NCBI GenBank assembly: GCA_041653995.1
Contig: JBAZEK010000001.1
Span: forward strand, 1,030,613 to 1,094,612
Direction of reading: 5' to 3'
DNA: 64,000 nucleotides
Source of the DNA: Dehalococcoidia bacterium
GTDB lineage: Bacteria; Chloroflexota; Dehalococcoidia; GIF9; UBA5629
Shown here piece by piece: positions 1 through 64,000 of this stretch. The notes below the pieces were generated by a model, which made no database searches, was not told the origin of the DNA, and saw only the letters and a program-made list of their open reading frames with translations. How positions within the stretch are numbered: the first letter of the stretch is position 1; the number at the start of each line of letters is the position of its first letter. Position numbers and translations under genes: made by a program.

Positions 1-60
1 CCCGCAGGTGGCAACGGTTCTGCCGAATATGATGCGCAACTGAACAGGAGGACGCAAACA

Positions 61-876
61 ATGGATACTTCGACTGACGAGCTGTTATTCGAGTGTGACA
101 ACGGGATTGGGGTTATCACTCTCAACCGGCCGGAAAGGAGAAATGCGATCACCTCAACGATGGGTGAAAGCTTTGTTAAAGTATTGGAACAGGCCAGAAA
201 AAGGGATGATATCAAGGTACTGATCATCACTGGCAGCGGCGAAGGCTTCTGCGCCGGCGCCGATGCTGCCAGCCGTCTCAAAGAACGGATAGGAGACGGC
301 GGTTACAAAGCGCTGGAGAAATCCCGCTCGGAGCTTCTGGAACCCGGCATGATAGTAATGCCCCACGCGCTTATGGACCTCGGTAAACCCGTAATTGCCG
401 CTGTTAACGGTGTCGCTGCCGCCTCGGGCCTTTCTCTGGCGCTGTTGTGTGACTTTCGCATAGCTTCAGAAAAAGCCAGGTTTGTCGCTTCATGGGTAAG
501 GATAGGGTTGATGCCGGACGCAGGCGCAAGCTACTGGCTGCCAAGGATAGTGGGGGTTGATAATGCTCTGAAGCTATTTTATACTGGTGAAGCGATTGAT
601 GCGGCCGAGGCAAAGAGGATAAACCTTGTTACACAGGTTGTTCCGCATGAAGAGCTCATGAGTACAGCCATGGACTTTGCAGGCAAAATAGCCAGTATGC
701 CCTCGGTGTCGATTGAGTTGACCCACCGTACGGTTTACCGTTTATTCAACGAGGAGTTGGCGAGGCAGCTGTTTAATGAAAACCTGGCAATGAACATCTG
801 CTTTAACACGGAAGATTTCAGAGAAGGTACAAAGGCTTTTCTCGAGAAGCGAAAGCCCGTATTTAAAGGCATCTAG
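61..876 (+). CDS. enoyl-CoA hydratase/isomerase (crotonase) family protein
   Basis: 271 aa ORF with the N-terminal GVITLNRPERRNAI crotonase signature. AGGAGG RBS sits upstream of the ATG at 61. Confidence 0.9.
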   Translation: MDTSTDELLFECDNGIGVITLNRPERRNAITSTMGESFVKVLEQARKRDDIKVLIITGSGEGFCAGADAASRLKERIGDGGYKALEKSRSELLEPGMIVMPHALMDLGKPVIAAVNGVAAASGLSLALLCDFRIASEKARFVASWVRIGLMPDAGASYWLPRIVGVDNALKLFYTGEAIDAAEAKRINLVTQVVPHEELMSTAMDFAGKIASMPSVSIELTHRTVYRLFNEELARQLFNENLAMNICFNTEDFREGTKAFLEKRKPVFKGI

Positions 877-906
877 TCAATCAAAGAATCTAGAAGGAGT
901 GCTACA

Positions 907-2271
907 GTGAAGAAAATCAGGATCGGGGCGGGTTCGGGTTACGCGCCTTCCAAGACGGGTGAAGCACTGAGGCTCGTGCTGGAAGGGAATTTAAATTACA
1001 TCTGCTTCGACCAGCTGGCCGAGCTAACCATGTCCATCATGTCCAAGAACCAGCAGAAGGATCCCTCCAAGGGTTACCTTACCCAGCACATCGACGGTAT
1101 GAAACAGGTACTGCCTGAAGCTCACAAGAGGGGCGTTAAAATCATCACCAACGGCGGTGGCGTCAATCCCGAGGCGGCGGCTGACCAGATACTCAAAATA
1201 GCCTCCGATAATAACATCAAAGGTTTGAAAGTTGCCGTGATCAAAGGCGACAATATAGCAGGCAGGATCGACGAGCTGCTCAAGAAAGGATGGAAGTTCA
1301 CCAACCTGGAGACAGGCGAGGACGATATCAGCCGGATAAAAGACAATATCCTGATCGCCAATGCTTACATCGGCTCCGACTCCATTGTCGAAGCACTGGA
1401 GGCCGGCGCTGACGTGGTTGTGGCTGGCAGATGTTCTGATAGCGCGCTTTTCGTTGCCCCAATGATGCACGAGTTCGGATGGAAGTTTGAAGACACATAC
1501 TGGCCACGCATAGGCGCTGCCATTACCATCGGCCACACGCTGGAATGCGCCGATTTCGTCACGGGAGTGGCCAGCCCGGTGTGGGAACATGTACCCAAGC
1601 CGAACGAGATCGTCTATCCGCTGGCCGAGGTATCCGAGGACGGGACGGCCATACTGGAGATGCCGTCATCGGGAGGCGGCCTGCTCAACGAATGGACCGT
1701 CAAAAGCCAGCTCGTTTACGAGGTGCATGATCCTAAAAACTATATTATGCCCGACGGCGTGGCCGATATGACGGCGGTAAAGGTGGAGGACCTGGGCAAC
1801 AACAGGGTGAAGCTGAGCAATATGACCGGCAAGCGCAGGCCGGACACCCTCAAGGTGATCATCGGGTATCCGGGTGGGTTCATAGCGGAGACCATGAACT
1901 ACATATCGGCGCCTAAAGCCCTGACCAAGGCCAGAAGAGTGGAGGAACTGGGCTGGAAGAACCTTACCAAATACGGCATGAAGCGCGAGGATGTGGACGT
2001 ACAGATCGATTACGTCGGCTTGAATTCGATACTCAAGTCCATAGTCCCCCTGCCGGACGAAGACAGTATCAACGAACTCTGCCTGCGTATAGCGGCCAGG
2101 GGTAAAAATCCTCTCGAGGCGGGCATGATAGCCGTGTCTTTCCTGGACATGTCGCCGGTTGGTTTCACTGTATCGGTCCCTTCCAAGCCGAGAAGCTATA
2201 TATCCCTGTGGCCGACGCTGATACCGCGCGAAGAAGTCCCAACGAGTTTTATTATGAAGAGGCTGGAATAA
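907..2271 (+). CDS. AtuA-like (DUF1446) acyclic terpene utilisation family protein
   Basis: 454 aa ORF with a GTG start. Its N-terminus (IRIGAGSGY...) and overall composition resemble the AtuA/DUF1446 family. The small DUF4387-like partner gene follows immediately. Confidence 0.55.
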   Translation: MKKIRIGAGSGYAPSKTGEALRLVLEGNLNYICFDQLAELTMSIMSKNQQKDPSKGYLTQHIDGMKQVLPEAHKRGVKIITNGGGVNPEAAADQILKIASDNNIKGLKVAVIKGDNIAGRIDELLKKGWKFTNLETGEDDISRIKDNILIANAYIGSDSIVEALEAGADVVVAGRCSDSALFVAPMMHEFGWKFEDTYWPRIGAAITIGHTLECADFVTGVASPVWEHVPKPNEIVYPLAEVSEDGTAILEMPSSGGGLLNEWTVKSQLVYEVHDPKNYIMPDGVADMTAVKVEDLGNNRVKLSNMTGKRRPDTLKVIIGYPGGFIAETMNYISAPKALTKARRVEELGWKNLTKYGMKREDVDVQIDYVGLNSILKSIVPLPDEDSINELCLRIAARGKNPLEAGMIAVSFLDMSPVGFTVSVPSKPRSYISLWPTLIPREEVPTSFIMKRLE

Positions 2272-2273
2272 AA

Positions 2274-2624
2274 ATGAGCAAGAAAGTGTTGATTAAAGAG
2301 CTGGCCTATGTCCGCAGCGGCGATAAAGGCGATATCTCCAACGTGGGGATAATGGCGTTCAATAAAGAGAACTACGAGATCATTAAAAAGCAGGTTACGC
2401 CTCAGAAGGTCAAGGACCATTACAAAGAGCTGGTCAAAGGCGAAGTCAAGGTATACGAGATGCCCAATATCGACGCTCTGCAGGTGGTCATGTACAGAGC
2501 CCTGGGAGGCGGCGCTACCTCTACACTCAGGTTCGATGAGACGGGAAAAGCCATGTGCCTGGGCATGCTATTCATGCCGGTCGAGGTGCCGGACGGATTC
2601 AAGCCGGCCAAACCTCCCATGTAA
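2274..2624 (+). CDS. small AtuA-associated protein (DUF4387-like)
   Basis: The ATG at 2274 is in frame with track ORF 2208..2624 and lies 3 nt after the stop of the upstream gene. A ~116 aa partner is typical downstream of DUF1446 genes. Confidence 0.45.
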   Translation: MSKKVLIKELAYVRSGDKGDISNVGIMAFNKENYEIIKKQVTPQKVKDHYKELVKGEVKVYEMPNIDALQVVMYRALGGGATSTLRFDETGKAMCLGMLFMPVEVPDGFKPAKPPM

Positions 2625-2671
2625 AATGTGTTATAAAAGGTCCAGCGCTTTCGTGCCGGCCATTCCGACTG

Positions 2672-3115
2672 CTATACGCCAGCCAGCCACTCCAGCAATC
2701 CGAATACCAGAACGCAGGCGATAAAATCTATACAGATACCGAAGCCTATTGCCTTGGTCACGCCGCCCTTACGTTTAACGGCGAAAACGACCAATACTAT
2801 TATTGCTATTCCGACCAGCCCAAGAGCTATAACGAAAAATGTATTTGCCAGAACTGACACCCCCGCCATTCCGGTGGCATTGCCGAGCACTTGTGAAGCA
2901 ATAGCAAGCAGGAGCGCCAGACATGGTGGAATTATTGTTGCGGGTATAGCCAGTCTGGCGGGACCAACCAGTTTCTCTTTTGGCCGGATCACCCATGCAA
3001 GAACGATGGCAGCAATGGTCAGCGGGATGGTCAATAACATAATGAATTCTCCTCCACTTTTTGGTTTTCTGTCAGAATGTAATTTAGCACGCCTTCCGCT
3101 ATCCCTCTTTATCAT
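2672..3115 (-). CDS. integral membrane protein (DUF2178-like), partner of XRE regulator
   Basis: 147 aa with several hydrophobic helices. It overlaps the upstream HTH gene by 17 nt, so they form an operon. Confidence 0.5.
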
Positions 3116-3302
3116 TCAGAATAAAGATATCTTCGATGGCAGCTCCCAGCGCGCGAGAAATTCCATAAGCCAGCTTGAGCGATGGATTATATTTGCCTTG
3201 CTCGAGAAAGATAATGGTCTCGCGCCGCACCCCCACCATCTCCGCCAGCTTCTCCTGGGTCAGGCCGAGGCGGGCGCGATATTCTTTCATCCTTGTTTTC
3301 AT
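3099..3302 (-). CDS. XRE-family helix-turn-helix transcriptional regulator (YozG-like)
   Basis: 67 aa with [19 protein letters not shown] and a GKYNPSL HTH_3-type motif. Confidence 0.8.
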
Positions 3303-3919
3303 GACTGTTCAACGGCACTGAAACTTGCACATAATCCCTTGCTATAGATTACCAGGCATCCCAGCAGGCTTAATGCCAGCACCGCCGGCGCCACCAGCAG
3401 CCCGAGTATAAAGAAGAAAGCATCCTCGAAGCCGAACCAGACGCTGACCAGATTATGCAGGACGATGGCCAGCGCGATTGTGCTGAGACAGAGCCCGGCT
3501 GTAATCAGGCATATCCTGAGCCATCTTGCCGCTTTCTCACCCAGGCAGGGACGGACACGGTCATAGTAATAATAGCCGATGACATAGACGAAGCCCACGA
3601 CCACGAGTTGTCCGCTGATGATCAGCTCTTTGGGAGTATTCTTGAAGACATTGAACCTGAACAGCAATATCAGCACTATGCTGGCAATAAAGAAAAATAT
3701 TCCGGTCAGGCGCATTGCACCTGTGAGATTATCGCGAACCCGTTCATCGATGACGGGCATCCGGCCGTGACGGATGAGCGACCACAATTCACGATGCCCC
3801 AGCAGCAAAATACCGGCTATCAGCGCTATCACTACGTACAGGTTCTCTCTGGAAAGCATCAGCATCAATGCCAGCAAACTGACAGCGGCATAGGCTATTA
3901 GTATCCATCTTGCTTTCAC
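3299..3919 (-). CDS. integral membrane protein
   Basis: 206 aa multi-TM ORF. A 4-nt overlap with the downstream HTH gene gives a three-gene operon on the minus strand. Confidence 0.5.
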
Positions 3920-4357
3920 CGCATTTCCTCCCTATGTTAGAAATATTTAACGTTAGATATATATAACATATCACGTTCAAAAAGACCTGTCAAGGATTCC
4001 CACAGAAGCATGATGCAATTAAGCGCAGGTCACTGAGAAGAGTTACTTCGAAAAGCGGAGAGGGTTGATGACAGTCCGAGATAATTTACGCTTTGGTGGG
4101 GCATTGTGGACAGTTCCCGAACTCCTGTTTGAGAGCAAAAAGCTTATTTCGGTGCTGCAGCAATTGCTCACTGAAGGCTAACATGACCTTGTTTCCTTCC
4201 CTCCGACAACCACTTGCTCCTCGCCGGGATAAAACCTTTTCGTTTTGCTAAGCAAGACGCTCGAGATTATAAAGGCAGACCACTGACAGAAATCAAACTT
4301 GACAATTTATACCGGAGAAAGCATCTTCAATGTAGATACTATTGAAGGAGGCTTGGA

Positions 4358-4600
4358 TTGAAAGCTCGTATACAGAAATGGGGAAATAGTCTTGCTTTGC
4401 GTATCCCCAAGTCTTTTGCTTCAGAAGCAGGTTTGCAAAGAGAAACCTCTATTGAAATTTCACTATCAGAGGGAAAGCTCATAATAACACCATTGGCTAA
4501 TCCGAAATTTACTCTTAAACAGCTATTGGCAAAGGTTAATAAAGAGAATTTGCATCATGAGACGGATACTGGCCCCGCCGCAGGTAACGAAGCATGGTAA
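4358..4600 (+). CDS. mazE: MazE-like antitoxin (AbrB/SpoVT fold)
   Basis: 80 aa with a TTG start after a GAAGGAGG RBS. The N-terminus KWGNSLALRIPKSF is the classic MazE/AbrB swapped-hairpin motif. Confidence 0.8.
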   Translation: MKARIQKWGNSLALRIPKSFASEAGLQRETSIEISLSEGKLIITPLANPKFTLKQLLAKVNKENLHHETDTGPAAGNEAW

Positions 4601-4940
4601 GCGCTTCACCTATATTCCAAGATGCGGAGACATAGTGTGGATAACCTTAAATCCTCAAGCAGGACATGAACAATCAGGACGCCGCCCCGCCCTGGTAGTT
4701 TCACCTGTTAGTTATAATGATAAGACAGGGTTGGCCGTCCTTTGTCCCATCAGCAGCATTGTCAAGGGCTACCCTTTCGAAGTACTACTTCCAGAAGGAT
4801 CACCAGTGGCGGGGGCAATCTTATCTGACCAGGTAAAAAGCATGGATTGGCGTATTAGAAATGCAGTACTATTATGCACACTGCCTGCCGGAAATATCTC
4901 TGAGGTGCTCTTAAAACTGAACACCTTGTTATCACACTAA
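4557..4940 (+). CDS. mazF: MazF/PemK-family endoribonuclease toxin
   Basis: The GDIVWITLNPQAGHEQSGRRPALVVSP motif is typical of MazF. It overlaps mazE. The exact start is uncertain because no in-frame ATG lies closer to the conserved core. Confidence 0.8.
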   Translation: MRRILAPPQVTKHGKRFTYIPRCGDIVWITLNPQAGHEQSGRRPALVVSPVSYNDKTGLAVLCPISSIVKGYPFEVLLPEGSPVAGAILSDQVKSMDWRIRNAVLLCTLPAGNISEVLLKLNTLLSH

Positions 4941-5069
4941 ACAAATGCAATAAGGTCGTAGCCGGGTTGCGACTTGGACTACTTTACGATACGGCCTAAC
5001 AACTCTATACCGTTCGCAATATGAGTGTACATGCATAATAAAGTCAGCTTTAAATTCTGACACGCCGGC

Positions 5070-5098
5070 TTGACTGTGCCTTAATTTTCCCTTAATAT
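5070..5098 (+). promoter_or_regulatory. putative sigma70-type promoter (TTGACT-17-TAATAT)
   Basis: TTGACT at ~5070, a 17-nt spacer and TAATAT at ~5093, about 40 nt upstream of the RBS/ATG of the 5138 repeat-protein gene. Confidence 0.4.
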
Positions 5099-5137
5099 TT
5101 CGCTCAACCATGACGTGAGGTTTAGGAGGATTGAAAT

Positions 5138-7201
5138 ATGGTGACAATGCTGAGGCTCTGCATAGCCCTGATTATCATTATCGCATTGGTCCTGCCAGGA
5201 ACAGGTTGTATTAAATTGGGCAAACTGCCGGGAAAACAGGCCGCGGAAAATAAGACTGCAGCATCAGGCGTCACGGCCGGGGGAACTGCCGGACAGTCAG
5301 GATCACAGGCGCCGGACACGGCGGGCAATCAGCCCGGTCAGGGCGGACAACCGGGCGCCCAACCCTCCGGCCAGGAGGCACAGGTCATTACCGGCGGTGG
5401 TGGAGTTGCCGTTGCCAACTGGATCGGCACCTGGCAATGCGGCAACTTTAAAATGTATCTGAACCAGGCAGGTGACCGGGTAACTGGGTGGTACGAGTAC
5501 GAAAACAGCGACATCGAAGGCACTGCTACCGGCAACACTCTCACCGGTACCTGGACTGTATCAGGTGTTAAATATGGTTTTCAGATTGTTCAGTCCTCTG
5601 ACGGCAAATCCTTTTCCGGCCGTTATAACCAGGGAACTTCAAGCAATCAAGGTGGATCATGGTCATGCACAAGGATAAGCACGGCCATGCCCACTGCAAA
5701 ATCATCAGGAGAAAATTCCCAGGTAATCACCCAGGGAGGAGGCGTGGCCGTTGCCAACTGGATCGGCACCTGGCAGTGCGGCAACAATAAAATGTACTTG
5801 GACCAATCAGGAAATCAGGTGACCGGGTGGTTCGATTCTGAAAATAGCGATATTGAGGGCTTTGCCACAGGCAATACACTTGTGGGTACCTGGACCAAGG
5901 GCGGAGTCAAATATGATTTCCAACTGGATCAGTCGTCTGACGGTAAATCATTTGCCGGACATTTTCGCCAGGGATCATCAGGCGCATGGACGGGAGAATG
6001 GTTCTGTATACGCACCAGCAGCGCCAGACCTCCGGCGAAACCAGCCACATCATATCCCCCCTCAGCCATACAGACTGCAAGCTGGACAGGTACATGGGAA
6101 TGCAATAATTATAAAATGTACCTGACCCAGACAGGCAGCAAGGTGACCGGCTGGACTGAACTGGATAATGGTGACATCGAAGGCTATGCAACCGGTAACA
6201 CAATTGTCGGCACCTGGACACTCTCCGGAATTGAATATGATATTCAGCTAAACCAGTCATCCGACGGCAAATCCTTTACAGGCCATTACCGTCAGGGTTC
6301 ATCAGGCAATTGGGCAGGAAGCTGGCCCTGCACTTTTATAACCAACGCACAGCCTCTGCCAAAGTCCGCAGTTCGATCTCAGCCTGCACCGACAGCACCC
6401 CCCACAAGCTGGACCGGCACATGGCAGTGCGGCCAGAAACAAATATGGCTACTTCAGACGGGCAGCCAGGTCATTGGCTGGTATGATGAACAGAGCGGTG
6501 ATATTCAGGGCTATGTCACAGGAAATACACTGGTAGGAACCTGGGCGGACGCCTCGGGTGAAAAAGATATTCAGCTGTCCATGTCCGCAGACGGGAATGC
6601 TTTTTCGGGTCATTACCGCACCAGCCCTTCAGCAAGCTGGATCAGCCACTTCTCCTGCACGAAAAAAAGCGCGGAATTACCCGCACCCAAAGTAACATTT
6701 GATATACAGCCCGTAAGTATTACCAGGGGGATGTCCGCGCAGTTATCCTGGAGCACTATACTGGCTACTTCTGTAGATATTAAACCGGACATAGGTCCCT
6801 GTGGCGCTAATGGCAAAATAAATGTCAAGCCCGACGCAGACATCTCATATACATTGAGCGCGAGCAACCCATTTGGCGGATCTAAAGTAACAGTTCCCCT
6901 AAAGGTAACATCGCCGAACTGGAGCGGGGAATGGGACTGCGGAAGCTTTGGGCATATGATACTCACCCAATCCGGCAACCAGGTTAACGGAATATATACA
7001 TACCAGGGCGGTAAAATCAGTGGCTATGTTAACGGGAATAAGCTTGCAGGAACGTGGTCTGAGGACCCGACCCATAAAGCTCCTGATGATGCGGGTGGTT
7101 GCGAATTCACCCAGTCAGCAGATGGTCTTTCCTTTACCGGTTATTATGACTACGGGTTTTCAGGCGCCGTGAGTCCCTGGAACGGGAAAAGGATTAGATA
7201 G
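5138..7201 (+). CDS. secreted/lipoprotein repeat protein with five ~95-aa two-cysteine modules plus an Ig-like domain
   Basis: 687 aa. Signal peptide with an LPGTGC lipobox-like site, then a G/Q/P-rich linker. Repeated modules follow the pattern W.GTW.CG...MYL.Q.G..VTGW...DIEG.ATGNTL.GTW....SSDGKSF.G.Y. The DNA has near-identical stretches at 5407 and 5750. Confidence 0.6.
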   Translation: MVTMLRLCIALIIIIALVLPGTGCIKLGKLPGKQAAENKTAASGVTAGGTAGQSGSQAPDTAGNQPGQGGQPGAQPSGQEAQVITGGGGVAVANWIGTWQCGNFKMYLNQAGDRVTGWYEYENSDIEGTATGNTLTGTWTVSGVKYGFQIVQSSDGKSFSGRYNQGTSSNQGGSWSCTRISTAMPTAKSSGENSQVITQGGGVAVANWIGTWQCGNNKMYLDQSGNQVTGWFDSENSDIEGFATGNTLVGTWTKGGVKYDFQLDQSSDGKSFAGHFRQGSSGAWTGEWFCIRTSSARPPAKPATSYPPSAIQTASWTGTWECNNYKMYLTQTGSKVTGWTELDNGDIEGYATGNTIVGTWTLSGIEYDIQLNQSSDGKSFTGHYRQGSSGNWAGSWPCTFITNAQPLPKSAVRSQPAPTAPPTSWTGTWQCGQKQIWLLQTGSQVIGWYDEQSGDIQGYVTGNTLVGTWADASGEKDIQLSMSADGNAFSGHYRTSPSASWISHFSCTKKSAELPAPKVTFDIQPVSITRGMSAQLSWSTILATSVDIKPDIGPCGANGKINVKPDADISYTLSASNPFGGSKVTVPLKVTSPNWSGEWDCGSFGHMILTQSGNQVNGIYTYQGGKISGYVNGNKLAGTWSEDPTHKAPDDAGGCEFTQSADGLSFTGYYDYGFSGAVSPWNGKRIR

Positions 7202-7331
7202 GAGCATTATTGGTTTATGGTAAGTATTTTGGCTTCTATATTTAGTGCCAAATAACCAATATCCCATTGAATACCAGTCCATGCTAAAAAGAGATAAGTG
7301 GTGGTAGTATTACCTGGGGGCAGGTCATTTT

Positions 7332-7407
7332 TGGTGGACCTGGGGAGATTCGAACTCCCGACCTCCTGAATGCAAATCAGGCGCTCTCCCAATTGAGCTA
7401 CAGGCCC
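7332..7407 (-). tRNA. tRNA-Ala (anticodon TGC)
   Basis: 76-nt cloverleaf read on the minus strand. It has the G3:U70 Ala identity pair, anticodon loop TTTGCAT and an encoded CCA. Confidence 0.9.
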
Positions 7408-7468
7408 GCAAGACTACATATTATACTAAATCCGCTTCTGTTTGCTAAACGCCAGTGCGGCGATATAG

Positions 7469-8026
7469 CTATTTCTTGCCTTTGGCTGGTTTAGATGGAC
7501 GCGGCTCCGGTGAGCCCATCCAGCGCTCGTAGTGCACGCGCTCCGGCTTGAACCTGTCCTCCATGCGCGGCCTCTCGTCCGGATAGCCTACGGAAACGAG
7601 GGCGATCGGCACTATCCTGGTCGGCATGTTGAGCAGTTTCCTCATACCGTTCATCCTTTCCACCACCGGATAGACGCCGACCCACACCGCCCCCAGTCCC
7701 AGATCATGTGCGGCCAGCAGGATGTTCTGCGTGGCCGCCGAGCAGTCCAGCACACCCCTGCCTCTGGTCAGCTCGAGGCCGCTGTCGTTACACACCAGTA
7801 TGGCAAGCGCGGCTTCCTTGAGCATATGCGCGTGCGGATGAAAGGTCGGCACCTGTACGAGCGTCTTGCGCTCGGTGATGACCACGAAATGCCACGGCTG
7901 CTCATTGGCTGCCGAAGGGGCTGCCATCCCGGCCCGCAGGAGTTGCTCGACAACTTCCGCCGGCACGCGGTTATCCGTATATTTCCTGATGCTTCTGCGC
8001 GTCATGATTGATTCAAATGTTTCCAT
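7469..8026 (-). CDS. nitroreductase family protein
   Basis: 185 aa with the RRSIRKY...APSAANEQPWHFVVI signature of NAD(P)H nitroreductases. Confidence 0.9.
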   Translation of the reverse strand: METFESIMTRRSIRKYTDNRVPAEVVEQLLRAGMAAPSAANEQPWHFVVITERKTLVQVPTFHPHAHMLKEAALAILVCNDSGLELTRGRGVLDCSAATQNILLAAHDLGLGAVWVGVYPVVERMNGMRKLLNMPTRIVPIALVSVGYPDERPRMEDRFKPERVHYERWMGSPEPRPSKPAKGKK

Positions 8027-8050
8027 CGGTTCACCTCGTAAGCGCCGGAT

Positions 8051-9532
8051 CTATATACGCCGCCTGACCCTGGCAATCCAGCGCCCGATTAAAACGATCA
8101 GTGTAATGACTACCGCCGCCAGAACATAAGGCCAGATCATCTCGTAAAGCGGTGTGGGCGGCGGTTGCCTGTATCCGGTTAAATTCACCTTGAGCCTGTT
8201 GTCCAGTCCGCCGGCTATATGGAAAGTAGTCGCAGTCCTCTTGCCTTCTTTCTCGACAACTATCTTATATGTGCCGTAGAAGCCGCGCATTCTGGCGATG
8301 CCGTCATCACCCGTGTACACATCGCCGCGCGACCACCATTTATCACGGATAAGAGTCAGCAGGCGGTTATAGGCCGGCTTTTTCGTCATATCCATCCGCA
8401 ACAGCCCGGCCGGCGCCCCCTGCCAGGCGCCACTATCCGACAGGTCCCACCAGGTTATGGCCTGCACGGACGGGTGGCTGAAGAGCAGTATGTAGAACTT
8501 CTCCGCGTAATCAGCCTGCTCGTTCTCGCCTGCAGGTGTGGACGGCCACTCGGACGGCTGCTCCTGGGACGATATGCCCGTCCTGGGCTTGCCGCTCAAC
8601 ACGGTCACTTCGGTGAAATGAATGGGGGCATCGAAATCCTTGAACCGCTCGCAGGTATCCCAGACTTGGTATAAAGGCCAGTTGCCGCGGTGCATATGCG
8701 ATTGTATGCCTATGGCATCGAATTTACCCTTCTGCCTGACGATCCCCTGGAGCAGATCGCTATAATCCTGGTCGGTGCGAAAATCGTTGATTATGAGCGT
8801 CGACGTCGGGCAGGCCGACCTGGCCCAGCCCAGCGCATCCGCGCAGACCGTCACAGGTGTACGCTGGGACATCCACTTGCCCACCCGGGTGCTCACCTGC
8901 GCGCTCATGGTCGGCTCATTCACAACATCCCAATAATCGATCGTTCCGCAGAATTCACCGGCAATCTCCTTGACCCGCTTCTCCTGCGCTTTTTGCATAT
9001 CATCGGGCCCGACGGGCGCCCAGCCGGGCACCGATTCAGCCCAGATCAGAGGATGTCCCTTTACCGTGATACCCCTTTTCTCACACCATTCCGCAACCAT
9101 CTCGAGCATAATGGCTGATGACTGGCCCTGCTGCTCTTCATAGCTATCCCAGTAAAAAGGCGCGGTGCCGTAATTGAAAAAAGCGCTCAATGCTTCAGCC
9201 CAGTCCTGGTTGACTGCGGTGGGCCCGTTCTCGGCCAGCGGCGCCAGGCCGGTTCCGAAAAGGAAGTCATGGCTCTGCTGCTCGTAGTATACGCGCGCGC
9301 CCCTCACAGGAACGTTGTTCTCGTCCAGCACCTGTATAACGCCATCCCCCTTGCGTATCTTCTCGATACGGTCGCCGGCGCTCTGCATAATGAACCACTC
9401 AAATATCCCATTGTAAGCCTGAATGATGACATTGCCCGCGCTGACCCCAGGCGCCTGGCAGGCCGCCGCAGGCACAAGCAAAGAGACAACCACAATGGTC
9501 AGCGTCGCTATATAAAAACATCTTCTGTTCAT
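8051..9532 (-). CDS. glycoside hydrolase family 10-like (xylanase-like) secreted protein with C-terminal TM anchor
   Basis: Motifs KGHPLIW, DYWDVVNEP (acid/base region) and IHFTEV (nucleophile region) fit GH10. A signal peptide starts at MNRRCFYIATLTIVVVSLLV, so the start is set at ~9532. A hydrophobic C-terminal helix is present. Confidence 0.55.
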   Translation of the reverse strand: MNRRCFYIATLTIVVVSLLVPAAACQAPGVSAGNVIIQAYNGIFEWFIMQSAGDRIEKIRKGDGVIQVLDENNVPVRGARVYYEQQSHDFLFGTGLAPLAENGPTAVNQDWAEALSAFFNYGTAPFYWDSYEEQQGQSSAIMLEMVAEWCEKRGITVKGHPLIWAESVPGWAPVGPDDMQKAQEKRVKEIAGEFCGTIDYWDVVNEPTMSAQVSTRVGKWMSQRTPVTVCADALGWARSACPTSTLIINDFRTDQDYSDLLQGIVRQKGKFDAIGIQSHMHRGNWPLYQVWDTCERFKDFDAPIHFTEVTVLSGKPRTGISSQEQPSEWPSTPAGENEQADYAEKFYILLFSHPSVQAITWWDLSDSGAWQGAPAGLLRMDMTKKPAYNRLLTLIRDKWWSRGDVYTGDDGIARMRGFYGTYKIVVEKEGKRTATTFHIAGGLDNRLKVNLTGYRQPPPTPLYEMIWPYVLAAVVITLIVLIGRWIARVRRRI

Positions 9533-9684
9533 TTCCAACCCTGTCAACGAAAATACTTTATCTATTTTAGCACAGCATCCAATCTGTCTATACCGGCCTG
9601 CAGCCGCGAATGCCATTAACCCGACCGATAGTATTTTTTGACTATTGTTATAAACATCAATATAATATATGATAATATGAGTAT

Positions 9685-10050
9685 ATGGTAATATATTCAG
9701 GGAGTAATCATTTGGCTGAATTGAAATTGGACCGGGTCACGCTGTATGAGTTTCATGCTCAGTTCTGCAAGACGCTGGCTGACGCCAATCGTTTGCTGAT
9801 CATCGCAGAACTTGTCGGTGGAGAGAAGTCTGTGACCGATCTGGCGCACAATCTGGGCCTCGGTCAGTCCAATGTGTCGAAGCACCTGGCGCTGATGAGG
9901 GAGCGCGGACTGGTGGAAACCAGGCGTGACGGCGCGTCCATCTACTACTCACTGTCGGACCCCAGAATCTTTAAGGCTATTGAACTGCTGGTGCAGGTTC
10001 AAACCGAACAGGTTGCCAGAAGGCATAGCCTTGCGCAGCACAGCCGCTGA
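9685..10050 (+). CDS. ArsR/SmtB-family transcriptional regulator
   Basis: Winged-HTH motif LADANRLLIIAELVGGEKSVTDLAHNLGLGQSNVSKHL. It sits upstream of sulfur-relay genes. Confidence 0.85.
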   Translation: MVIYSGSNHLAELKLDRVTLYEFHAQFCKTLADANRLLIIAELVGGEKSVTDLAHNLGLGQSNVSKHLALMRERGLVETRRDGASIYYSLSDPRIFKAIELLVQVQTEQVARRHSLAQHSR

Positions 10051-10116
10051 CGCCGTACGGCGTAGTATCAGCTATGAACGTTGGATTTTAATCAAAAGTT
10101 AAGGAGGCTATTCGAA

Positions 10117-10596
10117 ATGGATAACCAGGCAGACGGGGTGACCATAATAGTAATGAGTGGCGACATGGATAAGATAATAGCTGCGTTCAATATCTCCATT
10201 GGCGCCGCAGCTCTGGGCAAAGAAGCTAATATGTTTTTCACATTCTGGGGCATCAAGGCCATTCAGAAGGGCAACCTGACCGGAGACAGTTTCTTCGGCA
10301 AGATGATGGGGCTTCTGAACCGCGGCGGCATTGATCGCATCGGCCCCTCCCGCTTCAACTTCTGGGGCATGGGGAAATGGATGTTCAACCAGATGATGAA
10401 AATGCATAAGATCACACCCATAGCCGAGCTGCGTCAAACCGCCATCGACCTGGGAGTCAAGCTTCTACCCTGCCAGATGAGTATGGAAGTAATGGAAATC
10501 AAAAAAGAGGATCTCATCGACGAGGCCCAGCCTGCCTGCGGTGTGGCCACCATGCTGGAAATGGCCTACCGCTCCAAGGCGACCCTCTTTATTTAA
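10117..10596 (+). CDS. DsrE/DsrF-like sulfur relay family protein
   Basis: An AAGGAGG RBS lies 9 nt before the ATG at 10117. The VTIIVMSGDMDKIIAAFNISIGAAALG... stretch is typical of the DsrE/DsrF-like fold. Confidence 0.7.
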   Translation: MDNQADGVTIIVMSGDMDKIIAAFNISIGAAALGKEANMFFTFWGIKAIQKGNLTGDSFFGKMMGLLNRGGIDRIGPSRFNFWGMGKWMFNQMMKMHKITPIAELRQTAIDLGVKLLPCQMSMEVMEIKKEDLIDEAQPACGVATMLEMAYRSKATLFI

Positions 10597-10606
10597 GGAG
10601 CATATT

Positions 10607-11059
10607 ATGTCAGTAGAAAATGAAGTAGTAATGACGCTTAACCTGGAAGGTCTCCTCTGTCCCATCCCGGTAGTTAAAGTCAGCAAAGCAATGCAGGACC
10701 TTCCCGTCGGGGGCGTGCTGGAAGCGACGGCCACCGACCCGGGCGTGCTTGCCGACATCCCCGCCTGGGCGCGCACCACCGGCAACGAGGTCATCAAGAT
10801 CGAACGAGAAGGCAAGCTGGTCAAATTTCAGATCCGAAGATTGAAATATTATACCCGCCATGATCGATCTATCGTTGGCTGTTCTCCTGGTCTCGTTGGC
10901 CGTTGCCCTGGCAGGCGTGGCGGTATGGATTTACCAGCTCTTCTCCAGGCCGAGCGCGTGCGATCCATCGCCCGGCAAGGGTTCGGACAAGCTGGGAGTA
11001 CTGTATGCCTTTACACTTGGCATGCTGCCGTGGAAGAAGGAAAGCGCCGGCCTGCATAA
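10607..11059 (+). CDS. TusA-like sulfurtransferase (with unexplained C-terminal extension)
   Basis: The LEGLLCPIPVVKVSKAM region contains the CPxP active site of TusA. The ORF runs ~70 aa past the usual TusA end and overlaps the next gene by 200 nt. This may be a frameshift or a genuine overlap. Confidence 0.65.
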   Translation: MSVENEVVMTLNLEGLLCPIPVVKVSKAMQDLPVGGVLEATATDPGVLADIPAWARTTGNEVIKIEREGKLVKFQIRRLKYYTRHDRSIVGCSPGLVGRCPGRRGGMDLPALLQAERVRSIARQGFGQAGSTVCLYTWHAAVEEGKRRPA

Positions 11060-11504
11060 AATAGTCTATCTAAGGGGTATCTGCTTTCACATCGGCATTT
11101 TCGCCGGTATAGTGGCGCTAATACTTAGTATCTTCGGCATAGCGGCCGGCAGCACGTTGAACCTGGTGCTGAGCATACTGATGTGGATCGGCGCCGTTGC
11201 AGGCGTTACAGCAATAATATCACGCGCAACCGAAGCCAACCTGAGGGGGATCAGCCGCCCCGACGATTACATCTCGCCCGCGTTGATCACGCTCTTTATG
11301 TCCATGGGCGCGCTGCACGCCATGAACCTCGTCGATACCGTGTATTTTTATGCTGCCGCCAGCGTGCTGTGCCTTTACCTCCCCTGGAGCAAGGTCCGGC
11401 ACTGCGTTTACTTCTTCTTCATGCGCGGTAAGATCGGCGCGATGATGGGCCATCGAGGTCTGCTGGGCACGACGCAACGACAGACGAGGAAAGGAACACC
11501 ATGA
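10860..11504 (+). CDS. polytopic membrane protein, possibly NarI/HdrE/DsrM-like cytochrome b partner of the CCG protein
   Basis: 214 aa with ~5-6 TM helices and several His in or near the helices. It is translationally coupled (ATGA overlap) to the downstream CCG-domain FeS protein. Confidence 0.4.
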   Translation: MIDLSLAVLLVSLAVALAGVAVWIYQLFSRPSACDPSPGKGSDKLGVLYAFTLGMLPWKKESAGLHKIVYLRGICFHIGIFAGIVALILSIFGIAAGSTLNLVLSILMWIGAVAGVTAIISRATEANLRGISRPDDYISPALITLFMSMGALHAMNLVDTVYFYAAASVLCLYLPWSKVRHCVYFFFMRGKIGAMMGHRGLLGTTQRQTRKGTP

Positions 11505-12790
11505 GCGACAACGACACAGCCACATTAACACCGGCGAATCCGGCATCTACGGACGCCGATATGCTTGATAAGCAGCTGACCAGAGAGGTTGAAGCTGCGC
11601 TGGGCGGCTGCGTACGCTGCGGCCTCTGCGCCGAGTCCTGCCATTACTACTCCGCCCAGCCTCAACTTCAGAATATGCCCGTCTACCGGGGTGAGGCCGT
11701 GAGAAAATTTTTCCGCCAGGCCGGCAGCCGGGCGAAGGGATTATTTCATCGGCCTGCAAAGGCGAAAACCGATGTATCGTCCCTTGACACGCTGGCGGAT
11801 ATGGCCTTCGGCAAGTGCACCCTTTGCCGCCGCTGCACGGTGAACTGCCCTGTGGGAGTGGATACGGCGGCGCTCATGCGTACCGCACGCGCCATCGCCA
11901 CGGCCTCCGGCAAAGCGCCGGAGATACTGGTCCAGCTCGCCGATGCGGCCATCAGCCGCGGGGAGAACATGGAGCTCTTTCGCGATATGTTGCTGGACCG
12001 TTTCAAAGAGCTTGAGGTCGAGACACGCAACAAGATCAATGATCCCGCTTTTTCGATTCCCGTGGGTAAAAAAGGCGCCGATATGCTGTTCGTAGGCCTC
12101 TCGGGCGAGCACAGCATAGTGCCCCCCGCCATATTGTTTCATTACGCCGGGGCAAACTGGACACTCAGCCTGTTTGAGGCGTCCAATTATGGCTCATTCC
12201 TGGGCGACAGCGAGAGATCGAAAAAAATAGCTCAACGCATAATCGACGAAGCCGGAGACCTTGGTGTGAAAGAGGTTGTGATCGGCGAGTGCGGCCACGC
12301 ATATACGGTGCTGCGCTGGGAGGCGCCCAAGTGGTTCAAAAAAGCGCTGCCGTTTCGTGTCAGGAGCCTGATAGAGGTGCTGGCCGAGTGGATACAGAGC
12401 GGGCGGCTGATCCTCAATCCCGAGGCCAATCCCGATCCTGTCACATATCATGATTCCTGCAACCTGGGCCGCAACGGCGGCCTTCTGGAGGAGCCACGCG
12501 TTGTGCTGCGCGCTGCAGTCAAGGATTTCCGCGAGATGTACCCCAACAGGGAGGAAAGCTATTGCTGCGGAGGAGGCAGCGGCATGGTGGCCGTTTCCGA
12601 ATGGGAAGAACGGCGCATGCTGGCGGGCTTGCCTAAAGCCAGGCAGATCAAGGCCACCGGCGCTAAAATCGTTGTCGCTTCCTGCGACAACTGCCGTATC
12701 CAGCTTGGCGAGCTCAACGAGCGCTACAACCTGGGCATCAAAGTGACCGGCCTGGCCGACCTGGTTGTGAACGCCGTCGTCAAAAAATAG
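11501..12790 (+). CDS. (Fe-S)-binding protein with two ferredoxin-type CxxCxxCxxxC motifs and C-terminal CCG domains (HdrD/DsrK/GlpC-like)
   Basis: Contains CVRCGLCAESCHYY and CTLCRRCTVNCP motifs plus a cysteine-rich CCGGGSG CCG-domain signature. Confidence 0.8.
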   Translation: MSDNDTATLTPANPASTDADMLDKQLTREVEAALGGCVRCGLCAESCHYYSAQPQLQNMPVYRGEAVRKFFRQAGSRAKGLFHRPAKAKTDVSSLDTLADMAFGKCTLCRRCTVNCPVGVDTAALMRTARAIATASGKAPEILVQLADAAISRGENMELFRDMLLDRFKELEVETRNKINDPAFSIPVGKKGADMLFVGLSGEHSIVPPAILFHYAGANWTLSLFEASNYGSFLGDSERSKKIAQRIIDEAGDLGVKEVVIGECGHAYTVLRWEAPKWFKKALPFRVRSLIEVLAEWIQSGRLILNPEANPDPVTYHDSCNLGRNGGLLEEPRVVLRAAVKDFREMYPNREESYCCGGGSGMVAVSEWEERRMLAGLPKARQIKATGAKIVVASCDNCRIQLGELNERYNLGIKVTGLADLVVNAVVKK

Positions 12791-12834
12791 TTCCAGTGGG
12801 CCTTTTCTCTCCCTGCATTGCCGGCGCTTATTAG

Positions 12835-12919
12835 TCATTGCGAGGAACGTAGTGACGAAGCAATCCTGTACGTGATTGCGTATACACAAGATTGCCACGC
12901 TTCGCTCGCAATGACGAGG
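12835..12919. repeat. ~85-bp palindromic intergenic element, copy A (MITE/REP-like, TIR TCATTGCGAG)
   Basis: tcattgcgagg...cgaagcaatc...gattgcc...ctcgcaatgacgagg, with a perfect 10-bp terminal inverted repeat. A second copy lies at 16887-16972. Confidence 0.6.
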
Positions 12920-12988
12920 AGAGAAACGCTGGCAACGACGTCTCGGCAAATACACCTCTTAACAGCGCCGTATGTTATCATTTGAGAC

Positions 12989-13720
12989 GTGGAATCCATT
13001 CCCCTCCTCAAGTACCTTGTGGAAGCCGGAATCGGCGCCAGGCGCCAGGTAGTAGCCGCCATCAAGATCGGCCGCGTATCAGTCAACGGGAAGCAGGCCG
13101 AGAGCTATACCATGCCGGTCTATCCGCAGGCGGACAGGATCACCTTCGACGGTAAACCCGTCGCGTTCCACAGCCGTGCCAGAATCGTCCTTATGCTGCA
13201 CAAACCGCTGAACCTGCTGACTACCACTAGCGACGACCGCGGCAGGCAGACTGTGCTCGATATCCTCCCAGCCGAGTACCGCGGACTGGGCCTGTATCCT
13301 GTGGGAAGACTGGACCACGATACCACCGGGCTGCTACTTCTGACCAATGACGGCAACCTTACCTACCGCCTGACGCATCCCCGCTTCGAGCTGGGCAAGG
13401 AATACTTTGTGCACATAGAAGGTACGCTGAGCCGGCAGGAAAAAGAGCTGCTGGAAAAAGGCGTGATGCTGGACGACGGCATCACAGCGCCCGCCGGAGT
13501 GAAGGAGATCGGCTACGAGCCGCCCTACAATTACAGCATCACCATCCACGAAGGGCGCAACCGCCAGGTCAGGCGCATGTTCGCCCATCTCGGATATACC
13601 GTCAAATCCTTAAAACGTGTCAGGATGGGGAATCTCCGGCTGGGCGACCTGGCTGAAGGAAGCTTCAGAAGACTCTCTGCACAGGAGATCGCATCGGCCC
13701 TGCGCCAGCACAAACAATAG
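12989..13720 (+). CDS. pseudouridine synthase (RsuA/RluB family) with S4 domain
   Basis: VGRLDHDTTGLLLLTNDG catalytic Asp motif, an N-terminal S4-like region and a GTG start. Confidence 0.85.
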   Translation: MESIPLLKYLVEAGIGARRQVVAAIKIGRVSVNGKQAESYTMPVYPQADRITFDGKPVAFHSRARIVLMLHKPLNLLTTTSDDRGRQTVLDILPAEYRGLGLYPVGRLDHDTTGLLLLTNDGNLTYRLTHPRFELGKEYFVHIEGTLSRQEKELLEKGVMLDDGITAPAGVKEIGYEPPYNYSITIHEGRNRQVRRMFAHLGYTVKSLKRVRMGNLRLGDLAEGSFRRLSAQEIASALRQHKQ

Positions 13721-13837
13721 CACGCTCGAGTTCATAATCATTGACGGGTAAGTCAATGATGTGCAGCCGTTGCCCTGTTGGTGTACAATATGCAGGGTTT
13801 TGCTCGCAACTAATTAAAATAAGGAGTGTGATTCAAT

Positions 13838-14779
13838 ATGGGTGACAGGCTAAAGGGCAAGGTAGCAATCGTTACGGGTTCCGGACGCGGCATCGGCCGT
13901 GCCGAGGCCATGGCGCTGGCCGCTGAGGGCGCCAAGGTTGTTGTCAACGACCTCGGCGCAGCTTCAGACGGCTCCGGCAAATCGGCCAGCCCGGCGGAGG
14001 AAGTCTGCCAGGAGATCAAGAAGCTGGGCGGCGAGGCCGTACCCAATTTTGATTCTGTGGCCACCTGGGCCGGCGGCGAGAATATCGTAAAGACCGCTAT
14101 CGATAAATTCGGCCGCATCGACATCCTGGTCAATAACGCGGGCATCCTGCGCGACCGCATGCTCTTCAACATGAGCGAGGACGAGTGGGATATTATTCTC
14201 AAAATACATCTATATGGCCATTTTTACTGTGCCAGGGCTGCTTCTCCCTATATGCGCCAGCAGCGCTGGGGGCGCATCATCAACACCTCATCCATCGCCG
14301 GCCTGGGCAATATGGGCCAGACCAACTACAGCGCAGCCAAAGAGGGCATCGTCGGATTCACCCGCTCGGCGGCTCTGGATCTGGGCAAATACGGCATAAC
14401 CTGCAATGCCATCCGTCCCAATGCAGCCACGCGCATGACGGTTACACCCGAGCTCAAGGCCGCCTGGGAGAAGAGGGCCGCAGCGGCGGGCATCACCGAT
14501 AAGGCGCAGTTCGAGGCCATGATCAGCCAGATGTTCGCCTCCAAACCTGAGAATATCGCCCCTGTAGTGGTTTTCCTCTGCACGGACGAGGCTGCCAACA
14601 TCAACGGCAGGACCCTCTTTATCAACCTCAACCAGGTCGGCCTGTATTCAGAGCCTGCCCTGATCAAGGAGATCAATAAGGCCGAAGGCTTCTGGTCTGT
14701 TGATGAACTGGTCAAAGAGATCCCGGGCAAGCTGACCGGCGACCTGGTGAATCCGGCGCCGCCTCAGCCGGCCAAATAA
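13838..14779 (+). CDS. SDR-family oxidoreductase
   Basis: KVAIVTGSGRGIGRA Rossmann motif with downstream NNAG and Y...K elements. Confidence 0.9.
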   Translation: MGDRLKGKVAIVTGSGRGIGRAEAMALAAEGAKVVVNDLGAASDGSGKSASPAEEVCQEIKKLGGEAVPNFDSVATWAGGENIVKTAIDKFGRIDILVNNAGILRDRMLFNMSEDEWDIILKIHLYGHFYCARAASPYMRQQRWGRIINTSSIAGLGNMGQTNYSAAKEGIVGFTRSAALDLGKYGITCNAIRPNAATRMTVTPELKAAWEKRAAAAGITDKAQFEAMISQMFASKPENIAPVVVFLCTDEAANINGRTLFINLNQVGLYSEPALIKEINKAEGFWSVDELVKEIPGKLTGDLVNPAPPQPAK

Positions 14780-14878
14780 ACCGCTCAAACAGATAAGCTA
14801 AACAGAAGGGCATCACCCTAAAAGATGCCCTTCTGTTATAATCTCCTTTAACAAGCGCCGGCAGGCTTCAATCAGAGG

Positions 14879-16351
14879 TTGAAAATGACTGATTTCATCG
14901 TGCAGGACAGCCGACGTCAGCTCTGGATCGTCATAAGCGTGGCATTTGCAGCGTTTATGGCGGCGCTGGATACCTATATTGTCAACGTGGCCCTGCCCAC
15001 CATAGCGTCGGATTTCAATGCCAGCCCCACCGATGCGGCGCTCATCACGCTTTCATATCTGCTGGTCATCACCAGCACCCTGCTTATCTTCGGTAAGATC
15101 GGGGAGAGGACAGGCTTCAAAGTCGTGTTTGTCGCCGGATTCGCCCTGTTCGCCGTCGGCTCTTTCCTGAGTGGACTGGCTCCCACGCTGTACCTGCTCT
15201 CAGGCGCGCGCTGCATACAGGGATTTGGCGCCGCCATGCTTTACGCCGTGGGGATGGCCATGATAATCAGGTACATACCGCCGGGCAAGCGCGGCTGGGC
15301 TTTCGGCATCACCTCGACCGGGGCCGGTATGGGCGTGATTATAGGCGCGCCCATGGGCGGCTTTATCACGCAGTACCTGGACTGGCACTGGATATTCTGG
15401 TTCAACGTGCCGGTCGGTATCGCCGCCGTCATCGTGGCGCTGAAGGTGATGCCCAACGACCGCGTCCGCCGCAAAAAGGGCGTCAAACTTCCCCCCTTCG
15501 ATATCGCCGGCGCCCTGATGAGCTTTTTCGCGCTGGCGCTCCTTGTGGGAGCTATAAACCGGGGCCAGCAGTTCGGCTGGGACCACTGGGGCATCTGGGG
15601 CTCATTCACTCTCTCCGCCATACTTTTCATAGCGTTCGTACTGTGGGAGAAGAGGTGCCGCGATCCCCTGCTCGACATGTCCCTTTTCAAGTTCGCCAGC
15701 TTCGGCTTCGGATCGTTCGCCGCACTGGCCGCATGGAGTATGTACTCCGGAGGCAACTTCCTCTTCCCCTTCTACCTGACCATGATCCAGGGCCTTTCAT
15801 CCAGCATGATCGGCTCCATCTTCCTTATCAGCTCCGTTGTATATATCGCCACCAGCCTTTACATGGGACGGCTGTCCGACCGGATCGGCAGGCGGGTGCT
15901 ATGCTGCGCCGGCATGATCTCGGCCTGCGCGGCGCTGATTTTCCTGGCGCTGACGATGGGCCTGCCCTCCCTCATTCCCATGATGGTTTATCTGGCATGG
16001 GTCGGCGTATCCATGGGCACATTCGTCTCACCCAATAACAGCCTTATGCTCGGATCCATACCGACAGATAACCAGGGCGAAGCGTCGGCGGCGTCCAGGG
16101 CCATGCAAAACCTGGGCATGGTGCTGGGCGTGGCTATCTTTGAGACCGTGTTCTCGGCCTTCATACCATCCGCCGACCTGGGCTCCGAGCAGGCCGTTGC
16201 AGGTGTGCCCACAAACGTGCTTGTGATGGGCTTCAGCGCCGCATGTTTCGTGGGCGCCGCCATGTGCGTTTTATCCCTCATCCTATCCTGGCTGGCCAAA
16301 GAAGACAGTGCGGCTGCAACGGGCGAAAAGCCCGGGCCCATAGCGATTTAG
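14879..16351 (+). CDS. MFS transporter (DHA2-like, ~14 TM)
   Basis: 490 aa hydrophobic ORF. MFS signatures include GKIGERTGFK and a GRLSDRIGRR-like loop. Confidence 0.85.
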   Translation: MKMTDFIVQDSRRQLWIVISVAFAAFMAALDTYIVNVALPTIASDFNASPTDAALITLSYLLVITSTLLIFGKIGERTGFKVVFVAGFALFAVGSFLSGLAPTLYLLSGARCIQGFGAAMLYAVGMAMIIRYIPPGKRGWAFGITSTGAGMGVIIGAPMGGFITQYLDWHWIFWFNVPVGIAAVIVALKVMPNDRVRRKKGVKLPPFDIAGALMSFFALALLVGAINRGQQFGWDHWGIWGSFTLSAILFIAFVLWEKRCRDPLLDMSLFKFASFGFGSFAALAAWSMYSGGNFLFPFYLTMIQGLSSSMIGSIFLISSVVYIATSLYMGRLSDRIGRRVLCCAGMISACAALIFLALTMGLPSLIPMMVYLAWVGVSMGTFVSPNNSLMLGSIPTDNQGEASAASRAMQNLGMVLGVAIFETVFSAFIPSADLGSEQAVAGVPTNVLVMGFSAACFVGAAMCVLSLILSWLAKEDSAAATGEKPGPIAI

Positions 16352-16378
16352 CGTACCTTTATACAGAGGTTACTTTCG

Positions 16379-16873
16379 ATGCAGGGCTATGAGATAAGAC
16401 GGGTACGGGAGGCGGACCGCAGCACCGTGGTGAGCATCTTCAACTACTTCGTTGAGAACAGCTTCGCTGCCTACCCCGATAAAAAAGTGGGGCCGGAGAT
16501 CTTCGACCTGCTTAAAAATATGAGCAGGGCGGGGGTTTTTTATGTGGCGGAAACGGCAGACAAAGAGGTGATAGGCTTCGCCCTGCTGAGACATCACCAG
16601 GTTGCAGAGGCGTTCAAGCGTGCCGGCGAGATCACCTATTTCATTCTGCCCGGGCACGAACGCAGGGGCCTGGGCTCCCGCTTTATGGAGACCATTATTA
16701 TTGATGCCAGGGCTGCAGGTGTGGAAACGCTACTGGCCAATATATCATCGCTCAACGAGGTGAGCCTAAATTTCCACCTCAAGCACGGATTCAAAGAGTG
16801 CGGAAGCTTCCAGCGCATCGGGCAGAAGTTCGGCCGGGATTTCGACGTCGTCTGGATGCAGAAATTCCTGTAG
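16379..16873 (+). CDS. GNAT-family N-acetyltransferase
   Basis: 164 aa. An HERRGLGSRFMETII motif (Q/RxxGxG/A acetyl-CoA site) is present. Confidence 0.8.
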   Translation: MQGYEIRRVREADRSTVVSIFNYFVENSFAAYPDKKVGPEIFDLLKNMSRAGVFYVAETADKEVIGFALLRHHQVAEAFKRAGEITYFILPGHERRGLGSRFMETIIIDARAAGVETLLANISSLNEVSLNFHLKHGFKECGSFQRIGQKFGRDFDVVWMQKFL

Positions 16874-16886
16874 GCCGGCGCACGCG

Positions 16887-16972
16887 TCATTACGAGGAAC
16901 GCAGTGACGAAGCAATCTTGTGCCGTCATGCGCGTGAACAGGATTGCCGCGCCCTCCGGGCTCGCAATGACC
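16887..16972. repeat. ~86-bp palindromic intergenic element, copy B
   Basis: tcattacgaggaacgcagtgacgaagcaatcttgt...acaggattgccgcg...ctcgcaatgacc. It is ~80% identical to copy A in the arms and lies between convergent genes. Confidence 0.6.
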
Positions 16973-16990
16973 AATGATGATTAATACTTA

Positions 16991-18259
16991 CTACTTCGAG
17001 CGGAAATCGAAAGGCCCGATTTTAAATTCGTACTGATCTGAGTCCGGCGCCGGTATCCAATCCTGGCCGTCGCCCTGGTCGAACTCATAGTACCCCGGCA
17101 GCCTGTCGGGCCATTCAGCCAGCTCAACCGGCACCGAGAGCTGCTGATCCCCTCTCTGTATAGACAGTGTGACTTTATCCCCCGGCTTCTTGCCGTTGAA
17201 ATAAGAAAGGATATCGTTCACTTTAGCTACAGGTGTATCATCAACCGCCAGGATAATGTCGCCACCCGCCGCAGGCTCGTTTTGTTTATTCCTGCCGCTC
17301 TCCACCAACCCGGCCCTGTCCGCAGGGCTGCCGGTTATAACGCCGACGATGTACACGCCCTTCGTCGCCTTGAGATCCAGCTTGTCCTCCAGGTCTCGGC
17401 TGACGGGCATGCCCTCGATGCCGAGCCAGGGGGCCCTGATGGTGCTGCCCTTGATCAGCTCAGGCAGTACTTTTTTAGCGGTATTGATAGGTACGGCAAA
17501 TCCCACCCCGTTGGCTGTGGCCTCTATAGCAGTATTGATACCGACTACTTCGCCTTTCGAATTGAGCAGCGGGCCGCCGGAATTGCCGGGATTGATTGCG
17601 GCGTCCGTCTGTATGATATCCGTTATATTGCGGCTGTTGGAATTTGGTATGGACCTGCCCGTGCCGCTGATGATGCCGATGGTGATAGAGCCCTGCAGAC
17701 CGTAGGGCGAACCAAGGGCCAACGCCATCTGGCCGGGTTTGACCTCGCTGGAATCTGCCATCACCAGGTATGTCAGGTTCGGCACTTTGGAAGCATCCAC
17801 CTGCAGCAGGGCTACATCGTTATTGAGGTCTGCTCCGATGACCTTTCCCTGGAGCTCGCTGCCGTCGCTGAGCACGATCTTGACGGTGGAAGCCCTGTCC
17901 ACCACGTGGTTATTGGTGAGAATATGGCCTTCCGTATCGATGATGAAGCCCGATCCCTGCCCCCTCATATTGGGTATATCCAGGCCGAAGGGGCCGAGCA
18001 ATTTAGAGGCGATCGTTGTCTCGGATTCCACCTGCACCACGGCCGGTATGCACTTTTCATACAGCGAAACAACCGTGTCTTCATCGTAGAGCGGCGTCAC
18101 CTGCACCGTCGCCGATGAGGAGGGAAGGTTGATGGACTTCTGCTCCGTGGAAACGGATCCCGCGCTGCAGCCGGTAAGCAGGAGCGCAGCAATTAAAAGG
18201 GCAGCGGCCGGCGTTCCGATCATGCTGCGCCGTCCACTGCAAATTTTTAATAAAGACAT
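16991..18259 (-). CDS. HtrA/DegP-family trypsin-like serine protease with PDZ domain
   Basis: Catalytic triad motifs GSGFIIDTEGHILTNNHVV, D and GNSGGPLL, a C-terminal PDZ-like region and a signal peptide. Confidence 0.9.
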   Translation of the reverse strand: MSLLKICSGRRSMIGTPAAALLIAALLLTGCSAGSVSTEQKSINLPSSSATVQVTPLYDEDTVVSLYEKCIPAVVQVESETTIASKLLGPFGLDIPNMRGQGSGFIIDTEGHILTNNHVVDRASTVKIVLSDGSELQGKVIGADLNNDVALLQVDASKVPNLTYLVMADSSEVKPGQMALALGSPYGLQGSITIGIISGTGRSIPNSNSRNITDIIQTDAAINPGNSGGPLLNSKGEVVGINTAIEATANGVGFAVPINTAKKVLPELIKGSTIRAPWLGIEGMPVSRDLEDKLDLKATKGVYIVGVITGSPADRAGLVESGRNKQNEPAAGGDIILAVDDTPVAKVNDILSYFNGKKPGDKVTLSIQRGDQQLSVPVELAEWPDRLPGYYEFDQGDGQDWIPAPDSDQYEFKIGPFDFRSK

Positions 18260-18294
18260 TTATAACCTCCCGGTATTCGATATCCGTAGTGAGA

Positions 18295-19104
18295 TCAAAG
18301 GTTCTGCGGCCCGAAGAATATCTCGTAGTAGTACATGTTGCCCGCCTCCGGCTCCGTGATACGCTCAACGCGGCCCTGCTCGAGGTCGACCAGCGCCAGC
18401 CAGGTTTTCCCATCGAGCTGCACCGATACGATGGCCTGTGCCGCGGCGGGCGTAACTTTCAGAATGGAGCCTCCGATAACGGACATATTGGAGACGGAGG
18501 AAAAAATAGGGAAGACCCTGTCCACACTTCCACCCCTGTCCATGACACTTTTCATCCTCTCATCCGCAGCGGCGATTTTTATCGCGCCTTCACGCTCATC
18601 CTGGGCCAGCTCCGGCATAAAAAGCCCCTCGTAGCGCCGTGCGCTTACCACCGTTTTGACGTTTATATCCACATCGGCTTCGATTAAATCCCCCATACAT
18701 CGCCCGCAGATGACGCTGGCCATACCGTCCCTCACATCCACGCGCATTATGATGATCTCCCCCGTGCCGTTGAGGCGCTGCTGTATGCCGGGATCCCTTT
18801 TGACCACGTCCGCAGCGACAACCGAGGGCGAGGGGGCGGCCAGATAAAAGGCCAGCGATAGCACGGCGGCCACAACGAAGATGGCCAGGCCGCTGGCGGC
18901 GGCCATCCTCCAGGACGGCGCGCGCAGCCAGTTCAGCCAGCCCTTAAAGATGTTCCCCGGCGATTCCAGGCTTCCGCCCGCTGCCAGAGCTTTCGCATAG
19001 GCACCCTGCAGCAGCACCTTTCGCAGGCTGCTTTTGTGTCCCGCTACCATCAGGTCGGGCAGATCAGTGCTTTCCAGCATCCTGATAAGCGCTTCTTTTT
19101 TCAT
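18295..19104 (-). CDS. putative membrane-spanning anti-sigma factor
   Basis: It lies immediately downstream of, and is co-oriented with, the ECF sigma gene. It has a cytoplasmic N-domain, one TM helix and an extracytoplasmic domain. No zinc-binding HxxxCxxC motif is present. Confidence 0.45.
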   Translation of the reverse strand: MKKEALIRMLESTDLPDLMVAGHKSSLRKVLLQGAYAKALAAGGSLESPGNIFKGWLNWLRAPSWRMAAASGLAIFVVAAVLSLAFYLAAPSPSVVAADVVKRDPGIQQRLNGTGEIIIMRVDVRDGMASVICGRCMGDLIEADVDINVKTVVSARRYEGLFMPELAQDEREGAIKIAAADERMKSVMDRGGSVDRVFPIFSSVSNMSVIGGSILKVTPAAAQAIVSVQLDGKTWLALVDLEQGRVERITEPEAGNMYYYEIFFGPQNL

Positions 19105-19156
19105 AATCCTATGCTTCCGTCCAATAATATAATGTGTTTTAACATAAAAAGTTGCA

Positions 19157-19750
19157 TCACTTCATTTGTTCGCGGAGCTTTTCGACCCCCCTGTGCAGCA
19201 GCGACTTGATTGTTCCCTCTTTCTTGCCCAGTATCTTCACCATCTCGCGTATCTTCTTTTTTTCGAAGAACTTCAGGGCTATGACCTCCTGATAAATAAA
19301 GGGCAGCTCGGAGATCTTTTTGTGCAGTGTAATGAATTCCTCGTGCCGGCTCAGCTCCTCCTCCGCCTCGCTTATCTCGTCGCTGTAATCACCGGTGTCC
19401 GCCAGGTCGGCGATGGATTCGATGCTGGATATCCTCCTTCCCCCCTCCCTGCGGTAATGGTCATTAACCTCATTGCTGGCGATACGGTAAAGCCAGGCCG
19501 CGAAGGGCACGTCCCGCCAGCGATACTTTTTAATCTGCGCAAAGGCTTTGAGAAAGGTTATCGATGTTATGTCAAGTGCTAACTGAACACTGGCAGTTCG
19601 TTTCAAAGCATAGTTGAAGATGCGCCGGTAGTAGATTTCGTACAGTTCTCCGAAGGCTTCCGGGCTGTGCTGGGCGCGCTTCACCAGCTCCTTTTCCGCT
19701 TGCAACTGGTCCGGCGAAAGCGAAGTATCAGACGTCATATGATCAGGCAT
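19157..19750 (-). CDS. ECF-type sigma-70 family RNA polymerase sigma factor
   Basis: 197 aa with region 2 (YYRRIFNYALKR...) and region 4 (EVIALKFFEKKKIREMVKILGKKEGTIKSLLHRG) motifs. Confidence 0.85.
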   Translation of the reverse strand: MPDHMTSDTSLSPDQLQAEKELVKRAQHSPEAFGELYEIYYRRIFNYALKRTASVQLALDITSITFLKAFAQIKKYRWRDVPFAAWLYRIASNEVNDHYRREGGRRISSIESIADLADTGDYSDEISEAEEELSRHEEFITLHKKISELPFIYQEVIALKFFEKKKIREMVKILGKKEGTIKSLLHRGVEKLREQMK

Positions 19751-19881
19751 GTAACACAGTTTAACTCATAACGTAATGGATGCAAAAAGGTTGCATGCGT
19801 AAAACAGGCTGCAACGATATTGGTAATTGTGGCAGGCAACATGCACGGCCTGTATGCGAACTGACGGGCAGCGCGATCCGG

Positions 19882-20559
19882 CTACTGGTTCTTGAAACCC
19901 CAGCGCCAGATGACTGCCGCCAGGATGCCGCCTATGAGGGGCGCAACCCAGAAGAGCCAGAGCTGCGACAGTGCCTCTCCGCCAACTACCAGCGCGGGCC
20001 CAAAGCTGCGCGCCGGATTAACAGAGGTCCCTGTGATGGGTATCCCCACCAGGTGGATAAGCACCAGCGAGAGACCGATGGCCAGCCCGGCAAAGCCCGC
20101 CGGGGCATTTTTGCTGATGGATCCGAAGATAACGAAAAGGAAGAGGGCGGTCAGCACGATTTCAGCCACGAAACAGGATAACAGGTTGAACTGGCCGGGA
20201 GATAGAGCGCCGTATCCGTTCTGGCCCAGGCCGTTAACCGCCAGTGAGTATTCGGGCATACCGCTGGCTATCAGCCACAGCAGCAGGGCAGCCAGCACAC
20301 CGCCCACACACTGGAATATCACGTAAAAAATGGTGTCTTTCCAGCCCAGCCTTCCGGCAACCAGCATGGCCACGGATATGGCCGGATTAATATGGCAGCC
20401 TGATATGTTGCCGATGGCGTACACCATCGCCAGCACGGTCAGACCGAAGGCGAAGGAGATGCCCATGAAGCCGATATACTTGCCGGCGATAACGGCGCTG
20501 CCGCATCCTATCAGCACCAGCGCAAATGTGCCTATCAGTTCCGCCCAGTACTTTTTCAC
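19882..20559 (-). CDS. aquaporin / MIP-family channel
   Basis: Two NPA boxes are present (HINPAISVAM and SVNPARSFGPA). Confidence 0.9.
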   Translation of the reverse strand: MKKYWAELIGTFALVLIGCGSAVIAGKYIGFMGISFAFGLTVLAMVYAIGNISGCHINPAISVAMLVAGRLGWKDTIFYVIFQCVGGVLAALLLWLIASGMPEYSLAVNGLGQNGYGALSPGQFNLLSCFVAEIVLTALFLFVIFGSISKNAPAGFAGLAIGLSLVLIHLVGIPITGTSVNPARSFGPALVVGGEALSQLWLFWVAPLIGGILAAVIWRWGFKNQ

Positions 20560-20592
20560 TTCCCGTTTACCTCCTTTCCCGGATTATTCGAT

Positions 20593-21321
20593 CTACTTTT
20601 TCAGCGAATCAAGCGCATTCTGCCAGGCAAGCACGGTCGCATAGGCTGTATTCTTATTAAATGCGATATACAGGTCGACCTTGTGCACAAAGGCCACCGC
20701 TTCGATCTCAGCCGGATCCACGCCCGCCTGCTTGGCCACCAACGCCACATCGGCGCCCGTGCCCAGCCAGAGGTCTGCTTCTCCCGCCACCAGCTTCTTC
20801 AGGCCATCGGCGGTTGAATCGACATAAGCGAAATTGATGCATCCCTGCTGAGCCAGCTTCTGCTGGCCCGCTTCATCTTTAACAACGGCAATGCATTTAA
20901 CGGTCCTGGCCTCATCGATACTGCTAACTCTGACATTCGAGCCCTTCCTGGCATAGAGCCAGTTCTCGTAAGAGCCTATAGGACCCACCCACATGAAAAG
21001 GTTTTCCCTTTCCGACGTCCTGGCCATGGAATAAAGCGCGGTATCGGGTTCCGCAAGCACGACCTCGTAGGCCTGTGACCACGGCAACACCTCGATGGTG
21101 ATGTTCTCGCCCAGCTTGTTGATTACACCTTTGACCGCCTCGGTGGATGAACCGACCAGGTTGCCGCCGGCATCGGTGTAATTGAAAGGAGGATATTCCT
21201 CCGTCATAACGCGCAGTTTAGCGGGCTGCGCCGGCGTTGTGCATGCAGTGACAAGCAGTATTACTGCTATAAGAGCAAAACAAAGTCTCTTCATATCTCC
21301 TACCTCAGTGGTTTTTAACAA
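20593..21321 (-). CDS. lipoprotein, family-3 solute-binding protein (orphan ABC-type SBP)
   Basis: Signal peptide/lipobox (LLVTAC). Fold signature EEYPPFNYTDAGGNLVG... No permease or ATPase gene is adjacent. The start is uncertain (21294 or 21321). Confidence 0.55.
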   Translation of the reverse strand: MLKTTEVGDMKRLCFALIAVILLVTACTTPAQPAKLRVMTEEYPPFNYTDAGGNLVGSSTEAVKGVINKLGENITIEVLPWSQAYEVVLAEPDTALYSMARTSERENLFMWVGPIGSYENWLYARKGSNVRVSSIDEARTVKCIAVVKDEAGQQKLAQQGCINFAYVDSTADGLKKLVAGEADLWLGTGADVALVAKQAGVDPAEIEAVAFVHKVDLYIAFNKNTAYATVLAWQNALDSLKK

Positions 21322-21558
21322 GATTATACTCCAGATTCGGCAATGTCAATAGGTGAATGGTACTGGACCAAACACTGGGACAAGATGAAAATCGAGATCG
21401 AGGCGGCGCAGCAATACGAGAGCCGTGAATCGCCTGCTTAATCATTCAGACAGGTCAGTCCGCCTTTGTGTGAATCTGATGCAATTTGGTAGCCCTGCAC
21501 AACGGAGCTATAATGCAATTCAGACCCGAGTATAGTGTCGCTGGAGGTTCTGTCTAAT

Positions 21559-22032
21559 ATGAACTTCAAATTTATTCCGGCATTGCTCTTAATGATACTG
21601 GTTTTATCCGGCTGCGCTTCCGGCACAGCTGATTCCAACACCCCACCAACTCCCACCCCGTCAGATAACTCAACTTCAGCGCCTTCGGACAAGGCGCCGC
21701 GCATCAGCATCGAAGAGCTGTTGCAGAAGATGAACAGCGGATCGGATATCCTCATTGTCGATGCCAGGAGGGATGTGGAAGAACAATTCAAGATAGCGCA
21801 TATCAAGGGCGCCATTGCGGTTCCTCCCGATAAAATCACGGCGGGACAATGGACGCCGCCGCCTGATCTAAACAGAGAAATAGTCATCTACTGCTCCTGT
21901 CCCAACGATGGGACAAGCGCCAGCGCTGTGCTTGTACTGGTTAGTAAAGGTTACACCAACGTCAGGGCATTGAAGGGCGGCTGGAACGCCTGGCAGGCAG
22001 CCGGATACCCTGTGGAATCCGGTACCGATTAG
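21559..22032 (+). CDS. rhodanese-domain lipoprotein
   Basis: Signal peptide MNFKFIPALLLMILVLSGC. The rhodanese fold has an active-site Cys (IYCSCPNDG). The GGWNAWQAAGYP motif is present. Confidence 0.8.
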   Translation: MNFKFIPALLLMILVLSGCASGTADSNTPPTPTPSDNSTSAPSDKAPRISIEELLQKMNSGSDILIVDARRDVEEQFKIAHIKGAIAVPPDKITAGQWTPPPDLNREIVIYCSCPNDGTSASAVLVLVSKGYTNVRALKGGWNAWQAAGYPVESGTD

Positions 22033-22053
22033 GGAGTTTACTTCCGGCTCATT

Positions 22054-23361
22054 TTACTCAGGCGTAATCTCAGAGATATAGGAAACGCCGGCAACAGCAC
22101 GTTTGATGCGGGTTGTATCCAGAAGGTGACGCATATCCACAAACTCACCGGCGCGCGCGATCCTTCTGATTTCTCCGTCCAGATCCAGGGCATAATCCCA
22201 CTGCATATTTTCAAAGACCACACCGTGGTTATGCAGCAGCATCATCTTCTTATCGCCGACATTGGCCGGGTGCATATAGAACGCGTTCTCCAGTGCTGAT
22301 TTCGACAGGTGGGACAGGTCGGCCGTCAGGTCCAGCCCCAGTCCGAAGCTGATCATGGTCCGGCCGGGCAGCTTCGGCTCCAGATTAATGTCCATCCATT
22401 TCTCTATATTTTCAGGATCCGTAATCAGTCCTTTGTTGGCCGGGGCGTGTTTTTTGATGGGGGAGATTTTGACGCCGGAGCTGAAAAGCACGTCCAGGTC
22501 GGCTATCATGGCCACGCTCACCAGGCCACGATTAATCACCTGCCGCTCCCGGGCTATATCGAAAACGGCTTCGTACAGCTCGCTGAGGGTAATCGCTTTG
22601 CTGCCAGCGTCGTCACCTACCAGCATGATATCGTTAAATTCACCATGCAAAGCCAGATTGAGACCGGTGTGGATCATGACCTCGCCTGTATCTTTTTGAG
22701 GGATGAGAAAATCGGGTGTGTCGTTTCCGTCGGTGGGCAGCCAGACCATGGTGCCTCCGCTGGTCATCATTTCGCCCAGCAGCGGCAGGCAGTCTTCAAG
22801 GCTACCGCCCAACGCCCCCAGGCCGATGGAATACTCCGCCTCGGAGAAACGCCTCTGCCGTATATCGCCTGATTCCAGGGTGGCATTCATTACTTTGCTC
22901 AGATCGCCCACGGTCTTCAGAGTGGCGGGGCGATCGGTAACGTGGAAGACGTGAAAGCTGGTATCCTTTCTGTGGTAACAGGGAAGGCTTCCCCAGTCCT
23001 TTTCGGAGCGTCTCATATCCTTCAGCATGGAGCTGTGGTTGACGGCTTCGTCCACCGTAGAATAGGTGGGGAACATGCCTTCCATACCCGCCATCTTCAA
23101 GACCTGGGCCGGGTATTCCGTAATTCCACACAGGGAGAGATGCCCTTTTCTGCCGGCCAGTTTTTTATGTATGGAGAGAAGGAGCCTGATGCCCCCGCTG
23201 CTCAAATACAGCGCGCCGGACATATCGAGCACCAGATAGTGATCGTCCTCCGTTACAAGGAACTCAAGCTCTTTGCCCAGGCCGGCGGCCTCAAAGGCGC
23301 CCAGCCTGCCCTCCAGAGCCACCACCAGGATGCCGTTTCTGCGTTCCGATTTAATGCTCAC
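22054..23361 (-). CDS. STAS (anti-sigma-factor-antagonist-like) domain fused to ~330-aa uncharacterised domain
   Basis: The N-terminal ~110 aa (GILVVALEGRLGAFEAAGLGKEL...LDMSGALYLSSGGIRLL...) has an SpoIIAA-like STAS fold. The remainder was not recognised. Confidence 0.5.
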   Translation of the reverse strand: MSIKSERRNGILVVALEGRLGAFEAAGLGKELEFLVTEDDHYLVLDMSGALYLSSGGIRLLLSIHKKLAGRKGHLSLCGITEYPAQVLKMAGMEGMFPTYSTVDEAVNHSSMLKDMRRSEKDWGSLPCYHRKDTSFHVFHVTDRPATLKTVGDLSKVMNATLESGDIRQRRFSEAEYSIGLGALGGSLEDCLPLLGEMMTSGGTMVWLPTDGNDTPDFLIPQKDTGEVMIHTGLNLALHGEFNDIMLVGDDAGSKAITLSELYEAVFDIARERQVINRGLVSVAMIADLDVLFSSGVKISPIKKHAPANKGLITDPENIEKWMDINLEPKLPGRTMISFGLGLDLTADLSHLSKSALENAFYMHPANVGDKKMMLLHNHGVVFENMQWDYALDLDGEIRRIARAGEFVDMRHLLDTTRIKRAVAGVSYISEITPE

Positions 23362-23503
23362 AACGATTCAATTTAATTAATAAGCCGGAGTATGTCAACA
23401 GACAGCAGTCCGAATAAAGACGGTACACAACCGGTAATACACTTGACAGAATGTATAGTATGCTTTACAATTAGTATAATAAACTATATAGGAGACGTTG
23501 TAA

Positions 23504-23883
23504 TGCAAGTAAGCAGATTCCGAGTCTACAGGGCGATTATAGCCGCCGGGCTGGCCGTTGCCGTGGCGATTGCGATCGCCACCGATATCCCCTTAATCGC
23601 GCTGGTCGCGGTTGTCGTTGCTATCGCGCTTGCCATAGTTCTGGAACGCCGCAACAAAGAGATCGTGCGGGATGAGCGGATCCAGCAGATCGGCGGGAGG
23701 GCCGCCACTGCATCTTTCAACAGCGTGATTATACTGGCGGCTGTGGCCGCGCTGGGCGCTGCCCTTTTCCGCAATCAATTGCCTGAAAATATTGTATTCG
23801 TCGGCAACATCATGGGCTATTTCGTCTGCATCGCCATAATACTGCACCTGTGCTTTTACGCATATTTCAGCCGCAAGCTTTAG
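23504..23883 (+). CDS. small integral membrane protein (partner of XRE regulator)
   Basis: The start is chosen at MQVSRF after an AGGAGA RBS. Three or four hydrophobic helices. The HTH gene follows 10 nt downstream. Confidence 0.45.
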
Positions 23884-23892
23884 GGTGTAAAT

Positions 23893-24129
23893 ATGAAAAA
23901 CAGGTTAAAGGTATTCCGGGCCATGCACGACCTCACACAGGAGGCGCTGGCCGATCGATTGCGCGTGACCAGGCAGACGGTCATATCCATCGAAAACGGC
24001 AAATACGACCCTTCCCTGCCGCTTGCCTTCCGTATCGCCAATCTTTTTAACGTGAAAATCGAGGACGTCTTCTTCTACGAAGGTGGTCCGGGTGAGTTCC
24101 ACGGCTATCCACCCAGGTCTGAAAAATGA
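23893..24129 (+). CDS. XRE-family HTH transcriptional regulator (YozG-like)
   Basis: LTQEALADRLRVTRQTVISIENGKYDPSL motif. It is a paralog of the 3099-3302 gene. Confidence 0.8.
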   Translation: MKNRLKVFRAMHDLTQEALADRLRVTRQTVISIENGKYDPSLPLAFRIANLFNVKIEDVFFYEGGPGEFHGYPPRSEK

Positions 24130-24148
24130 AGCCGCCGCAAAGAAGCAG

Positions 24149-24538
24149 TCATGCCTTCCCAAAAGCGCCCTGGAGTATCAGTAGAGCCGAAATTGTAAAA
24201 ATAACCGGACAAAGTCTATATGGAATAAAATCGATTTGGGCGCCTGTAAACAGCGACAGCACTGCCATCGCTATCAGCATGACCGCTGCTGATACAAACA
24301 CAACTTTCCGTGATTTCAGATTACTGTAGTTGAGTGCTGCAACGAGAATTACCAACCCTCCCAGGAATAAGAGCGTCAGGCCTTCATTTATCCATTCCAT
24401 CAAAACTATTCTTGTATTGTCGACTGAAATGGCGCCGAATCCATCGACAACCGAATCAGTGGGAATCAAGTGAGCAATACCCCATAAGATACACAGTGCG
24501 CCACCGATTATAACCAATACTTTCCTGGCCATCTTCAC
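24149..24538 (-). CDS. small membrane protein
   Basis: 129 aa with four hydrophobic helices. Confidence 0.45.
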   Translation of the reverse strand: MKMARKVLVIIGGALCILWGIAHLIPTDSVVDGFGAISVDNTRIVLMEWINEGLTLLFLGGLVILVAALNYSNLKSRKVVFVSAAVMLIAMAVLSLFTGAQIDFIPYRLCPVIFTISALLILQGAFGKA

Positions 24539-24642
24539 ACTCCTTCAATTTGTTACCGCACCATCCAGTTCAGGCAGCTGCCCAATCAATTACAATAGTA
24601 TCCCATCCGACCTCCCATAGTCATCACGCCATTTTCATTTCA

Positions 24643-24666
24643 GTAATCTCACGACTGTTTCTTAAA
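24643..24666. repeat. 24-bp direct repeat flanking TA cassette (left copy)
   Basis: gtaatctcacgactgtttcttaaa. The right copy at 25312-25335 is 23/24 identical. The similarity extends ~30 bp. Confidence 0.6.
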
Positions 24667-24701
24667 TATGGTATGATAATATGTAATACCAGGAGGTCAT
24701 A

Positions 24702-24944
24702 ATGGGCAAGGAAAAGATAGCGATCACTATTGATGGGCAGCTTGTCAGCGAACTTGACGGGCTGGTGGGTAAAAACGTCTTTCAGAGCCGCAGCCAGGCT
24801 ATTCAGGAAGCTGTCCATGAAAAACTTATGCGAATCAGAAAGACCCGCCTGGCGGAAGAGTGCGCCAAACTTAATCCTTCATTTGAAAGAGCCCTCTCCG
24901 AGGACGGATTTGAAGGGGATATTAAACAGTGGCCGGAATACTGA
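24702..24944 (+). CDS. ribbon-helix-helix (CopG/MazE-like) antitoxin
   Basis: 80 aa. An AGGAGG RBS is present. The N-terminal beta-strand plus two helices suggest an RHH fold. It overlaps the toxin gene. Confidence 0.7.
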   Translation: MGKEKIAITIDGQLVSELDGLVGKNVFQSRSQAIQEAVHEKLMRIRKTRLAEECAKLNPSFERALSEDGFEGDIKQWPEY

Positions 24945-25264
24945 GGGGAGAGATCCGCTGGGCGGACTTAAGCCCAACTCGGGGACATGAACAAACGGGT
25001 TTGCGCCCCGTGCTCGTTGTCAGTCACGACGTTTTCAATGAACGCTCGGGCACCGCTATTGTAGTCGCAATCACGAGTCAGCTGCAGCAGGCTGGTTTTC
25101 CACTTGTCCTGGAGTTGAAAACGGGAGGCCTTCCCAAGCGTTCATGGGCAAAAATCAGCCAGATCAGGACCGTTTCAACTGAAAGGCTGGGCAATAAAGT
25201 CGGTAGATTATCCCACGAAGAGCTGGCAAAAATCATCGATGGTCTGAACGAAATCGTTGCATAA
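24929..25264 (+). CDS. MazF/PemK-family toxin
   Basis: GEIRWADLSPTRGHEQTGLRPVLVVS matches the MazF signature. Confidence 0.85.
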   Translation: MAGILRGEIRWADLSPTRGHEQTGLRPVLVVSHDVFNERSGTAIVVAITSQLQQAGFPLVLELKTGGLPKRSWAKISQIRTVSTERLGNKVGRLSHEELAKIIDGLNEIVA

Positions 25265-25311
25265 ATATACGCCGGGCAGCTTCGAGAAAAACATACTGCA
25301 TTATTATTTAG

Positions 25312-25335
25312 GTAATCTCACGACTGCTTCTTAAA
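25312..25335. repeat. 24-bp direct repeat flanking TA cassette (right copy)
   Basis: gtaatctcacgactgcttcttaaa. Confidence 0.6.
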
Positions 25336-25516
25336 CAGGCATGCAACCTGCATCACCAACCTGCCGGGTTGAATTCACCGGTCACTGGTGATAGTATTTC
25401 CAACATAATACGCATAAAGGAGGACTATTGATGCTTGCCATTTTAATAACTGCGGATATTACATCCCTTGAGGTTTCAGGCTAGATACCATATCATCGTT
25501 TAACCGATAGATTGCC

Positions 25517-25545
25517 GGTCGTTCCGCAGGGAACGGCTTTTTTGT
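25517..25545 (+). terminator. rho-independent terminator
   Basis: GC-rich hairpin ccggtCGTTCCgcagGGAACGgc followed by TTTTTTG. Confidence 0.6.
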
Positions 25546-25654
25546 TCTTCTCCTGATCAGGAAGTAAGGCTTAATTACGCACGGGGTGTGAGTCCGTGGA
25601 TTATTCGACATTGAATAATGTCCTGATTAACTTACTTTCGAAAAGGAGCAAGAA

Positions 25655-26764
25655 TTGAATATAGCTTCAAACCATTCACGAACACCCAACCTCCAGGATA
25701 TAGGGTGGAATTCGTTTTTTCAGAAGAGCTACCGGGCGTTGCAAATCCCGGACACCATGCCTGCCAGAGTCATCACCGAACTCAAGGATGCTTTTCAGGT
25801 TTACACTGAATGCGGGGAATTGACTGCCGCGGTTTCAGGCAGGATGAGACACTTCGCTGAAAGTGAAGAACGATATCCGGCCGTCGGCGACTGGGTTGTC
25901 ATCAAACGGCTGAATAACGAACGGAAAGCGGTAATCCATGCCGTACTGCCGAGAAAGAGCAAATTCTCCAGGAAAGTTGCCGGGGAACGTACCGAAGAGC
26001 AGATTGTCTCGGCTAACATAGACACCGTTTTCATTGTCAGCGCTATGGACGGCGGCAGGAACTTCAATCTCCGGCGGATTGAGCGATATCTCACACTTGC
26101 CTGGAGCAGCGGCGCCACCCCGGTAGTTGTCCTCAATAAAGTCGACCTGTGCACGGATATCGATACGCCCGTTCACGAAGTCGAGACTGTCGCTCCGGGC
26201 ATATCCATTCACCCGGTCAGCGCCCGTGAGAAAATCGGTCTGGATGCGCTCACAGCTTACCTGGGAAGAGGAAAAACGACTGCTTTTCTGGGCTCCTCGG
26301 GCGTGGGCAAATCCGCACTGATCAATGCGCTGCTCGGCGTGGAGAGACAGAAGACGGGAGAGGTCCGGGGAGACGACCGCATGGGCAGGCACACCACGAC
26401 CAGACGCGAACTGATCATCCTTCCCGGCGGCGGCATGGTGATTGATACGCCGGGTATGAGGGAAATCCAGATGTGGGCCGGAGAAGAGGACCTGCAGGCG
26501 GCATTTCAAGATATCGAGATGCTGGCCGGACAATGCCGCTTCAGCGATTGCAGTCACAACACGGAATCCGGCTGCGCCGTAAAAGCAGCAATCGCCAGGG
26601 GCGCTCTTGACCCATCCAGGCTGGAGAGCTTCAGGAAACTGCAGAGGGAAATAGATTACCTTGCATACAGGGAAGAGCATGGTACACGCCTGTACGAAAA
26701 GCTCAGATGGAAGAAAGTAGCTAAGCTGGTGAAAGAAATAAAGCATAATCCCAAGAATCGTTAA
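25655..26764 (+). CDS. rsgA: ribosome small subunit-dependent GTPase A
   Basis: Circularly permuted GTPase motifs (NIDTVFIV, VVLNKVDL, LGSSGVGKSALINALLG) and a C-terminal zinc finger (CRFSDCSHNTESGCAV). Confidence 0.9.
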   Translation: MNIASNHSRTPNLQDIGWNSFFQKSYRALQIPDTMPARVITELKDAFQVYTECGELTAAVSGRMRHFAESEERYPAVGDWVVIKRLNNERKAVIHAVLPRKSKFSRKVAGERTEEQIVSANIDTVFIVSAMDGGRNFNLRRIERYLTLAWSSGATPVVVLNKVDLCTDIDTPVHEVETVAPGISIHPVSAREKIGLDALTAYLGRGKTTAFLGSSGVGKSALINALLGVERQKTGEVRGDDRMGRHTTTRRELIILPGGGMVIDTPGMREIQMWAGEEDLQAAFQDIEMLAGQCRFSDCSHNTESGCAVKAAIARGALDPSRLESFRKLQREIDYLAYREEHGTRLYEKLRWKKVAKLVKEIKHNPKNR

Positions 26765-26886
26765 CCGGCTGCAGACGTTTGAACCAATAGTCTCCCTCGC
26801 ATCATTCTTGATCGCAGGGGGGCTATCAGTTTTGACCATTTGATTAATAATTGCTACAGTTATTGATATCAGGATGTATTACTAAT

Positions 26887-29545
<2,659 letters not shown>

Positions 29546-29561
29546 TACCATAAACGCTTTT

Positions 29562-29600
29562 CTGTGATTCAAAGGTAACAATGTTACCTTTGAATCACAG
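29562..29600. repeat. 39-bp perfect palindrome (19-bp arms) downstream of katG
   Basis: ctgtgattcaaaggtaaca-a-tgttacctttgaatcacag, starting 17 nt after the katG stop. No T-tract follows. Confidence 0.7.
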
Positions 29601-29661
29601 TAGCAATCCATTATGAACCCGCAGGCAGGGCAGAATGACTATGCTATGATAGATACTCACA

Positions 29662-30966
29662 ATGGTCTATTTCGAAATAATCATCATTATCTTTTTGACT
29701 ATGCTCAACGGCTTGCTCGCCATGTCCGAGCTTGCTATTGTCTCTTCACGTAAAAGCCGTCTTGAACAGATGATGAAAAACGGGGACAAGGGGGCGCGTT
29801 CAGCTCTCCGGCTCCTCGAGAATCCCAGCCGGTTCCTTTCAACCGTCCAGATAGGCATCACTCTTATCGGCCTGATCGCCGGTGCATTTAGTGGAGCAAC
29901 GATCGGACACCGCCTTGGGCTTTGGCTGGATTCCTTTCCAGTGATCTCACCATATGGTGACATACTGGGTATAGGTGTTACGGTTATAGCCATTACGTAT
30001 TTATCTGTGATAATAGGTGAACTCGTCCCAAAGCGGATTGCCTTTGCCCAACCTGAGAGGATTGCTGCTTCCATTGCCAGGCCAATGCAGGTGCTCTCGC
30101 TCATATTCACGCCTGCGGTCTGGTTGCTTCACGTATCAACCGAAGGAGTGTTGCGTGTATTCCACATGTCGGCAAACAGGGAAACAAGCATCACTGAAGA
30201 TGAGGTCAAATCACTCATCACCGAAGGGACAAGAGCGGGTGTCTTTGCTCCGCAAGAAAAGGAGATGATCGATGGTGTACTCAGGCTGGCAGACCGCCCG
30301 GTAAGAGCAATCATGACACCGCATTCCAAGATAATCTGGTTGGACTTACAATCAGATCGGGATACTATACTCAAGATACTGGAGACCAACCGCTTTTCCC
30401 GTGTTTTAGTCTGTGATGGAACTCTGGATAAGCCGATTGGCGTTGTGAATGCTAAAGACCTTCTGCCAAAAGCCATGACTTGCGCTGATATTAATCTGGC
30501 TGATTTGATTACACCTTTGCTTTATGTTCCTGAAAACACATCTATCCTTATACTTCTCAATCAATTCAAGAAAGAAAAGGTGCATGTGGCCGCCGTAATC
30601 GACGAATACGGCATGACTAAAGGGCTGGTCACGCTCACCGATGTAATCGAAGCAGTCGCTGGAGATTTGCCGGAACTTGGCGAAGATATGACTCCTGAGA
30701 TTACCCAAAGAGATGACGGATCGTGGCTGATCGACGGCATGCTGCCGACGGATGAATTGGAATCCATCACCGGCATCAGCGTGGGGAAAAGTATGAAGAT
30801 CCTTGCCGGATTCGTAATGGAACAGCTTGGACATATACCGGCAGCAGGTGAGAGCTTCATCTATGGGAGCTATCGGTTTGAAGTGGTGGACATGGACGGC
30901 AACCGTATCGACAAGGTACTCATCCAAAACATTCAAAACGCTGCTGAAGCTCAAAGCTCGGATTAG
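29662..30966 (+). CDS. CorC/HlyC (TlyC) family protein: DUF21 membrane domain + CBS pair + CorC_HlyC
   Basis: 434 aa. N-terminal TM region, an ...IMTPHSKIIWLDL... CBS region and a C-terminal transporter-associated domain. Confidence 0.9.
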   Translation: MVYFEIIIIIFLTMLNGLLAMSELAIVSSRKSRLEQMMKNGDKGARSALRLLENPSRFLSTVQIGITLIGLIAGAFSGATIGHRLGLWLDSFPVISPYGDILGIGVTVIAITYLSVIIGELVPKRIAFAQPERIAASIARPMQVLSLIFTPAVWLLHVSTEGVLRVFHMSANRETSITEDEVKSLITEGTRAGVFAPQEKEMIDGVLRLADRPVRAIMTPHSKIIWLDLQSDRDTILKILETNRFSRVLVCDGTLDKPIGVVNAKDLLPKAMTCADINLADLITPLLYVPENTSILILLNQFKKEKVHVAAVIDEYGMTKGLVTLTDVIEAVAGDLPELGEDMTPEITQRDDGSWLIDGMLPTDELESITGISVGKSMKILAGFVMEQLGHIPAAGESFIYGSYRFEVVDMDGNRIDKVLIQNIQNAAEAQSSD

Positions 30967-31038
30967 CAATCATTATCTTTGGCTTTGCCGCTCCCTTTGA
31001 CGCTCGCCCGCCCGGTTGCGGGCCGTTTTGATCTGGGT

Positions 31039-31275
31039 TTACATGATGTAGGGCGTGCGGCAGCATTTAAGTGCAACACGATGAGAACATATGGTGGGCG
31101 ATACTGGATTTGAACCAGTGACCCCCTGTGTGTAAGACAGGTAAAAACCTTTAATTGACTGGAGCTTATTGATAATCTCTAGGGAAGCCTTACGTTGTCC
31201 TGAAAGAATCATGCTCAAATAGCTTTTACTGATACCTAATTCTTTGGCTAATTGACTCTGTGTTAACTTTTTCAT
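31039..31275 (-). CDS. XRE-family HTH regulator (island-borne; C-terminus reads through attL into host flank)
   Basis: LTQSQLAKELGISKSYLSMILSGQRKAS HTH_3 motif. The last ~35 codons are encoded by the att repeat and flank. Confidence 0.55.
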   Translation of the reverse strand: MKKLTQSQLAKELGISKSYLSMILSGQRKASLEIINKLQSIKGFYLSYTQGVTGSNPVSPTICSHRVALKCCRTPYIM

Positions 31276-31530
31276 TTATTTCACCCGCCTTTTTATATCC
31301 TTTAAGCCTGCGTTTCCAATTATCGGTAAATATTGGTACGACTTCTTCTGTCTTCCTTTTGCACTAAAGTTCCCCTGTGGTTTTCTCACAAAATGACAGT
31401 CTACCTCATCAATAAGCCATCTCCGTCCAATGTAGAGTGCATTAATCCGTCCCTCTGACAAAAGCTTACGAACCCGTCTCTCAGATATACCAAGCCTTTC
31501 TGCTGCCTGTGGAACCGTAAGTAGTTTCAT
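31276..31530 (-). CDS. excisionase-like HTH DNA-binding protein
   Basis: LLTVPQAAERLGISERRVRKLLSEGRINALYIGRRWLI is an Xis/MerR-type HTH_17-like motif. Confidence 0.6.
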   Translation of the reverse strand: MKLLTVPQAAERLGISERRVRKLLSEGRINALYIGRRWLIDEVDCHFVRKPQGNFSAKGRQKKSYQYLPIIGNAGLKDIKRRVK

Positions 31531-31823
31531 TCAATTACCTTCTATCATTTTAATATTATACCGTTATCGGAATAATGTCAAGTATAATTACAAGCTAAAA
31601 TATCTTTTCTTTTTGCCGCATTTTTCCATAATACTCCGCAGAATTTTTTCAAATCGTATTTAAATTAAGTTTTAAAAGTTCAAGAATGAGGGTTTATAAT
31701 ATGCATATAAACTGGAAGCATATGGAAGGAAGCACGATAGAAAGTTAGAACGTAAGCAAGCGAGTAAGCAAGAAGGAAAGCAGGCGAGCAGGGAAGCTAT
31801 GTTGCTTTCCTTTTTTTAATTTT

Positions 31824-32057
31824 TTGATTCGGAGGTACGAAATGACTGAAAACAAGGTCAAGGAAATTAGATTGAGCAAATGCATGAATCAGAGAGAACT
31901 GGCAGAGAGAGCTCATATCTGTCAAACAGCTATTTCAGACATTGAAAGGGGGGTAAGACTACCATGGAAAGCAGCGTCTGAAAAGCTTGCTATTGCATTG
32001 GGTGTCACAATCGAGGAATTATTCCCAAACAATCTTAGGGGAGGTAAAAATTGCTAA
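31824..32057 (+). CDS. XRE-family HTH regulator (divergent from Xis-like gene)
   Basis: MNQRELAERAHICQTAISDIERG motif. A 290-bp AT-rich divergent intergenic region resembles a lysogeny-type switch. Confidence 0.75.
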   Translation: MIRRYEMTENKVKEIRLSKCMNQRELAERAHICQTAISDIERGVRLPWKAASEKLAIALGVTIEELFPNNLRGGKNC

Positions 32058-32398
32058 ACAAAAATAGAACGTCTTTAAAGCTGGGAAACAAGAAAGTAGG
32101 CTACTTTGAAGGTGATAAATTCATCAAACCCGTAATCGGCTCAAAGCATCTGCTGAAATTTCCTTACCAAGCTTGGGCAATTGATGCCAAAGTATTTGAC
32201 GATGAAATTAAACCTAACGCCAATTATTTTATTGTAAGAGATAGGGAGTCGGGGCTTGAATATAGTTGTACGGTAAAGGACTTCGACAATTTAAAGCGAA
32301 CCATTAACAGAGGGTATGGTAAGCAGTACAGTCTATCTCTAAAACATTGGAAAATAGCAGCTATGGAAGACGCTGAAGCTTCCAGTAACGCAACATAG
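32051..32398 (+). CDS. hypothetical protein
   Basis: 115 aa ORF co-oriented with and overlapping the XRE gene. No recognisable motif. Confidence 0.4.
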   Translation: MLNKNRTSLKLGNKKVGYFEGDKFIKPVIGSKHLLKFPYQAWAIDAKVFDDEIKPNANYFIVRDRESGLEYSCTVKDFDNLKRTINRGYGKQYSLSLKHWKIAAMEDAEASSNAT

Positions 32399-32528
32399 AG
32401 TAGTGCAGCACCCGTTTTAGTAGTTGGAGGTGCTGTGTAAAAATGGTATTAGACAGAAGGAAAAGGCTGATGGAGGAGGGTATGACTCGCCATGATATTT
32501 CAGGAGCCTACTTATTTAATCAATTCAA

Positions 32529-33026
32529 GTGAGTTGTAATAGATGGTCATACCTATTCGATGGTCTTAAGGAGGAAAATATGATTCAGGGCATAGAAAAT
32601 TATATAAATTTAACAGATACCAAGAATGAATGGGCAAAATTTCTAAATGGCTTTGAATGGCATTGGTTCTTTACTCTCACATTTGATAAAAAGGTAAGTG
32701 ATGACTTGGCATACAAGCAATTCTTTAGGTGGAAGAATTGGATAAAGAGTTCAGTAGGACACAGAATTTTCTATCTAATTATTCCTGAGCGTCCCAAGTA
32801 TAAGGGAGATAATACTCATATTCATGGATTTCTTAATGGTGTTGAAAATGAGAAACCCTACATATGGAGAAGGAAATGGGAGGCAATGGCAGGCTTTTCT
32901 CGGATTCAACCCTATGATAGTTCAAGGGGTGCAAGCTATTATCTAGCGGATAAAATTGTATTTAAAGAAGAGGATATTTATCATAGCAAAGACCTAAATA
33001 TGATAAAGATAAATACACTCAATTAA
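32529..33026 (+). CDS. putative HUH-superfamily rolling-circle replication initiator (Rep)
   Basis: Three motifs in canonical order: motif I FFTLTF, motif II HIHGFL (HUH) and motif III SYYLADK (YxxxK). Confidence 0.45.
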   Translation: MSCNRWSYLFDGLKEENMIQGIENYINLTDTKNEWAKFLNGFEWHWFFTLTFDKKVSDDLAYKQFFRWKNWIKSSVGHRIFYLIIPERPKYKGDNTHIHGFLNGVENEKPYIWRRKWEAMAGFSRIQPYDSSRGASYYLADKIVFKEEDIYHSKDLNMIKINTLN

Positions 33027-33165
33027 ATCCATTATATATATCAATATGATTATTACTACAAACATCAATATTTATTTCTTTTACTTTTACTTTTCCTTAT
33101 GCCCCTTTTTTATTTTTGCCCCAAATATGAATTAAATATAAATATCTACAATTAATTGCATAAAA

Positions 33166-33858
33166 TTGGGGCATAGGGAAAAAATCACATATAAAATTCA
33201 AATAGAAAGTCAGGAGGAATCAGTAAGTAAAATGAGTACAATAATTTCAAAACCTACGACAATTCAAATTAGCATGCTTGGGACACATGCCTTTTGTGAA
33301 TATAGGATATATCTTGAGCTTGTTATGGGTTTTAAAGCACGAGGTACACCAGAAATGCTTGAAGGCACAAAAGCACACTCAAGGATAAATACGATGGCTT
33401 TCTTAACGAGAGATTCAAATATTAGCATTGAGGATGCGTTGCTCCAAGCAGAGTCAGACGGAAGAGAAATAACAAAAAGGAACGTACGGGTAACAGGTAA
33501 GATACTACGTGGGAATATCGATGAAATTCACATTGGGCCAAAAGAAATTACGATTATAGATGATAAAAAATGGGCAGAGCATTATCCATCATATAAAAAT
33601 CAAGTCTTTGGCTATTGCCTTGCGTTTAAAGAACAATACAACCCAAAGCAGCCGATATACGGTGCCATAAAGAATTATCAGTCTGGAAAGGAAGTCTGGA
33701 AAAAACAATTTTCAGTTTTGGAAGAGGAATATATAAACGGCATTGTTCAAAGAATACTGGGGATAATTCGTGAGGATATCACTCCAAAACCCATTGGTGT
33801 TAGAGAAGTATGCTGGCAATGTGGATTTAAAAATTACTGCAATGTAAGGACACGATAG
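33166..33858 (+). CDS. Cas4-like / PD-(D/E)XK RecB-family nuclease with 4-Cys cluster
   Basis: An N-terminal Cys (HAFCEY), a D...IDDKK nuclease core, a QVFGY (QxxxY) motif and a C-terminal CWQCGFKNYC three-Cys motif. No CRISPR array is nearby. Confidence 0.5.
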   Translation: MGHREKITYKIQIESQEESVSKMSTIISKPTTIQISMLGTHAFCEYRIYLELVMGFKARGTPEMLEGTKAHSRINTMAFLTRDSNISIEDALLQAESDGREITKRNVRVTGKILRGNIDEIHIGPKEITIIDDKKWAEHYPSYKNQVFGYCLAFKEQYNPKQPIYGAIKNYQSGKEVWKKQFSVLEEEYINGIVQRILGIIREDITPKPIGVREVCWQCGFKNYCNVRTR

Positions 33859-33895
33859 CAAAATGGTGGAAAAAGGAAAAAGAAGAAACTAACTA

Positions 33896-34159
33896 CTATA
33901 CTGCCTTGAAACCCACAATAAAGTAATTTGATTTATCAAATATAAGTCTTATCTTGTGTTCTGAATTATCCTTGCCGGCCAGGGCAATTAAGAATGATAG
34001 CTTCTTTGGATTAGTAACTGTCTTAGAAATTGGACGATGGACAATAAAACCCTCAAGTTCAATCTTCACATATCTACAGCCAGTCTTCGGATATGGCAAA
34101 TCCTTCTCTTCCACAATATCTATATATTTGCATATGGCTGAATTTGTCCTTCTTGGCAT
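33896..34159 (-). CDS. hypothetical protein
   Basis: 87 aa ORF on the opposite strand within the island. Confidence 0.3.
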   Translation of the reverse strand: MPRRTNSAICKYIDIVEEKDLPYPKTGCRYVKIELEGFIVHRPISKTVTNPKKLSFLIALAGKDNSEHKIRLIFDKSNYFIVGFKAV

Positions 34160-34503
34160 ATTTATTTCCTTTCTTCCCTTTTCCGCTAAATTTAAACTAA
34201 ATATAAATATCTACAAATTATTATATTAAATCCACAACCAAATTTGAATATGAATGCCACAGATAAATGGCGGAAAAGAAAAAGAGTCTTAGAGATATTA
34301 TTATTTTGTATTATTTTCTTTAATAGTCAGATAGCAAGTGTGGCTAAGGGCAATTTTACCTTTAAAAATATTGAATCTGGTTGTCATTTGTCTAGTGCTT
34401 TAAAAATAGAAAACCTTCACGTGTGAGAAATGCCAGTAGCACGTGTATTAGAAGCGGCATTTTAAATAAAATCTTAGCCCAAAGTCATAGCAAATATAGA
34501 TTG

Positions 34504-34532
34504 TTGCATGCGTCCTTTTAATACGATAGAAT
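34504..34532 (+). promoter_or_regulatory. sigma70-like promoter TTGCAT-17-TAGAAT (copy 1 of duplicated promoter-leader)
   Basis: The same architecture recurs at 40413-40441. It is followed by a GGGGAG RBS and an ATG at 34559. Confidence 0.5.
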
Positions 34533-34558
34533 ACGGTCAATGTAGTGAGGCTGGGGAG

Positions 34559-36502
34559 ATGAAATATTTACTTGCTTGTTTCATAGCACTATTCGTTATA
34601 TCAGCCTGTGCATCTCAAGTCCATGTTGGTGACCAAGCTCCAAACTTCACACTGACAGATATAAATGGTAAACGTATTAGTCTGCAAGATTTTCGTGGCA
34701 AGCAGGTTGTTCTTTATCTTTGGTTTTTATATTGTCCTGAATGTACAGAAGACCTTGCTGAGATTCAAGAGTTGAATAATAATAGTGACGAAAGAGTCAT
34801 TAAGTTCCTAACCATTAACCCAGAAAATTCATCAAAAGACGTTGCGGATTTTTTCACTAAAAATGGATATAGTTTCCCAGTTTTGTTTGATTTAGATGGA
34901 AGTATTTACAAGCAATATAATTTACGACCTCGGTCTGCACCCTACACAATAATTATTGCTCCTGATGGAAAGATTAACAATATTACAGTGGGGAATCTTC
35001 ATTATCAAGGTGGTTTAAAACGGTTAATTGGAGATAACGTAACATCCTTCAGTCCAAGTGCACAAACTCAAAAGACTCCAATAATTATCGTACCCAGTTT
35101 ACAATCTCATGGTGTCGATGAACTTGCTTATGTATCTAGCGAAACGAACACGAACTCTATATATGTCGTGAATGCAAACGGGGAATATATTGCTAACTCA
35201 TCTGGAAAAATGGATGCATTATACCATGTTAGTTGGTCGCCAAACGGAGATAAGATTATTTTTGAAGTGGTTAAAGATATCAATATAGACCAGAGAAATA
35301 TGACCCTTATTTCTTCGTCTGATATTTATTCTCTTGATATTAAAGACCATGAAGAGCGTAGACTTACTTCAAATTATCCGTATAGCAATTGTTCTCCCAC
35401 ATGGATTGAAGACGATAAAATCGTATTTTATTCAACAAGGGGAAGTTCGTATGGCAGTTTTTTACAAAATATATACATCATGAACGCAGACGGAAGTAAT
35501 CAGATAAATTTAACTAATTGTGCAGAGAATGTACCTATGGTATTAGAACCAATATTATCGCCTGACCACTTGTCTGCAGCATATATTACGGGTAAGTTAT
35601 TCGATGAAGATATATATGTGATAAACCTAGTGAATGGAAATAAATTTGAAATAGGCCATAATCCAACATTTGCACCCTGGACTTGGTGGTCTCCAAACAG
35701 TAAACAGATAGCGTATATATCTGCCTCTCTAAACGGGGGGCCTGAATCATTTTATCTCTACGATGTCGAAAAACAGAAACCGATAAAATACTATGATAGC
35801 CCTCAATCTTATTCTATTATGGAAATAGCATGGTCGCCAGACAGTAACAAAGTCGCTATTTTTGAAAAACCGCAGAGCTTGTATGTTTTAGATTGTCTGA
35901 GTTCCAAGTTTACAAAACTTGATGGGATATGTGACTGGGTAGTAGAGATGAAATGGATACCTAATAACCAACAAATAGCCATTATTGGTGACAGGTTTAC
36001 AAACAGAAACTTGTATGTAATTGATATTGGTGAGCAGAGTAAGCATAAAATCAATCCAGAGGGAACGGCAGTCGAGTCGTATCGATGGTCAACTGATAAT
36101 ACAAGAATCATTTATTGCTTAGATGATGGATATCTTTACACAACTTTCCTACCCAACTTAAATACCATAAAACTAATGCAACTTAATAAAAATACGATAA
36201 AAGGGTTAGCTTTGTCACCAGACGGTTTATTAATCGCTGTTGCTCTGAGTGACGATACTCTAACTGTAATTTCATTAAACAATAACAAGGTGTGCTTGTT
36301 AACTAATGATTATTACAATATTGGAGCAATTTCTTGGTCGCAAAACAGTAACATACTTGCATTTGAATACGGAACTTTATGGGATAGTCCGTTTGTATGC
36401 AGTAACATTCAAATCATCAATTTCGAAAACGAGGAACAGTTCATTAAATTAGATAAACCAATCTCAGGACGCTCTCCAATTTGGGCGAGAAAGGAAAAAT
36501 AA
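34559..36502 (+). CDS. lipoprotein: TlpA-like thioredoxin-fold (CPEC) domain fused to TolB-like beta-propeller
   Basis: Signal/lipobox MKYLLACFIALFVISAC. The redoxin motif is GKQVVLYLWFLYCPEC. The C-terminal ~450 aa carry repeated SWSPNGDKI, AWSPDSNKVA and RWSTDNTRII PD40-like blades. Track ORF 34508 probably starts at 34559. Confidence 0.75.
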   Translation: MKYLLACFIALFVISACASQVHVGDQAPNFTLTDINGKRISLQDFRGKQVVLYLWFLYCPECTEDLAEIQELNNNSDERVIKFLTINPENSSKDVADFFTKNGYSFPVLFDLDGSIYKQYNLRPRSAPYTIIIAPDGKINNITVGNLHYQGGLKRLIGDNVTSFSPSAQTQKTPIIIVPSLQSHGVDELAYVSSETNTNSIYVVNANGEYIANSSGKMDALYHVSWSPNGDKIIFEVVKDINIDQRNMTLISSSDIYSLDIKDHEERRLTSNYPYSNCSPTWIEDDKIVFYSTRGSSYGSFLQNIYIMNADGSNQINLTNCAENVPMVLEPILSPDHLSAAYITGKLFDEDIYVINLVNGNKFEIGHNPTFAPWTWWSPNSKQIAYISASLNGGPESFYLYDVEKQKPIKYYDSPQSYSIMEIAWSPDSNKVAIFEKPQSLYVLDCLSSKFTKLDGICDWVVEMKWIPNNQQIAIIGDRFTNRNLYVIDIGEQSKHKINPEGTAVESYRWSTDNTRIIYCLDDGYLYTTFLPNLNTIKLMQLNKNTIKGLALSPDGLLIAVALSDDTLTVISLNNNKVCLLTNDYYNIGAISWSQNSNILAFEYGTLWDSPFVCSNIQIINFENEEQFIKLDKPISGRSPIWARKEK

Positions 36503-36527
36503 GAAATTTCAAAAATGGAGACTGAAT

Positions 36528-36824
36528 ATGACTGGCGAATTGGGAAATTTTGTTATCGTCATGGGATTACCCTGTTTAGGAGCGCTGTTAATAGCTTTTT
36601 GTTCATTACCAACCGATAAATGGACAATAAAACACACTTTTATGTTGGTGGGAACTTCACTAATTTTTATTAGCTTTATTTTGCAAGCATATCAGATTAT
36701 TGATAAATACCCTGATAAAAATGAATATATATTTGGATGGTGGATTGTCGGTTTAGCTACCGTTATCATGGCTATAATAGGGCAAATTATTAGAATCAGA
36801 TACGGTAAAAGTTGGTTCCAATAG
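36528..36824 (+). CDS. small membrane protein
   Basis: 98 aa with three hydrophobic helices. Confidence 0.4.
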   Translation: MTGELGNFVIVMGLPCLGALLIAFCSLPTDKWTIKHTFMLVGTSLIFISFILQAYQIIDKYPDKNEYIFGWWIVGLATVIMAIIGQIIRIRYGKSWFQ

Positions 36825-36920
36825 GATAATAAAATAGTGGGAAAGGAAAGAGAAGGAAATTTAATTAGCTATCTATATTTAAGATAAGAGTGACTTATAG
36901 AACTTCATTGAGGTTGGGAG

Positions 36921-37451
36921 ATGCAACAACAGTATCAATGCCCTAATTGTAGGTATCCAGTTGCTTATGGGAATAATTTCTGTGGACATTGTAGACAACA
37001 ACTAATCTGGCAACAATTAATGCCACCTTCACCACCAGTACACCATCAGCAAACACCACAAGGCATTATTGGGAAATCACACGAGCAAAACACTTCTGGA
37101 CAAGGTGGTCAATCAATAATACCCGATGAAAAGCGTATTAAACTTCCAAAACTCAATATTCGTTTCGACTTTGAGTTGTTTCAAGCAATTGAGGACAATG
37201 ACCGTAAACTGGCTGAACAGCTCAAAGCAAAATATGGGGATGATGTTTATAATTCCAATTTTTATAACCTGCTTAGTATCGAAGACGCTAACTCAGTAGA
37301 CTCACTTCATCTTAAACTAGTATCAGTTGAAAAAATGAATTTCAATGATATTTTATGCGAAAGTATCAAAATAGAGACTGAAAAAGTACGCAAAAGGATA
37401 GAGGAGCTTGAGAATATAAAAAATTTACGCAACGGGATTGAGGAAGTGTAA
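36921..37451 (+). CDS. zinc-ribbon protein (MQQxYxCPxC family N-terminus)
   Basis: MQQQYQCPNCRYPVAYGNNFCGHCRQQLIW matches the N-termini of chromosomal genes at 56282 and 58107. The rest is charged and coiled-coil-like. Confidence 0.55.
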   Translation: MQQQYQCPNCRYPVAYGNNFCGHCRQQLIWQQLMPPSPPVHHQQTPQGIIGKSHEQNTSGQGGQSIIPDEKRIKLPKLNIRFDFELFQAIEDNDRKLAEQLKAKYGDDVYNSNFYNLLSIEDANSVDSLHLKLVSVEKMNFNDILCESIKIETEKVRKRIEELENIKNLRNGIEEV

Positions 37452-37511
37452 GGAACTGACTAAACCCCTGAAACTGGCAGCTCGAGTAAGAAAAATGGCG
37501 GGAAAGAAAAT

Positions 37512-39368
37512 TTGATTTATATGTTATGGGATGATACGTATCGTAAAGATGCAGCGGAGTATGAAATCTATCTGCGTATGCATCATAAAGAAAAAAACGA
37601 TTACGAGAAGCTTTTATCTAATCTTGAACGTGAGTGGTCAGAAAAATCAGTTAAAGAAGAAAACTACATATCGCTTAAAAAGGAATACACAGCGAAACTA
37701 CAGGAAACAAAGAAGTACATTTCAAAGCTGAAATTCCAGATTACAGCACTCATTAAAAAATGTAATAAAGACATAGATAAAATCGATAGCCAAATTGAAC
37801 AAATTAAATTGCGGCACAAAGTTGGTGAATATTCAGAGGAGAAACTCAAAGAACTATTATCACCATCTGAAACAGAAAGAAGGCAATTTGAATCCTTAAT
37901 AATCGAACTGAAACGCATACATGGCTTGAAATATATACCTAAACCAACTACCGATGATGTTGTATCAGAAACAGAACCGAGTCAGCCTAGAAGGTCTCCT
38001 ATCCCAACGTCATCTACTTCTATTTCAACAGCTGAAGAGCAAGCCCCCGAAATATCAGCACCAATGAGTTTTGAAGAACCGCCTCCTATTTTGGTACCTG
38101 CTGTATTTAAAAAGTCTTCACCTGTAAGAGTAAAGAAGAGTCTGTGGATTATGGCTTCGATTACTATGTTTGTAATATTAATTCTCTGTTTTGTTATTTG
38201 GAATATAGAAGTGCATAAAAAGGTAATCCCTCAGATTGGAGACCAAGCTCCAAACTTCTCTCTCCCAGATATGAATGGTAAAACGGTTAACCTTCAGGAC
38301 TTTCACGGAAAGGGTGTTGTTCTTTACCTTTGGGACACATCATGTCCTTACTGCAAAAATGACCTTAGCTGGATAAATGAATTAAATGGCTGCACCTATG
38401 ACGAAGCAATAATATTTTTAACTATTAATATCTCAGATTCACGTGGAACAGCTATTAAATATTTTGAGGAAAATGGATATAGTATTCCCGTTTTAAATGA
38501 TATGCGTGGGACGGTTATTAAGCAGTATGTAAAGTACACCTTAGGCCATACGTATCCAGATACTATTCTTATTGGTTCAAATGGCCAGATTCGTAATGTA
38601 AAAGTCGGGCCCTTCCAAAGCAAGACTGAATTAAAAACATTTATAGAATCAGGTTTAACCCCCCGTTGGGATAATACTCCTCCACAAATTTATGATATTA
38701 ATCTTTCTAAGGCCTCTATTTTGAGTTGGAAAACGGATGAGGAAACACATAGTAATATACAAGGGTTTCGTAATAGTGTCGGAGGTGCTGGAGTCACTCT
38801 TGGTGAAAATTGGACAAGATATCATAGCGTAAATGAAACAGTTTGCACTAATGGCTACTATGACCAAATTCAAATCAACTCGTATGACCGCTGCGGTAAT
38901 TCTGCTTCAAAAGTTTTTACACTGCCCAACTGCATAAATTTAGGTTGTAGAGCTCCTGATTTCACAGCAACTTCAACTAATAATCAGGATATAACGCTGT
39001 CCGCAGTACCTAGCAAAATGACTCTACTTCACTTCTGGCTACTCGGATGTGGTGCATGTGAAAAGGAACTTCCATTAATCCAAAAACTATATTATGAGCG
39101 TCCTAGAGAAGAACTTGAGATATTGGCTGTGAATGTTAGAGGTGACATATACAGCATAAATGACTTCGTTACTGCAAATGGTTATAGATTAATTATTTTA
39201 CTAGATACAGAAGGCATAATAGATGCCGCCTATCATAATCCAAGGTTCCCCACAACCTTTTTATTGGATTGCAATAAGGTAATTATTAACAAGCATGACG
39301 GTGCCTTTCAAAATTATGAAGAAATCGTTGATTTTGTAGGTCAGTATCCAAAACTTCCTGGTAAATAG
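37512..39368 (+). CDS. membrane-anchored protein with N-terminal coiled coil and two TlpA-like thioredoxin-fold domains (CPYC and CGAC)
   Basis: TTG start. Single TM (LWIMASITMFVILILCFVIW). Domain 1 is IPQIGDQAPNFSL...VVLYLWDTSCPYCKND. Domain 2 is GCRAPDF...LLHFWLLGCGACEKE. Confidence 0.7.
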   Translation: MIYMLWDDTYRKDAAEYEIYLRMHHKEKNDYEKLLSNLEREWSEKSVKEENYISLKKEYTAKLQETKKYISKLKFQITALIKKCNKDIDKIDSQIEQIKLRHKVGEYSEEKLKELLSPSETERRQFESLIIELKRIHGLKYIPKPTTDDVVSETEPSQPRRSPIPTSSTSISTAEEQAPEISAPMSFEEPPPILVPAVFKKSSPVRVKKSLWIMASITMFVILILCFVIWNIEVHKKVIPQIGDQAPNFSLPDMNGKTVNLQDFHGKGVVLYLWDTSCPYCKNDLSWINELNGCTYDEAIIFLTINISDSRGTAIKYFEENGYSIPVLNDMRGTVIKQYVKYTLGHTYPDTILIGSNGQIRNVKVGPFQSKTELKTFIESGLTPRWDNTPPQIYDINLSKASILSWKTDEETHSNIQGFRNSVGGAGVTLGENWTRYHSVNETVCTNGYYDQIQINSYDRCGNSASKVFTLPNCINLGCRAPDFTATSTNNQDITLSAVPSKMTLLHFWLLGCGACEKELPLIQKLYYERPREELEILAVNVRGDIYSINDFVTANGYRLIILLDTEGIIDAAYHNPRFPTTFLLDCNKVIINKHDGAFQNYEEIVDFVGQYPKLPGK

Positions 39369-39441
39369 ATAATTTCTTGATATTAAGAAATCGAGGTGTA
39401 CTGGTCTGAACCCCTGAAACTGGACAGCTTGAGTAAGAAAA

Positions 39442-39951
39442 ATGGCGGAAAAAGAAATGCAACAGGAGGAGCATCCCCTAAATATGGGGAAGCTACTTGT
39501 GAATTTCCAATCACTTGAGATAGCTCTCCGTCTATTTCTTTATAATGATGAAATTGCCTCTAGAGTTTCATCTCCTCAGGCGGTAAACCTAAATGCTATG
39601 AATGCGGGGGATATAGTAGCTGAAAATGCGTTCACAAACTATGATAGTCTAAGTCAACTCATTGATAAATATAATAACCATCCCAACATCATATCGACAG
39701 GTCTAACCATTGATAAGACTTTAGTGGACATACGTGATGCAATAGCTCATGGAAGAGTCGCTGGAGTCACTCCTTTGCTTGTGCCTCCTTTAAAACTAAT
39801 GAAGTTTGATAAACCAAAGAACAAAAGTGTGAAAGTAACATTTAGCGTTTTATTGACAAGGGAATGGTTCATTCTAGAGATGGCTAAGGTTCAAGATGCA
39901 GTTTTTAAAGTCTTTCAAGCTATCCAAATAATACAGAGTGCTAAGACATAA
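39442..39951 (+). CDS. hypothetical protein with possible HEPN-like Rx4H motif
   Basis: 169 aa. RDAIAHGR fits Rx4-6H. The evidence is weak. Confidence 0.35.
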   Translation: MAEKEMQQEEHPLNMGKLLVNFQSLEIALRLFLYNDEIASRVSSPQAVNLNAMNAGDIVAENAFTNYDSLSQLIDKYNNHPNIISTGLTIDKTLVDIRDAIAHGRVAGVTPLLVPPLKLMKFDKPKNKSVKVTFSVLLTREWFILEMAKVQDAVFKVFQAIQIIQSAKT

Positions 39952-40412
39952 GTGGTGCCCTCTGAAATCGCTCTGAGGGGCTGAAATCAGGGTGTTGCAT
40001 ATTGAACATGACGGATTCCACCTGTCATTACTATTCCAGCTTAATTAGAGCCTTTAAAGTATTAAACAGTAAAGGTAATAACTCTACTTCCTTTCCCTTA
40101 AGCCCCTTTATTATTTCTTCGCCTAAGTTTCCGTTCAAGTGAATTATGTCGCTTTTAAGACCAACAAACGCTGGTACACCATAAACACGTTTACGTTCAA
40201 GCCAATTATGTCGTTTTGCATATATTATTTCCAGCTTAAATTAACTACAGAAAAATGGGGCAAAAAGAGAAAAAGGGGAATTATATATCAATTTATTGTC
40301 AATAATCTTTGAAATACTATTACTTCATCTGAGAGAGATGCCAGCAGCTAAGTGTAACGGCATTGAATTTTAAATAACTTCTCAGCCCAAAGTGGTAACG
40401 CATATAGGTCTA

Positions 40413-40441
40413 TTGCATAAGTATTGTTCATATAATAGAAT
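40413..40441 (+). promoter_or_regulatory. sigma70-like promoter TTGCAT-17-TAGAAT (copy 2 of duplicated promoter-leader)
   Basis: 83 bp spanning promoter -10, RBS and the first 17 codons is identical to 34526-34608. Confidence 0.5.
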
Positions 40442-40467
40442 ACGGTCAATGTAGTGAGGCTGGGGAG

Positions 40468-41880
40468 ATGAAATATTTACTTGCTTGTTTCATAGCACTA
40501 TTCGTTATATCAGCCTGCACACCAAATAACTCAATAAACAACGTTGAGACATTCCCAAAAATCGGAGATAAGATACCGAATATCTCATGGACTACTATCA
40601 ATGGCGAAAAGATTGATTTAAATCAGTTTAAAGGCAGTTGGGTGCTACTATGCTATTGGTGCTCTTGCCCTGTACATAGGAATGACATACTGACTATTCA
40701 TAATGTTTATGATTCATTATATGATAAGAATCTCGATGTCATTGTAATTAATGATACTTATGCTCAGATAGAATTAGAGGCATTTGGAAAACAAAACAAT
40801 GTACCGTTTTATTTAATTGAAGATAATCAAAAAACAATTGATAAACTTGTACCATTTGGCAACAGGCCAATATATCTCTTAATTGATGGGAGTGGGGATT
40901 TACATGCTATCGAAATAGGTACATTTCGCTCTGGCGAAAATAGCGTTAACAATGTAATCAATTTCCTTGATGATGTGATTAAGGTAAGAATCGATAATAT
41001 TACAGTCACTAATATTACTTCAAATAGGGCAACTGTGAGATGGAAAACAGATAAGGCAGTACCGTGTTGGTTGGAAATTCACCCCCAAGGTGACCCAATC
41101 GGAAAGTGCATCGGCAAGACAAATCCAAATACATTTCATGAATTGATATTAAACTGTAATCCCAACACAGCTTACACTTTTAACGTAGCTGCTAGTGGAT
41201 TAGATAATTCTTTAATTAACGATGCAAGCAATCGTAGTAGTGAATTTTCATTTCAAACATTACCAAATTGGGTTACTTCTTTATATGAGGTTGACTCTAC
41301 TAAACCAAAAATATCGAATGTTAAAGTTTCTATAATTACAGATACGAGTGCAGAGTTATATTGGGAAACTGATGTGGAAGCTCAAGTCACCGCTACAATC
41401 TGTAAATATATATCCAGTACTGATGCGCCCTTAAACTCCCAGAAAATTGATTTTATAGAAGACATATATTTTACAAAGAAACATAGCTTTACAATTAGCT
41501 CTCTTGAGCCAAGACGATTATATGACGTTGGTTTAAATGCCAAAGATAGAATGGGAAGGGTTGCCGATTACAGTGTCGAATTTTTAACACAACCTTCAAA
41601 TTATACTCACGGAGCGAAGATATCCAATATATCTTTATATGACATCACGGACAGGAGTGCTAAATTAAAATGGTCAACTGACAAGTCAGTATGGAGTTCA
41701 GCCTGCTATAAATATGAGTGCTCTTCTGGGGACATCAACACTGAGCATTCATATACACTATCCTATGGTCTGGAACCCGATACAGAATACTGGGTGCAAA
41801 TTCTAGCACATGGGGAATCGGTATCTGATGTATTCAACTTCAGAACATTAAAGACAACAGATAAGGTAGATATGAAATGA
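40468..41880 (+). CDS. lipoprotein: TlpA-like thioredoxin-fold domain with variant CYWCSC motif plus three FN3/PAP-N-like domains
   Basis: Identical signal peptide MKYLLACFIALFVISAC. IGDKIPNISW...WVLLCYWCSCPVHRND. Three ~95-aa domains of type ITVTNITSNRATVRWKTD / VKVSIITDTSAELYWETD / ISNISLYDITDRSAKLKWSTD. Confidence 0.7.
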   Translation: MKYLLACFIALFVISACTPNNSINNVETFPKIGDKIPNISWTTINGEKIDLNQFKGSWVLLCYWCSCPVHRNDILTIHNVYDSLYDKNLDVIVINDTYAQIELEAFGKQNNVPFYLIEDNQKTIDKLVPFGNRPIYLLIDGSGDLHAIEIGTFRSGENSVNNVINFLDDVIKVRIDNITVTNITSNRATVRWKTDKAVPCWLEIHPQGDPIGKCIGKTNPNTFHELILNCNPNTAYTFNVAASGLDNSLINDASNRSSEFSFQTLPNWVTSLYEVDSTKPKISNVKVSIITDTSAELYWETDVEAQVTATICKYISSTDAPLNSQKIDFIEDIYFTKKHSFTISSLEPRRLYDVGLNAKDRMGRVADYSVEFLTQPSNYTHGAKISNISLYDITDRSAKLKWSTDKSVWSSACYKYECSSGDINTEHSYTLSYGLEPDTEYWVQILAHGESVSDVFNFRTLKTTDKVDMK

Positions 41881-41907
41881 AAGAAAATCAAAAGGGAGGT
41901 AAAGAAG

Positions 41908-42084
41908 ATGGTAGCAAATAAGAAGAAGTATTATGCAGGGGAATCAGCTAAAGTCTCTGGCAAATACAACGAATGCAGATTGGGCACAGGCAAAACAGGA
42001 GTAACAGCAAATGTCAAGAAGGGGGATACACTCCCACCACATAAAATAGGAGCTCATTGGGAGTTATCAAGAAAATCTAAATAA
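41908..42084 (+). CDS. small ORF (58 aa) with strong RBS, not in supplied track
   Basis: AAAGGGAGGTAAAGAAG precedes the ATG at 41908. It encodes MVANKKKYYAGESAKVSGKYNECRLGTGKTGVTANVKKGDTLPPHKIGAHWELSRKSK. Confidence 0.3.
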   Translation: MVANKKKYYAGESAKVSGKYNECRLGTGKTGVTANVKKGDTLPPHKIGAHWELSRKSK

Positions 42085-42316
42085 TATAGACATATTTAAG
42101 AAAGTGGTGACTTATAAAACTTCATGCTGTCCTGAAAGCTGAATGACCGAGTATATCTTTGCACCATAATAAAGTTCAGCCAAGGCACCGTTAAAATGTA
42201 CTACAGAATTGTTCTAAAGGGCCAAAATGGGGTATATAATATAGGGCATGACAGATTCTTCCTGCCTGAGCTTTTCAAGCTTAATTATTGAACAAATAAC
42301 TATGAAATCCTGATTG

Positions 42317-43081
42317 CTAACGAGGTAACTGATTTGAGCCGTTCACATCTTTGTAGACTTGAAGAGCATCCTCAAAGGATAAAGATTTTGAATACCTTTC
42401 AACCATAGAAATGCTTTCCCAACCGCCTAGATTTTGCACAATACGAGTGGATAACCCAGACTTAATATTGTGAATACAAAACCCTCTTCTATAGCTATGG
42501 GCGTTGGACTTAATGCCAGTTTCTTTAGACAATCGTTTAAGCATAGTTTTAATGCCAGCTCTTGATATTTCAAAACTATCATGCTCATCAAACCACTTTC
42601 CGATAACACCATTACCAGCTAAAGCCTTACGATACTTGTTACCCTTGCCCAGAATGGTTACTGTACCTTCACCCCAGTCAAAGTCTTTAGCGTGCACATT
42701 AGCACATTCACTCAGCCTTACTCCTGAGTACCATAAGAAACTAATTAATGCTCTATCACGTTCACAATGACAATGATTTATCAGAACTTCTAATTGTTCT
42801 TTTGATACCGCAGGCAATAGCTTCTTTTGAATTTTTGGGCTAGGAACTTTGTCAATAACCTTGTCGTGAATATAGCTATTGCTGTATAGCCATGAAATGA
42901 GAGTTTTGAGAGCTTGATAGAATCTTGCTTTGCCATTATGACAGGTAAGTGATTTTAGATAAGCATTAACTCCATCTGGACTTAGGGGATAACCAATAAA
43001 ATGAGTTAAAGTATATTCGTAAAATTCAATAGTTCGCTTACTACAACCATCGGGGCGAGAAGAAATAAACTTCTCCAACAA
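42317..43081 (-). CDS. int: tyrosine recombinase / integrase (short XerC/D-like)
   Basis: 254 aa with catalytic R (WYSGVRLSE), K (LGKGNKYRK), HSYRRG (HxxR), R and the terminal VERY tyrosine. Its start is 63 nt from tRNA-Val. Confidence 0.85.
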   Translation of the reverse strand: MLEKFISSRPDGCSKRTIEFYEYTLTHFIGYPLSPDGVNAYLKSLTCHNGKARFYQALKTLISWLYSNSYIHDKVIDKVPSPKIQKKLLPAVSKEQLEVLINHCHCERDRALISFLWYSGVRLSECANVHAKDFDWGEGTVTILGKGNKYRKALAGNGVIGKWFDEHDSFEISRAGIKTMLKRLSKETGIKSNAHSYRRGFCIHNIKSGLSTRIVQNLGGWESISMVERYSKSLSFEDALQVYKDVNGSNQLPR

Positions 43082-43143
43082 TTCTTTTGTGAACTTTTTG
43101 TAGCTAACTTGTGAATATTGTGAAATTGAGCTGTAGTTTTCTT

Positions 43144-43219
43144 TGGTGGGCGATACTGGATTTGAACCAGTGACCCCCTGTGTGTAAGACAGGTGCTCTA
43201 ACCGCTGAGCTAATCGCCC
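43144..43219 (-). tRNA. tRNA-Val (anticodon TAC); integration target
   Basis: 76-nt cloverleaf. Anticodon loop CTTACAC. CCA is encoded. It is highly similar to canonical tRNA-Val. Confidence 0.9.
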
Positions 43220-43226
43220 TGGGGAG

Positions 43227-43302
43227 TGGCACGCCTGGTGGGGCTTGAACCCACGGCCTCAGCCTCCGCAGGGCTGCGCTCTATCCACTGAGCTACAGGC
43301 GC
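43227..43302 (-). tRNA. tRNA-Arg-like with anticodon GCG as read
   Basis: 76-nt cloverleaf. Its overall sequence resembles tRNA-Arg(CCG), but the anticodon loop reads CTGCGGA. CCA is encoded. Confidence 0.7.
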
Positions 43303-43308
43303 ATAAAA

Positions 43309-43396
43309 TGGTGCCGAAGGTGGGAGTTGAACCCACACATCCGTTACGGATACTACGCCCTGAACGTAGCGCGTCTGCCATTCCGCCACTTCGGCC
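43309..43396 (-). tRNA. tRNA-Leu (anticodon CAG), long variable arm
   Basis: 88 nt. Anticodon loop TTCAGGG. A long extra arm and an encoded CCA are present. Confidence 0.85.
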
Positions 43397-43397
43397 C

Positions 43398-43470
43398 TGG
43401 GCAGCACAGGATTTGAACCTGTGACCCCTTGCGTGTGAAGCAAGTGCTCTAACCGCTGAGCTAGCCGCCC
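43398..43470 (-). tRNA. tRNA-Val (anticodon CAC)
   Basis: 73 nt without encoded CCA. Anticodon loop TTCACAC. Acceptor and T arms resemble the Val(TAC) gene. Confidence 0.85.
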
Positions 43471-43605
43471 TCTAACGCTATATTTTATTCTTTAACAAGG
43501 TTTAAAAGCAAGGCGAACCGCCCCGTACAATCATAGTTCATCAGGATTTATAAGCCCGCGCTGTGGACATCCCTCTACTCCAATGCATATAATTCAACTA
43601 CACCC

Positions 43606-44448
43606 ATGTTATCTTTTAAGCCGCTTGAAGCCGGCCCATCATCGCTGCTGAGTGTCCTCATCCTGCTTGCCGTGCTGGCTGTGGCCTGTGCATCACCCCT
43701 GCCGTCGCAACCGACGCCGGGCGACGATAATTCTCAACCCACGGCTGAGCCGGCGCAGATACCGGCTGCTCCTCCACCGGAACCGGCTGAATCCGAGAAC
43801 GTCTCCACAACAGTTGCCACTCCGGGATCGCCCGTCCGGATAAAGCTTATCCACTACAGGGGCACGCTCAGCAGGATCGGTTGCTGCAATCCGGGACTTT
43901 ACGAGAGAGATGAATTCGTTGTCATCCAGAATGTCGGAGATACGTATGTCGATATCGTCGACTGGCGTCTGACCAATATTACCAGGGGCTATCCCACTTT
44001 CATATTCCCGTCGCACTTCCCCTGCGTCCCCTACGAGCTGCCGCCGCCGGACCCGACCGAGGAAATAATATCGACCGAAAGCTATTACTCCTTGACCAAG
44101 AACCCGGCGCAGTCCGAGATCTACAGGTTCACGACAAATCCCCAGCAGTCCAAACCGACCAATGTGCCCAACAGTGAAATAGACTGGGCTTCATGCACGC
44201 CGGTGGAACCGCTGGACGAGACGCCCATGCAGCCGATAGCGGGCGAACAGGGAGTGCCGCCGCAGTGCATCCTCTACCCCGGTCAAACGATACTGGTATT
44301 CACAGATGAAATTCACTGCCAGACCGGAGGCTTCTCCTTCAACTGGGGACTGGGCAATATCTGGAACAACGTGACCGCCGATACGGCCGCGCTGTATAAC
44401 GCCCGCGGCGAAGAGGTATCGCGCAGGAGCTACCTTGTCGGCAGATAG
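43606..44448 (+). CDS. secreted lamin-tail-domain (LTD) protein
   Basis: Signal peptide, a P-rich linker, then DEFVVIQNVGDTYVDIVDWRLTN, which is typical of an LTD beta-sandwich. Confidence 0.6.
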   Translation: MLSFKPLEAGPSSLLSVLILLAVLAVACASPLPSQPTPGDDNSQPTAEPAQIPAAPPPEPAESENVSTTVATPGSPVRIKLIHYRGTLSRIGCCNPGLYERDEFVVIQNVGDTYVDIVDWRLTNITRGYPTFIFPSHFPCVPYELPPPDPTEEIISTESYYSLTKNPAQSEIYRFTTNPQQSKPTNVPNSEIDWASCTPVEPLDETPMQPIAGEQGVPPQCILYPGQTILVFTDEIHCQTGGFSFNWGLGNIWNNVTADTAALYNARGEEVSRRSYLVGR

Positions 44449-44586
44449 CGGCATGTTTTTCTCCCCGAATTATTAAGTTTATTGATTTATTTAATACCTG
44501 TGTATATAATCAAGAAAATGGTTAAACATAGTCCGCCGGAAATACGTTTTCTCTATGGATAGTTATGGATGTGATGGAGAGATGAA

Positions 44587-45612
44587 ATGCAGCAATGGAT
44601 AAGATGCACCAGATGCGGCGCCAATAATGCTCCCGGACAGAAATTCTGTAACGCATGCGGTACACCCCTGCCGACCGTCTGCCCCAATTGCGGAACCCCG
44701 GCAGGTCCCGGCAGCACTTTCTGCGCCAGGTGCGGCATGACATTCAGCGGTATGCCCCAGCAGACCGGATATTACCCTCCGCAGCAGCCGGGATATCCTC
44801 AGCAACCTGGCTATCCGCAGCAACCGGCATATCCGCAACAGCCGGGCTATCCTCAGCAACCGGGCTATCCTCAGCAACCGGGCTATCCGCAACAGCCGGG
44901 ATACCCGCAACAGCCTGGATATCCGCAGCAGCCCCCCGGCTACCCGCCTCAACAGACCGGCTATTATCCTCCGCAGCAGCCGGGTTATCCTCCACAGCCG
45001 GGATATCCGCAGCAACCGCCCGGTTATCCGCCGCAGCCGGGATATCCGCAACAGCCCGGCTATCCCCAGCAACCGGGATATCCGCCGGGCTATCCTCCGC
45101 AGCAGCCGCCACGCGGAGCGTATCCGCCGGGCGCAAGGCCACCCCAGCAAGGCGGCGGCAAAGGCATGCTCATATTGCTGCTGGTTGTTCTGATTGCCGG
45201 CCTGGCAGGCTTCGGTTACTGGGCTTACAGCCAGGGCTACCTCAAGGGCATACTTAACTTCGGCAGCGATAACACCACCACCTCCACAGGGAAACAGAAG
45301 GACACTGTGCCGCCCACCATCAGCGGCGTAGAAGTTAGCGCCAAGGCCATAAACGAAGTCGGCATTATCTGGAAGACGGACAAGCCATCCAGTTCTCAGG
45401 TGGAATGGGGTCCCAAGGGATCGTTCGGCAACAAGACGACACTACAGGATGACCCCGTGAGCGGTACCAGCATCGGTGTCACCGATCACGGGGTTATCGT
45501 CAAGGGATTAACGGCAAATACTGAATACCAGTACCGTGTGTTATCACATACCGACGGCAACGTTGACGCCGTATCCGCCACCAATACTTTCACGACACCT
45601 TCGGCAGATTAA
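44587..45612 (+). CDS. double zinc-ribbon / PQQPGY-repeat / TM / FN3-like surface protein
   Basis: N-terminus [23 protein letters not shown]. About 25 PQQPGY hexapeptide repeats are encoded by an 18-bp DNA tandem. Then a TM helix and a C-terminal Ig/FN3-like domain. Confidence 0.6.
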
Positions 45613-45644
45613 CCCTCCTTTTCGCTGCGTTTACAGATTTTCTA

Positions 45645-46529
45645 ATGTATCAATCAACAGTACCCTGCCCTAAATGCGGCGCGCAGAACCTGCGGGGACA
45701 GTGGGTATGCGCGTACTGCGGAAATACGCTTGTCGTTTATTGTCCATCCTGCCATACCGGCAACGCCATCGACAGCCAGTATTGCCACGCCTGCCATGCA
45801 GTTCTCGCGTATACCGGCGTTCCGCCGGCTCAACCACAGTATCAACCCCAACCCCAGCAGCCTCAACCATATCCGCAGTACCCGCAATATCCTCCCGGGC
45901 AAACTGACCAGGGCCAGTACCCTCCGCAGTATCCACCCTACCCTCCACCCGGTTATCCACCACAGCAACCACCCTACCCGGACTACCAGGCCGGATACGG
46001 CCAGCCCGGCGATTATAAACCATACTCGGTTCACGGCGGCGAAGCCTACGCCGGAGGCGGGCTGGACGGCCTGATCGACAGGCTCAAAGAGTTCGTGCGC
46101 AATACCAATCCCATTCTCCTCTCTTCGCTGGTGGTGCTGGTAGTCGGTCTGACCATCTTCCTCATCCTGGCCTTCCAGTTCGGCTGGATCAAGACGGGTT
46201 CGGCGCCCAAAGTAGAAACAGTTAAAGATACCACAGCTCCTGTGATAACTTATTTAACTTATGAGCCCGGTGAAAATAGAAGCATTATAATAATTTGGGC
46301 AACCAATGAGCCAGCAAGTACGCGGGTCGAGTGGGGTATCGCACCTGTTTTCAACCAATTCACACTTATAGAAAACGATCCCCAAGTTGGCCAAGGTACA
46401 CTTTCACATAGGGTAACATTGACTAACCTGCTACCAAACACCAGCTATATTTACCGCGCAATATCATATGACAAAGCAGGGAACAAATGCATGAGTCCTA
46501 CTATGCCATTCCAAACTACGAACTACTAG
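45645..46529 (+). CDS. zinc-ribbon / P,Q,Y-rich / TM / FN3-like surface protein (paralog)
   Basis: CPKCGAQN..CAYCG..CPSCH..CHACH, a PQY-rich tract, a TM helix and a C-terminal FN3-like domain. Confidence 0.6.
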   Translation: MYQSTVPCPKCGAQNLRGQWVCAYCGNTLVVYCPSCHTGNAIDSQYCHACHAVLAYTGVPPAQPQYQPQPQQPQPYPQYPQYPPGQTDQGQYPPQYPPYPPPGYPPQQPPYPDYQAGYGQPGDYKPYSVHGGEAYAGGGLDGLIDRLKEFVRNTNPILLSSLVVLVVGLTIFLILAFQFGWIKTGSAPKVETVKDTTAPVITYLTYEPGENRSIIIIWATNEPASTRVEWGIAPVFNQFTLIENDPQVGQGTLSHRVTLTNLLPNTSYIYRAISYDKAGNKCMSPTMPFQTTNY

Positions 46530-46632
46530 TAGAAACGCACCCTGCCTCAAAGCCCGCGTAACATCCGACACCGATCATACATTGCTCCGGGCCCGCATTG
46601 GACATACAATATTAAGCATTTAAGGGATTATC

Positions 46633-46917
46633 ATGCAGCAAAACTTTCTCTGTCCCATCTGCTGGCAAGAAAATACGGCCGGCAGCACGGTGTGCAGCCA
46701 CTGCCACTCACAACTCGGCGTTCTGGGCGCCGTCAATTCCAATTGCCCCCATCCCGGCTGCCGATGGCCGCGCGTACCCTACGACCGCTTCTGCGGCAAC
46801 TGCGGAAGCCCTCTGCAACCCATCTGCCCTAACTGCGGCAACAACATCTCCAGGGACTCGAGATACTGCCCCAAATGCAGCTTTTTCTGCGGCGGGGGCC
46901 GGGAAGGATTAAAATAA
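46633..46917 (+). CDS. stand-alone double zinc-ribbon protein
   Basis: 94 aa with four CxxC pairs. Confidence 0.5.
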   Translation: MQQNFLCPICWQENTAGSTVCSHCHSQLGVLGAVNSNCPHPGCRWPRVPYDRFCGNCGSPLQPICPNCGNNISRDSRYCPKCSFFCGGGREGLK

Positions 46918-46942
46918 TCATATAGCACTGCTGGAGAAGTAT

Positions 46943-47263
46943 ATGGCTGATATCCTTGACGAAGCTCAATCGTTATTACAGTGCAAGACCTGCCCCTGGT
47001 ATAAGAACTGCGTCCTGCCTGTCCGCGTGACGGAGCTCGACCTGAAAAAGCAACTCGGCTCGAATATATCTTTCTCCACGCCTCCCGGCATGGAGGACCT
47101 GGGTCTCAACCAGTTGCTGGGGGGTCTGGCTTCAGCCGCCGAAAATTCGATGCTGGAAGGCTGCCCGGTTTTCATCGATAGACTGCGCTCCAATCCCAAT
47201 CTGGCCCTGCGCATTAAAAAGGTCATGCAGGAGTGGTCGGACGAAAGCGGCGACCAGCAATAG
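46943..47263 (+). CDS. hypothetical protein
   Basis: 106 aa ORF immediately upstream of xth. Confidence 0.35.
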   Translation: MADILDEAQSLLQCKTCPWYKNCVLPVRVTELDLKKQLGSNISFSTPPGMEDLGLNQLLGGLASAAENSMLEGCPVFIDRLRSNPNLALRIKKVMQEWSDESGDQQ

Positions 47264-47266
47264 CTG

Positions 47267-48130
47267 ATGAGCGATCAGATCAAGCTTATCTCCTGGAACG
47301 TGGTCAGCATGCGAAACATGCTGGATAAGGCCAACCTGGCGCCGGACGGACAACCACATTTGCCCTTTCTCGACTGGTTGAAACGGGAATCGCCCGACGT
47401 TGTCTGTTTCCAGGAAACGAAGCTGCAGCAGTCCCAGCTCCCTCCCGCCCTCGAAAACCCGGCCGGCTACTTCACGCTCTGGAATTTCGCAGAGAAGAAG
47501 GGCTACAGCGGTGTGGCCACATTCAGCCGTAATAAGCCTCTTTCCCACAGCAGCGGGCTGGGGATAGAAAGGTTCGACAGCGAGGGCAGGGTGCTGATGA
47601 CCGAACACCCCGGATTCAAACTCTTCAACATCTATTTTCCCAAGGCCTATTCGCCAAAGGAGGTGGCCACAGCCCGCAAAGAGGGCGCAGGAAATGCCGA
47701 TAAAATGGCGGAACGGCTGCCCTTCAAGCTGGCCTTTTACGATGCGCTGCTGGAACACGTGGACCGATTATCGGAGCGGGGCGAAAAAATTGTTATCTGC
47801 GGCGACTTCAATGTAGCCCATACCGAGATAGACCTTGCCCGTCCCAGGGAAAACCGCGAGACCTCCGGATTCCTGCCCGAGGAACGCGCATGGATGGATA
47901 AGCTGATCGACCATGGGTACGTCGACACCTTCCGCCATATCTATAAGGACGCCGGGCATTACACCTGGTGGAGCTACCGCTTCAAAGCACGGGAAAAAGA
48001 TATCGGTTGGCGTCTCGACTATTTCTTTATCTCACGCAATCTGACCGAATCGCTGACCGGCGCATTCATCCTCAAAAACGTGCTGGGATCGGACCACTGC
48101 CCGGTGGGCATAACGTTGAAAATAGGCTGA
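47267..48130 (+). CDS. xth: exodeoxyribonuclease III / AP endonuclease (EEP family)
   Basis: LISWNV..., CFQETK, ICGDFNVAHTEIDL and a GSDHCPV C-terminal motif. Confidence 0.9.
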   Translation: MSDQIKLISWNVVSMRNMLDKANLAPDGQPHLPFLDWLKRESPDVVCFQETKLQQSQLPPALENPAGYFTLWNFAEKKGYSGVATFSRNKPLSHSSGLGIERFDSEGRVLMTEHPGFKLFNIYFPKAYSPKEVATARKEGAGNADKMAERLPFKLAFYDALLEHVDRLSERGEKIVICGDFNVAHTEIDLARPRENRETSGFLPEERAWMDKLIDHGYVDTFRHIYKDAGHYTWWSYRFKAREKDIGWRLDYFFISRNLTESLTGAFILKNVLGSDHCPVGITLKIG

Positions 48131-48153
48131 GCAGGCCTTAATATAAAGGGTAT

Positions 48154-48453
48154 ATGATCGACGCCCTGCACGAACTGAAAAACAATATAGCGCGCGTAGA
48201 GCAGAGCCATCCCCACCTGGGCAACGACCTTTCATCCACATGCGACAGGGCCATCACGGAACTGCAGGAGATCCACCGACGGCAGCGCATGGCCGGGACG
48301 AGGGATAGCGCTGAAGCCGCGCCGCGGACAACCGGGACCAATCCCCTTTCGCAGATGATCGATAAGACAGGCGCCTGTATCATAAGCGGACTGGACAGGA
48401 TGGGCGACGCCATCATATTTCTCTTCGTAAAGATCGGCAGGGTATTCAGTTAG
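48154..48453 (+). CDS. hypothetical protein
   Basis: 99 aa ORF. Confidence 0.3.
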   Translation: MIDALHELKNNIARVEQSHPHLGNDLSSTCDRAITELQEIHRRQRMAGTRDSAEAAPRTTGTNPLSQMIDKTGACIISGLDRMGDAIIFLFVKIGRVFS

Positions 48454-48498
48454 ACGCCTGATTTCAATACAAAGCGGCTTCTCTGTTAAGATATTTGC

Positions 48499-49443
48499 AT
48501 GAAAAAAACGCAGCGCATCGCTGTGATAGGCGCCGGCGCCGTGGGAAGCTATTACGGGGGACGTCTGGCCGAGGCCGGACATGATGTCCGATTCCTGGTC
48601 AGGCGTGATTACCATACCGTCAGGTCGTCCGGCCTGAATGTAACCAGTCCGGACGGGGATTTCCTGCTGGCACGTCCTTTTACAGCTGCAGACAGCACGG
48701 AGATAGGTACGGTGGACTGGGTGATCTGCGCGCTCAAGTCAACCTCCATTCATGCCGCACACAAGCTGGTCCAGCCCTGCGTGGGCGCCGACACCCGCAT
48801 ACTGGTGCTGATGAACGGCCTGGGATTGGAGGACCATTTCGCCGGGTGGTTCGGCCAAGAACGCATATTCGGAGGCCTGGCCTTTACCTGTATCAACAGA
48901 GGCAAGCCCGGTAACGTGCATCACCTGGCATACGGAACGGTTACACTGGGACACTACAAAAACGATCAAGGCGAGATCGACAAAGCCCTTGCGCTGTGGT
49001 CGGGCAGCAAAACCAGCGTTGTCTCAGCGTCCTCGCTTTTGAAGGCCCGCTGGGAGAAGCTTTGCTGGAATATACCTTTCAGCGGCCTGTGCGTGGCCGG
49101 CGGAGGTATCACGACCGACCGCATCATGGCGGACGAAGGACTGCGCGCCGCTGCAAAGGCATTGATGCAGGAAGTCATATGCGCGGGAAACGCCGACCTG
49201 GCATATCACGGCGAAAAATCCGACATCGACCGCAATACAATAATAAATAGTCTGTTTCAGAAGACTTCCACCATGGGAGCATATAAGCCGAGCACCATGA
49301 TCGATTTCGTGGAGGGCAAGGCTATGGAGGTCGACGCCATCTTCGCTGAGCCGCTACGGCGCGCCCGTGAACTCAAGGTCCCCACCCACCGCCTTGCGCT
49401 GCTTACAACCCTGCTGAGATCCCTCAACCACGGCCGGCAATAG
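48499..49443 (+). CDS. panE: 2-dehydropantoate 2-reductase (ketopantoate reductase) family
   Basis: IAVIGAGAVGSYYGGRLAEAGHDV Rossmann N-terminus typical of ApbA/PanE. Confidence 0.8.
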   Translation: MKKTQRIAVIGAGAVGSYYGGRLAEAGHDVRFLVRRDYHTVRSSGLNVTSPDGDFLLARPFTAADSTEIGTVDWVICALKSTSIHAAHKLVQPCVGADTRILVLMNGLGLEDHFAGWFGQERIFGGLAFTCINRGKPGNVHHLAYGTVTLGHYKNDQGEIDKALALWSGSKTSVVSASSLLKARWEKLCWNIPFSGLCVAGGGITTDRIMADEGLRAAAKALMQEVICAGNADLAYHGEKSDIDRNTIINSLFQKTSTMGAYKPSTMIDFVEGKAMEVDAIFAEPLRRARELKVPTHRLALLTTLLRSLNHGRQ

Positions 49444-49455
49444 GGCCCGAGGCCG

Positions 49456-49866
49456 CTACGGTACCGTTATGCCCGATTCCCCTGAGATAGGCACGTATCT
49501 GAATGGACCGCTGTAATCCAGACCCTCCATGCCCATTTTAATATCGTTTACATCCCATATCGAGCTGATGATCCAGACCACCGCCACCTGTTTGCTGGCG
49601 GTAAGCTTTATTAGTATGGGGGCGAAGTCCTTTGTTCCCTGTTTATAGTACTCGATGGGGCCTATCTCGTAACCCTCAGCGACGGATCGCTGCTTCATCG
49701 CGGCCAGCGAGCTCCTTCCGGTCTCATTATCGAGGACCAGGAAAGAGGCATAACTTTTGGATGGATCATAGGTGAAGCCCTGTTCCGGCAACAACGAACA
49801 TGCAAGACACGGCAACGCAAGCAGGACGAGAGCCGCCAGGGTAGCAAGAAGCAGTTTCAGACGCAT
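49456..49866 (-). CDS. small lipoprotein
   Basis: MRLKLLLATLAALVLLALPCLAC signal/lipobox. The start is set at 49866 to avoid overlap with the plus-strand FeS gene. Confidence 0.4.
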   Translation of the reverse strand: MRLKLLLATLAALVLLALPCLACSLLPEQGFTYDPSKSYASFLVLDNETGRSSLAAMKQRSVAEGYEIGPIEYYKQGTKDFAPILIKLTASKQVAVVWIISSIWDVNDIKMGMEGLDYSGPFRYVPISGESGITVP

Positions 49867-49950
49867 CTTTTTAATTTCCTTACCGGTATTCCGTATATTA
49901 TACAAAATGGCAGGCCTGGACGCCCAATTCGATGTATAATCGTCAGTAAT

Positions 49951-50160
49951 ATGAAAAGGGTCTACCACAACGATAAAATAACGGTTTTCTGGGATTCGGA
50001 GAAGTGTATACATTCCGGCAACTGCTTCTCCAACCTGCCCGAGGTTTTTAAACCGATGAGGCGTCCCTGGGTGGATATCAATGCCGCCGAAGCGGCGACT
50101 ATTAAAAGCGCCATAGACAAATGCCCATCGGGCGCGCTTACCTGTGAACTGCATAAATAG
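49951..50160 (+). CDS. small (4Fe-4S)-cluster-like cysteine protein
   Basis: 69 aa with spaced Cys/His (CIHSGNC ... CPSGALTC). Confidence 0.45.
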   Translation: MKRVYHNDKITVFWDSEKCIHSGNCFSNLPEVFKPMRRPWVDINAAEAATIKSAIDKCPSGALTCELHK

Positions 50161-50252
50161 CGGGTGACTGTCGTTAGGGACATTGGGGGCATGACTAAAT
50201 ACCTATTGATACCGGAATATCTGCTGTTATAATAAGCAGTTGGAGGTGATCT

Positions 50253-50900
50253 ATGGGAATCCAGAATGCGGGACAGGTGCTCGGTGTCGTATGCCTGGGT
50301 CTGGCATCCCTGGCAGCATTTCTCATGGTGCCGGCGCGCGAACTGAGCATACGGGAGAGGATCGGCATACATACGTTTTACTGGGCTTTTGCCGTCTACG
50401 CAGCCTGGACCATATTCTTCATGTCGGCAGACCAGGGCTGGGAAAGATATTTTTATACCTGCATACCGTTGATGCTGGGATTGATCCTCAGCCTGTTGTC
50501 CGAGCTGCAGTCCAAACAGCCGCCCATCAATATAAACGATGCCCGTCTCAAAAAGATCGCCGTCCGGACGTGGCAAAGGCTGCCTAATCACGTGAAAAGA
50601 GGGCTGCAGAGCACCGTCATGAATATACAGGAGGTCCCGGAGTGGGACGAGCTGGACGAGGAATATTCCAGGGATTCCACGGCCAGGGCAGCGCGCTGGT
50701 ATACCATCCTGCCCCTGCCGACCAGAGGTATAATACACGTATCGGAAAGCGACTGCCGAAACCTGCAGGACCAGGCTGTAGCGGCAGCCCTGGCACGCGA
50801 GTTAGGCATGGCATATCAATCCACCAAAACCCCCTTCGACAGCAACGCCATCGAAAAAGCCGGCGACGAGCTGCCTGTTAAATGGAAGTTCACTAAATAG
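50253..50900 (+). CDS. membrane protein, hypothetical
   Basis: Three or four TM helices at the N-terminus. Preferred over the overlapping antisense ORF 49962..50738. Confidence 0.45.
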   Translation: MGIQNAGQVLGVVCLGLASLAAFLMVPARELSIRERIGIHTFYWAFAVYAAWTIFFMSADQGWERYFYTCIPLMLGLILSLLSELQSKQPPININDARLKKIAVRTWQRLPNHVKRGLQSTVMNIQEVPEWDELDEEYSRDSTARAARWYTILPLPTRGIIHVSESDCRNLQDQAVAAALARELGMAYQSTKTPFDSNAIEKAGDELPVKWKFTK

Positions 50901-50990
50901 GTCCGGCCTGTTGCATTCGTCTCATATCAACCGTATCATGGTGACGGTTCACTATCTATGCCCGCGGGGAACTGAGGAGGAGAACAGTAT

Positions 50991-52187
50991 ATGCTGAGCA
51001 AAAGCAGGACCTCTGTCAGGGCCGTCGATGTCGACGATGTGCTTTCCGAGTGGCGTTCCAGGGCGGTCACGGTTTTAACTTACGTGGTTCTGATAGTGGC
51101 GCTGCCGGCATTTGCGATTTCAGCGTTCTCCATGTACGCGTCAAAATCCTGGGCCGCGTTTGTCGTGATGAGCGCGGCTTACCTGGGGATGATCGCGCTT
51201 GCCTTATTAAAAAAGATCGATTTCAGGTTGCGGGCCTGGGTGCTGATCACACTGGGCTATATGATGGCCGCGGTCAATTTATGGTATTTCGGGTCCGCGG
51301 GTTCCGCGCGCGTTTATCTCCTGGCATTACCCATTTTGGGATTCATTCTAATCGGTACGCGCACCGGATGGGTCACCACCGCCTTCAGCGCCCTGCTCTA
51401 CGCTGTTTTCTGCCTTCTTGACTATTACGCAATCCTCTCGCCCCGCTTATTGCCTCTCGATAGATTTGATTTGTTGAACTGGGTTACGACTGGTTTTACT
51501 ATGATGATGCTGCTGGTTATCATCGTGATCCTGCTGATACGCATGTACCGTTTCCTGATCAACACCCTGAGGAAAGAGCGTGTCCTTTCGGCCGAGCTGG
51601 AACAGACCTACGACGCGACTCTGGAGGGCTGGGCTACTGCACTGGAATATCGCGACCTTGAAACGGCCGGACACTGTCACCGCGTCAGCGCAATAACCAA
51701 AAGGCTGGCGGAGGCCGACGGCACGGGAGCGCTCGATATAATGGACGTCCATCGCGGCTCCCTTCTGCACGACGTCGGCAAAATGGGCATACCGGACAGC
51801 GTCCTGCTCAAGCCGGGCAAGCTCACCGATGAGGAATTCAAGCAGATGCAGCAGCATACAACCTATGCGTATGAACTGTTGTCCCATATACCCTATCTCA
51901 AACATGCGCTGGATATACCTTACTGCCACCACGAGAAATGGGATGGCAGCGGCTATCCGCGCGGGTTGAAGGGCACGGATATCCCCCTTTCGGCCCGCAT
52001 CTTCTCGGTGGTCGACGTCTACGATGCCCTCATCTCGGACCGCCCATACCGCAAAGCCTGGCAGGAAGAGAAGGCGATCGAATATATAAAAGAGAGATCG
52101 GGCAAAGATTTCGACCCGGCCGTGGTCCAGGCGTTTGTAAAGCTGGCCGAAGAGGAAACCGATTCGCTTTCCAGCAGCGAAGAATGA
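50991..52187 (+). CDS. membrane-anchored HD-GYP domain phosphodiesterase
   Basis: Five N-terminal TM helices. The HD-GYP domain is HCHRVSAITKRLAE...HHEKWDGSGYPRGL. Confidence 0.85.
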   Translation: MLSKSRTSVRAVDVDDVLSEWRSRAVTVLTYVVLIVALPAFAISAFSMYASKSWAAFVVMSAAYLGMIALALLKKIDFRLRAWVLITLGYMMAAVNLWYFGSAGSARVYLLALPILGFILIGTRTGWVTTAFSALLYAVFCLLDYYAILSPRLLPLDRFDLLNWVTTGFTMMMLLVIIVILLIRMYRFLINTLRKERVLSAELEQTYDATLEGWATALEYRDLETAGHCHRVSAITKRLAEADGTGALDIMDVHRGSLLHDVGKMGIPDSVLLKPGKLTDEEFKQMQQHTTYAYELLSHIPYLKHALDIPYCHHEKWDGSGYPRGLKGTDIPLSARIFSVVDVYDALISDRPYRKAWQEEKAIEYIKERSGKDFDPAVVQAFVKLAEEETDSLSSSEE

Positions 52188-52350
52188 CAGACCATAGCAA
52201 ACCCGAGGCTATGTCGCTTCAAGCTGTTATGAAAATCCTTCTCAAGAATAATTAATCAGCCCGCTACTGAATTAGGTATGCCTACGTATTTATCAGGCGG
52301 CGCTAAGATTGTATACTTTCCACTCACTACAATGGAGGAGAAAGTATACA

Positions 52351-53187
52351 ATGATAAAAATAATCTGCGACAGCACCGGAGACATTCCCGAGGAAATAAG
52401 AAAGCAGTACGACATCACCATCGTGCCGCTTAACGTGCAATTCGGCACCGACAGCTATCAGGACGGCGTGAACCTTACTGGAACTCAGTTCTATAAGATG
52501 CTGGTGGAGGGCAAGGTGCATCCCACCACATCCCAGCCCGCGCCCGGCGTGTTTGCCGAGGCATATGAGAAGCTGGCCAAACAAACGGATGAAATACTGG
52601 TGCTGACCATATCGGCCGGCATCAGCGGCACCTACGACAGCGCCATGCAGGCCAAACAACTTGTGGACAGCAAGCTTAAAATCGAGGTCATCGATAGCAA
52701 GTGGACCTGCGCCGGGCTGCTGCTGCCCACACTCAAAGCTGCCAGGGCGGTTGAAAAGGGCATGAAGATGGCGGAGATCACCAGTATGATAAAGGATATC
52801 CTGCCTAAGATCCGTGTCTACATGATTTTCGACACCCTGGAATACCTGAGGAAAGGCGGCCGCATCGGCCGGGCCAAGGCGCTGCTGGGGGGTATGCTCA
52901 AACTGAACCCGGTTTTGACGCTCAAGGACGGTGTAATCCACCCGGTGACTCAAGCTCGCGGCCGTGCCAAAGCCGTAGATCTATTGGTTGACCTGATTAA
53001 AAAGACCGGTAATCCTGACGAAATCGTGGTGGAAGATGCCACCACACCGGATGAGCTCGAAGACCTGGCCAAACGTATAGGCTCCGCCATCCCCAACGCC
53101 AAAATAATCCGCACCAAGGTTGGCCCCACTATCGGCGTCCACGCCGGTCCGAGGATTATGGTCGCCGGCGCAATAGCCACCGTCTGA
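52351..53187 (+). CDS. DegV-family fatty-acid-binding protein
   Basis: IKIICDSTGDIPEE N-terminus and fold-typical spacing. ATG at 52351 after a GGAGGAG RBS. Confidence 0.85.
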   Translation: MIKIICDSTGDIPEEIRKQYDITIVPLNVQFGTDSYQDGVNLTGTQFYKMLVEGKVHPTTSQPAPGVFAEAYEKLAKQTDEILVLTISAGISGTYDSAMQAKQLVDSKLKIEVIDSKWTCAGLLLPTLKAARAVEKGMKMAEITSMIKDILPKIRVYMIFDTLEYLRKGGRIGRAKALLGGMLKLNPVLTLKDGVIHPVTQARGRAKAVDLLVDLIKKTGNPDEIVVEDATTPDELEDLAKRIGSAIPNAKIIRTKVGPTIGVHAGPRIMVAGAIATV

Positions 53188-53479
53188 TCCTCCTCTCCAT
53201 CAGTCAGACTACTGGAACCTGTGAAGAATCCCGATGTGAGCCGGGTGCGGTCTATGTCGTTATCCGGCTCACAGGTTTTTTTTGCTTTCAGCCCTTCCGC
53301 CGCCTGCAATCGATCCCATTTCAGCAGTGTTTCGGATCAACCCTGTATTAACCCAGTACCTAAGTCATAGTACCATAGTAGTATTGCTAATTTGAATATA
53401 CTGAGGTTATATATATGACATATGTATATGAGGTCGGATGTGAGGGTCCCCTTCAAATCAAACTTATATACATGCAAGG

Positions 53480-55312
53480 GTGAGGGTGAAACCGAATAGA
53501 TATGAAAAAGATCGATCTTTAAGTGAGGCATGGGCCGGCATCGACCGCGAGAGCTGTGATCAGCTGTTCAAATCGATATTTTTGAATTCCCCCATAGGTA
53601 AATACGTTGGGCAGAACGGCAAGTTCGTGCTCTTTAATCCTGCCTTTGAAAAGATCACCGGTCATAAGAAAGACGATCTCAGGGACATGCGCCATTTGAG
53701 CCTGGTCGTCCCGGCCGACAGGGAGCTCGTCAGAAGGAATGCCGTGCGCATGCTTAAAGGTTTGCGCAAAACACCCTACCGGTTCAGGGTATGTACGCGC
53801 ACGGGCGAGGTGCGCTGGATAATCGAGACAGTCGTGCCCATCGTGTACCGGGGCCGGCGCGCCGTCCTGGGCAATTCCACGGACATCACCAGCCAGAAAA
53901 ACCTGGGGGAGTCGTTTAAGGCAAGCGAGGAAAAATACCGCGCGCTGGTGGAGAATATCAACGACGTTTTATTCACGCTGGACACCAGGAAGACTATAAC
54001 TTATATAAGTCCGGTCGTAGAGCGCGTCACCAGCTATAAAGTTAAGGAATTGCTGGGACAACCCTTTACCTCATATGTACATCCGGATGACCTGCCGGGC
54101 CTGCTGGGCAGCTACAAACGCCTGCTGTCGGGGATAGTGGAGCCATGGGAATTCCGCCTGAAGGACAGGGACGGTGAAACCAGATTCGTGCGTTCCTCCA
54201 GCCGCCCGATCTACCGGGAAAAACGCATCGTGGGGGTTTCCGGCCTGATAACCGATATAACCGAGCACAGGAAAGCTGAGGACGAGCTTGTGAGATCCAA
54301 GAACCTGTTGCAGAACGTGATAGACGCCACTCCCGACTGGATGTGCGTCAAAGATTTCGAGCATAAATACATATTAGTCAACAAGAGCTTTGCTCAGGCT
54401 CAGCACCTTTCACCCCGGGATATGATAGGCAGGCCGGATACCGACTTCTTCGCGGAAGAGCTATGCGTGGGTAATCCGGGAAAAGGCATCGCGGGATTTC
54501 ACCATGACGACATGCAGGCCTTTCAGGGCCTCCTCGTGCAGAATCCCGGGACCGTTGTAACCTGGGCCGATAGCTCACAACATATTTACGATATATACAA
54601 TATCCCGTTGAGGGACAACTCGGGAAATGTGTACGCCGCCCTCACGTACAGCCGCGACTCCACAGAGAGACAGAAGGCGGAGGAAGAGCGCGAGGCATCC
54701 ATCAACGCCCTACAGAGGACTTTGCGGGCCCTGGTGGATACCATGGTCAAGGTGGTGGAGATGCGAGACCCATATACCGCCGAACACCAGCACCGGGTGG
54801 CCGACCTGGCGGGCGCCATTGCCAGGGAAATGAAGATGGATGAGCTGCGGATCGAACACCTGGTGATGGCGGCCAAAATCCACGATATCGGCAAGATGTA
54901 TGTGCCGTCGGATATACTCAGCAAGCCCGGCAAACTGACCGACACCGAACTGGACCTGATCAAGACGCATACCCTCGGCAGCTATTCCATACTGCGGGAC
55001 ATCGAGTTCTCCCGTCCCATCGCCTTAATGGTCCTGCAGCACCATGAAAGGCTGGACGGTTCCGGTTACCCCCGGGGATCGACGGGCAAAGAGATGCTGA
55101 CGGAGTCCAAGATACTGGCTGTGGCCGATGTGGTGGAAGCCATGTCGTCGCACCGCCCCTACAGAGCGGCGCTGGGTATAGATAAAGCCCTGAATGAAAT
55201 ATCAAAGAATCAAGGCAGGCTGTACGATCCCGAAGTTGTCGACGTCTGCCTGATGCTGTTTAAAGAGAAAGGATTTAAATTCGAGGACAGGTTCGTCTAC
55301 AGGGACCTGTAG
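53480..55312 (+). CDS. PAS-PAS-PAS sensor with C-terminal HD-GYP domain
   Basis: Three PAS-like segments, then HQHRVADLAGAIAREM...HHERLDGSGYPRG. Confidence 0.8.
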   Translation: MRVKPNRYEKDRSLSEAWAGIDRESCDQLFKSIFLNSPIGKYVGQNGKFVLFNPAFEKITGHKKDDLRDMRHLSLVVPADRELVRRNAVRMLKGLRKTPYRFRVCTRTGEVRWIIETVVPIVYRGRRAVLGNSTDITSQKNLGESFKASEEKYRALVENINDVLFTLDTRKTITYISPVVERVTSYKVKELLGQPFTSYVHPDDLPGLLGSYKRLLSGIVEPWEFRLKDRDGETRFVRSSSRPIYREKRIVGVSGLITDITEHRKAEDELVRSKNLLQNVIDATPDWMCVKDFEHKYILVNKSFAQAQHLSPRDMIGRPDTDFFAEELCVGNPGKGIAGFHHDDMQAFQGLLVQNPGTVVTWADSSQHIYDIYNIPLRDNSGNVYAALTYSRDSTERQKAEEEREASINALQRTLRALVDTMVKVVEMRDPYTAEHQHRVADLAGAIAREMKMDELRIEHLVMAAKIHDIGKMYVPSDILSKPGKLTDTELDLIKTHTLGSYSILRDIEFSRPIALMVLQHHERLDGSGYPRGSTGKEMLTESKILAVADVVEAMSSHRPYRAALGIDKALNEISKNQGRLYDPEVVDVCLMLFKEKGFKFEDRFVYRDL

Positions 55313-55453
55313 CTACCGCCTGCCGATATCACCGCCATCTTTCTAAACCACTTTGCTTTCCTCTACGTTTTAATATTTGATCAATATTTGAGCTGTATAC
55401 TGTTTATGTAAACAGCTTAAGATGGTCAATTATAGTGCGCAGGACGTAGATAA

Positions 55454-55651
55454 ATGCTGAAGAATTTGTACTGCCCCAGGTGCATGGCGCGGGTTATGTG
55501 CGGTGAGAGATTCTGTGGGAATTGCGGTGCAAACCTTGTATGGGCGGTGCGGCCGGCACAGTCAGGTGTGCCTGTGACGCCCATCAGCAAGGATATCTCC
55601 AGATTACTGGCAGACTTCGAGAAGCATATTAAATACAGCCATTCCAACTGA
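55454..55651 (+). CDS. small zinc-ribbon protein
   Basis: CPRCMARVMCGERFCGNCG. Confidence 0.45.
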   Translation: MLKNLYCPRCMARVMCGERFCGNCGANLVWAVRPAQSGVPVTPISKDISRLLADFEKHIKYSHSN

Positions 55652-55751
55652 AGTAATACACCGCCCGTTTAAGTTTAAGAGTTGCATAATAAGGAAGCGC
55701 TGACCGGGTCGATGCGATCAGCGCTTCCCTGTTTTATAAGACGTCAGGCTG

Positions 55752-56180
55752 CTACGGCATGGGCGGCGGGGGTGGCATGGTGCCGGGGAAGGGGCCGGGG
55801 AACGGGCCGGGGAACGGAGCGGGCCGCGGCGCCGGGTATGAACGATACGGGTAGTTATACCAGGGTGTGCCGTAGGAGTAGGTCCGGTAATAGATAACGG
55901 TGGGTTGATAGGCCGGCTGCGCAGAAGTTACATACGTATTCTGCTGCCGCAGTTTGGCCTGGGCTTCAGCCAGCGATTGCTGGGTAGTATTCAGTTGCTG
56001 CTGGGTTGAAGACAACTGCTGCTGTGTAGAGTTCAGCGAGTTGTTGAGTGAGTTCACCTGGCCTTGCAGGGCCATGTACTGCTCGCTGCTTATACCAGTG
56101 GAAATGCAACCCGCAGACATCACCGTCATCAGCAATACGACTGATAGAACCGCGATAATTGCTGTCTTTTTCATTTTCAC
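55752..56180 (-). CDS. secreted Q-rich coiled-coil / proline-rich lipoprotein
   Basis: Signal/lipobox (SAGC), a QQQL coiled-coil segment and a C-terminal PFPGPFPGP tract. Confidence 0.5.
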   Translation of the reverse strand: MKMKKTAIIAVLSVVLLMTVMSAGCISTGISSEQYMALQGQVNSLNNSLNSTQQQLSSTQQQLNTTQQSLAEAQAKLRQQNTYVTSAQPAYQPTVIYYRTYSYGTPWYNYPYRSYPAPRPAPFPGPFPGPFPGTMPPPPPMP

Positions 56181-56281
56181 CTCCTTTTTCTTAGCATAAA
56201 GGAGGTGAACTCAGTATGCTTGACGGCAATCTGACAAGTTACTGATATCAGGCTAACAAATTATCGATCGAGGCTGAATTG

Positions 56282-57880
56282 TCACGGGGTTACGCTCACG
56301 GTGACCGTGGCGTTATCAGTCCCGTAGCTGTTGATGGCGGTCAAGGTAAAGCTGGTGGTTTCAGCCGGCGATACAGCCTGCGTGTATTTCGAGGCTGGAA
56401 CGCCGATGCCCTGGTCAATAATGTATAAAGTAGCGCCATTCACATTCCAGGAAAGGTTGGATGTCCCGCCCTGAGAAATGCCGGTAGGCGTGGCCGTGAA
56501 AGATCTTATTATCGGCGCAGTGCCGTCGGTTAAAACGCCTACCGCAACCGTGACTTCCTTCTTTACGGAGCCGAACGTGTTGACCGCGGTCAGCTCATAA
56601 GTGGTGGAAGCGGTCGGTATCACCTTCGTCCAGCCGGAAGACGGTACGCTGCCGACATTCGGGCTGATAGAGACTGTCCTGGCCGCATCGACCGTCCAAT
56701 TGAGTGTCACCTCCTCCCCCAGCATGATCGAATTGTTGCTTACGGAGAAGGTTTTAATCCGGGGCGGGTCTTTGGTCAGCGCCGGACCGGTGCTCAGGCT
56801 GGAAGCATCCACGCTGATAGTGACCGTCCTGGTTACCGAGCCGTAGTCGCTGTCGGCCCTCAATGTATATACTGCGGTCTCGGAGGGCGTTATTCTGACC
56901 GTACCCTTTAAGGCCACGCCGCCGATGCCCGGACTGATATTAATCGATTTCGCGCCGATGATATCCCATGCCAGCGTCGCTTCGTCGCCGGCTTTAATCG
57001 AGGACGGGCTGGCGCTGAAGATCGTGATGATGGGCGTCTTGGATGTGCTTACCTCCAGCGCGGCTGAAGCGGTTGTATTGCCGTTGATATTGGCCGCCGT
57101 CAGCACATAGCGGGTGGTCGCTCCCGGGGAAACGACTTTCGATCCGGTCGAAGATACGGTTCCCACCTCCGGCTGGATGGAAACCGATGTTGCGCCGGAG
57201 ACGTTCCAGGATAAAGTGGACGTCTGCCCCACATAGATACCGCCAGGGCTGGCAACAAAGCTGTTGACCGTCGGCGGCTTGCCGGTGACCTCAACGGTTA
57301 TCTCCCTGCTCACAGAGCCGCCGAAACGGCTATCGGCGGTCAGCTTATAGGTAGTGGTTTCATCCGGCGACATTTTCTTTGTTCCGCTGAAAGACACCGT
57401 CCCTATGCCGGGGCTGATGGAGACGGCGGTTGCCTCGCCGACATCCCACTGTAAAGTCACCTCCTGGCCGGATATAATCGTAGATGAACTGGCCTCGAAA
57501 GCTGTAATAACCGGCGGCGCAAACAGTTTTTCAATATCTCCCTTCAAAGCAACGCCCGTGACGATAAGCGCTGTAACAACAAGCAAGGCAGAGGCTATAG
57601 CAATAGTCTTTGTCCGGTTATCTTTTATCCGCTGCAGCAGTTTCGATACGACGCTATTATTCGGCGGTTGTTCCTGTCCCTGCGAATCCTGACCCGCCCA
57701 TTGATTACCTTCCTGCGACTGATACCATTGCTGCTGCTGATCATGCCGGGAATCGTATGACTGGGACTGGCCCTGCGTCTGGGATCCCTGCCAGTTGAGG
57801 ACGGTTTTGCAGTATGAGCACTGCGCCTGTCCGTAGACGACAGGTGTGTTGCAGTAGGGGCAGTAATACATTTGCTGCAT
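56282..57880 (-). CDS. MQQMYxCPxC zinc-ribbon / TM / tandem Ig-like-repeat surface protein
   Basis: N-terminus MQQMYYCPYCNTPVVYGQAQCSYCKTVLNW, a Q-rich linker, one TM helix, then about five ~90-aa repeats (e.g. ...SxxxTLxWxVxGAxxVSIxPxIGxV...). Confidence 0.65.
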   Translation of the reverse strand: MQQMYYCPYCNTPVVYGQAQCSYCKTVLNWQGSQTQGQSQSYDSRHDQQQQWYQSQEGNQWAGQDSQGQEQPPNNSVVSKLLQRIKDNRTKTIAIASALLVVTALIVTGVALKGDIEKLFAPPVITAFEASSSTIISGQEVTLQWDVGEATAVSISPGIGTVSFSGTKKMSPDETTTYKLTADSRFGGSVSREITVEVTGKPPTVNSFVASPGGIYVGQTSTLSWNVSGATSVSIQPEVGTVSSTGSKVVSPGATTRYVLTAANINGNTTASAALEVSTSKTPIITIFSASPSSIKAGDEATLAWDIIGAKSINISPGIGGVALKGTVRITPSETAVYTLRADSDYGSVTRTVTISVDASSLSTGPALTKDPPRIKTFSVSNNSIMLGEEVTLNWTVDAARTVSISPNVGSVPSSGWTKVIPTASTTYELTAVNTFGSVKKEVTVAVGVLTDGTAPIIRSFTATPTGISQGGTSNLSWNVNGATLYIIDQGIGVPASKYTQAVSPAETTSFTLTAINSYGTDNATVTVSVTP

Positions 57881-58106
57881 GATATATTTTTACTTCCGTC
57901 ACAGAGGTAAGTCAAGCTGTATAAATAGTCCGGTGTGCCGGGATTGTTCGATCTTCTCCCTGTGGTTGACGAAGCTTAGCATAATGCATAGTCCGGGCCG
58001 GGTCAACTCATTCTCAGATAAGGACGCCATTGCTTTCGTGCCCTTAATAAATCCTTTATAATTTGCACATAAACTATTACATATATGACAAAAGTGAAGA
58101 TTTGTT

Positions 58107-60068
58107 ATGCAGCAAATGTACTCTTGTCCAAACTGTAGAGCGCTTATTCAGTATGGACAGCCGTATTGCAGCAACTGCGGTATGACCTTTAATTGGCCTC
58201 CTCCACAACCGCCTCCTTACCCATACCCCAACCAGCAATATATGTACGGCAATCAGGGGGCTATGCCGCCCGGGAAAAGCTCGATGGGCGGTTTTGTCTG
58301 GTTTATTGTGATATTGCTGATCGTCGGCGGAGCGATCGGCGGCTTCTATTACGCTACGAACGGAGATGTCTTGAAATGGTTCACCCCACCCTCCGTAACA
58401 TCCTTCGACGCCAGTCCCAAGTCCATCACGTCGGGAGGGACGGCAACATTAAACTGGGCCGTCATGGGGGCTCAATCGGTCTCCATCAGCCCCGACATCG
58501 GGACCGTGTCATCCAGCGGTTCGCAGGCTGTGAATCCTGATAAAACGACCGAGTACACACTGACCGCCTCCAATTTATCCGGCTCCTCCCGCGCCTGGGC
58601 CACCGTTACAGTTACAGCTCCGAGCAAGCCGGCCATCAGCAGCTTCAGTTCCAATCCGGGCACTATCACCGCCGGGCAGTCGGCCACATTATCATGGAAT
58701 GTTACGGGGGCAACCTCGGTTTCCATCAGTCCCGCTGTCGGCAACGTATCATCGAGCGGCTCAAAGACAGTGACACCCACCGAGACAACCAGCTACACGA
58801 TCACCGCCGTCAACGACGCCGGCTCGTCTACAACAACAGCCAAAGTTACGGTGAATCCGTCCGGACCACCGACGATCGCCAGTTTTACAGCCAGCCCGGC
58901 CTCTATCACCTCAGGCGGGAGTTCGACGCTGTCCTGGACCGTCAGCGGCGCAACCTCTGTTACCATTAACCAGGGTGTGGGCACAGTATCGACTTCCGGA
59001 ACCAGGTCGGTATCGCCCTCCACCACAACCACCTACACCCTTACAGCCGGCAACAGCCTGGGCAGCTCCACCGCGACGGCCGCTGTCACGGTCACGGCGG
59101 CAGGCATACCCGTCATAACCATATTCACCGCCAGCCCGTCGCCGATTACCGCAGGGGACAATATGACACTGTCGTGGACCGTAACGGGGGCGACAACGAT
59201 CAATATCTTGCCAGGTGTCGGAACAGTATCGGCAACAGGAACGCGCACTCTGATCCCCGCTGCGACCACCACCTATACGCTAACCGCCACCAACACTAAC
59301 GGCCCGGCGACCGCGACAGCGACGGTGACGGTGGCTTCGGAAGGCCCACCGGTAATCAGCTCGTTTTACCCATCTCCCGTCACCGTTACCTCCGGATCGT
59401 CTTCGACACTGCACTGGACTGTTGCGGATGCGACGGAGGTATCCATTACCCCCGGCATCGGCGTCGTATCTGCCACCGGATTAGAGACGGTAACGCCTTT
59501 ATCCACAACCACCTATGTATTAACCGCCTTTAACAGCCACGGCACAATCACGGCGACGACCGCTGTCACAGTGGCCCCGGCAGGCTATCCCGCGATCAGC
59601 TTCTTCAATGCCGTCCCGGCCTCGGTCGCGTCGGGACAATCGACAACGTTATCATGGACCGTCACTGGGGCGAGCACGGTCTCCATCAACCAGGGCATAG
59701 GCGCCGTTTCGGCCTCGGGTTCCAGGACAATAACTCCCGCCGCCACCACCACATACACAATTACCGCAACCAACGGCTCCGGCTCTGTTGCTGCTTCAGC
59801 TACGGTAACCGTAACGACAACCTCAGGTACGCCTCCGGTAATAGATTCTTTCGGAGCTTCGCCCACTACCATCTCGCCCGGAGGATCATCGCTGCTGAAC
59901 TGGTCCATAACGGGAGCAACTTCCATCTCAATCGAACCCGATATAGGCGAGCCATCATCGTGGGGCTATCAGGACGTATATCCCACGGAGACCACGACTT
60001 ATACCCTGACCGCCTTCAACAGCGCGGGTTCGGATACAGCCACAGTGACCGTGACGGTAACTCCCTGA
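58107..60068 (+). CDS. MQQMYxCPxC zinc-ribbon / TM / tandem Ig-like-repeat surface protein (seven ~90-aa repeats)
   Basis: N-terminus MQQMYSCPNCRALIQYGQPYCSNCGMTFNW, a P-rich linker, one TM helix, then seven repeats of the pattern SFxAxPxxITxGxSxTLSWxVxGAxxVxIxxGVGxVSxSGxxxVxPxxTTxYTLTA. Confidence 0.65.
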   Translation: MQQMYSCPNCRALIQYGQPYCSNCGMTFNWPPPQPPPYPYPNQQYMYGNQGAMPPGKSSMGGFVWFIVILLIVGGAIGGFYYATNGDVLKWFTPPSVTSFDASPKSITSGGTATLNWAVMGAQSVSISPDIGTVSSSGSQAVNPDKTTEYTLTASNLSGSSRAWATVTVTAPSKPAISSFSSNPGTITAGQSATLSWNVTGATSVSISPAVGNVSSSGSKTVTPTETTSYTITAVNDAGSSTTTAKVTVNPSGPPTIASFTASPASITSGGSSTLSWTVSGATSVTINQGVGTVSTSGTRSVSPSTTTTYTLTAGNSLGSSTATAAVTVTAAGIPVITIFTASPSPITAGDNMTLSWTVTGATTINILPGVGTVSATGTRTLIPAATTTYTLTATNTNGPATATATVTVASEGPPVISSFYPSPVTVTSGSSSTLHWTVADATEVSITPGIGVVSATGLETVTPLSTTTYVLTAFNSHGTITATTAVTVAPAGYPAISFFNAVPASVASGQSTTLSWTVTGASTVSINQGIGAVSASGSRTITPAATTTYTITATNGSGSVAASATVTVTTTSGTPPVIDSFGASPTTISPGGSSLLNWSITGATSISIEPDIGEPSSWGYQDVYPTETTTYTLTAFNSAGSDTATVTVTVTP

Positions 60069-60379
60069 CGTTTTGAACCTGCAATACGTTTGCGTTCAAC
60101 TAAAAACCGGTATAGCTATAGCGAACCAATCATTACAGGGAATCGCTATAATCCGGTGCACTTATACAGCGATGGAACCCGGCAATAACCGGATGCTACT
60201 TCTTCTTGGCTGTGCCCTTTTTAGCTTTGGTCGGCTTACCCTTTGTCTTCGGCGGATTGTGAGCAGCGCACGTCTTGCACATAATATCCTCCTCGCCTTG
60301 AAGCTGTCTCCTTACTTCCGATAATAGTTATTCCGTTTAAAGCTGTCAAATTAAAAGGCATACATACTTAAAAGGTCGA

Positions 60380-61465
60380 TCAAGGGGTGCATGTGATGGT
60401 AAAACTCGCCTGGTTCGACATCATCGGCAACGGGGTAAGGATGCTCACCCTTTCCCAGTACGTGACATTGGAGGCCACATAGATCATCCAGCTCGTTGAT
60501 ACGGTCTTGGTGCCGGCCGCGCTGAAGACGAGGGTCTCCACCGGGCCTGTCGCGCCGTCGATACGCTCCCATCTATATGTTACCGTGCAGGGCCCGTCGA
60601 CAGTGATATCAGCGGACGTGGTAACAGTTTTCGGGCACGGGCCGGTATAGTTGGACGGATTTGCCGTAGCTACAGCGCTTGTCACCTTGGGAGGACCCGA
60701 CCAGCCGCCTCCACCGGGCGGAGTTGCGGGAGGCGGTGTTATCGGTACCGGCGTCCCTACCACAAATGTTCCGACCTGGACTGTTTTTGTAGCTGTCCCA
60801 CCACAGCCGGTGGCTGTCAGTACATAGGTTGTAGAAGTTGTCGGATAAACCACGCGTGAGCCCGGTGACCCCACTTCACCGAAGCCGCCGGGTGAAAGAA
60901 CAACAGAATTCACCAGTTCCCCCGACGTTCCGTTGGTTACCGGACCCCATTCCAGTGTAACCGCCTTGCCGGATTCAACAAAACCGGGATTCGCCTCAAA
61001 ATGGGAAAAAATAGGTGCTCCGGGACATCCGGCGGGCGAGGGTTGCTGCGGTTGGCCCGGTTGCGATGGCTGTTGCGGCTGGCCCGGTTGCGACGGTTGC
61101 TGCGGCGTCCCTGTTCCTGCCACTTCAACCATAACCTCGCGTCTGAGCACAGTGCTGCCTATATCTATCATAAGAGCATAGACGGTGGATTCGGACGGGC
61201 ATACCTGCTTCTGGCCGGAGGCATTCACCGGTTGGCCTTGCAGTTCCACTCCAAAGAAACCTTCGCCCTGAATACTCCAGTTCAGATTAACGCATTCTCC
61301 CGGCTGAATAGTGTTTCTGTCCGTTGTGAAAACTATTTGCGGTTCCCCGGGGGGCTGAGCGCCCTGCGGCGTGCCCGGAGCAACTTCACTTCCTCCCCGG
61401 CATGTGCAGCTGACAGTGGCCAGCATGATCGCAATAAGCACTACAGCAAATACACTTCTACACAT
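60380..61465 (-). CDS. lipoprotein with PSQPGQPQQ repeats and Ig-like domains
   Basis: Signal/lipobox (ATVSC). Tandem 27-30-bp DNA repeats encode PQQPSQPGQ. Ig-like repeats are related to the neighbouring genes. Confidence 0.55.
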   Translation of the reverse strand: MCRSVFAVVLIAIMLATVSCTCRGGSEVAPGTPQGAQPPGEPQIVFTTDRNTIQPGECVNLNWSIQGEGFFGVELQGQPVNASGQKQVCPSESTVYALMIDIGSTVLRREVMVEVAGTGTPQQPSQPGQPQQPSQPGQPQQPSPAGCPGAPIFSHFEANPGFVESGKAVTLEWGPVTNGTSGELVNSVVLSPGGFGEVGSPGSRVVYPTTSTTYVLTATGCGGTATKTVQVGTFVVGTPVPITPPPATPPGGGGWSGPPKVTSAVATANPSNYTGPCPKTVTTSADITVDGPCTVTYRWERIDGATGPVETLVFSAAGTKTVSTSWMIYVASNVTYWERVSILTPLPMMSNQASFTITCTP

Positions 61466-61683
61466 TTCAAAACCTCCTCAGTATCATAGCAGTGTGCTGA
61501 GTCCCGACAATACAAACCCGTTAAGGACATATTAAAAGAAATCCCTGGAATCGGCAATCAAGACGATGGTCCCGGCTGATAGAACGTATGATCGGCCTGC
61601 TGACCGCCGGGATTGATTAATGCCGGAGGCAAGATCCCGTTATTGACACCGGGACACATCAGAATCTACAATACTTATCTGAA

Positions 61684-62109
61684 ATGCCGATTGCTTCTTA
61701 TACGCATACCATTGCCACTGTGCTGGGCTTTATTTGCGCGATAGTCTGCGCCGCCCTCATGCTGAACTTGAAGACGGATGAGCAGAGGCTTAAAAGGGCG
61801 CGCATCGCACGTCGCATAGCGCCTGTAACCTGGGTCGCCTTTATCGCGCTTATTATCAGCGGAATCTTTCTGGCCCTGGACAAGAATGACCTCAATGTCT
61901 ATGTATTGGGAGCGAAGCACCTGCTGGTGTTAATACTGCTGGTCGACGCCCTGCTGATTCACTTCCGCTATTTCCCGCGATTTTTCAAACAGATCGGATC
62001 ACCCGAGTTCGCTAAAACATACACGGTGATGCGCCGCATCGGCGCACTGTCCGTTTCCTGCTGGATCATCATCCTTGTGCTTTCGGTCCTGCTTGACCGT
62101 TTGACTTAG
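61684..62109 (+). CDS. small integral membrane protein
   Basis: 141 aa with four TM helices. Confidence 0.45.
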   Translation: MPIASYTHTIATVLGFICAIVCAALMLNLKTDEQRLKRARIARRIAPVTWVAFIALIISGIFLALDKNDLNVYVLGAKHLLVLILLVDALLIHFRYFPRFFKQIGSPEFAKTYTVMRRIGALSVSCWIIILVLSVLLDRLT

Positions 62110-62151
62110 GCTCTTGTTCCCATTTCCTGCGCAAAGACTATAATATCAGCT

Positions 62152-62439
62152 ATGAAAGGCGCCTGGTACGTTTATATAGTCGAGTGCAGTGAGGGTACCC
62201 TTTACACAGGCATCACTAACAATATTGATAAGCGTATAAGGGATCACAATGCAGGGATCGGTTCCAGGTACACCAAAGGGAGGAGGCCTGTTAAATTGCT
62301 CGGGAAGTGGGATTGTGCCGACAAATCACATGCAGCTAAAATGGAGTATAAAATAAAGCGCCTTTCCAGATCAGATAAACTGAGGGCAATCATGGGAATG
62401 GTAAAATCAAAAGGAGAAGGGGAACTTGATCAACGTTAA
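62152..62439 (+). CDS. GIY-YIG nuclease superfamily protein (UPF0213-like)
   Basis: WYVYIVECSEGTLYTGITNNIDKRIRDHN is the GIY-YIG signature. Confidence 0.85.
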   Translation: MKGAWYVYIVECSEGTLYTGITNNIDKRIRDHNAGIGSRYTKGRRPVKLLGKWDCADKSHAAKMEYKIKRLSRSDKLRAIMGMVKSKGEGELDQR

Positions 62440-63448
62440 GACTGTTCTGTGTATTATATTGGCTGGATTGGCAACCATTTTATGCGGTTGCATTCCTGCG
62501 GTGGTGGTATCCGATATCCCGGCCCGCAACTGGGTAATGAGCGTCGTGACCAACGAAAACTCAGCCTGGACCAGAGGAGCGCAGCTGTTCGCCGACCTGG
62601 TCAAACAACGCAGCGGCGGCCGGATTCAGATAACAGTTCATCCCGATGCCGGGCTGGCGGGCGGCAACCAGGTGAACGAACTGACCATGCTGCGGGACGG
62701 CAACATTAATTTCACCTATCACTCCAATTTGCTTTATTCCAATCTCGACCAATCGTTCGCGGCCATTTCCATGCCGTGGTTGTTCACGGACTATGCGCAG
62801 GTCGATGCGGCGCTGTCAGGTGCGGCCGGCAGCGAGCTGTTGAAGGAGACGGAAGCCTACGGCATAGTCGGCCTGGCCTACGGCGAGAACGGTTTTCGCC
62901 AGTTGACCAACAGCAAGCTCGCGGTACGTGGACCCGACGACATGCACGGTTTGAAGATCCGTATCCCCGATGTAGGGCTATATAACTCGATTTACACAGA
63001 ACTGGGCGCCACCCCCATAATAATGAACTTCCCCGAGGTTACCGGCGCACTCAAGCAGGGACAAATCGACGGCCAGGAGAATCCCGTGGACATTATTGTG
63101 TCCTCCCGGCTCTACGAGGTACAGAACCATATTACCGTCTGGAACTACTCCTACGACGCCCTTATCCTGGGAATGAACAAGAAGGACTGGGACGGTTTAC
63201 CCGCCGCTGCACAGAATATTATCAGGCAGGCGGCAATCGAAGCTTCACAGGAACAGGTAAAGCTGTCTCGCGATGCCGCCCGGACGAAGTTGAGCCTGTT
63301 GCGTGATAAGGGCATGGCTGTAACCGAACTGACACCGGACCAGGTTAAAGCATTTCGGACTGCGACAGAACCGGTATATGCGGAATGGTCGGGTAAGATC
63401 GAACCCCATATTCAAAAGTTATGGGAGATCAGGAGCCTGTCCCAGTAG
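62426..63448 (+). CDS. TRAP transporter substrate-binding protein (DctP family)
   Basis: Signal peptide, a DctP-type fold length and motifs. No DctQM genes lie in the window downstream. Confidence 0.8.
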   Translation: MINVKTVLCIILAGLATILCGCIPAVVVSDIPARNWVMSVVTNENSAWTRGAQLFADLVKQRSGGRIQITVHPDAGLAGGNQVNELTMLRDGNINFTYHSNLLYSNLDQSFAAISMPWLFTDYAQVDAALSGAAGSELLKETEAYGIVGLAYGENGFRQLTNSKLAVRGPDDMHGLKIRIPDVGLYNSIYTELGATPIIMNFPEVTGALKQGQIDGQENPVDIIVSSRLYEVQNHITVWNYSYDALILGMNKKDWDGLPAAAQNIIRQAAIEASQEQVKLSRDAARTKLSLLRDKGMAVTELTPDQVKAFRTATEPVYAEWSGKIEPHIQKLWEIRSLSQ

Positions 63449-63612
63449 CCGCAAGCTACACGGATCGTTTCAACGCTATCATATGGCAGCCATCTGCCGG
63501 CACTATCTGATATTGACCGATATTAATCAGACTTATACAATGTAACTTAACGAACACTTACTTTTTCCACTATCAATAAACGCAGATCAGTCTTGCAATA
63601 TAGGAGGCAGCA

Positions 63613-64000
63613 GTGAAAAAAAACATAGCATCTCAGATATTGGTGGCGATTCTTACTCTGGCTTTATTGTTTGTATCTGCGCCCGTCGTCGCTGATTCCG
63701 GTCTCACCAGCGGGTTTGTAAAAATCAAGGACTGGGATGAGACACATGAAGCCTTCAGTTTTTCATCGGGACAAGTTGCCTGGGGCAGCGGCGACTTCTT
63801 TATTTCACCCAGAGGGATCCATGTTTTTGAATCTCCCGGCATCATCGATATGGGTTTGGTATATCTTGACGATGTAGGCGAGGCGCCGGCAGCGGGATAT
63901 GTGGAGATGGCTGCGCCGGTTGATGGTCATACATATGTTGTGCGCTCCAATGGAAAGTACGGTAAATTCTATCTCGAGGAGACCTATGATTGGCTGACCC
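63613..64000 (+). CDS. secreted hypothetical protein (partial, runs off window end)
   Basis: AGGAGG RBS, a GTG start and a signal peptide (KKNIASQILVAILTLALLFVSAPVVA). The frame stays open to the window end and is not in the supplied track. Confidence 0.45.
   Translation, partial: MKKNIASQILVAILTLALLFVSAPVVADSGLTSGFVKIKDWDETHEAFSFSSGQVAWGSGDFFISPRGIHVFESPGIIDMGLVYLDDVGEAPAAGYVEMAAPVDGHTYVVRSNGKYGKFYLEETYDWLT

Follow-up and report, generated by a model that had tools for sequence, protein, structure and literature searches.

A promoter/leader module common to two divergent thioredoxin-fold lipoprotein genes on a Dehalococcoidia integrative island, with a probable gene-conversion tract

On an integrative island of an environmental Dehalococcoidia bacterium, two genes start with the same promoter, translation start region and signal peptide, and continue with coding sequences that can no longer be aligned. 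How did one module come to stand at the head of two such different genes? The initial annotation of this DNA had offered cassette shuffling, gene conversion or recent duplication. Our analysis of the window, by which we mean the whole stretch of DNA under study (64 kb), and of relatives in other assemblies points to gene conversion: with a probability of roughly 0.8, the module heads two anciently diverged paralogs, and its last 83 nt are a recent gene-conversion tract within the island.

Results

The two copies of the repeat, A and B, lie 5.9 kb apart on one island in direct orientation and consist of the following parts.
34415..34525, + strand: copy A, upstream homologous part, AT-rich, with the -35 TTGCAT at 34504-34509 (delimited by local alignment)
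34526..34608, + strand: copy A, 83-nt identical block, with the -10 at 34527-34532, the Shine-Dalgarno (SD) at 34547-34550, the ATG at 34559 and the lipobox Cys at 34607-34609
40323..40434, + strand: copy B, upstream homologous part, with the -35 TTGCAT at 40413-40418
40435..40517, + strand: copy B, 83-nt identical block, with the -10 at 40436-40441, the SD at 40456-40459, the ATG at 40468 and the lipobox Cys at 40516-40518

That a segment of ~185 bp repeats is borne out by contiguous homology with a local alignment score of 58, far above shuffled controls (mean 18.4, maximum 28); the homologous segment is real, and its start lies ~10 nt further 5' than first described, since homology extends to ~34415 and ~40323, or ~110 nt upstream of the identical block. 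This upstream stretch is ~62-70% identical between the copies, with small indels. The last 83 bp are indeed identical (83/83 nt, 34526-34608 = 40435-40517); among the exact direct repeats of the 64-kb window they rank first, ahead of a 51-nt att repeat described below, and 83 matches in a row at the flank's ~70% identity have a probability of 1.4e-13. The DNA 3' of the block cannot be aligned (score 13 versus a shuffle mean of 17.3), and the bodies of genes A and B are ~40% identical in DNA, which is chance level. The coding sequences therefore do part at once after the leader, as had been noted, and they do so inside one codon: the third base of the Cys17 codon is the first to differ (TGT in A, TGC in B). 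The first 17 codons, initially given as identical, agree in 17/17 residues and in 50 of 51 coding bases.

The promoter-like element TTGCAT-17 nt-TAGAAT is present in both copies as reported (34504-34532 and 40413-40441), and these are its only two matches in the whole window. The -10 TAGAAT agrees with the E. coli consensus at 5/6 positions and the -35 TTGCAT at 3/6, with a 17-nt spacer, and the architecture TTGYAT-17-TAGAAT is kept in seven loci from other assemblies. A generic consensus scan did not call this putative promoter, and it found no enrichment of promoter-like sites in the region over shuffles. The promoter assignment rests instead on cross-locus conservation. The GGGGAG first named as the ribosome-binding site abuts the ATG directly; a likelier Shine-Dalgarno is GAGG at 34547-34550 and 40456-40459, which has 8-nt spacing and is kept in all leaders of the type defined below as type I. 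Type II leaders have their own GAGG-like run 9-11 nt 5' of the start codon.

The lipobox rule of the PS51257 type asks for a positively charged n-region followed by a hydrophobic core free of charges, and it places the Cys of [LVI][ASTVI][GAS]-C at position 15-35. The leader MKYLLACFIALFVISAC fits this rule, with K2, no charge at 3-16, I-S-A-C and Cys17, and the leaders of all relatives end in [ISVP][AGS][AGS]C. Both proteins are thus predicted to be lipidated by Lgt and cleaved by LspA at their shared leader; neither of these two host genes lies in the window. Three other features of the region were looked at. An ATGCC..GGCAT hairpin-like palindrome in the upstream region does not fold significantly (z -0.4, -1.3), a 14-nt stretch at 39566-39579 that is complementary to the SD/start region was put down to chance, and none of the small ORFs ending at the start of the upstream homology was convincing.

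Three genes of the island are relevant to the two copies.
34559..36502, + strand: gene A, 647 aa (MFA5399816.1), lipoprotein leader, ResA/TlpA-like thioredoxin-fold domain (CPEC) and PD40/TolB-like beta-propeller
37512..39368, + strand: middle gene, 618 aa, coiled-coil, TM segment and two thioredoxin-fold domains (CPYC, CGAC), without the cassette
40468..41880, + strand: gene B, 470 aa (MFA5399821.1), same leader, divergent thioredoxin-fold domain (CYWCSCPVH) and Fn3 / purple-acid-phosphatase-N-like repeats

Gene A is probably the first of a five-gene unit that runs to 39951 with intergenic gaps of 25-96 nt, and gene B, whose homologs are P0002-P0012, follows a 516-nt intergenic gap with its own copy of the promoter. 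Their proteins are 32% identical over 157 residues, the identical leader counted in. The description of both as TlpA-like holds only in a loose sense. Pfam AhpC-TSA is matched above its cutoff of 26 by A (87.4 bits), the middle gene (130.6) and B (47.9), gene A also matches Pfam Redoxin and propeller families, and the best solved relative in the PDB is Bacillus subtilis ResA (6e-20 for A, 8e-8 for B). However, no NCBIfam cutoff is reached, neither for ResA (subfamily; A 89.5, middle gene 161.7, B 53, cutoff 170) nor for TlpA (equivalog; 28-57 versus 230), and B has no CXXC. This motif is kept in A (CPEC) and in the middle gene (CPYC, CGAC); in gene B, C-P-V-H aligns to C-P-H-C of ResA, so that the second Cys is missing, and upstream cysteines give CYWCSC. 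The first thioredoxin domain of the middle gene is 43% identical to that of A and forms a nucleotide repeat with it (D4, 70%). The notion of alternative effector bodies behind the leader finds no support, as both genes have complete promoters in direct orientation and neither shows a sign of an effector role. Given these promoters and this orientation, A and B are expected to be expressed together. Gene A had also been considered as a fusion of an A-type thioredoxin gene with the adjacent propeller gene seen at locus L005, an idea that was dropped because the propellers are just 22-28% identical.

Both copies reside in a mobile setting with these elements.
31092..43194, no strand: low-GC integrative island, 12 kb, which holds both cassette copies (GC, att repeats, second assembly)
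42317..43081, - strand: small Xer-like tyrosine recombinase (integrase), 254 aa (Pfam, PHROG, NCBIfam)
43144..43219, - strand: tRNA-Val(TAC), the integration target (ARAGORN, Rfam, alignment)

GC content is ~0.34-0.40 within the island and ~0.48-0.60 in its flanks. The island ends are 51-nt exact direct repeats (31092-31142 and 43144-43194), in which the 3' 51 nt of tRNA-Val are duplicated as attL/attR, and Rfam detects a partial tRNA copy at 31095-31160. The integrase adjoins tRNA-Val and gene B, from whose end it is 437 nt away; it is recognised by Pfam Phage_integrase (76 bits), by a PHROG integrase and by an NCBIfam XerA-like model (110 bits, below cutoff). It shares 40% identity with the integrase that neighbours the B-type gene P0008 (L011), and such a pairing of a B-type gene with a homologous integrase is repeated in L011-L013. 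A second assembly, L001, contains the same island at 99.9% identity and differs from the window only at the L001 contig end and in an 18-nt repeat indel elsewhere. The backbone comprises a Rep-like protein and a Cas4-like nuclease, and PHROGs recognised only regulators (excisionase-like and XRE), excisionase and integrase, and no virion genes; the Rep-like protein had no match in a phage collection. With its tyrosine integrase, att repeats from a tRNA 3' end and compositional deviation, the element is a tRNA-integrated island that is not evidently a prophage.

Comparison with relatives, those from other metagenomes among them, shows the whole gene family to share the promoter/leader/lipobox module, which exists as two leader alleles: type I (MKYLLACFIALFVISAC) and type II (MGNKIQYLLICVLA.LAISAC, with a 16-24 nt indel). 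Type I leaders (A, B, P0010 and P0015) are 88-99% identical among themselves, type II leaders (P0017, P0002, P0006, P0004 and P0008) 69-84%, and the two types are 50-58% identical to each other. The bodies group differently: those of A, P0015 and P0017 are 73-77% identical and those of the B group 52-85%, with 35-43% between the groups. The leader allele therefore does not track body type. Four different proteins, with lengths of 647, 470, 372 and 366 aa, begin with a type I leader, so that the proposed shuffling of bodies behind one leader is observed too, and type I leaders on a B-type body were found independently in ENA and JGI data. Within type I, the block from the SD through the signal peptide is identical at 59-62 of 63 positions across genomes, compared with 13-15 of 20 in the adjacent 20 nt. 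Sequence collections yielded few further carriers. An exact 50-nt signal-peptide pattern had 0 matches in the genome-contig and viral-contig collections, and a codon-degenerate ACFIALFVISAC pattern had 0 in the metagenome-contig and genome-contig collections, missing P0010 because of its Ala-to-Pro change. A 32-nt pattern that fits all four type I leaders matched only the known JGI contig (L014 = L003) and nothing in the viral contigs, which suggests that type I is rare in the collections searched. A protein search with the leader as a three-fold tandem query returned nothing and was uninformative, as it missed the known carriers too.

The key observation is that leader and body of gene B have different closest relatives, in segment identity matrices as well as in three-way site counts with orthologs as outgroups. 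P0002 is the ortholog of B, with 85-88% DNA identity from the first codon past the lipobox Cys; despite this B-like body, its leader is of type II and has a 16-nt indel. Counted over informative sites, the leader groups B with A at 27 positions and with P0002 at 0, and the body does so at 30 and 186 positions, respectively (leader versus body, Fisher p = 2.7e-20). Upstream of the leader, 36 sites group B with A and 16 with P0002, and B is 62% identical to A but just 38% to P0002 there. This incongruence between leader and body strongly supports reading the 83-nt identity as a recent gene-conversion tract and, among the origins first proposed, singles out gene conversion, with junctions that can be located. 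There is an independent second case: P0010 has a type I leader and P0006 a type II leader, though their 3' end and downstream neighbour are common, and the site counts (leader 18:5, body 43:137, p = 5e-7) again differ between the two segments. The upstream region of P0010 looks native. B and P0010 both spell the Cys codon TGC, an agreement that could, but need not, mark a common junction.

The module is ancestral to the whole family of extracytoplasmic ResA/TlpA-like thioredoxin-fold lipoproteins, whose members in other genomes share the homologous promoter, a short UTR and a leader with a lipobox. A recent, non-reciprocal homologous recombination between the island paralogs most probably made the 83-nt tract, anchored on one side by the -10 box with the adjacent UTR and on the other by the lipobox codons ATATCAGCCTG; past these anchors, homology that could prolong the exchange is lacking. 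Gene B would be the recipient, and an older exchange would have also turned its upstream 110 nt A-like. Non-reciprocity and direction are suggested by the native upstream region and the leader type of B's ortholog; the type I sample consists of four genes, on which the proposed order, direction and timing of the exchanges rest. Further donors may exist elsewhere in the 1.28-Mb genome, outside the 64-kb window. As a consequence, both units (A with its four downstream genes, and B) would fire from the same promoter and the same translation start region, and both proteins would reach the outward face of the membrane with the same lipid anchor. Judged from sequence, the co-regulation and identical lipoprotein targeting of A and B that had been proposed are thus reasonable expectations, and the two units are probably co-expressed.

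Discussion

The first point to make is that this is a real but fairly ordinary case of gene-family evolution, with no new mechanism. Its value lies in showing that concerted evolution of promoter and leader, known from lipoproteins of pathogens (Borrelia erp, Mycoplasma vlp/vsp/vpma), also occurs on the island cargo of an environmental Dehalococcoidia bacterium, and in providing a compact example whose breakpoints coincide exactly with the -10 box and the lipobox cysteine.

Could the 83 nt have stayed identical because their nucleotides are under purifying selection, as part of an mRNA structure, an sRNA or protein operator or an mRNA membrane-targeting signal? The conservation of the 63-nt type I block in at least three assemblies, next to a more variable UTR, would fit such selection, as would some single-sequence folds that pair the SD region with lipobox codons (z = -2.3 for B, z = -2.8 for P0002). 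However, shuffled sequences fold as well as those of A and P0010 do (z +0.8 and +0.3), an Rfam scan of the island at E <= 1 gave tRNA matches only and no leader family, and the RNAalifold consensus of the leaders is virtually empty (-0.62 kcal/mol, 4 pairs, no compensatory changes). A structured RNA leader was rejected for the same reasons, the folds being inconsistent and mostly no better than shuffles. Moreover, type II leaders on orthologous bodies differ enough to show that the family tolerates change, and selection leaves unexplained why a derived allele, with its 16-nt indel and shifted start codon, occurs on both body types. We therefore regard selection as an improbable cause of the identity as a whole, although some nucleotide-level selection may contribute to how little the 63-nt block varies from genome to genome.

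Programmed recombination is suggested by the small Xer-like recombinase so close to the end of gene B and by the recurrent pairing of B-type genes with homologous integrases. In the Mycoplasma loci (Mycoplasma agalactiae vpma, Mycoplasma bovis vsp and Mycoplasma pulmonis vsa), lipoprotein genes with conserved 5' regions lie beside a tyrosine recombinase, and the recombination sites used by M. agalactiae Xer1 span -1 to -72 of the vpma 5' UTRs (PMC2268961). The island resembles them in that its lipoproteins belong to a multigene family whose 5' regions are conserved and which lies close to a tyrosine recombinase; acting on sites in this conserved 5' region, a system of the vpma/vsp/vsa or shufflon type could swap bodies behind an expression site or delete 5.9 kb. 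The differences weigh more heavily. The Mycoplasma loci rely on one promoter and site-specific inversion, whereas here each gene has its own complete -35/-10, leaving no silent cassettes, and the copies are direct repeats, recombination between which deletes rather than inverts. There are no inverted sites, the only inverted repeats at the locus being short and at chance level, and the cassette is unlike the att core (score 6-7 versus a shuffle mean of 7.7-7.9). Since integration at tRNA-Val fully accounts for the recombinase, and no rearranged variant is seen in the two assemblies, which share the same arrangement, we find a programmed system very unlikely.

Recent duplication of the whole gene, or of a promoter-leader-gene unit, followed by fast divergence of the mature part was the third origin initially proposed. 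A and B are paralogs at some depth, as the thioredoxin fold right after the leader in both and the low but detectable protein identity indicate, but a recent event is next to impossible to reconcile with bodies at ~40% DNA identity behind a leader at 100%. The boundary is abrupt and lies inside one codon, 83 nt that include the synonymous sites of 16 codons are unchanged beside unalignable DNA, and zero changes at ~31 unconstrained sites would have p 1.6e-6 at the upstream divergence. In addition, the body of B is 85% identical to that of P0002, its true ortholog, which has the other allele. That a chimeric join or collapsed repeat made the second copy is equally far-fetched, even for a metagenome-assembled genome, because the independently assembled contig L001 has the same arrangement, the k=141 that the name of L001 implies exceeds the length of the 83-nt repeat, each copy sits in its own diverged, homologous upstream region, and the type I leader on a B-type body recurs in both ENA and JGI data.

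With gene conversion as the preferred reading, the closest analogues are, together with the Mycoplasma families, the erp genes of Borrelia burgdorferi (ospE/ospF/elp, preceded by the "upstream homology box"). On cp32 prophages, these have a conserved promoter/operator and leader in front of diverse mature parts, and they combine recombination between paralogs, location on mobile elements and co-expression from shared promoters (PMC10016077). The parallels are a common promoter/leader on divergent bodies, a mobile island and demonstrable leader exchange. The likeness is one of working principle, drawn by analogy, and homology to the erp promoters, leaders or Erp proteins is not expected. The host here is an environmental Dehalococcoidia bacterium, whereas Borrelia is a host-associated spirochete; in place of adhesins, the bodies consist of enzyme-like thioredoxin-fold domains combined with Fn3 or propeller modules; and there are two copies on one island devoid of virion genes, as opposed to 6-12 replicons.

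A bolder reading, which we consider unlikely, is that the module is a horizontally circulating "expression-and-anchoring cassette" that has been repeatedly grafted onto surface-protein bodies of Dehalococcoidia integrative elements. If this were true, it would amount to an erp-like diversification system in a free-living, non-pathogenic lineage, and such elements might remodel the host surface, for example by redox maturation of exported proteins or by excluding competing elements. The 63-nt type I core would then be upheld by frequent exchange between genomes or by a dedicated mechanism, which would involve the island recombinase, the Rep protein or the Cas4-like nuclease.

The element and its cargo also differ from their better-known counterparts. 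As in other tRNA-targeting genomic islands, the integrase lies beside the tRNA, the tRNA 3' end is duplicated as att, GC content deviates strongly and excisionase-like and XRE regulators are present, but the integrase is unusually small and Xer-like, and the backbone genes include those for a Rep-like protein and a Cas4-like nuclease, without a match in the phage collection. A and B share with ResA, TlpA and DsbE (CcmG) a thioredoxin fold behind an N-terminal membrane anchor. Unlike these proteins, A and B join the domain to a beta-propeller or to Fn3 modules and are encoded on an island, outside any cytochrome-c maturation operon; unlike in ResA, B and its relatives have C-P-V-H in place of C-x-x-C, with extra cysteines at -2 and -5. 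The analysis thereby draws attention to island-borne thioredoxin-fold lipoproteins as an uncharacterised family in which one branch carries the non-canonical CYWCSCPVH site. The shared module of this family is a candidate native promoter, ribosome-binding site and lipoprotein leader in a lineage for which few genetic tools are available.

The repeated block and the genes it heads

The two cassette copies, each made of a promoter, a leader and a lipobox, head lipoprotein genes A and B of one island, with a middle gene between them:

34526-34608 and 40435-40517: exact block of 83 nt
34559-36502: gene A, 647 aa; leader, thioredoxin-fold (Trx) domain with CPEC, PD40/TolB-like propeller
37512-39368 (+): middle gene, 618 aa; coiled coil and TM anchor, then two Trx domains; without the cassette
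40468-41880: gene B, 470 aa; same leader, divergent Trx-fold domain, Fn3/PAP-N-like repeats

Among exact direct repeats of the window this block ranks first in length, ahead of the 51-nt att repeat of the island, and it confirms the identity of the last 83 bp reported in the initial annotation. The longer alignment proposed there, of 34425-34608 with 40333-40517, is borne out as well: homology 5' of the block reaches about 34415 and 40323 at ~62-70% identity with small indels, and the upstream stretches give a local score of 58 (mean 18.4, maximum 28 in 500 shuffles). Downstream, the DNA of A and B is not alignable (score 13, where shuffles average 17.3), and the coding sequences do part right after the block. 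The conserved promoter TTGCAT-17 nt-TAGAAT occurs at just two sites in the window, both in the cassettes, and a search of the island for a third cassette copy found none. Two details need correction. The 17 codons described as identical match through the second base of the Cys17 codon and differ at its third (TGT in A, TGC in B), and GGGGAG, named as the ribosome-binding site, directly adjoins the ATG in both copies, so that, judged by position, the likelier Shine-Dalgarno (SD) sequence is GAGG eight bases upstream (34547-34550 and 40456-40459).

Excluding the 17-residue leader, the A and B proteins share ~25-30% identity over the Trx domain and are unrelated past it; the nearest solved relative of each is ResA, and neither reaches an NCBIfam cutoff. 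Their leader, MKYLLACFIALFVISAC, satisfies the lipobox rule (PS51257). The JGI call starts gene A at the upstream ATG 34508 (664 aa). This would leave the leader inside the protein, behind an extension that B lacks, making 34559 the better start. Since gene A and the next four genes are separated by gaps of 25-96 nt and gene B is preceded by one of 516 nt, each cassette probably stands at the start of one of two cargo transcription units in the island; promoter activity, co-expression of A and B, and lipidation are predicted.

Gene B has C-P-V-H in place of CXXC. Its Trx motif CYWCSCPVH is kept across the family (gene B and P0002-P0011) and aligns to the C-x-x-C of ResA with the resolving Cys replaced by His and extra cysteines at -2 and -5; it may be a redox site of a non-canonical type (CxC or single-Cys), or mark a non-catalytic domain. 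The middle gene is called from TTG 37512, with ATG 37495 (ATGGCGGGAAAGAAA) out of frame by 17 nt; the relatives P0014 and P0018 extend further at the N-terminus, so it may carry a frameshift or a mis-set start.

Two alleles of the leader

Protein searches yielded a B family (P0002-P0012) and relatives of the A Trx domain (P0014-P0018), whose N-termini show that the family has a common leader with two versions: type I, MKYLL(A/P)CF(I/L)ALFVISAC, and type II, MG(N/S)K(I/F)(Q/K)Y(L/F)L(I/V).V(L/I)A.LAIS(A/G)C. Comparison of contigs revealed a homologous TTGTAT-17-TAGAAT promoter and a short UTR in most members. GAGG is kept in all type I leaders, and type II leaders have their own GAGG-like run 9-11 nt 5' of the start codon. 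Relative to type II, type I has a deletion of 16-24 nt; the type II start codon is lost with it and a downstream ATG serves instead. Deletion and shifted start together are a complex derived character. Different bodies do stand behind the same leader, type I being found on A, B, P0010 and P0015; DNA scans for it, of limited reach, returned known carriers only, with no further bodies.

Domains are also shuffled within the family. P0012 (645 aa) has a PD40 propeller fused to an N-terminus of B-type Trx/Fn3, in P0015-P0017 an A-type Trx domain is combined with an Fn3-like segment of ~79% DNA identity to part of the middle gene (38667-38754), and contig L005 has a separate propeller gene after its Trx gene (7214-8344), 22-28% identical to the propeller of A. 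P0010 and P0002 lie directly downstream of tRNA-Glu(TTC) (L002 4335-4410; L010 48-123) and P0008 lies near an integrase (L011 1999-2958) 40% identical to that of the window; these neighbours suggest that, in several genomes, the family moves with integrative elements that target tRNA genes.

Evidence for leader replacement by recombination between paralogs

Segment-wise identity across the family separates leader from body. The 330 nt after the Cys codon group by body (A/P0015/P0017 73-77%, B group 52-85%, between groups 35-43%), whereas the segment from -10 to Cys groups by leader type regardless of body (A/B/P0010/P0015 88-99%, type II 69-84%, between types 50-58%). Gene B is 85-88% identical in DNA to its ortholog P0002 from the first codon past the lipobox Cys, and P0002 carries a type II leader. 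Informative sites in the A/B/P0002 triplet unite B with A rather than P0002 by 27 to 0 in the leader and by 36 to 16 in the upstream 120 nt, but with P0002 rather than A by 186 to 30 in the body (leader versus body, Fisher p = 2.7e-20). A second case is P0010, a type I gene whose upstream region looks native, compared with P0006, a type II relative with the same 3' end and downstream neighbour (18:5 in the leader, 43:137 in the body, p = 5e-7). This mismatch, arising independently in B and P0010, argues strongly that leaders were replaced by recombination between paralogs at least twice, in agreement with the gene conversion suggested initially; the direction and timing of the exchanges we infer. 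Breakpoints coincide with two family-conserved motifs, GATAGAAT at the -10 box and ATATCAGCCTG at the lipobox codons, which are the sole stretches with enough homology left between A-type and B-type genes. The type-I-specific core (SD and signal-peptide codons, 63 nt) is identical across genomes at 59-62/63 positions and the preceding 20 nt at only 13-15/20, a contrast consistent with tracts of differing 5' ends.

An assembly artefact is unlikely to have made the second copy, because the arrangement is found in two assemblies and type I genes were found independently in ENA and JGI data. The identity of the block could instead reflect a structured or operator-like RNA or DNA element, which is not supported: there is no Rfam match, single-sequence folds disagree, and the consensus fold is empty, without covariation. 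A recombinase switch like that of vpma (PMC2268961) fails here, as the repeats are direct, there are two promoters, inverted sites are absent and the cassette has no similarity to att. Whole-gene duplication, and with it the recent duplication first considered, is excluded by the diverged bodies and by an ortholog of B with the other leader.

The genes belong to a lipoprotein family of paralogs whose promoter/leader module recombines, a kind already known. The closest functional analogue is the Borrelia erp family, which works alike but is presumably not homologous and is of much larger scale.

Island setting and neighbouring sequences

Both cassettes lie inside a 12-kb island (GC ~0.36, host background ~0.54) whose two ends carry the same 51 nt, the 3' end of tRNA-Val(TAC), as an exact repeat; a small Xer-like tyrosine recombinase lies next to this tRNA. 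Other genes encode an excisionase-like HTH protein, XRE regulators, a Rep-like protein and a Cas4-like nuclease; the island has no virion genes, and its Rep-like protein had no match in a phage collection. NCBI annotates the host as a Dehalococcoidia MAG and genes A and B as MFA5399816.1 and MFA5399821.1. The island is also present in an independent ENA assembly (L001), which matches the window except where its contig ends and for an 18-nt repeat indel at another place.

At 254 aa, the integrase (42317-43081; start codon TTG) is unusually short. It lies only 62 nt away from the tRNA, and its homolog on L011 has ~55 more N-terminal residues; the window's integrase may be truncated or its start mis-set. 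A 70-nt direct repeat, 74% identical (D6, 33097-33166 and 34162-34231), is found 5' of the Cas4-like gene and again in the intergenic stretch, between divergent genes, that precedes the 33896-34159(-) ORF, and may be a second duplicated regulatory region of the island backbone.

The purine-rich AATGGCGGRAAAGAAA occurs three times in the window (0.10 expected by chance), always on the + strand and in the island (34266-34281, 37494-37509, 39441-39456), with a degenerate copy near 40252. It lies ~200-290 nt 5' of both cassettes, overlaps the D10 repeat (37478-37511 and 39425-39458, 88%) and possible MAGKK/MAEKE gene starts, and has a similar sequence ~190 nt 5' of P0010 (L002, about 4581-4598); it may mark a further start region in common or a site for a regulator. 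Within the ORF 39442-39951, 14 nt at 39566-39579 are complementary at 13/14 positions to the SD/start region of both cassettes, CTGGGGAGATGAAA (inverted pairs I7 and I9), which we judged to be at chance level given the many such pairs in the region.

On the host side of the tRNA cluster, genes 44587-45612 and 45645-46529 encode proteins with a zinc ribbon, a TM segment, long P/Q/G/Y-rich repeats (PQQPGY) and a C-terminal Fn3/PAP-N-like domain similar to the Fn3 repeats in gene B; the repeat arrays of the window and L001 differ by an indel of 18 nt (44842-44859).

Follow-up and report, generated by a model that had tools for sequence, protein, structure and literature searches.

A Dehalococcoidia-wide zinc-ribbon head shared by chromosomal surface proteins and a protein of an integrative element

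In the window, the 64,000-nucleotide stretch of a Dehalococcoidia bacterium analysed here, an AT-rich island and the surrounding chromosome both encode proteins that open with the pattern MQQxYxCPxC...[FY]G..FC..CG..LNW. This MQQ head is probably a subfamily of the common prokaryotic zinc ribbon (Zn_ribbon_3, Zn_Ribbon_1, DZR) that is specific to one lineage and has been shuffled class-wide. The island gene at 36921 would then be a member of a class-wide gene pool that lacks a transmembrane (TM) helix, neither a copy nor a mimic of the two Ig-repeat proteins of the host. In the proposed arrangement, a Cys4 head of about 30 residues would lie in the cytoplasm, at the extreme N-terminus of most members, and a disordered Q/P-rich linker would join it to a single N-in/C-out TM helix displaying a variable ectodomain. 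The head appears to have been shuffled among very many Dehalococcoidia genes, mobile-element genes included.

In the ORF translations, MQQxYxCPxC-x6-G-x3-CxxC-x5-W opens three ORFs of the window: 36921 (+), 57880 (-), which is the start of the gene called 56282 below, and 58107 (+). In all three proteins QQxY precedes knuckle 1, [FY]G lies between the two knuckles and a W stands six residues past the last Cys. The degenerate DNA pattern for the motif has three sites in the window and none in 100 shuffles. Together with the conservation over 90 module copies described below, this ruled out a chance origin of the similarity. An earlier note on this DNA had claimed a shared N-terminal zinc-ribbon module on chromosome and island, and the three pattern matches, with 12 of 32 positions invariant in the multiple alignment, bear this out. 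The same note called the modules near-identical, which was overstated: pairwise protein identity among the three is 44–50% over 32 residues, and the island and host coding DNA of the module is 49–52% identical. A fourth member of the subfamily, 55454, belongs, as do 56282 and 58107, to a conserved cluster of surface proteins. The four genes, the island module and two neighbours in the cluster are as follows.

36921..37451, + strand: island gene encoding a 176-aa protein without a TM helix (ORF and translation)
36921..37010, + strand: coding sequence of the island zinc-ribbon module (MQQQYQCPNCRYPVAYGNNFCGHCRQQLIW; exact pattern match)
55454..55651, + strand: soluble protein of 65 aa with one zinc ribbon, a diverged member (MLKNLYCPRC...GERFCGNCGANLVW; 29 bits against the module profile)
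55752..56180, - strand: 142-aa protein combining a TM helix, a coiled coil and a tail rich in proline, conserved neighbour of the ribbon/Ig pair
56282..57880, - strand: 532-aa protein with an MQQ zinc ribbon, a Q-rich linker, a TM helix at 93-111 and 5 tandem Ig-like repeats
58107..60068, + strand: 653-aa protein with an MQQ zinc ribbon, a P-rich linker, a TM helix at 62-80 and 7 tandem Ig-like repeats
60380..61465, - strand: 361-aa secreted or lipoprotein-like protein, conserved neighbour (BLASTP against 56282 and 58107)

The architecture proposed earlier for 56282 and 58107, a zinc ribbon followed by a TM helix and tandem Ig-like repeats, was confirmed; the repeats are about 80 aa each, and both proteins have the Q/P-rich linker and the single TM helix. 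The two genes are divergently transcribed with 226 nt between their start codons, and this divergent pair is kept in loci L006, L039, L043, L053 and L061. Orthologues of 56282 in L014, L006 and L061 are 75–79% identical, and the orthologue of 58107 in L006 is 91% identical. The neighbours are conserved as well. Orthologues of 55752 occupy the syntenic position in L014, L043, L061, L006 and L039 (88–93% identical), and the Pfam coiled-coil matches of this protein are weak. By BLASTP, 60380 has repeats related to the Ig-like ones in 56282 and 58107, and its orthologue in L043 is 84% identical. Orthologues of 55454 are found in syntenic position in L006, L043, L061 and L039 (67–91% identical). 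This protein retains the xxLY, CG and W of the MQQ-type head, and its relative L021 starts with MQQKYFCPNC.

Three further proteins of the window are looser relatives with double or triple ribbons.

44587..45612, + strand: 341-aa protein with a double zinc ribbon, a long PQ-repeat linker, a TM helix at 193-211 and an FN3/Pur_ac_phosph_N ectodomain
45645..46529, + strand: 294-aa paralogue with a double zinc ribbon, a PQ linker, a TM helix at 157-175 and an FN3-like ectodomain
46633..46917, + strand: 94-aa soluble protein with three zinc ribbons (CxxC pairs), the first beginning with MQQNFLCPIC

Their Pfam matches are DZR (1e-11), Zn_Ribbon_1 (2.4e-12) and Pur_ac_phosph_N (1.3e-9) for 44587; DZR (7.4e-7) and Pur_ac_phosph_N (4e-9) for 45645, which is similar in sequence to 44587; and DZR (2.3e-14) for 46633, which scores 21.5 bits against the module profile. 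All three lack W30. Double ribbons had been assigned to these genes and to 55454; the three pass Pfam DZR, 46633 with three ribbons, and the assignment fails for 55454, a single-ribbon, diverged MQQ member. The Pfam gathering threshold for zinc ribbons is reached by 44587, 45645 and 46633, and 36921, 55454, 56282 and 58107 fall below it (36921 scores 16–20 bits and 58107 21.7 bits, against gathering scores of 25–27). The relatives P0002, L020 and L059 exceed it. C7, C10, C21 and C24 are invariant across all members and form two CxxC knuckles with the spacing expected of a zinc ribbon (about 10–17 residues).

The family is much larger than the window suggests. A module profile search of 1.84 billion representatives gave 1057 matches at E<=1e-3, of which 30 reached E<=1e-10, and the module stands at the N-terminus of over 1000 protein clusters whose C-termini are unrelated to each other. 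The exact signature is present at 60 loci (66 ORFs) among the 185,579 reference genomes of GTDB, all of them in Chloroflexota/Dehalococcoidia MAGs. This restriction applies to the strict signature including MQQ; looser relatives may occur outside the class, because the billion-protein library carries no taxonomy. Among 90 module copies gathered with no motif imposed, Q2 is conserved at 90%, Q3 at 93%, Y5 at 92%, P8 at 94%, [FY]16 at 94%, G17 at 95%, F20 at 72% and W30 at 100%. Internal tandem copies, which make up 22 of the 90, keep QQxY...W. Thus the flanking QQxY, [FY]G and LNW are conserved beyond a generic CxxC...CxxC pattern. The observation that the earlier note named as its refutation, similarity limited to that pattern, was therefore not made, and the family joining chromosome and island, as the note supposed, is real. 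The C-termini are diverse: Ig domains were found in 19 of 56 members, TM2 in four and tRNA_anti-like in two, and Phage_Mu_F, SAP and InlB B-repeat also occur. In the prophage at locus L062, a ribbon-TM gene lies between the integrase and a CI-like repressor. Loci L011 and L048 were considered as element-borne copies and rejected, their nearby integrase fragments being too weak to count. A word-indexed profile search with a 44-residue alignment returned one generic archaeal ribbon and was uninformative. The literature on zinc ribbons in Dehalococcoidia or Chloroflexi yielded nothing on the MQQ module.

In the typical member an N-terminal zinc ribbon is followed by a Q/P-rich linker, one N-in TM helix and an ectodomain that varies between proteins (Ig, TM2 or InlB repeat, for example). 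A TM helix is present in 56 of the 66 family ORFs, mostly 50–130 residues from the N-terminus, and absent from ten (about 15%). The K+R count is 2.8 before the helix versus 0.8 after it, and the ribbon side is the richer one in 43 of 51 members (p=5e-8); prediction thus agrees with the cytoplasmic location of the ribbon that had been put forward. AF2 with a 65-sequence alignment modelled residues 1–30 of the island module at pLDDT 74–82 and the linker at 46–55. The model points to a Cys4 two-knuckle beta-ribbon fold and a putative zinc binder. Its nearest folds are NZF, RanBP2 and RadD zinc ribbons at 0.7–1.2 A rmsd, with Foldseek E of 0.1–1, which is not significant for a domain this small. 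A PDB sequence search found generic zinc ribbons only (best 9sfa_A, E=8e-5).

Comparison with known domains places the head within a familiar type. Pfam Zn_ribbon_3 (PF13248), Zn_Ribbon_1 (PF13240) and DZR (PF12773) have the same core, CPxC-x10-FCxxCG, span about 23–26 residues and often stand N-terminally before a TM helix; Zn_ribbon_3 matches 34 of 56 family members (best E 8e-9). What the MQQ subfamily has beyond these ribbons is the QQxY strand before knuckle 1, LNW(P) after knuckle 2, the Q/P-rich linker and an exact signature confined to Dehalococcoidia/Chloroflexota. Trabid NZF1, HOIL-1L NZF, Nup153 ZnF and the RadD ribbon align with the AF2 model over 25–27 residues (Foldseek E 0.1–0.3) and, like it, have an aromatic residue at the second position ahead of the first Cys. 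Sequence identity is 17–28% and does not establish common descent. Fingers of the NZF and RanBP2 types come from eukaryotes and, unlike typical MQQ members, have no membrane tether. Since NZF/RanBP2 fingers and the RadD ribbon are compact protein- or RNA-binding modules, we infer that the MQQ head would be a small module for interaction or anchoring in the cytoplasm. The heads may share a cytoplasmic partner. Fast folding of the head may also help to fix the N-in orientation. The "4-Cys prefix domain" of NCBIfam (NF045510) and the prefix of PRK14559-type phosphatases are likewise short Cys4 prefixes on otherwise unrelated proteins; their matches to 44587, 45645 and 46633 are weak and far below the cut-offs, and the MQQ members gave none.

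We then consider the element that carries 36921.

31095..43146: integrative element of 12 kb carrying 36921 (GC content, direct repeat, Pfam/PHROGs/PADLOC/NCBIfam)
42317..43081, - strand: tyrosine integrase of the island (domain matches)
43144..43219, - strand: tRNA-Val(TAC) into which the element integrated, with a second copy of its 3' part at the opposite island end (ARAGORN and repeat family D2)
32529 and 33166: Rep-like gene and Cas4-like nuclease gene, accompanied on the island by XRE and excisionase-like HTH genes
34508, 37512 and 40468: three ResA/TlpA-like thiol-disulfide oxidoreductases of the island

The GC content of the island is 0.36 versus 0.54 in the rest of the window. A 48-bp att direct repeat (31095-31142 = 43147-43194) derives from the 3' part of tRNA-Val(TAC). 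The tRNA-derived repeat, the tyrosine integrase adjoining the tRNA and the deviant base composition identify a tRNA-integrated element, and 36921 therefore lies on a real island, as had been claimed. The Cas4-like nuclease matches Cas4 models and is the sole PADLOC match; the defence models of PADLOC matched neither 36921, nor its neighbours, nor the prophage ribbon-TM protein. An IMG/VR search with the Cas4-like nuclease and the integrase found no relatives.

The 36921 protein has the MQQ ribbon at residues 1–30, the Q/P-rich linker at about 31–70 and a predicted helical C-terminal region, and is without the TM helix. A Shine-Dalgarno GAGG stands about 10 nt 5' of its ATG, and its GC3 of 0.29 is AT-rich like that of other island genes, as against 0.65–0.67. 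A homologue search with the full protein gave only P0001, the same protein with a truncated start, and P0002, in which residues 1–72 are kept at 53% identity. P0002 is encoded on a 922-bp contig. A contig look-up with the exact sequences of P0001 and of the 58107 protein returned no record. The C-terminal 100 residues of 36921 have no relatives besides one identical database entry, and a metagenome scan with the protein gave six loci with every match confined to ribbon and linker. Single-sequence AF2 of the whole protein placed helices at 84–113 and 126–175, but the model is poor (pLDDT 48.6). The idea of a split gene, in which 36921 and 37512 together would supply ribbon, coil, TM helix and ectodomain, was dropped: no fused form was found, because the first 235 residues of 37512 are without homologues.

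The nearest neighbours of the island module are P0051 and L059 (73% identity), consensus-type modules of other Dehalococcoidia. The host copies are 47–50% identical to it and rank 100 and 132 of 159. The earlier note suggested that the island mimics or plugs into a host system. Such host-specific mimicry is not supported, because the signature is Dehalococcoidia-wide, the head opens more than 1000 clusters, the island module is closer to modules of other genomes than to those of its host, and its codons share the AT-richness of the island.

That residues other than the zinc ligands are strongly conserved in unrelated proteins also fits a specific shared partner, as the earlier note proposed, and counts against our preferred explanation. 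On this basis one may suppose that every MQQ head docks to the same cytoplasmic partner, for which the soluble island protein competes or which it hijacks to the benefit of the element. We regard this as improbable. The surface-type residues Q2, Q3, N23 and N29 are conserved in proteins with unrelated C-termini, the island member has no TM helix, a ribbon-TM gene is present in the lysogeny region of a prophage, and the host itself keeps the small soluble 55454 beside its membrane members. However, about 100 other family members are at least as close to the island module as the host copies are, the lack of a TM helix is shared by some 15% of chromosomal members, no partner is known and PADLOC was silent; nor is a conserved element-borne lineage visible, because the island protein has almost no homologues. 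An extended form, to us a long shot, would make the head an address tag read by a putative Dehalococcoidia-specific partner, for example machinery installing or organising envelope proteins. Mobile elements would exploit it, the island through 36921 as a soluble decoy and prophages by producing a ribbon-TM protein from the lysogeny region, either to disturb the surface proteins of the host or to insert their own.

A partner-free role is also unlikely, namely that the fast-folding Zn(Cys)4 head solely keeps the N-terminus in the cytoplasm and so directs type II insertion of signal-less surface proteins. Ribbon, linker and single TM helix follow in this order in 85% of members with a strong positive-inside bias, and the ribbon-TM proteins have no signal peptide. 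Folded N-terminal domains, zinc fingers included, reportedly block N-terminal translocation of signal-anchor proteins. Yet a TM helix is missing from 55454, from the fusions L003 (Phage_Mu_F) and L044 (SAP) and from the island protein, internal tandem copies occur, and conservation is much tighter than folding alone requires. Anti-sigma-type signalling, in which the head would sequester a transcription factor and free it upon a signal from the ectodomain, is very improbable. Zinc-binding (ZAS/zf-HC2) anti-sigma factors do have the same order of cytoplasmic zinc-binding head, TM helix and variable ectodomain, but their domain is a helical HxxxCxxC one and not a Cys4 beta ribbon, and an adjacent ECF sigma gene is expected. 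Here zf-HC2/ZAS matched none of the seven ribbon proteins, sigma-factor domains were found in none of 16 flanking genes scanned nor among other flanking ORF translations, and syntenic loci showed no conserved adjacent regulator gene. Moreover, multi-Ig-repeat and similar ectodomains look structural.

A class-wide, shuffled head would explain why a gene of an AT-rich foreign island and GC-rich host genes open with the same peptide. Since the head is class-wide and shuffled, its sharing marks the element as native to the mobile gene pool of Dehalococcoidia and is not evidence of mimicry. The analysis delimits a large, uncharacterised, taxonomically sharp zinc-ribbon subfamily of a known domain type, which labels many surface and membrane proteins in a poorly cultured bacterial class. 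The MQQ head is usable as a marker of type II membrane proteins in Dehalococcoidia and offers a defined 30-residue target for ligand finding.

Scanning the window for N-terminal zinc-ribbon-type CxxC...CxxC pairs, we found seven ORFs; two further matches to the pattern fall in ORFs of doubtful coding status. ORFs are named here by window coordinate. Three of them start with the signature MQQxYxCPxC-x6-G-x3-CxxC-x5-W (the MQQ head):

36921-37451, plus strand, MQQ-signature ORF of the tRNA-Val island
56282-57880, minus strand, MQQ-signature ORF of the host chromosome
58107-60068, plus strand, MQQ-signature ORF of the host chromosome

The degenerate DNA pattern encoding this signature occurs at exactly these three sites in the window and at none in 100 dinucleotide-preserving shuffles. 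The earlier note called the module near-identical; the three copies have 12 invariant positions and only 44-50% identity over 32 aligned residues, which is a clear family resemblance instead. In Pfam, these three ORFs and 55454 gave only sub-threshold matches to generic ribbon models, and 44587, 45645 and 46633 matched DZR/Zn_Ribbon_1 above threshold. The assignment of double ribbons to the last three and to 55454 is thus borne out by the Pfam matches of the three and needs correction for 46633, which has three ribbons, and for 55454, which has one. ORF 55454 is a diverged MQQ-type member: its score with the module profile is 29 bits, and a relative at locus L021 has the N-terminus MQQKYFCPNCGARIVCGERFC. 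The adjacent paralogues 44587 and 45645 (44587-46529) each combine a double zinc ribbon, a PQ/PGY-repeat linker, a TM helix and an FN3/purple-acid-phosphatase-N-like ectodomain of a type that recurs in the island lipoprotein 40468. The linker is unusually long, about 130 residues in 44587. In the region 46633-47263, the 94-aa triple-ribbon protein 46633 is followed 26 nt 3' by the 106-aa ORF 46943, which has a CxxC...C motif and no match in Pfam or NCBIfam.

We built a profile from the three window modules and compared it with 1.84 billion representative proteins, which gave 1057 matches at E<=1e-3, 30 of them at E<=1e-10. From the best 150 of the 1057 matches, 90 clean module copies were extracted without imposing the motif. 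These begin at residue 1 in 68 cases and are internal, in tandem-ribbon proteins, in the other 22. Their consensus is MQQ[MW]Y[SQ]CPNCGAPVA[FY]GxRFCGNCGTQLNWP.

Conservation of module positions among the 90 copies
Q2, 90%
Q3, 93%
Y5, 92%
P8, 94%
[FY]16, 94%
G17, 95%
F20, 72%
W30, 100%

Internal copies retain QQxY and W, which indicates that these residues are part of the domain and not an N-terminal signal. Among the profile matches, generic multi-ribbon proteins align only at positions 6-28; thus, the core of the module is generic and its flanks are subfamily-specific. The family proposed in the earlier note therefore goes beyond a similarity limited to CxxC...CxxC. Several relatives (P0003, P0005, P0010, P0012 and L036 2140-2667) carry two or three tandem whole modules, QQxY and LNW flanks included, with Q/P-rich spacers.

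We scanned the signature DNA pattern over one genome per species in 185,579 species. The exact signature was found at 60 loci (66 ORFs), all in Chloroflexota/Dehalococcoidia MAGs; the pattern requires MQQ, so looser relatives elsewhere are possible. A TM helix is present in 56 of the 66 ORFs, usually 50-130 residues from the N-terminus, and Q and P make up 38% of the linkers. The 15 residues before the helix contain on average 2.8 K+R, and those after it 0.8. K+R was higher on the ribbon side in 43 of 51 members and lower in only one (Wilcoxon p=5e-8), which places the ribbon in the cytoplasm. The C-terminal domains vary widely and include Ig I-set (19 of 56), TM2 (4), tRNA_anti-like, InlB B-repeat, DUF4190, SAP and Phage_Mu_F. 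The MQQ head is promiscuous and has been shuffled as a module. In one MAG (L003 1997-2599), it is fused directly to the Phage_Mu_F (head morphogenesis) domain without a TM helix. AF2 with a 65-sequence alignment gave pLDDT 74-82 over the head (residues 1-30) and 46-55 over the linker. The best PDB matches of the head model were NZF fingers, RanBP2 fingers and the RadD zinc ribbon (0.7-1.2 Å over 25-27 residues), with Foldseek E of 0.1-0.3, which is not significant for a domain this small. A PDB sequence search returned generic ribbons only.

Both chromosomal proteins have the zinc ribbon, TM helix and tandem Ig-like repeats ascribed to them earlier. After the ribbon and a Q/P-rich linker, 56282 has one TM helix (93-111) and 5 repeats, and 58107 has one TM helix (62-80) and 7 repeats, of about 80 residues each. 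The two genes are divergent, with 226 nt between start codons, and belong to a surface-protein cluster at 55454-61465:

55454, small ribbon protein
55752, TM/coiled-coil/proline-rich protein
56282 and 58107, divergent ribbon-TM-Ig pair
60380, secreted Ig-repeat protein

The cluster is syntenic in five Dehalococcoidia MAGs (L006, L014, L039, L043, L061), with orthologues up to 91% identical, which marks the host as a Dehalococcoidia bacterium with isolate R125_62 as a relative. The cluster may represent a module of the envelope or of S-layer type.

A genuine integrative element occupies 31095-43146. A direct repeat of 48 bp (31095-31142 = 43147-43194) copies the 3' portion of the tRNA-Val(TAC) gene (43144-43219), and the 12-kb island has a GC content of 36%, compared to 54% outside. 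Its genes include:

XRE and excisionase-like HTH proteins
Rep-like protein (REP_ORF2-G2P, E=3.5e-6)
stand-alone Cas4-like nuclease
three extracytoplasmic thiol-disulfide oxidoreductases, ResA/TlpA-like, with a beta-propeller, another redoxin domain or FN3 repeats as fusion partner
tyrosine integrase, adjoining the tRNA

The thiol-disulfide oxidoreductase cargo is unusual. For the Cas4-like nuclease and the integrase, no relatives turned up in IMG/VR. The island contains internal duplications (34459-34608 and 40367-40517; 37460-37511 and 39406-39458). Genes 34508 and 40468 have in common an upstream region and lipoprotein signal peptide (MKYLLACFIALFVISAC) at 80-92% identity, which suggests that the true start of 34508 is an internal Met. 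A second copy of the 39442 5' region lies upstream of 37512, where an ATG at 37495 is followed by a stop after 6 codons (ATGGCGGGAAAGAAAATTTGA), in appearance a frameshifted start. The island boundary is a tight four-tRNA cluster, Val-Arg-Leu-Val (43144-43470); beyond it, at 43606-44448, lies the gene of a secreted lamin-tail-domain protein (LTD, E=2.4e-12).

The public JGI call of the 36921 protein (P0001) begins at Met34 and so is without the zinc ribbon (36921-37019). We favour the longer ORF: a Shine-Dalgarno GAGG lies about 10 nt 5' of its ATG, and residues 1-72 are conserved in P0002 (53% identity), which points to the long form as the real product. The two proteins have the ribbon and linker in common and differ in their C-terminal continuations, hydrophobic and probably membrane-embedded in P0002 and a predicted helical region without known relatives in 36921. 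Such a common head with different C-termini is what domain shuffling would be expected to produce.

By identity over 30 residues, the island module is nearest to modules of consensus type from other Dehalococcoidia (P0051 and L059, 73%; P0002, 67%). Those of 56282 (50%, 100th of 159) and 58107 (47%, 132nd) lie below the median of 53%. The island module is therefore not tied to the host copies, and the proposal that the island mimics the host system is unsupported. The coding DNA of the island and host modules is 49-52% identical, and GC3 is 0.29 in 36921 and 0.65-0.67 in the host genes, which excludes a recent exchange. Apparently, the head is common to host and island since each draws on the gene pool of the Dehalococcoidia. 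The exact signature also occurs on two IMG/VR contigs, L062 and L063, so elements of Dehalococcoidia carry MQQ-headed proteins. On the 40.7-kb viral contig L062 (IMGVR_UViG_3300037067_020992), a ribbon-TM-ectodomain gene (7979-8533, minus strand) is flanked by an integrase and a CI-like repressor (region 6951-9250), and L063 has the same repressor-ribbon arrangement. Genes for lysogenic conversion or superinfection exclusion typically lie at this position; neither Pfam nor PADLOC gave a match for the L062 ectodomain. The viral copies are compatible with shared gene-pool ancestry and keep the idea of a plug-in to the host system alive in a weak version.

The analysis shows a Cys4 two-knuckle head in the cytoplasm, a disordered tether, a type II anchor and interchangeable ectodomains. 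We infer that the head serves as a small module for interaction or anchoring. It may also help to fix the N-in orientation; members without a TM helix and tandem copies speak against a purely topogenic role. Anti-sigma-like signalling by the head fits poorly with the predicted fold, a beta ribbon. Also against it, the window ribbon proteins gave no zf-HC2 match in Pfam, and a sigma gene was not found among the flanking genes. Against a role in defence, PADLOC gave no match for 36921 and its neighbouring genes, nor for the viral ribbon-TM protein; it matched just the island's Cas4-like nuclease, to Cas4 models. A literature search found nothing on the module. The MQQ head is real and forms a lineage-specific subfamily within a known type of domain, a finding of modest significance.
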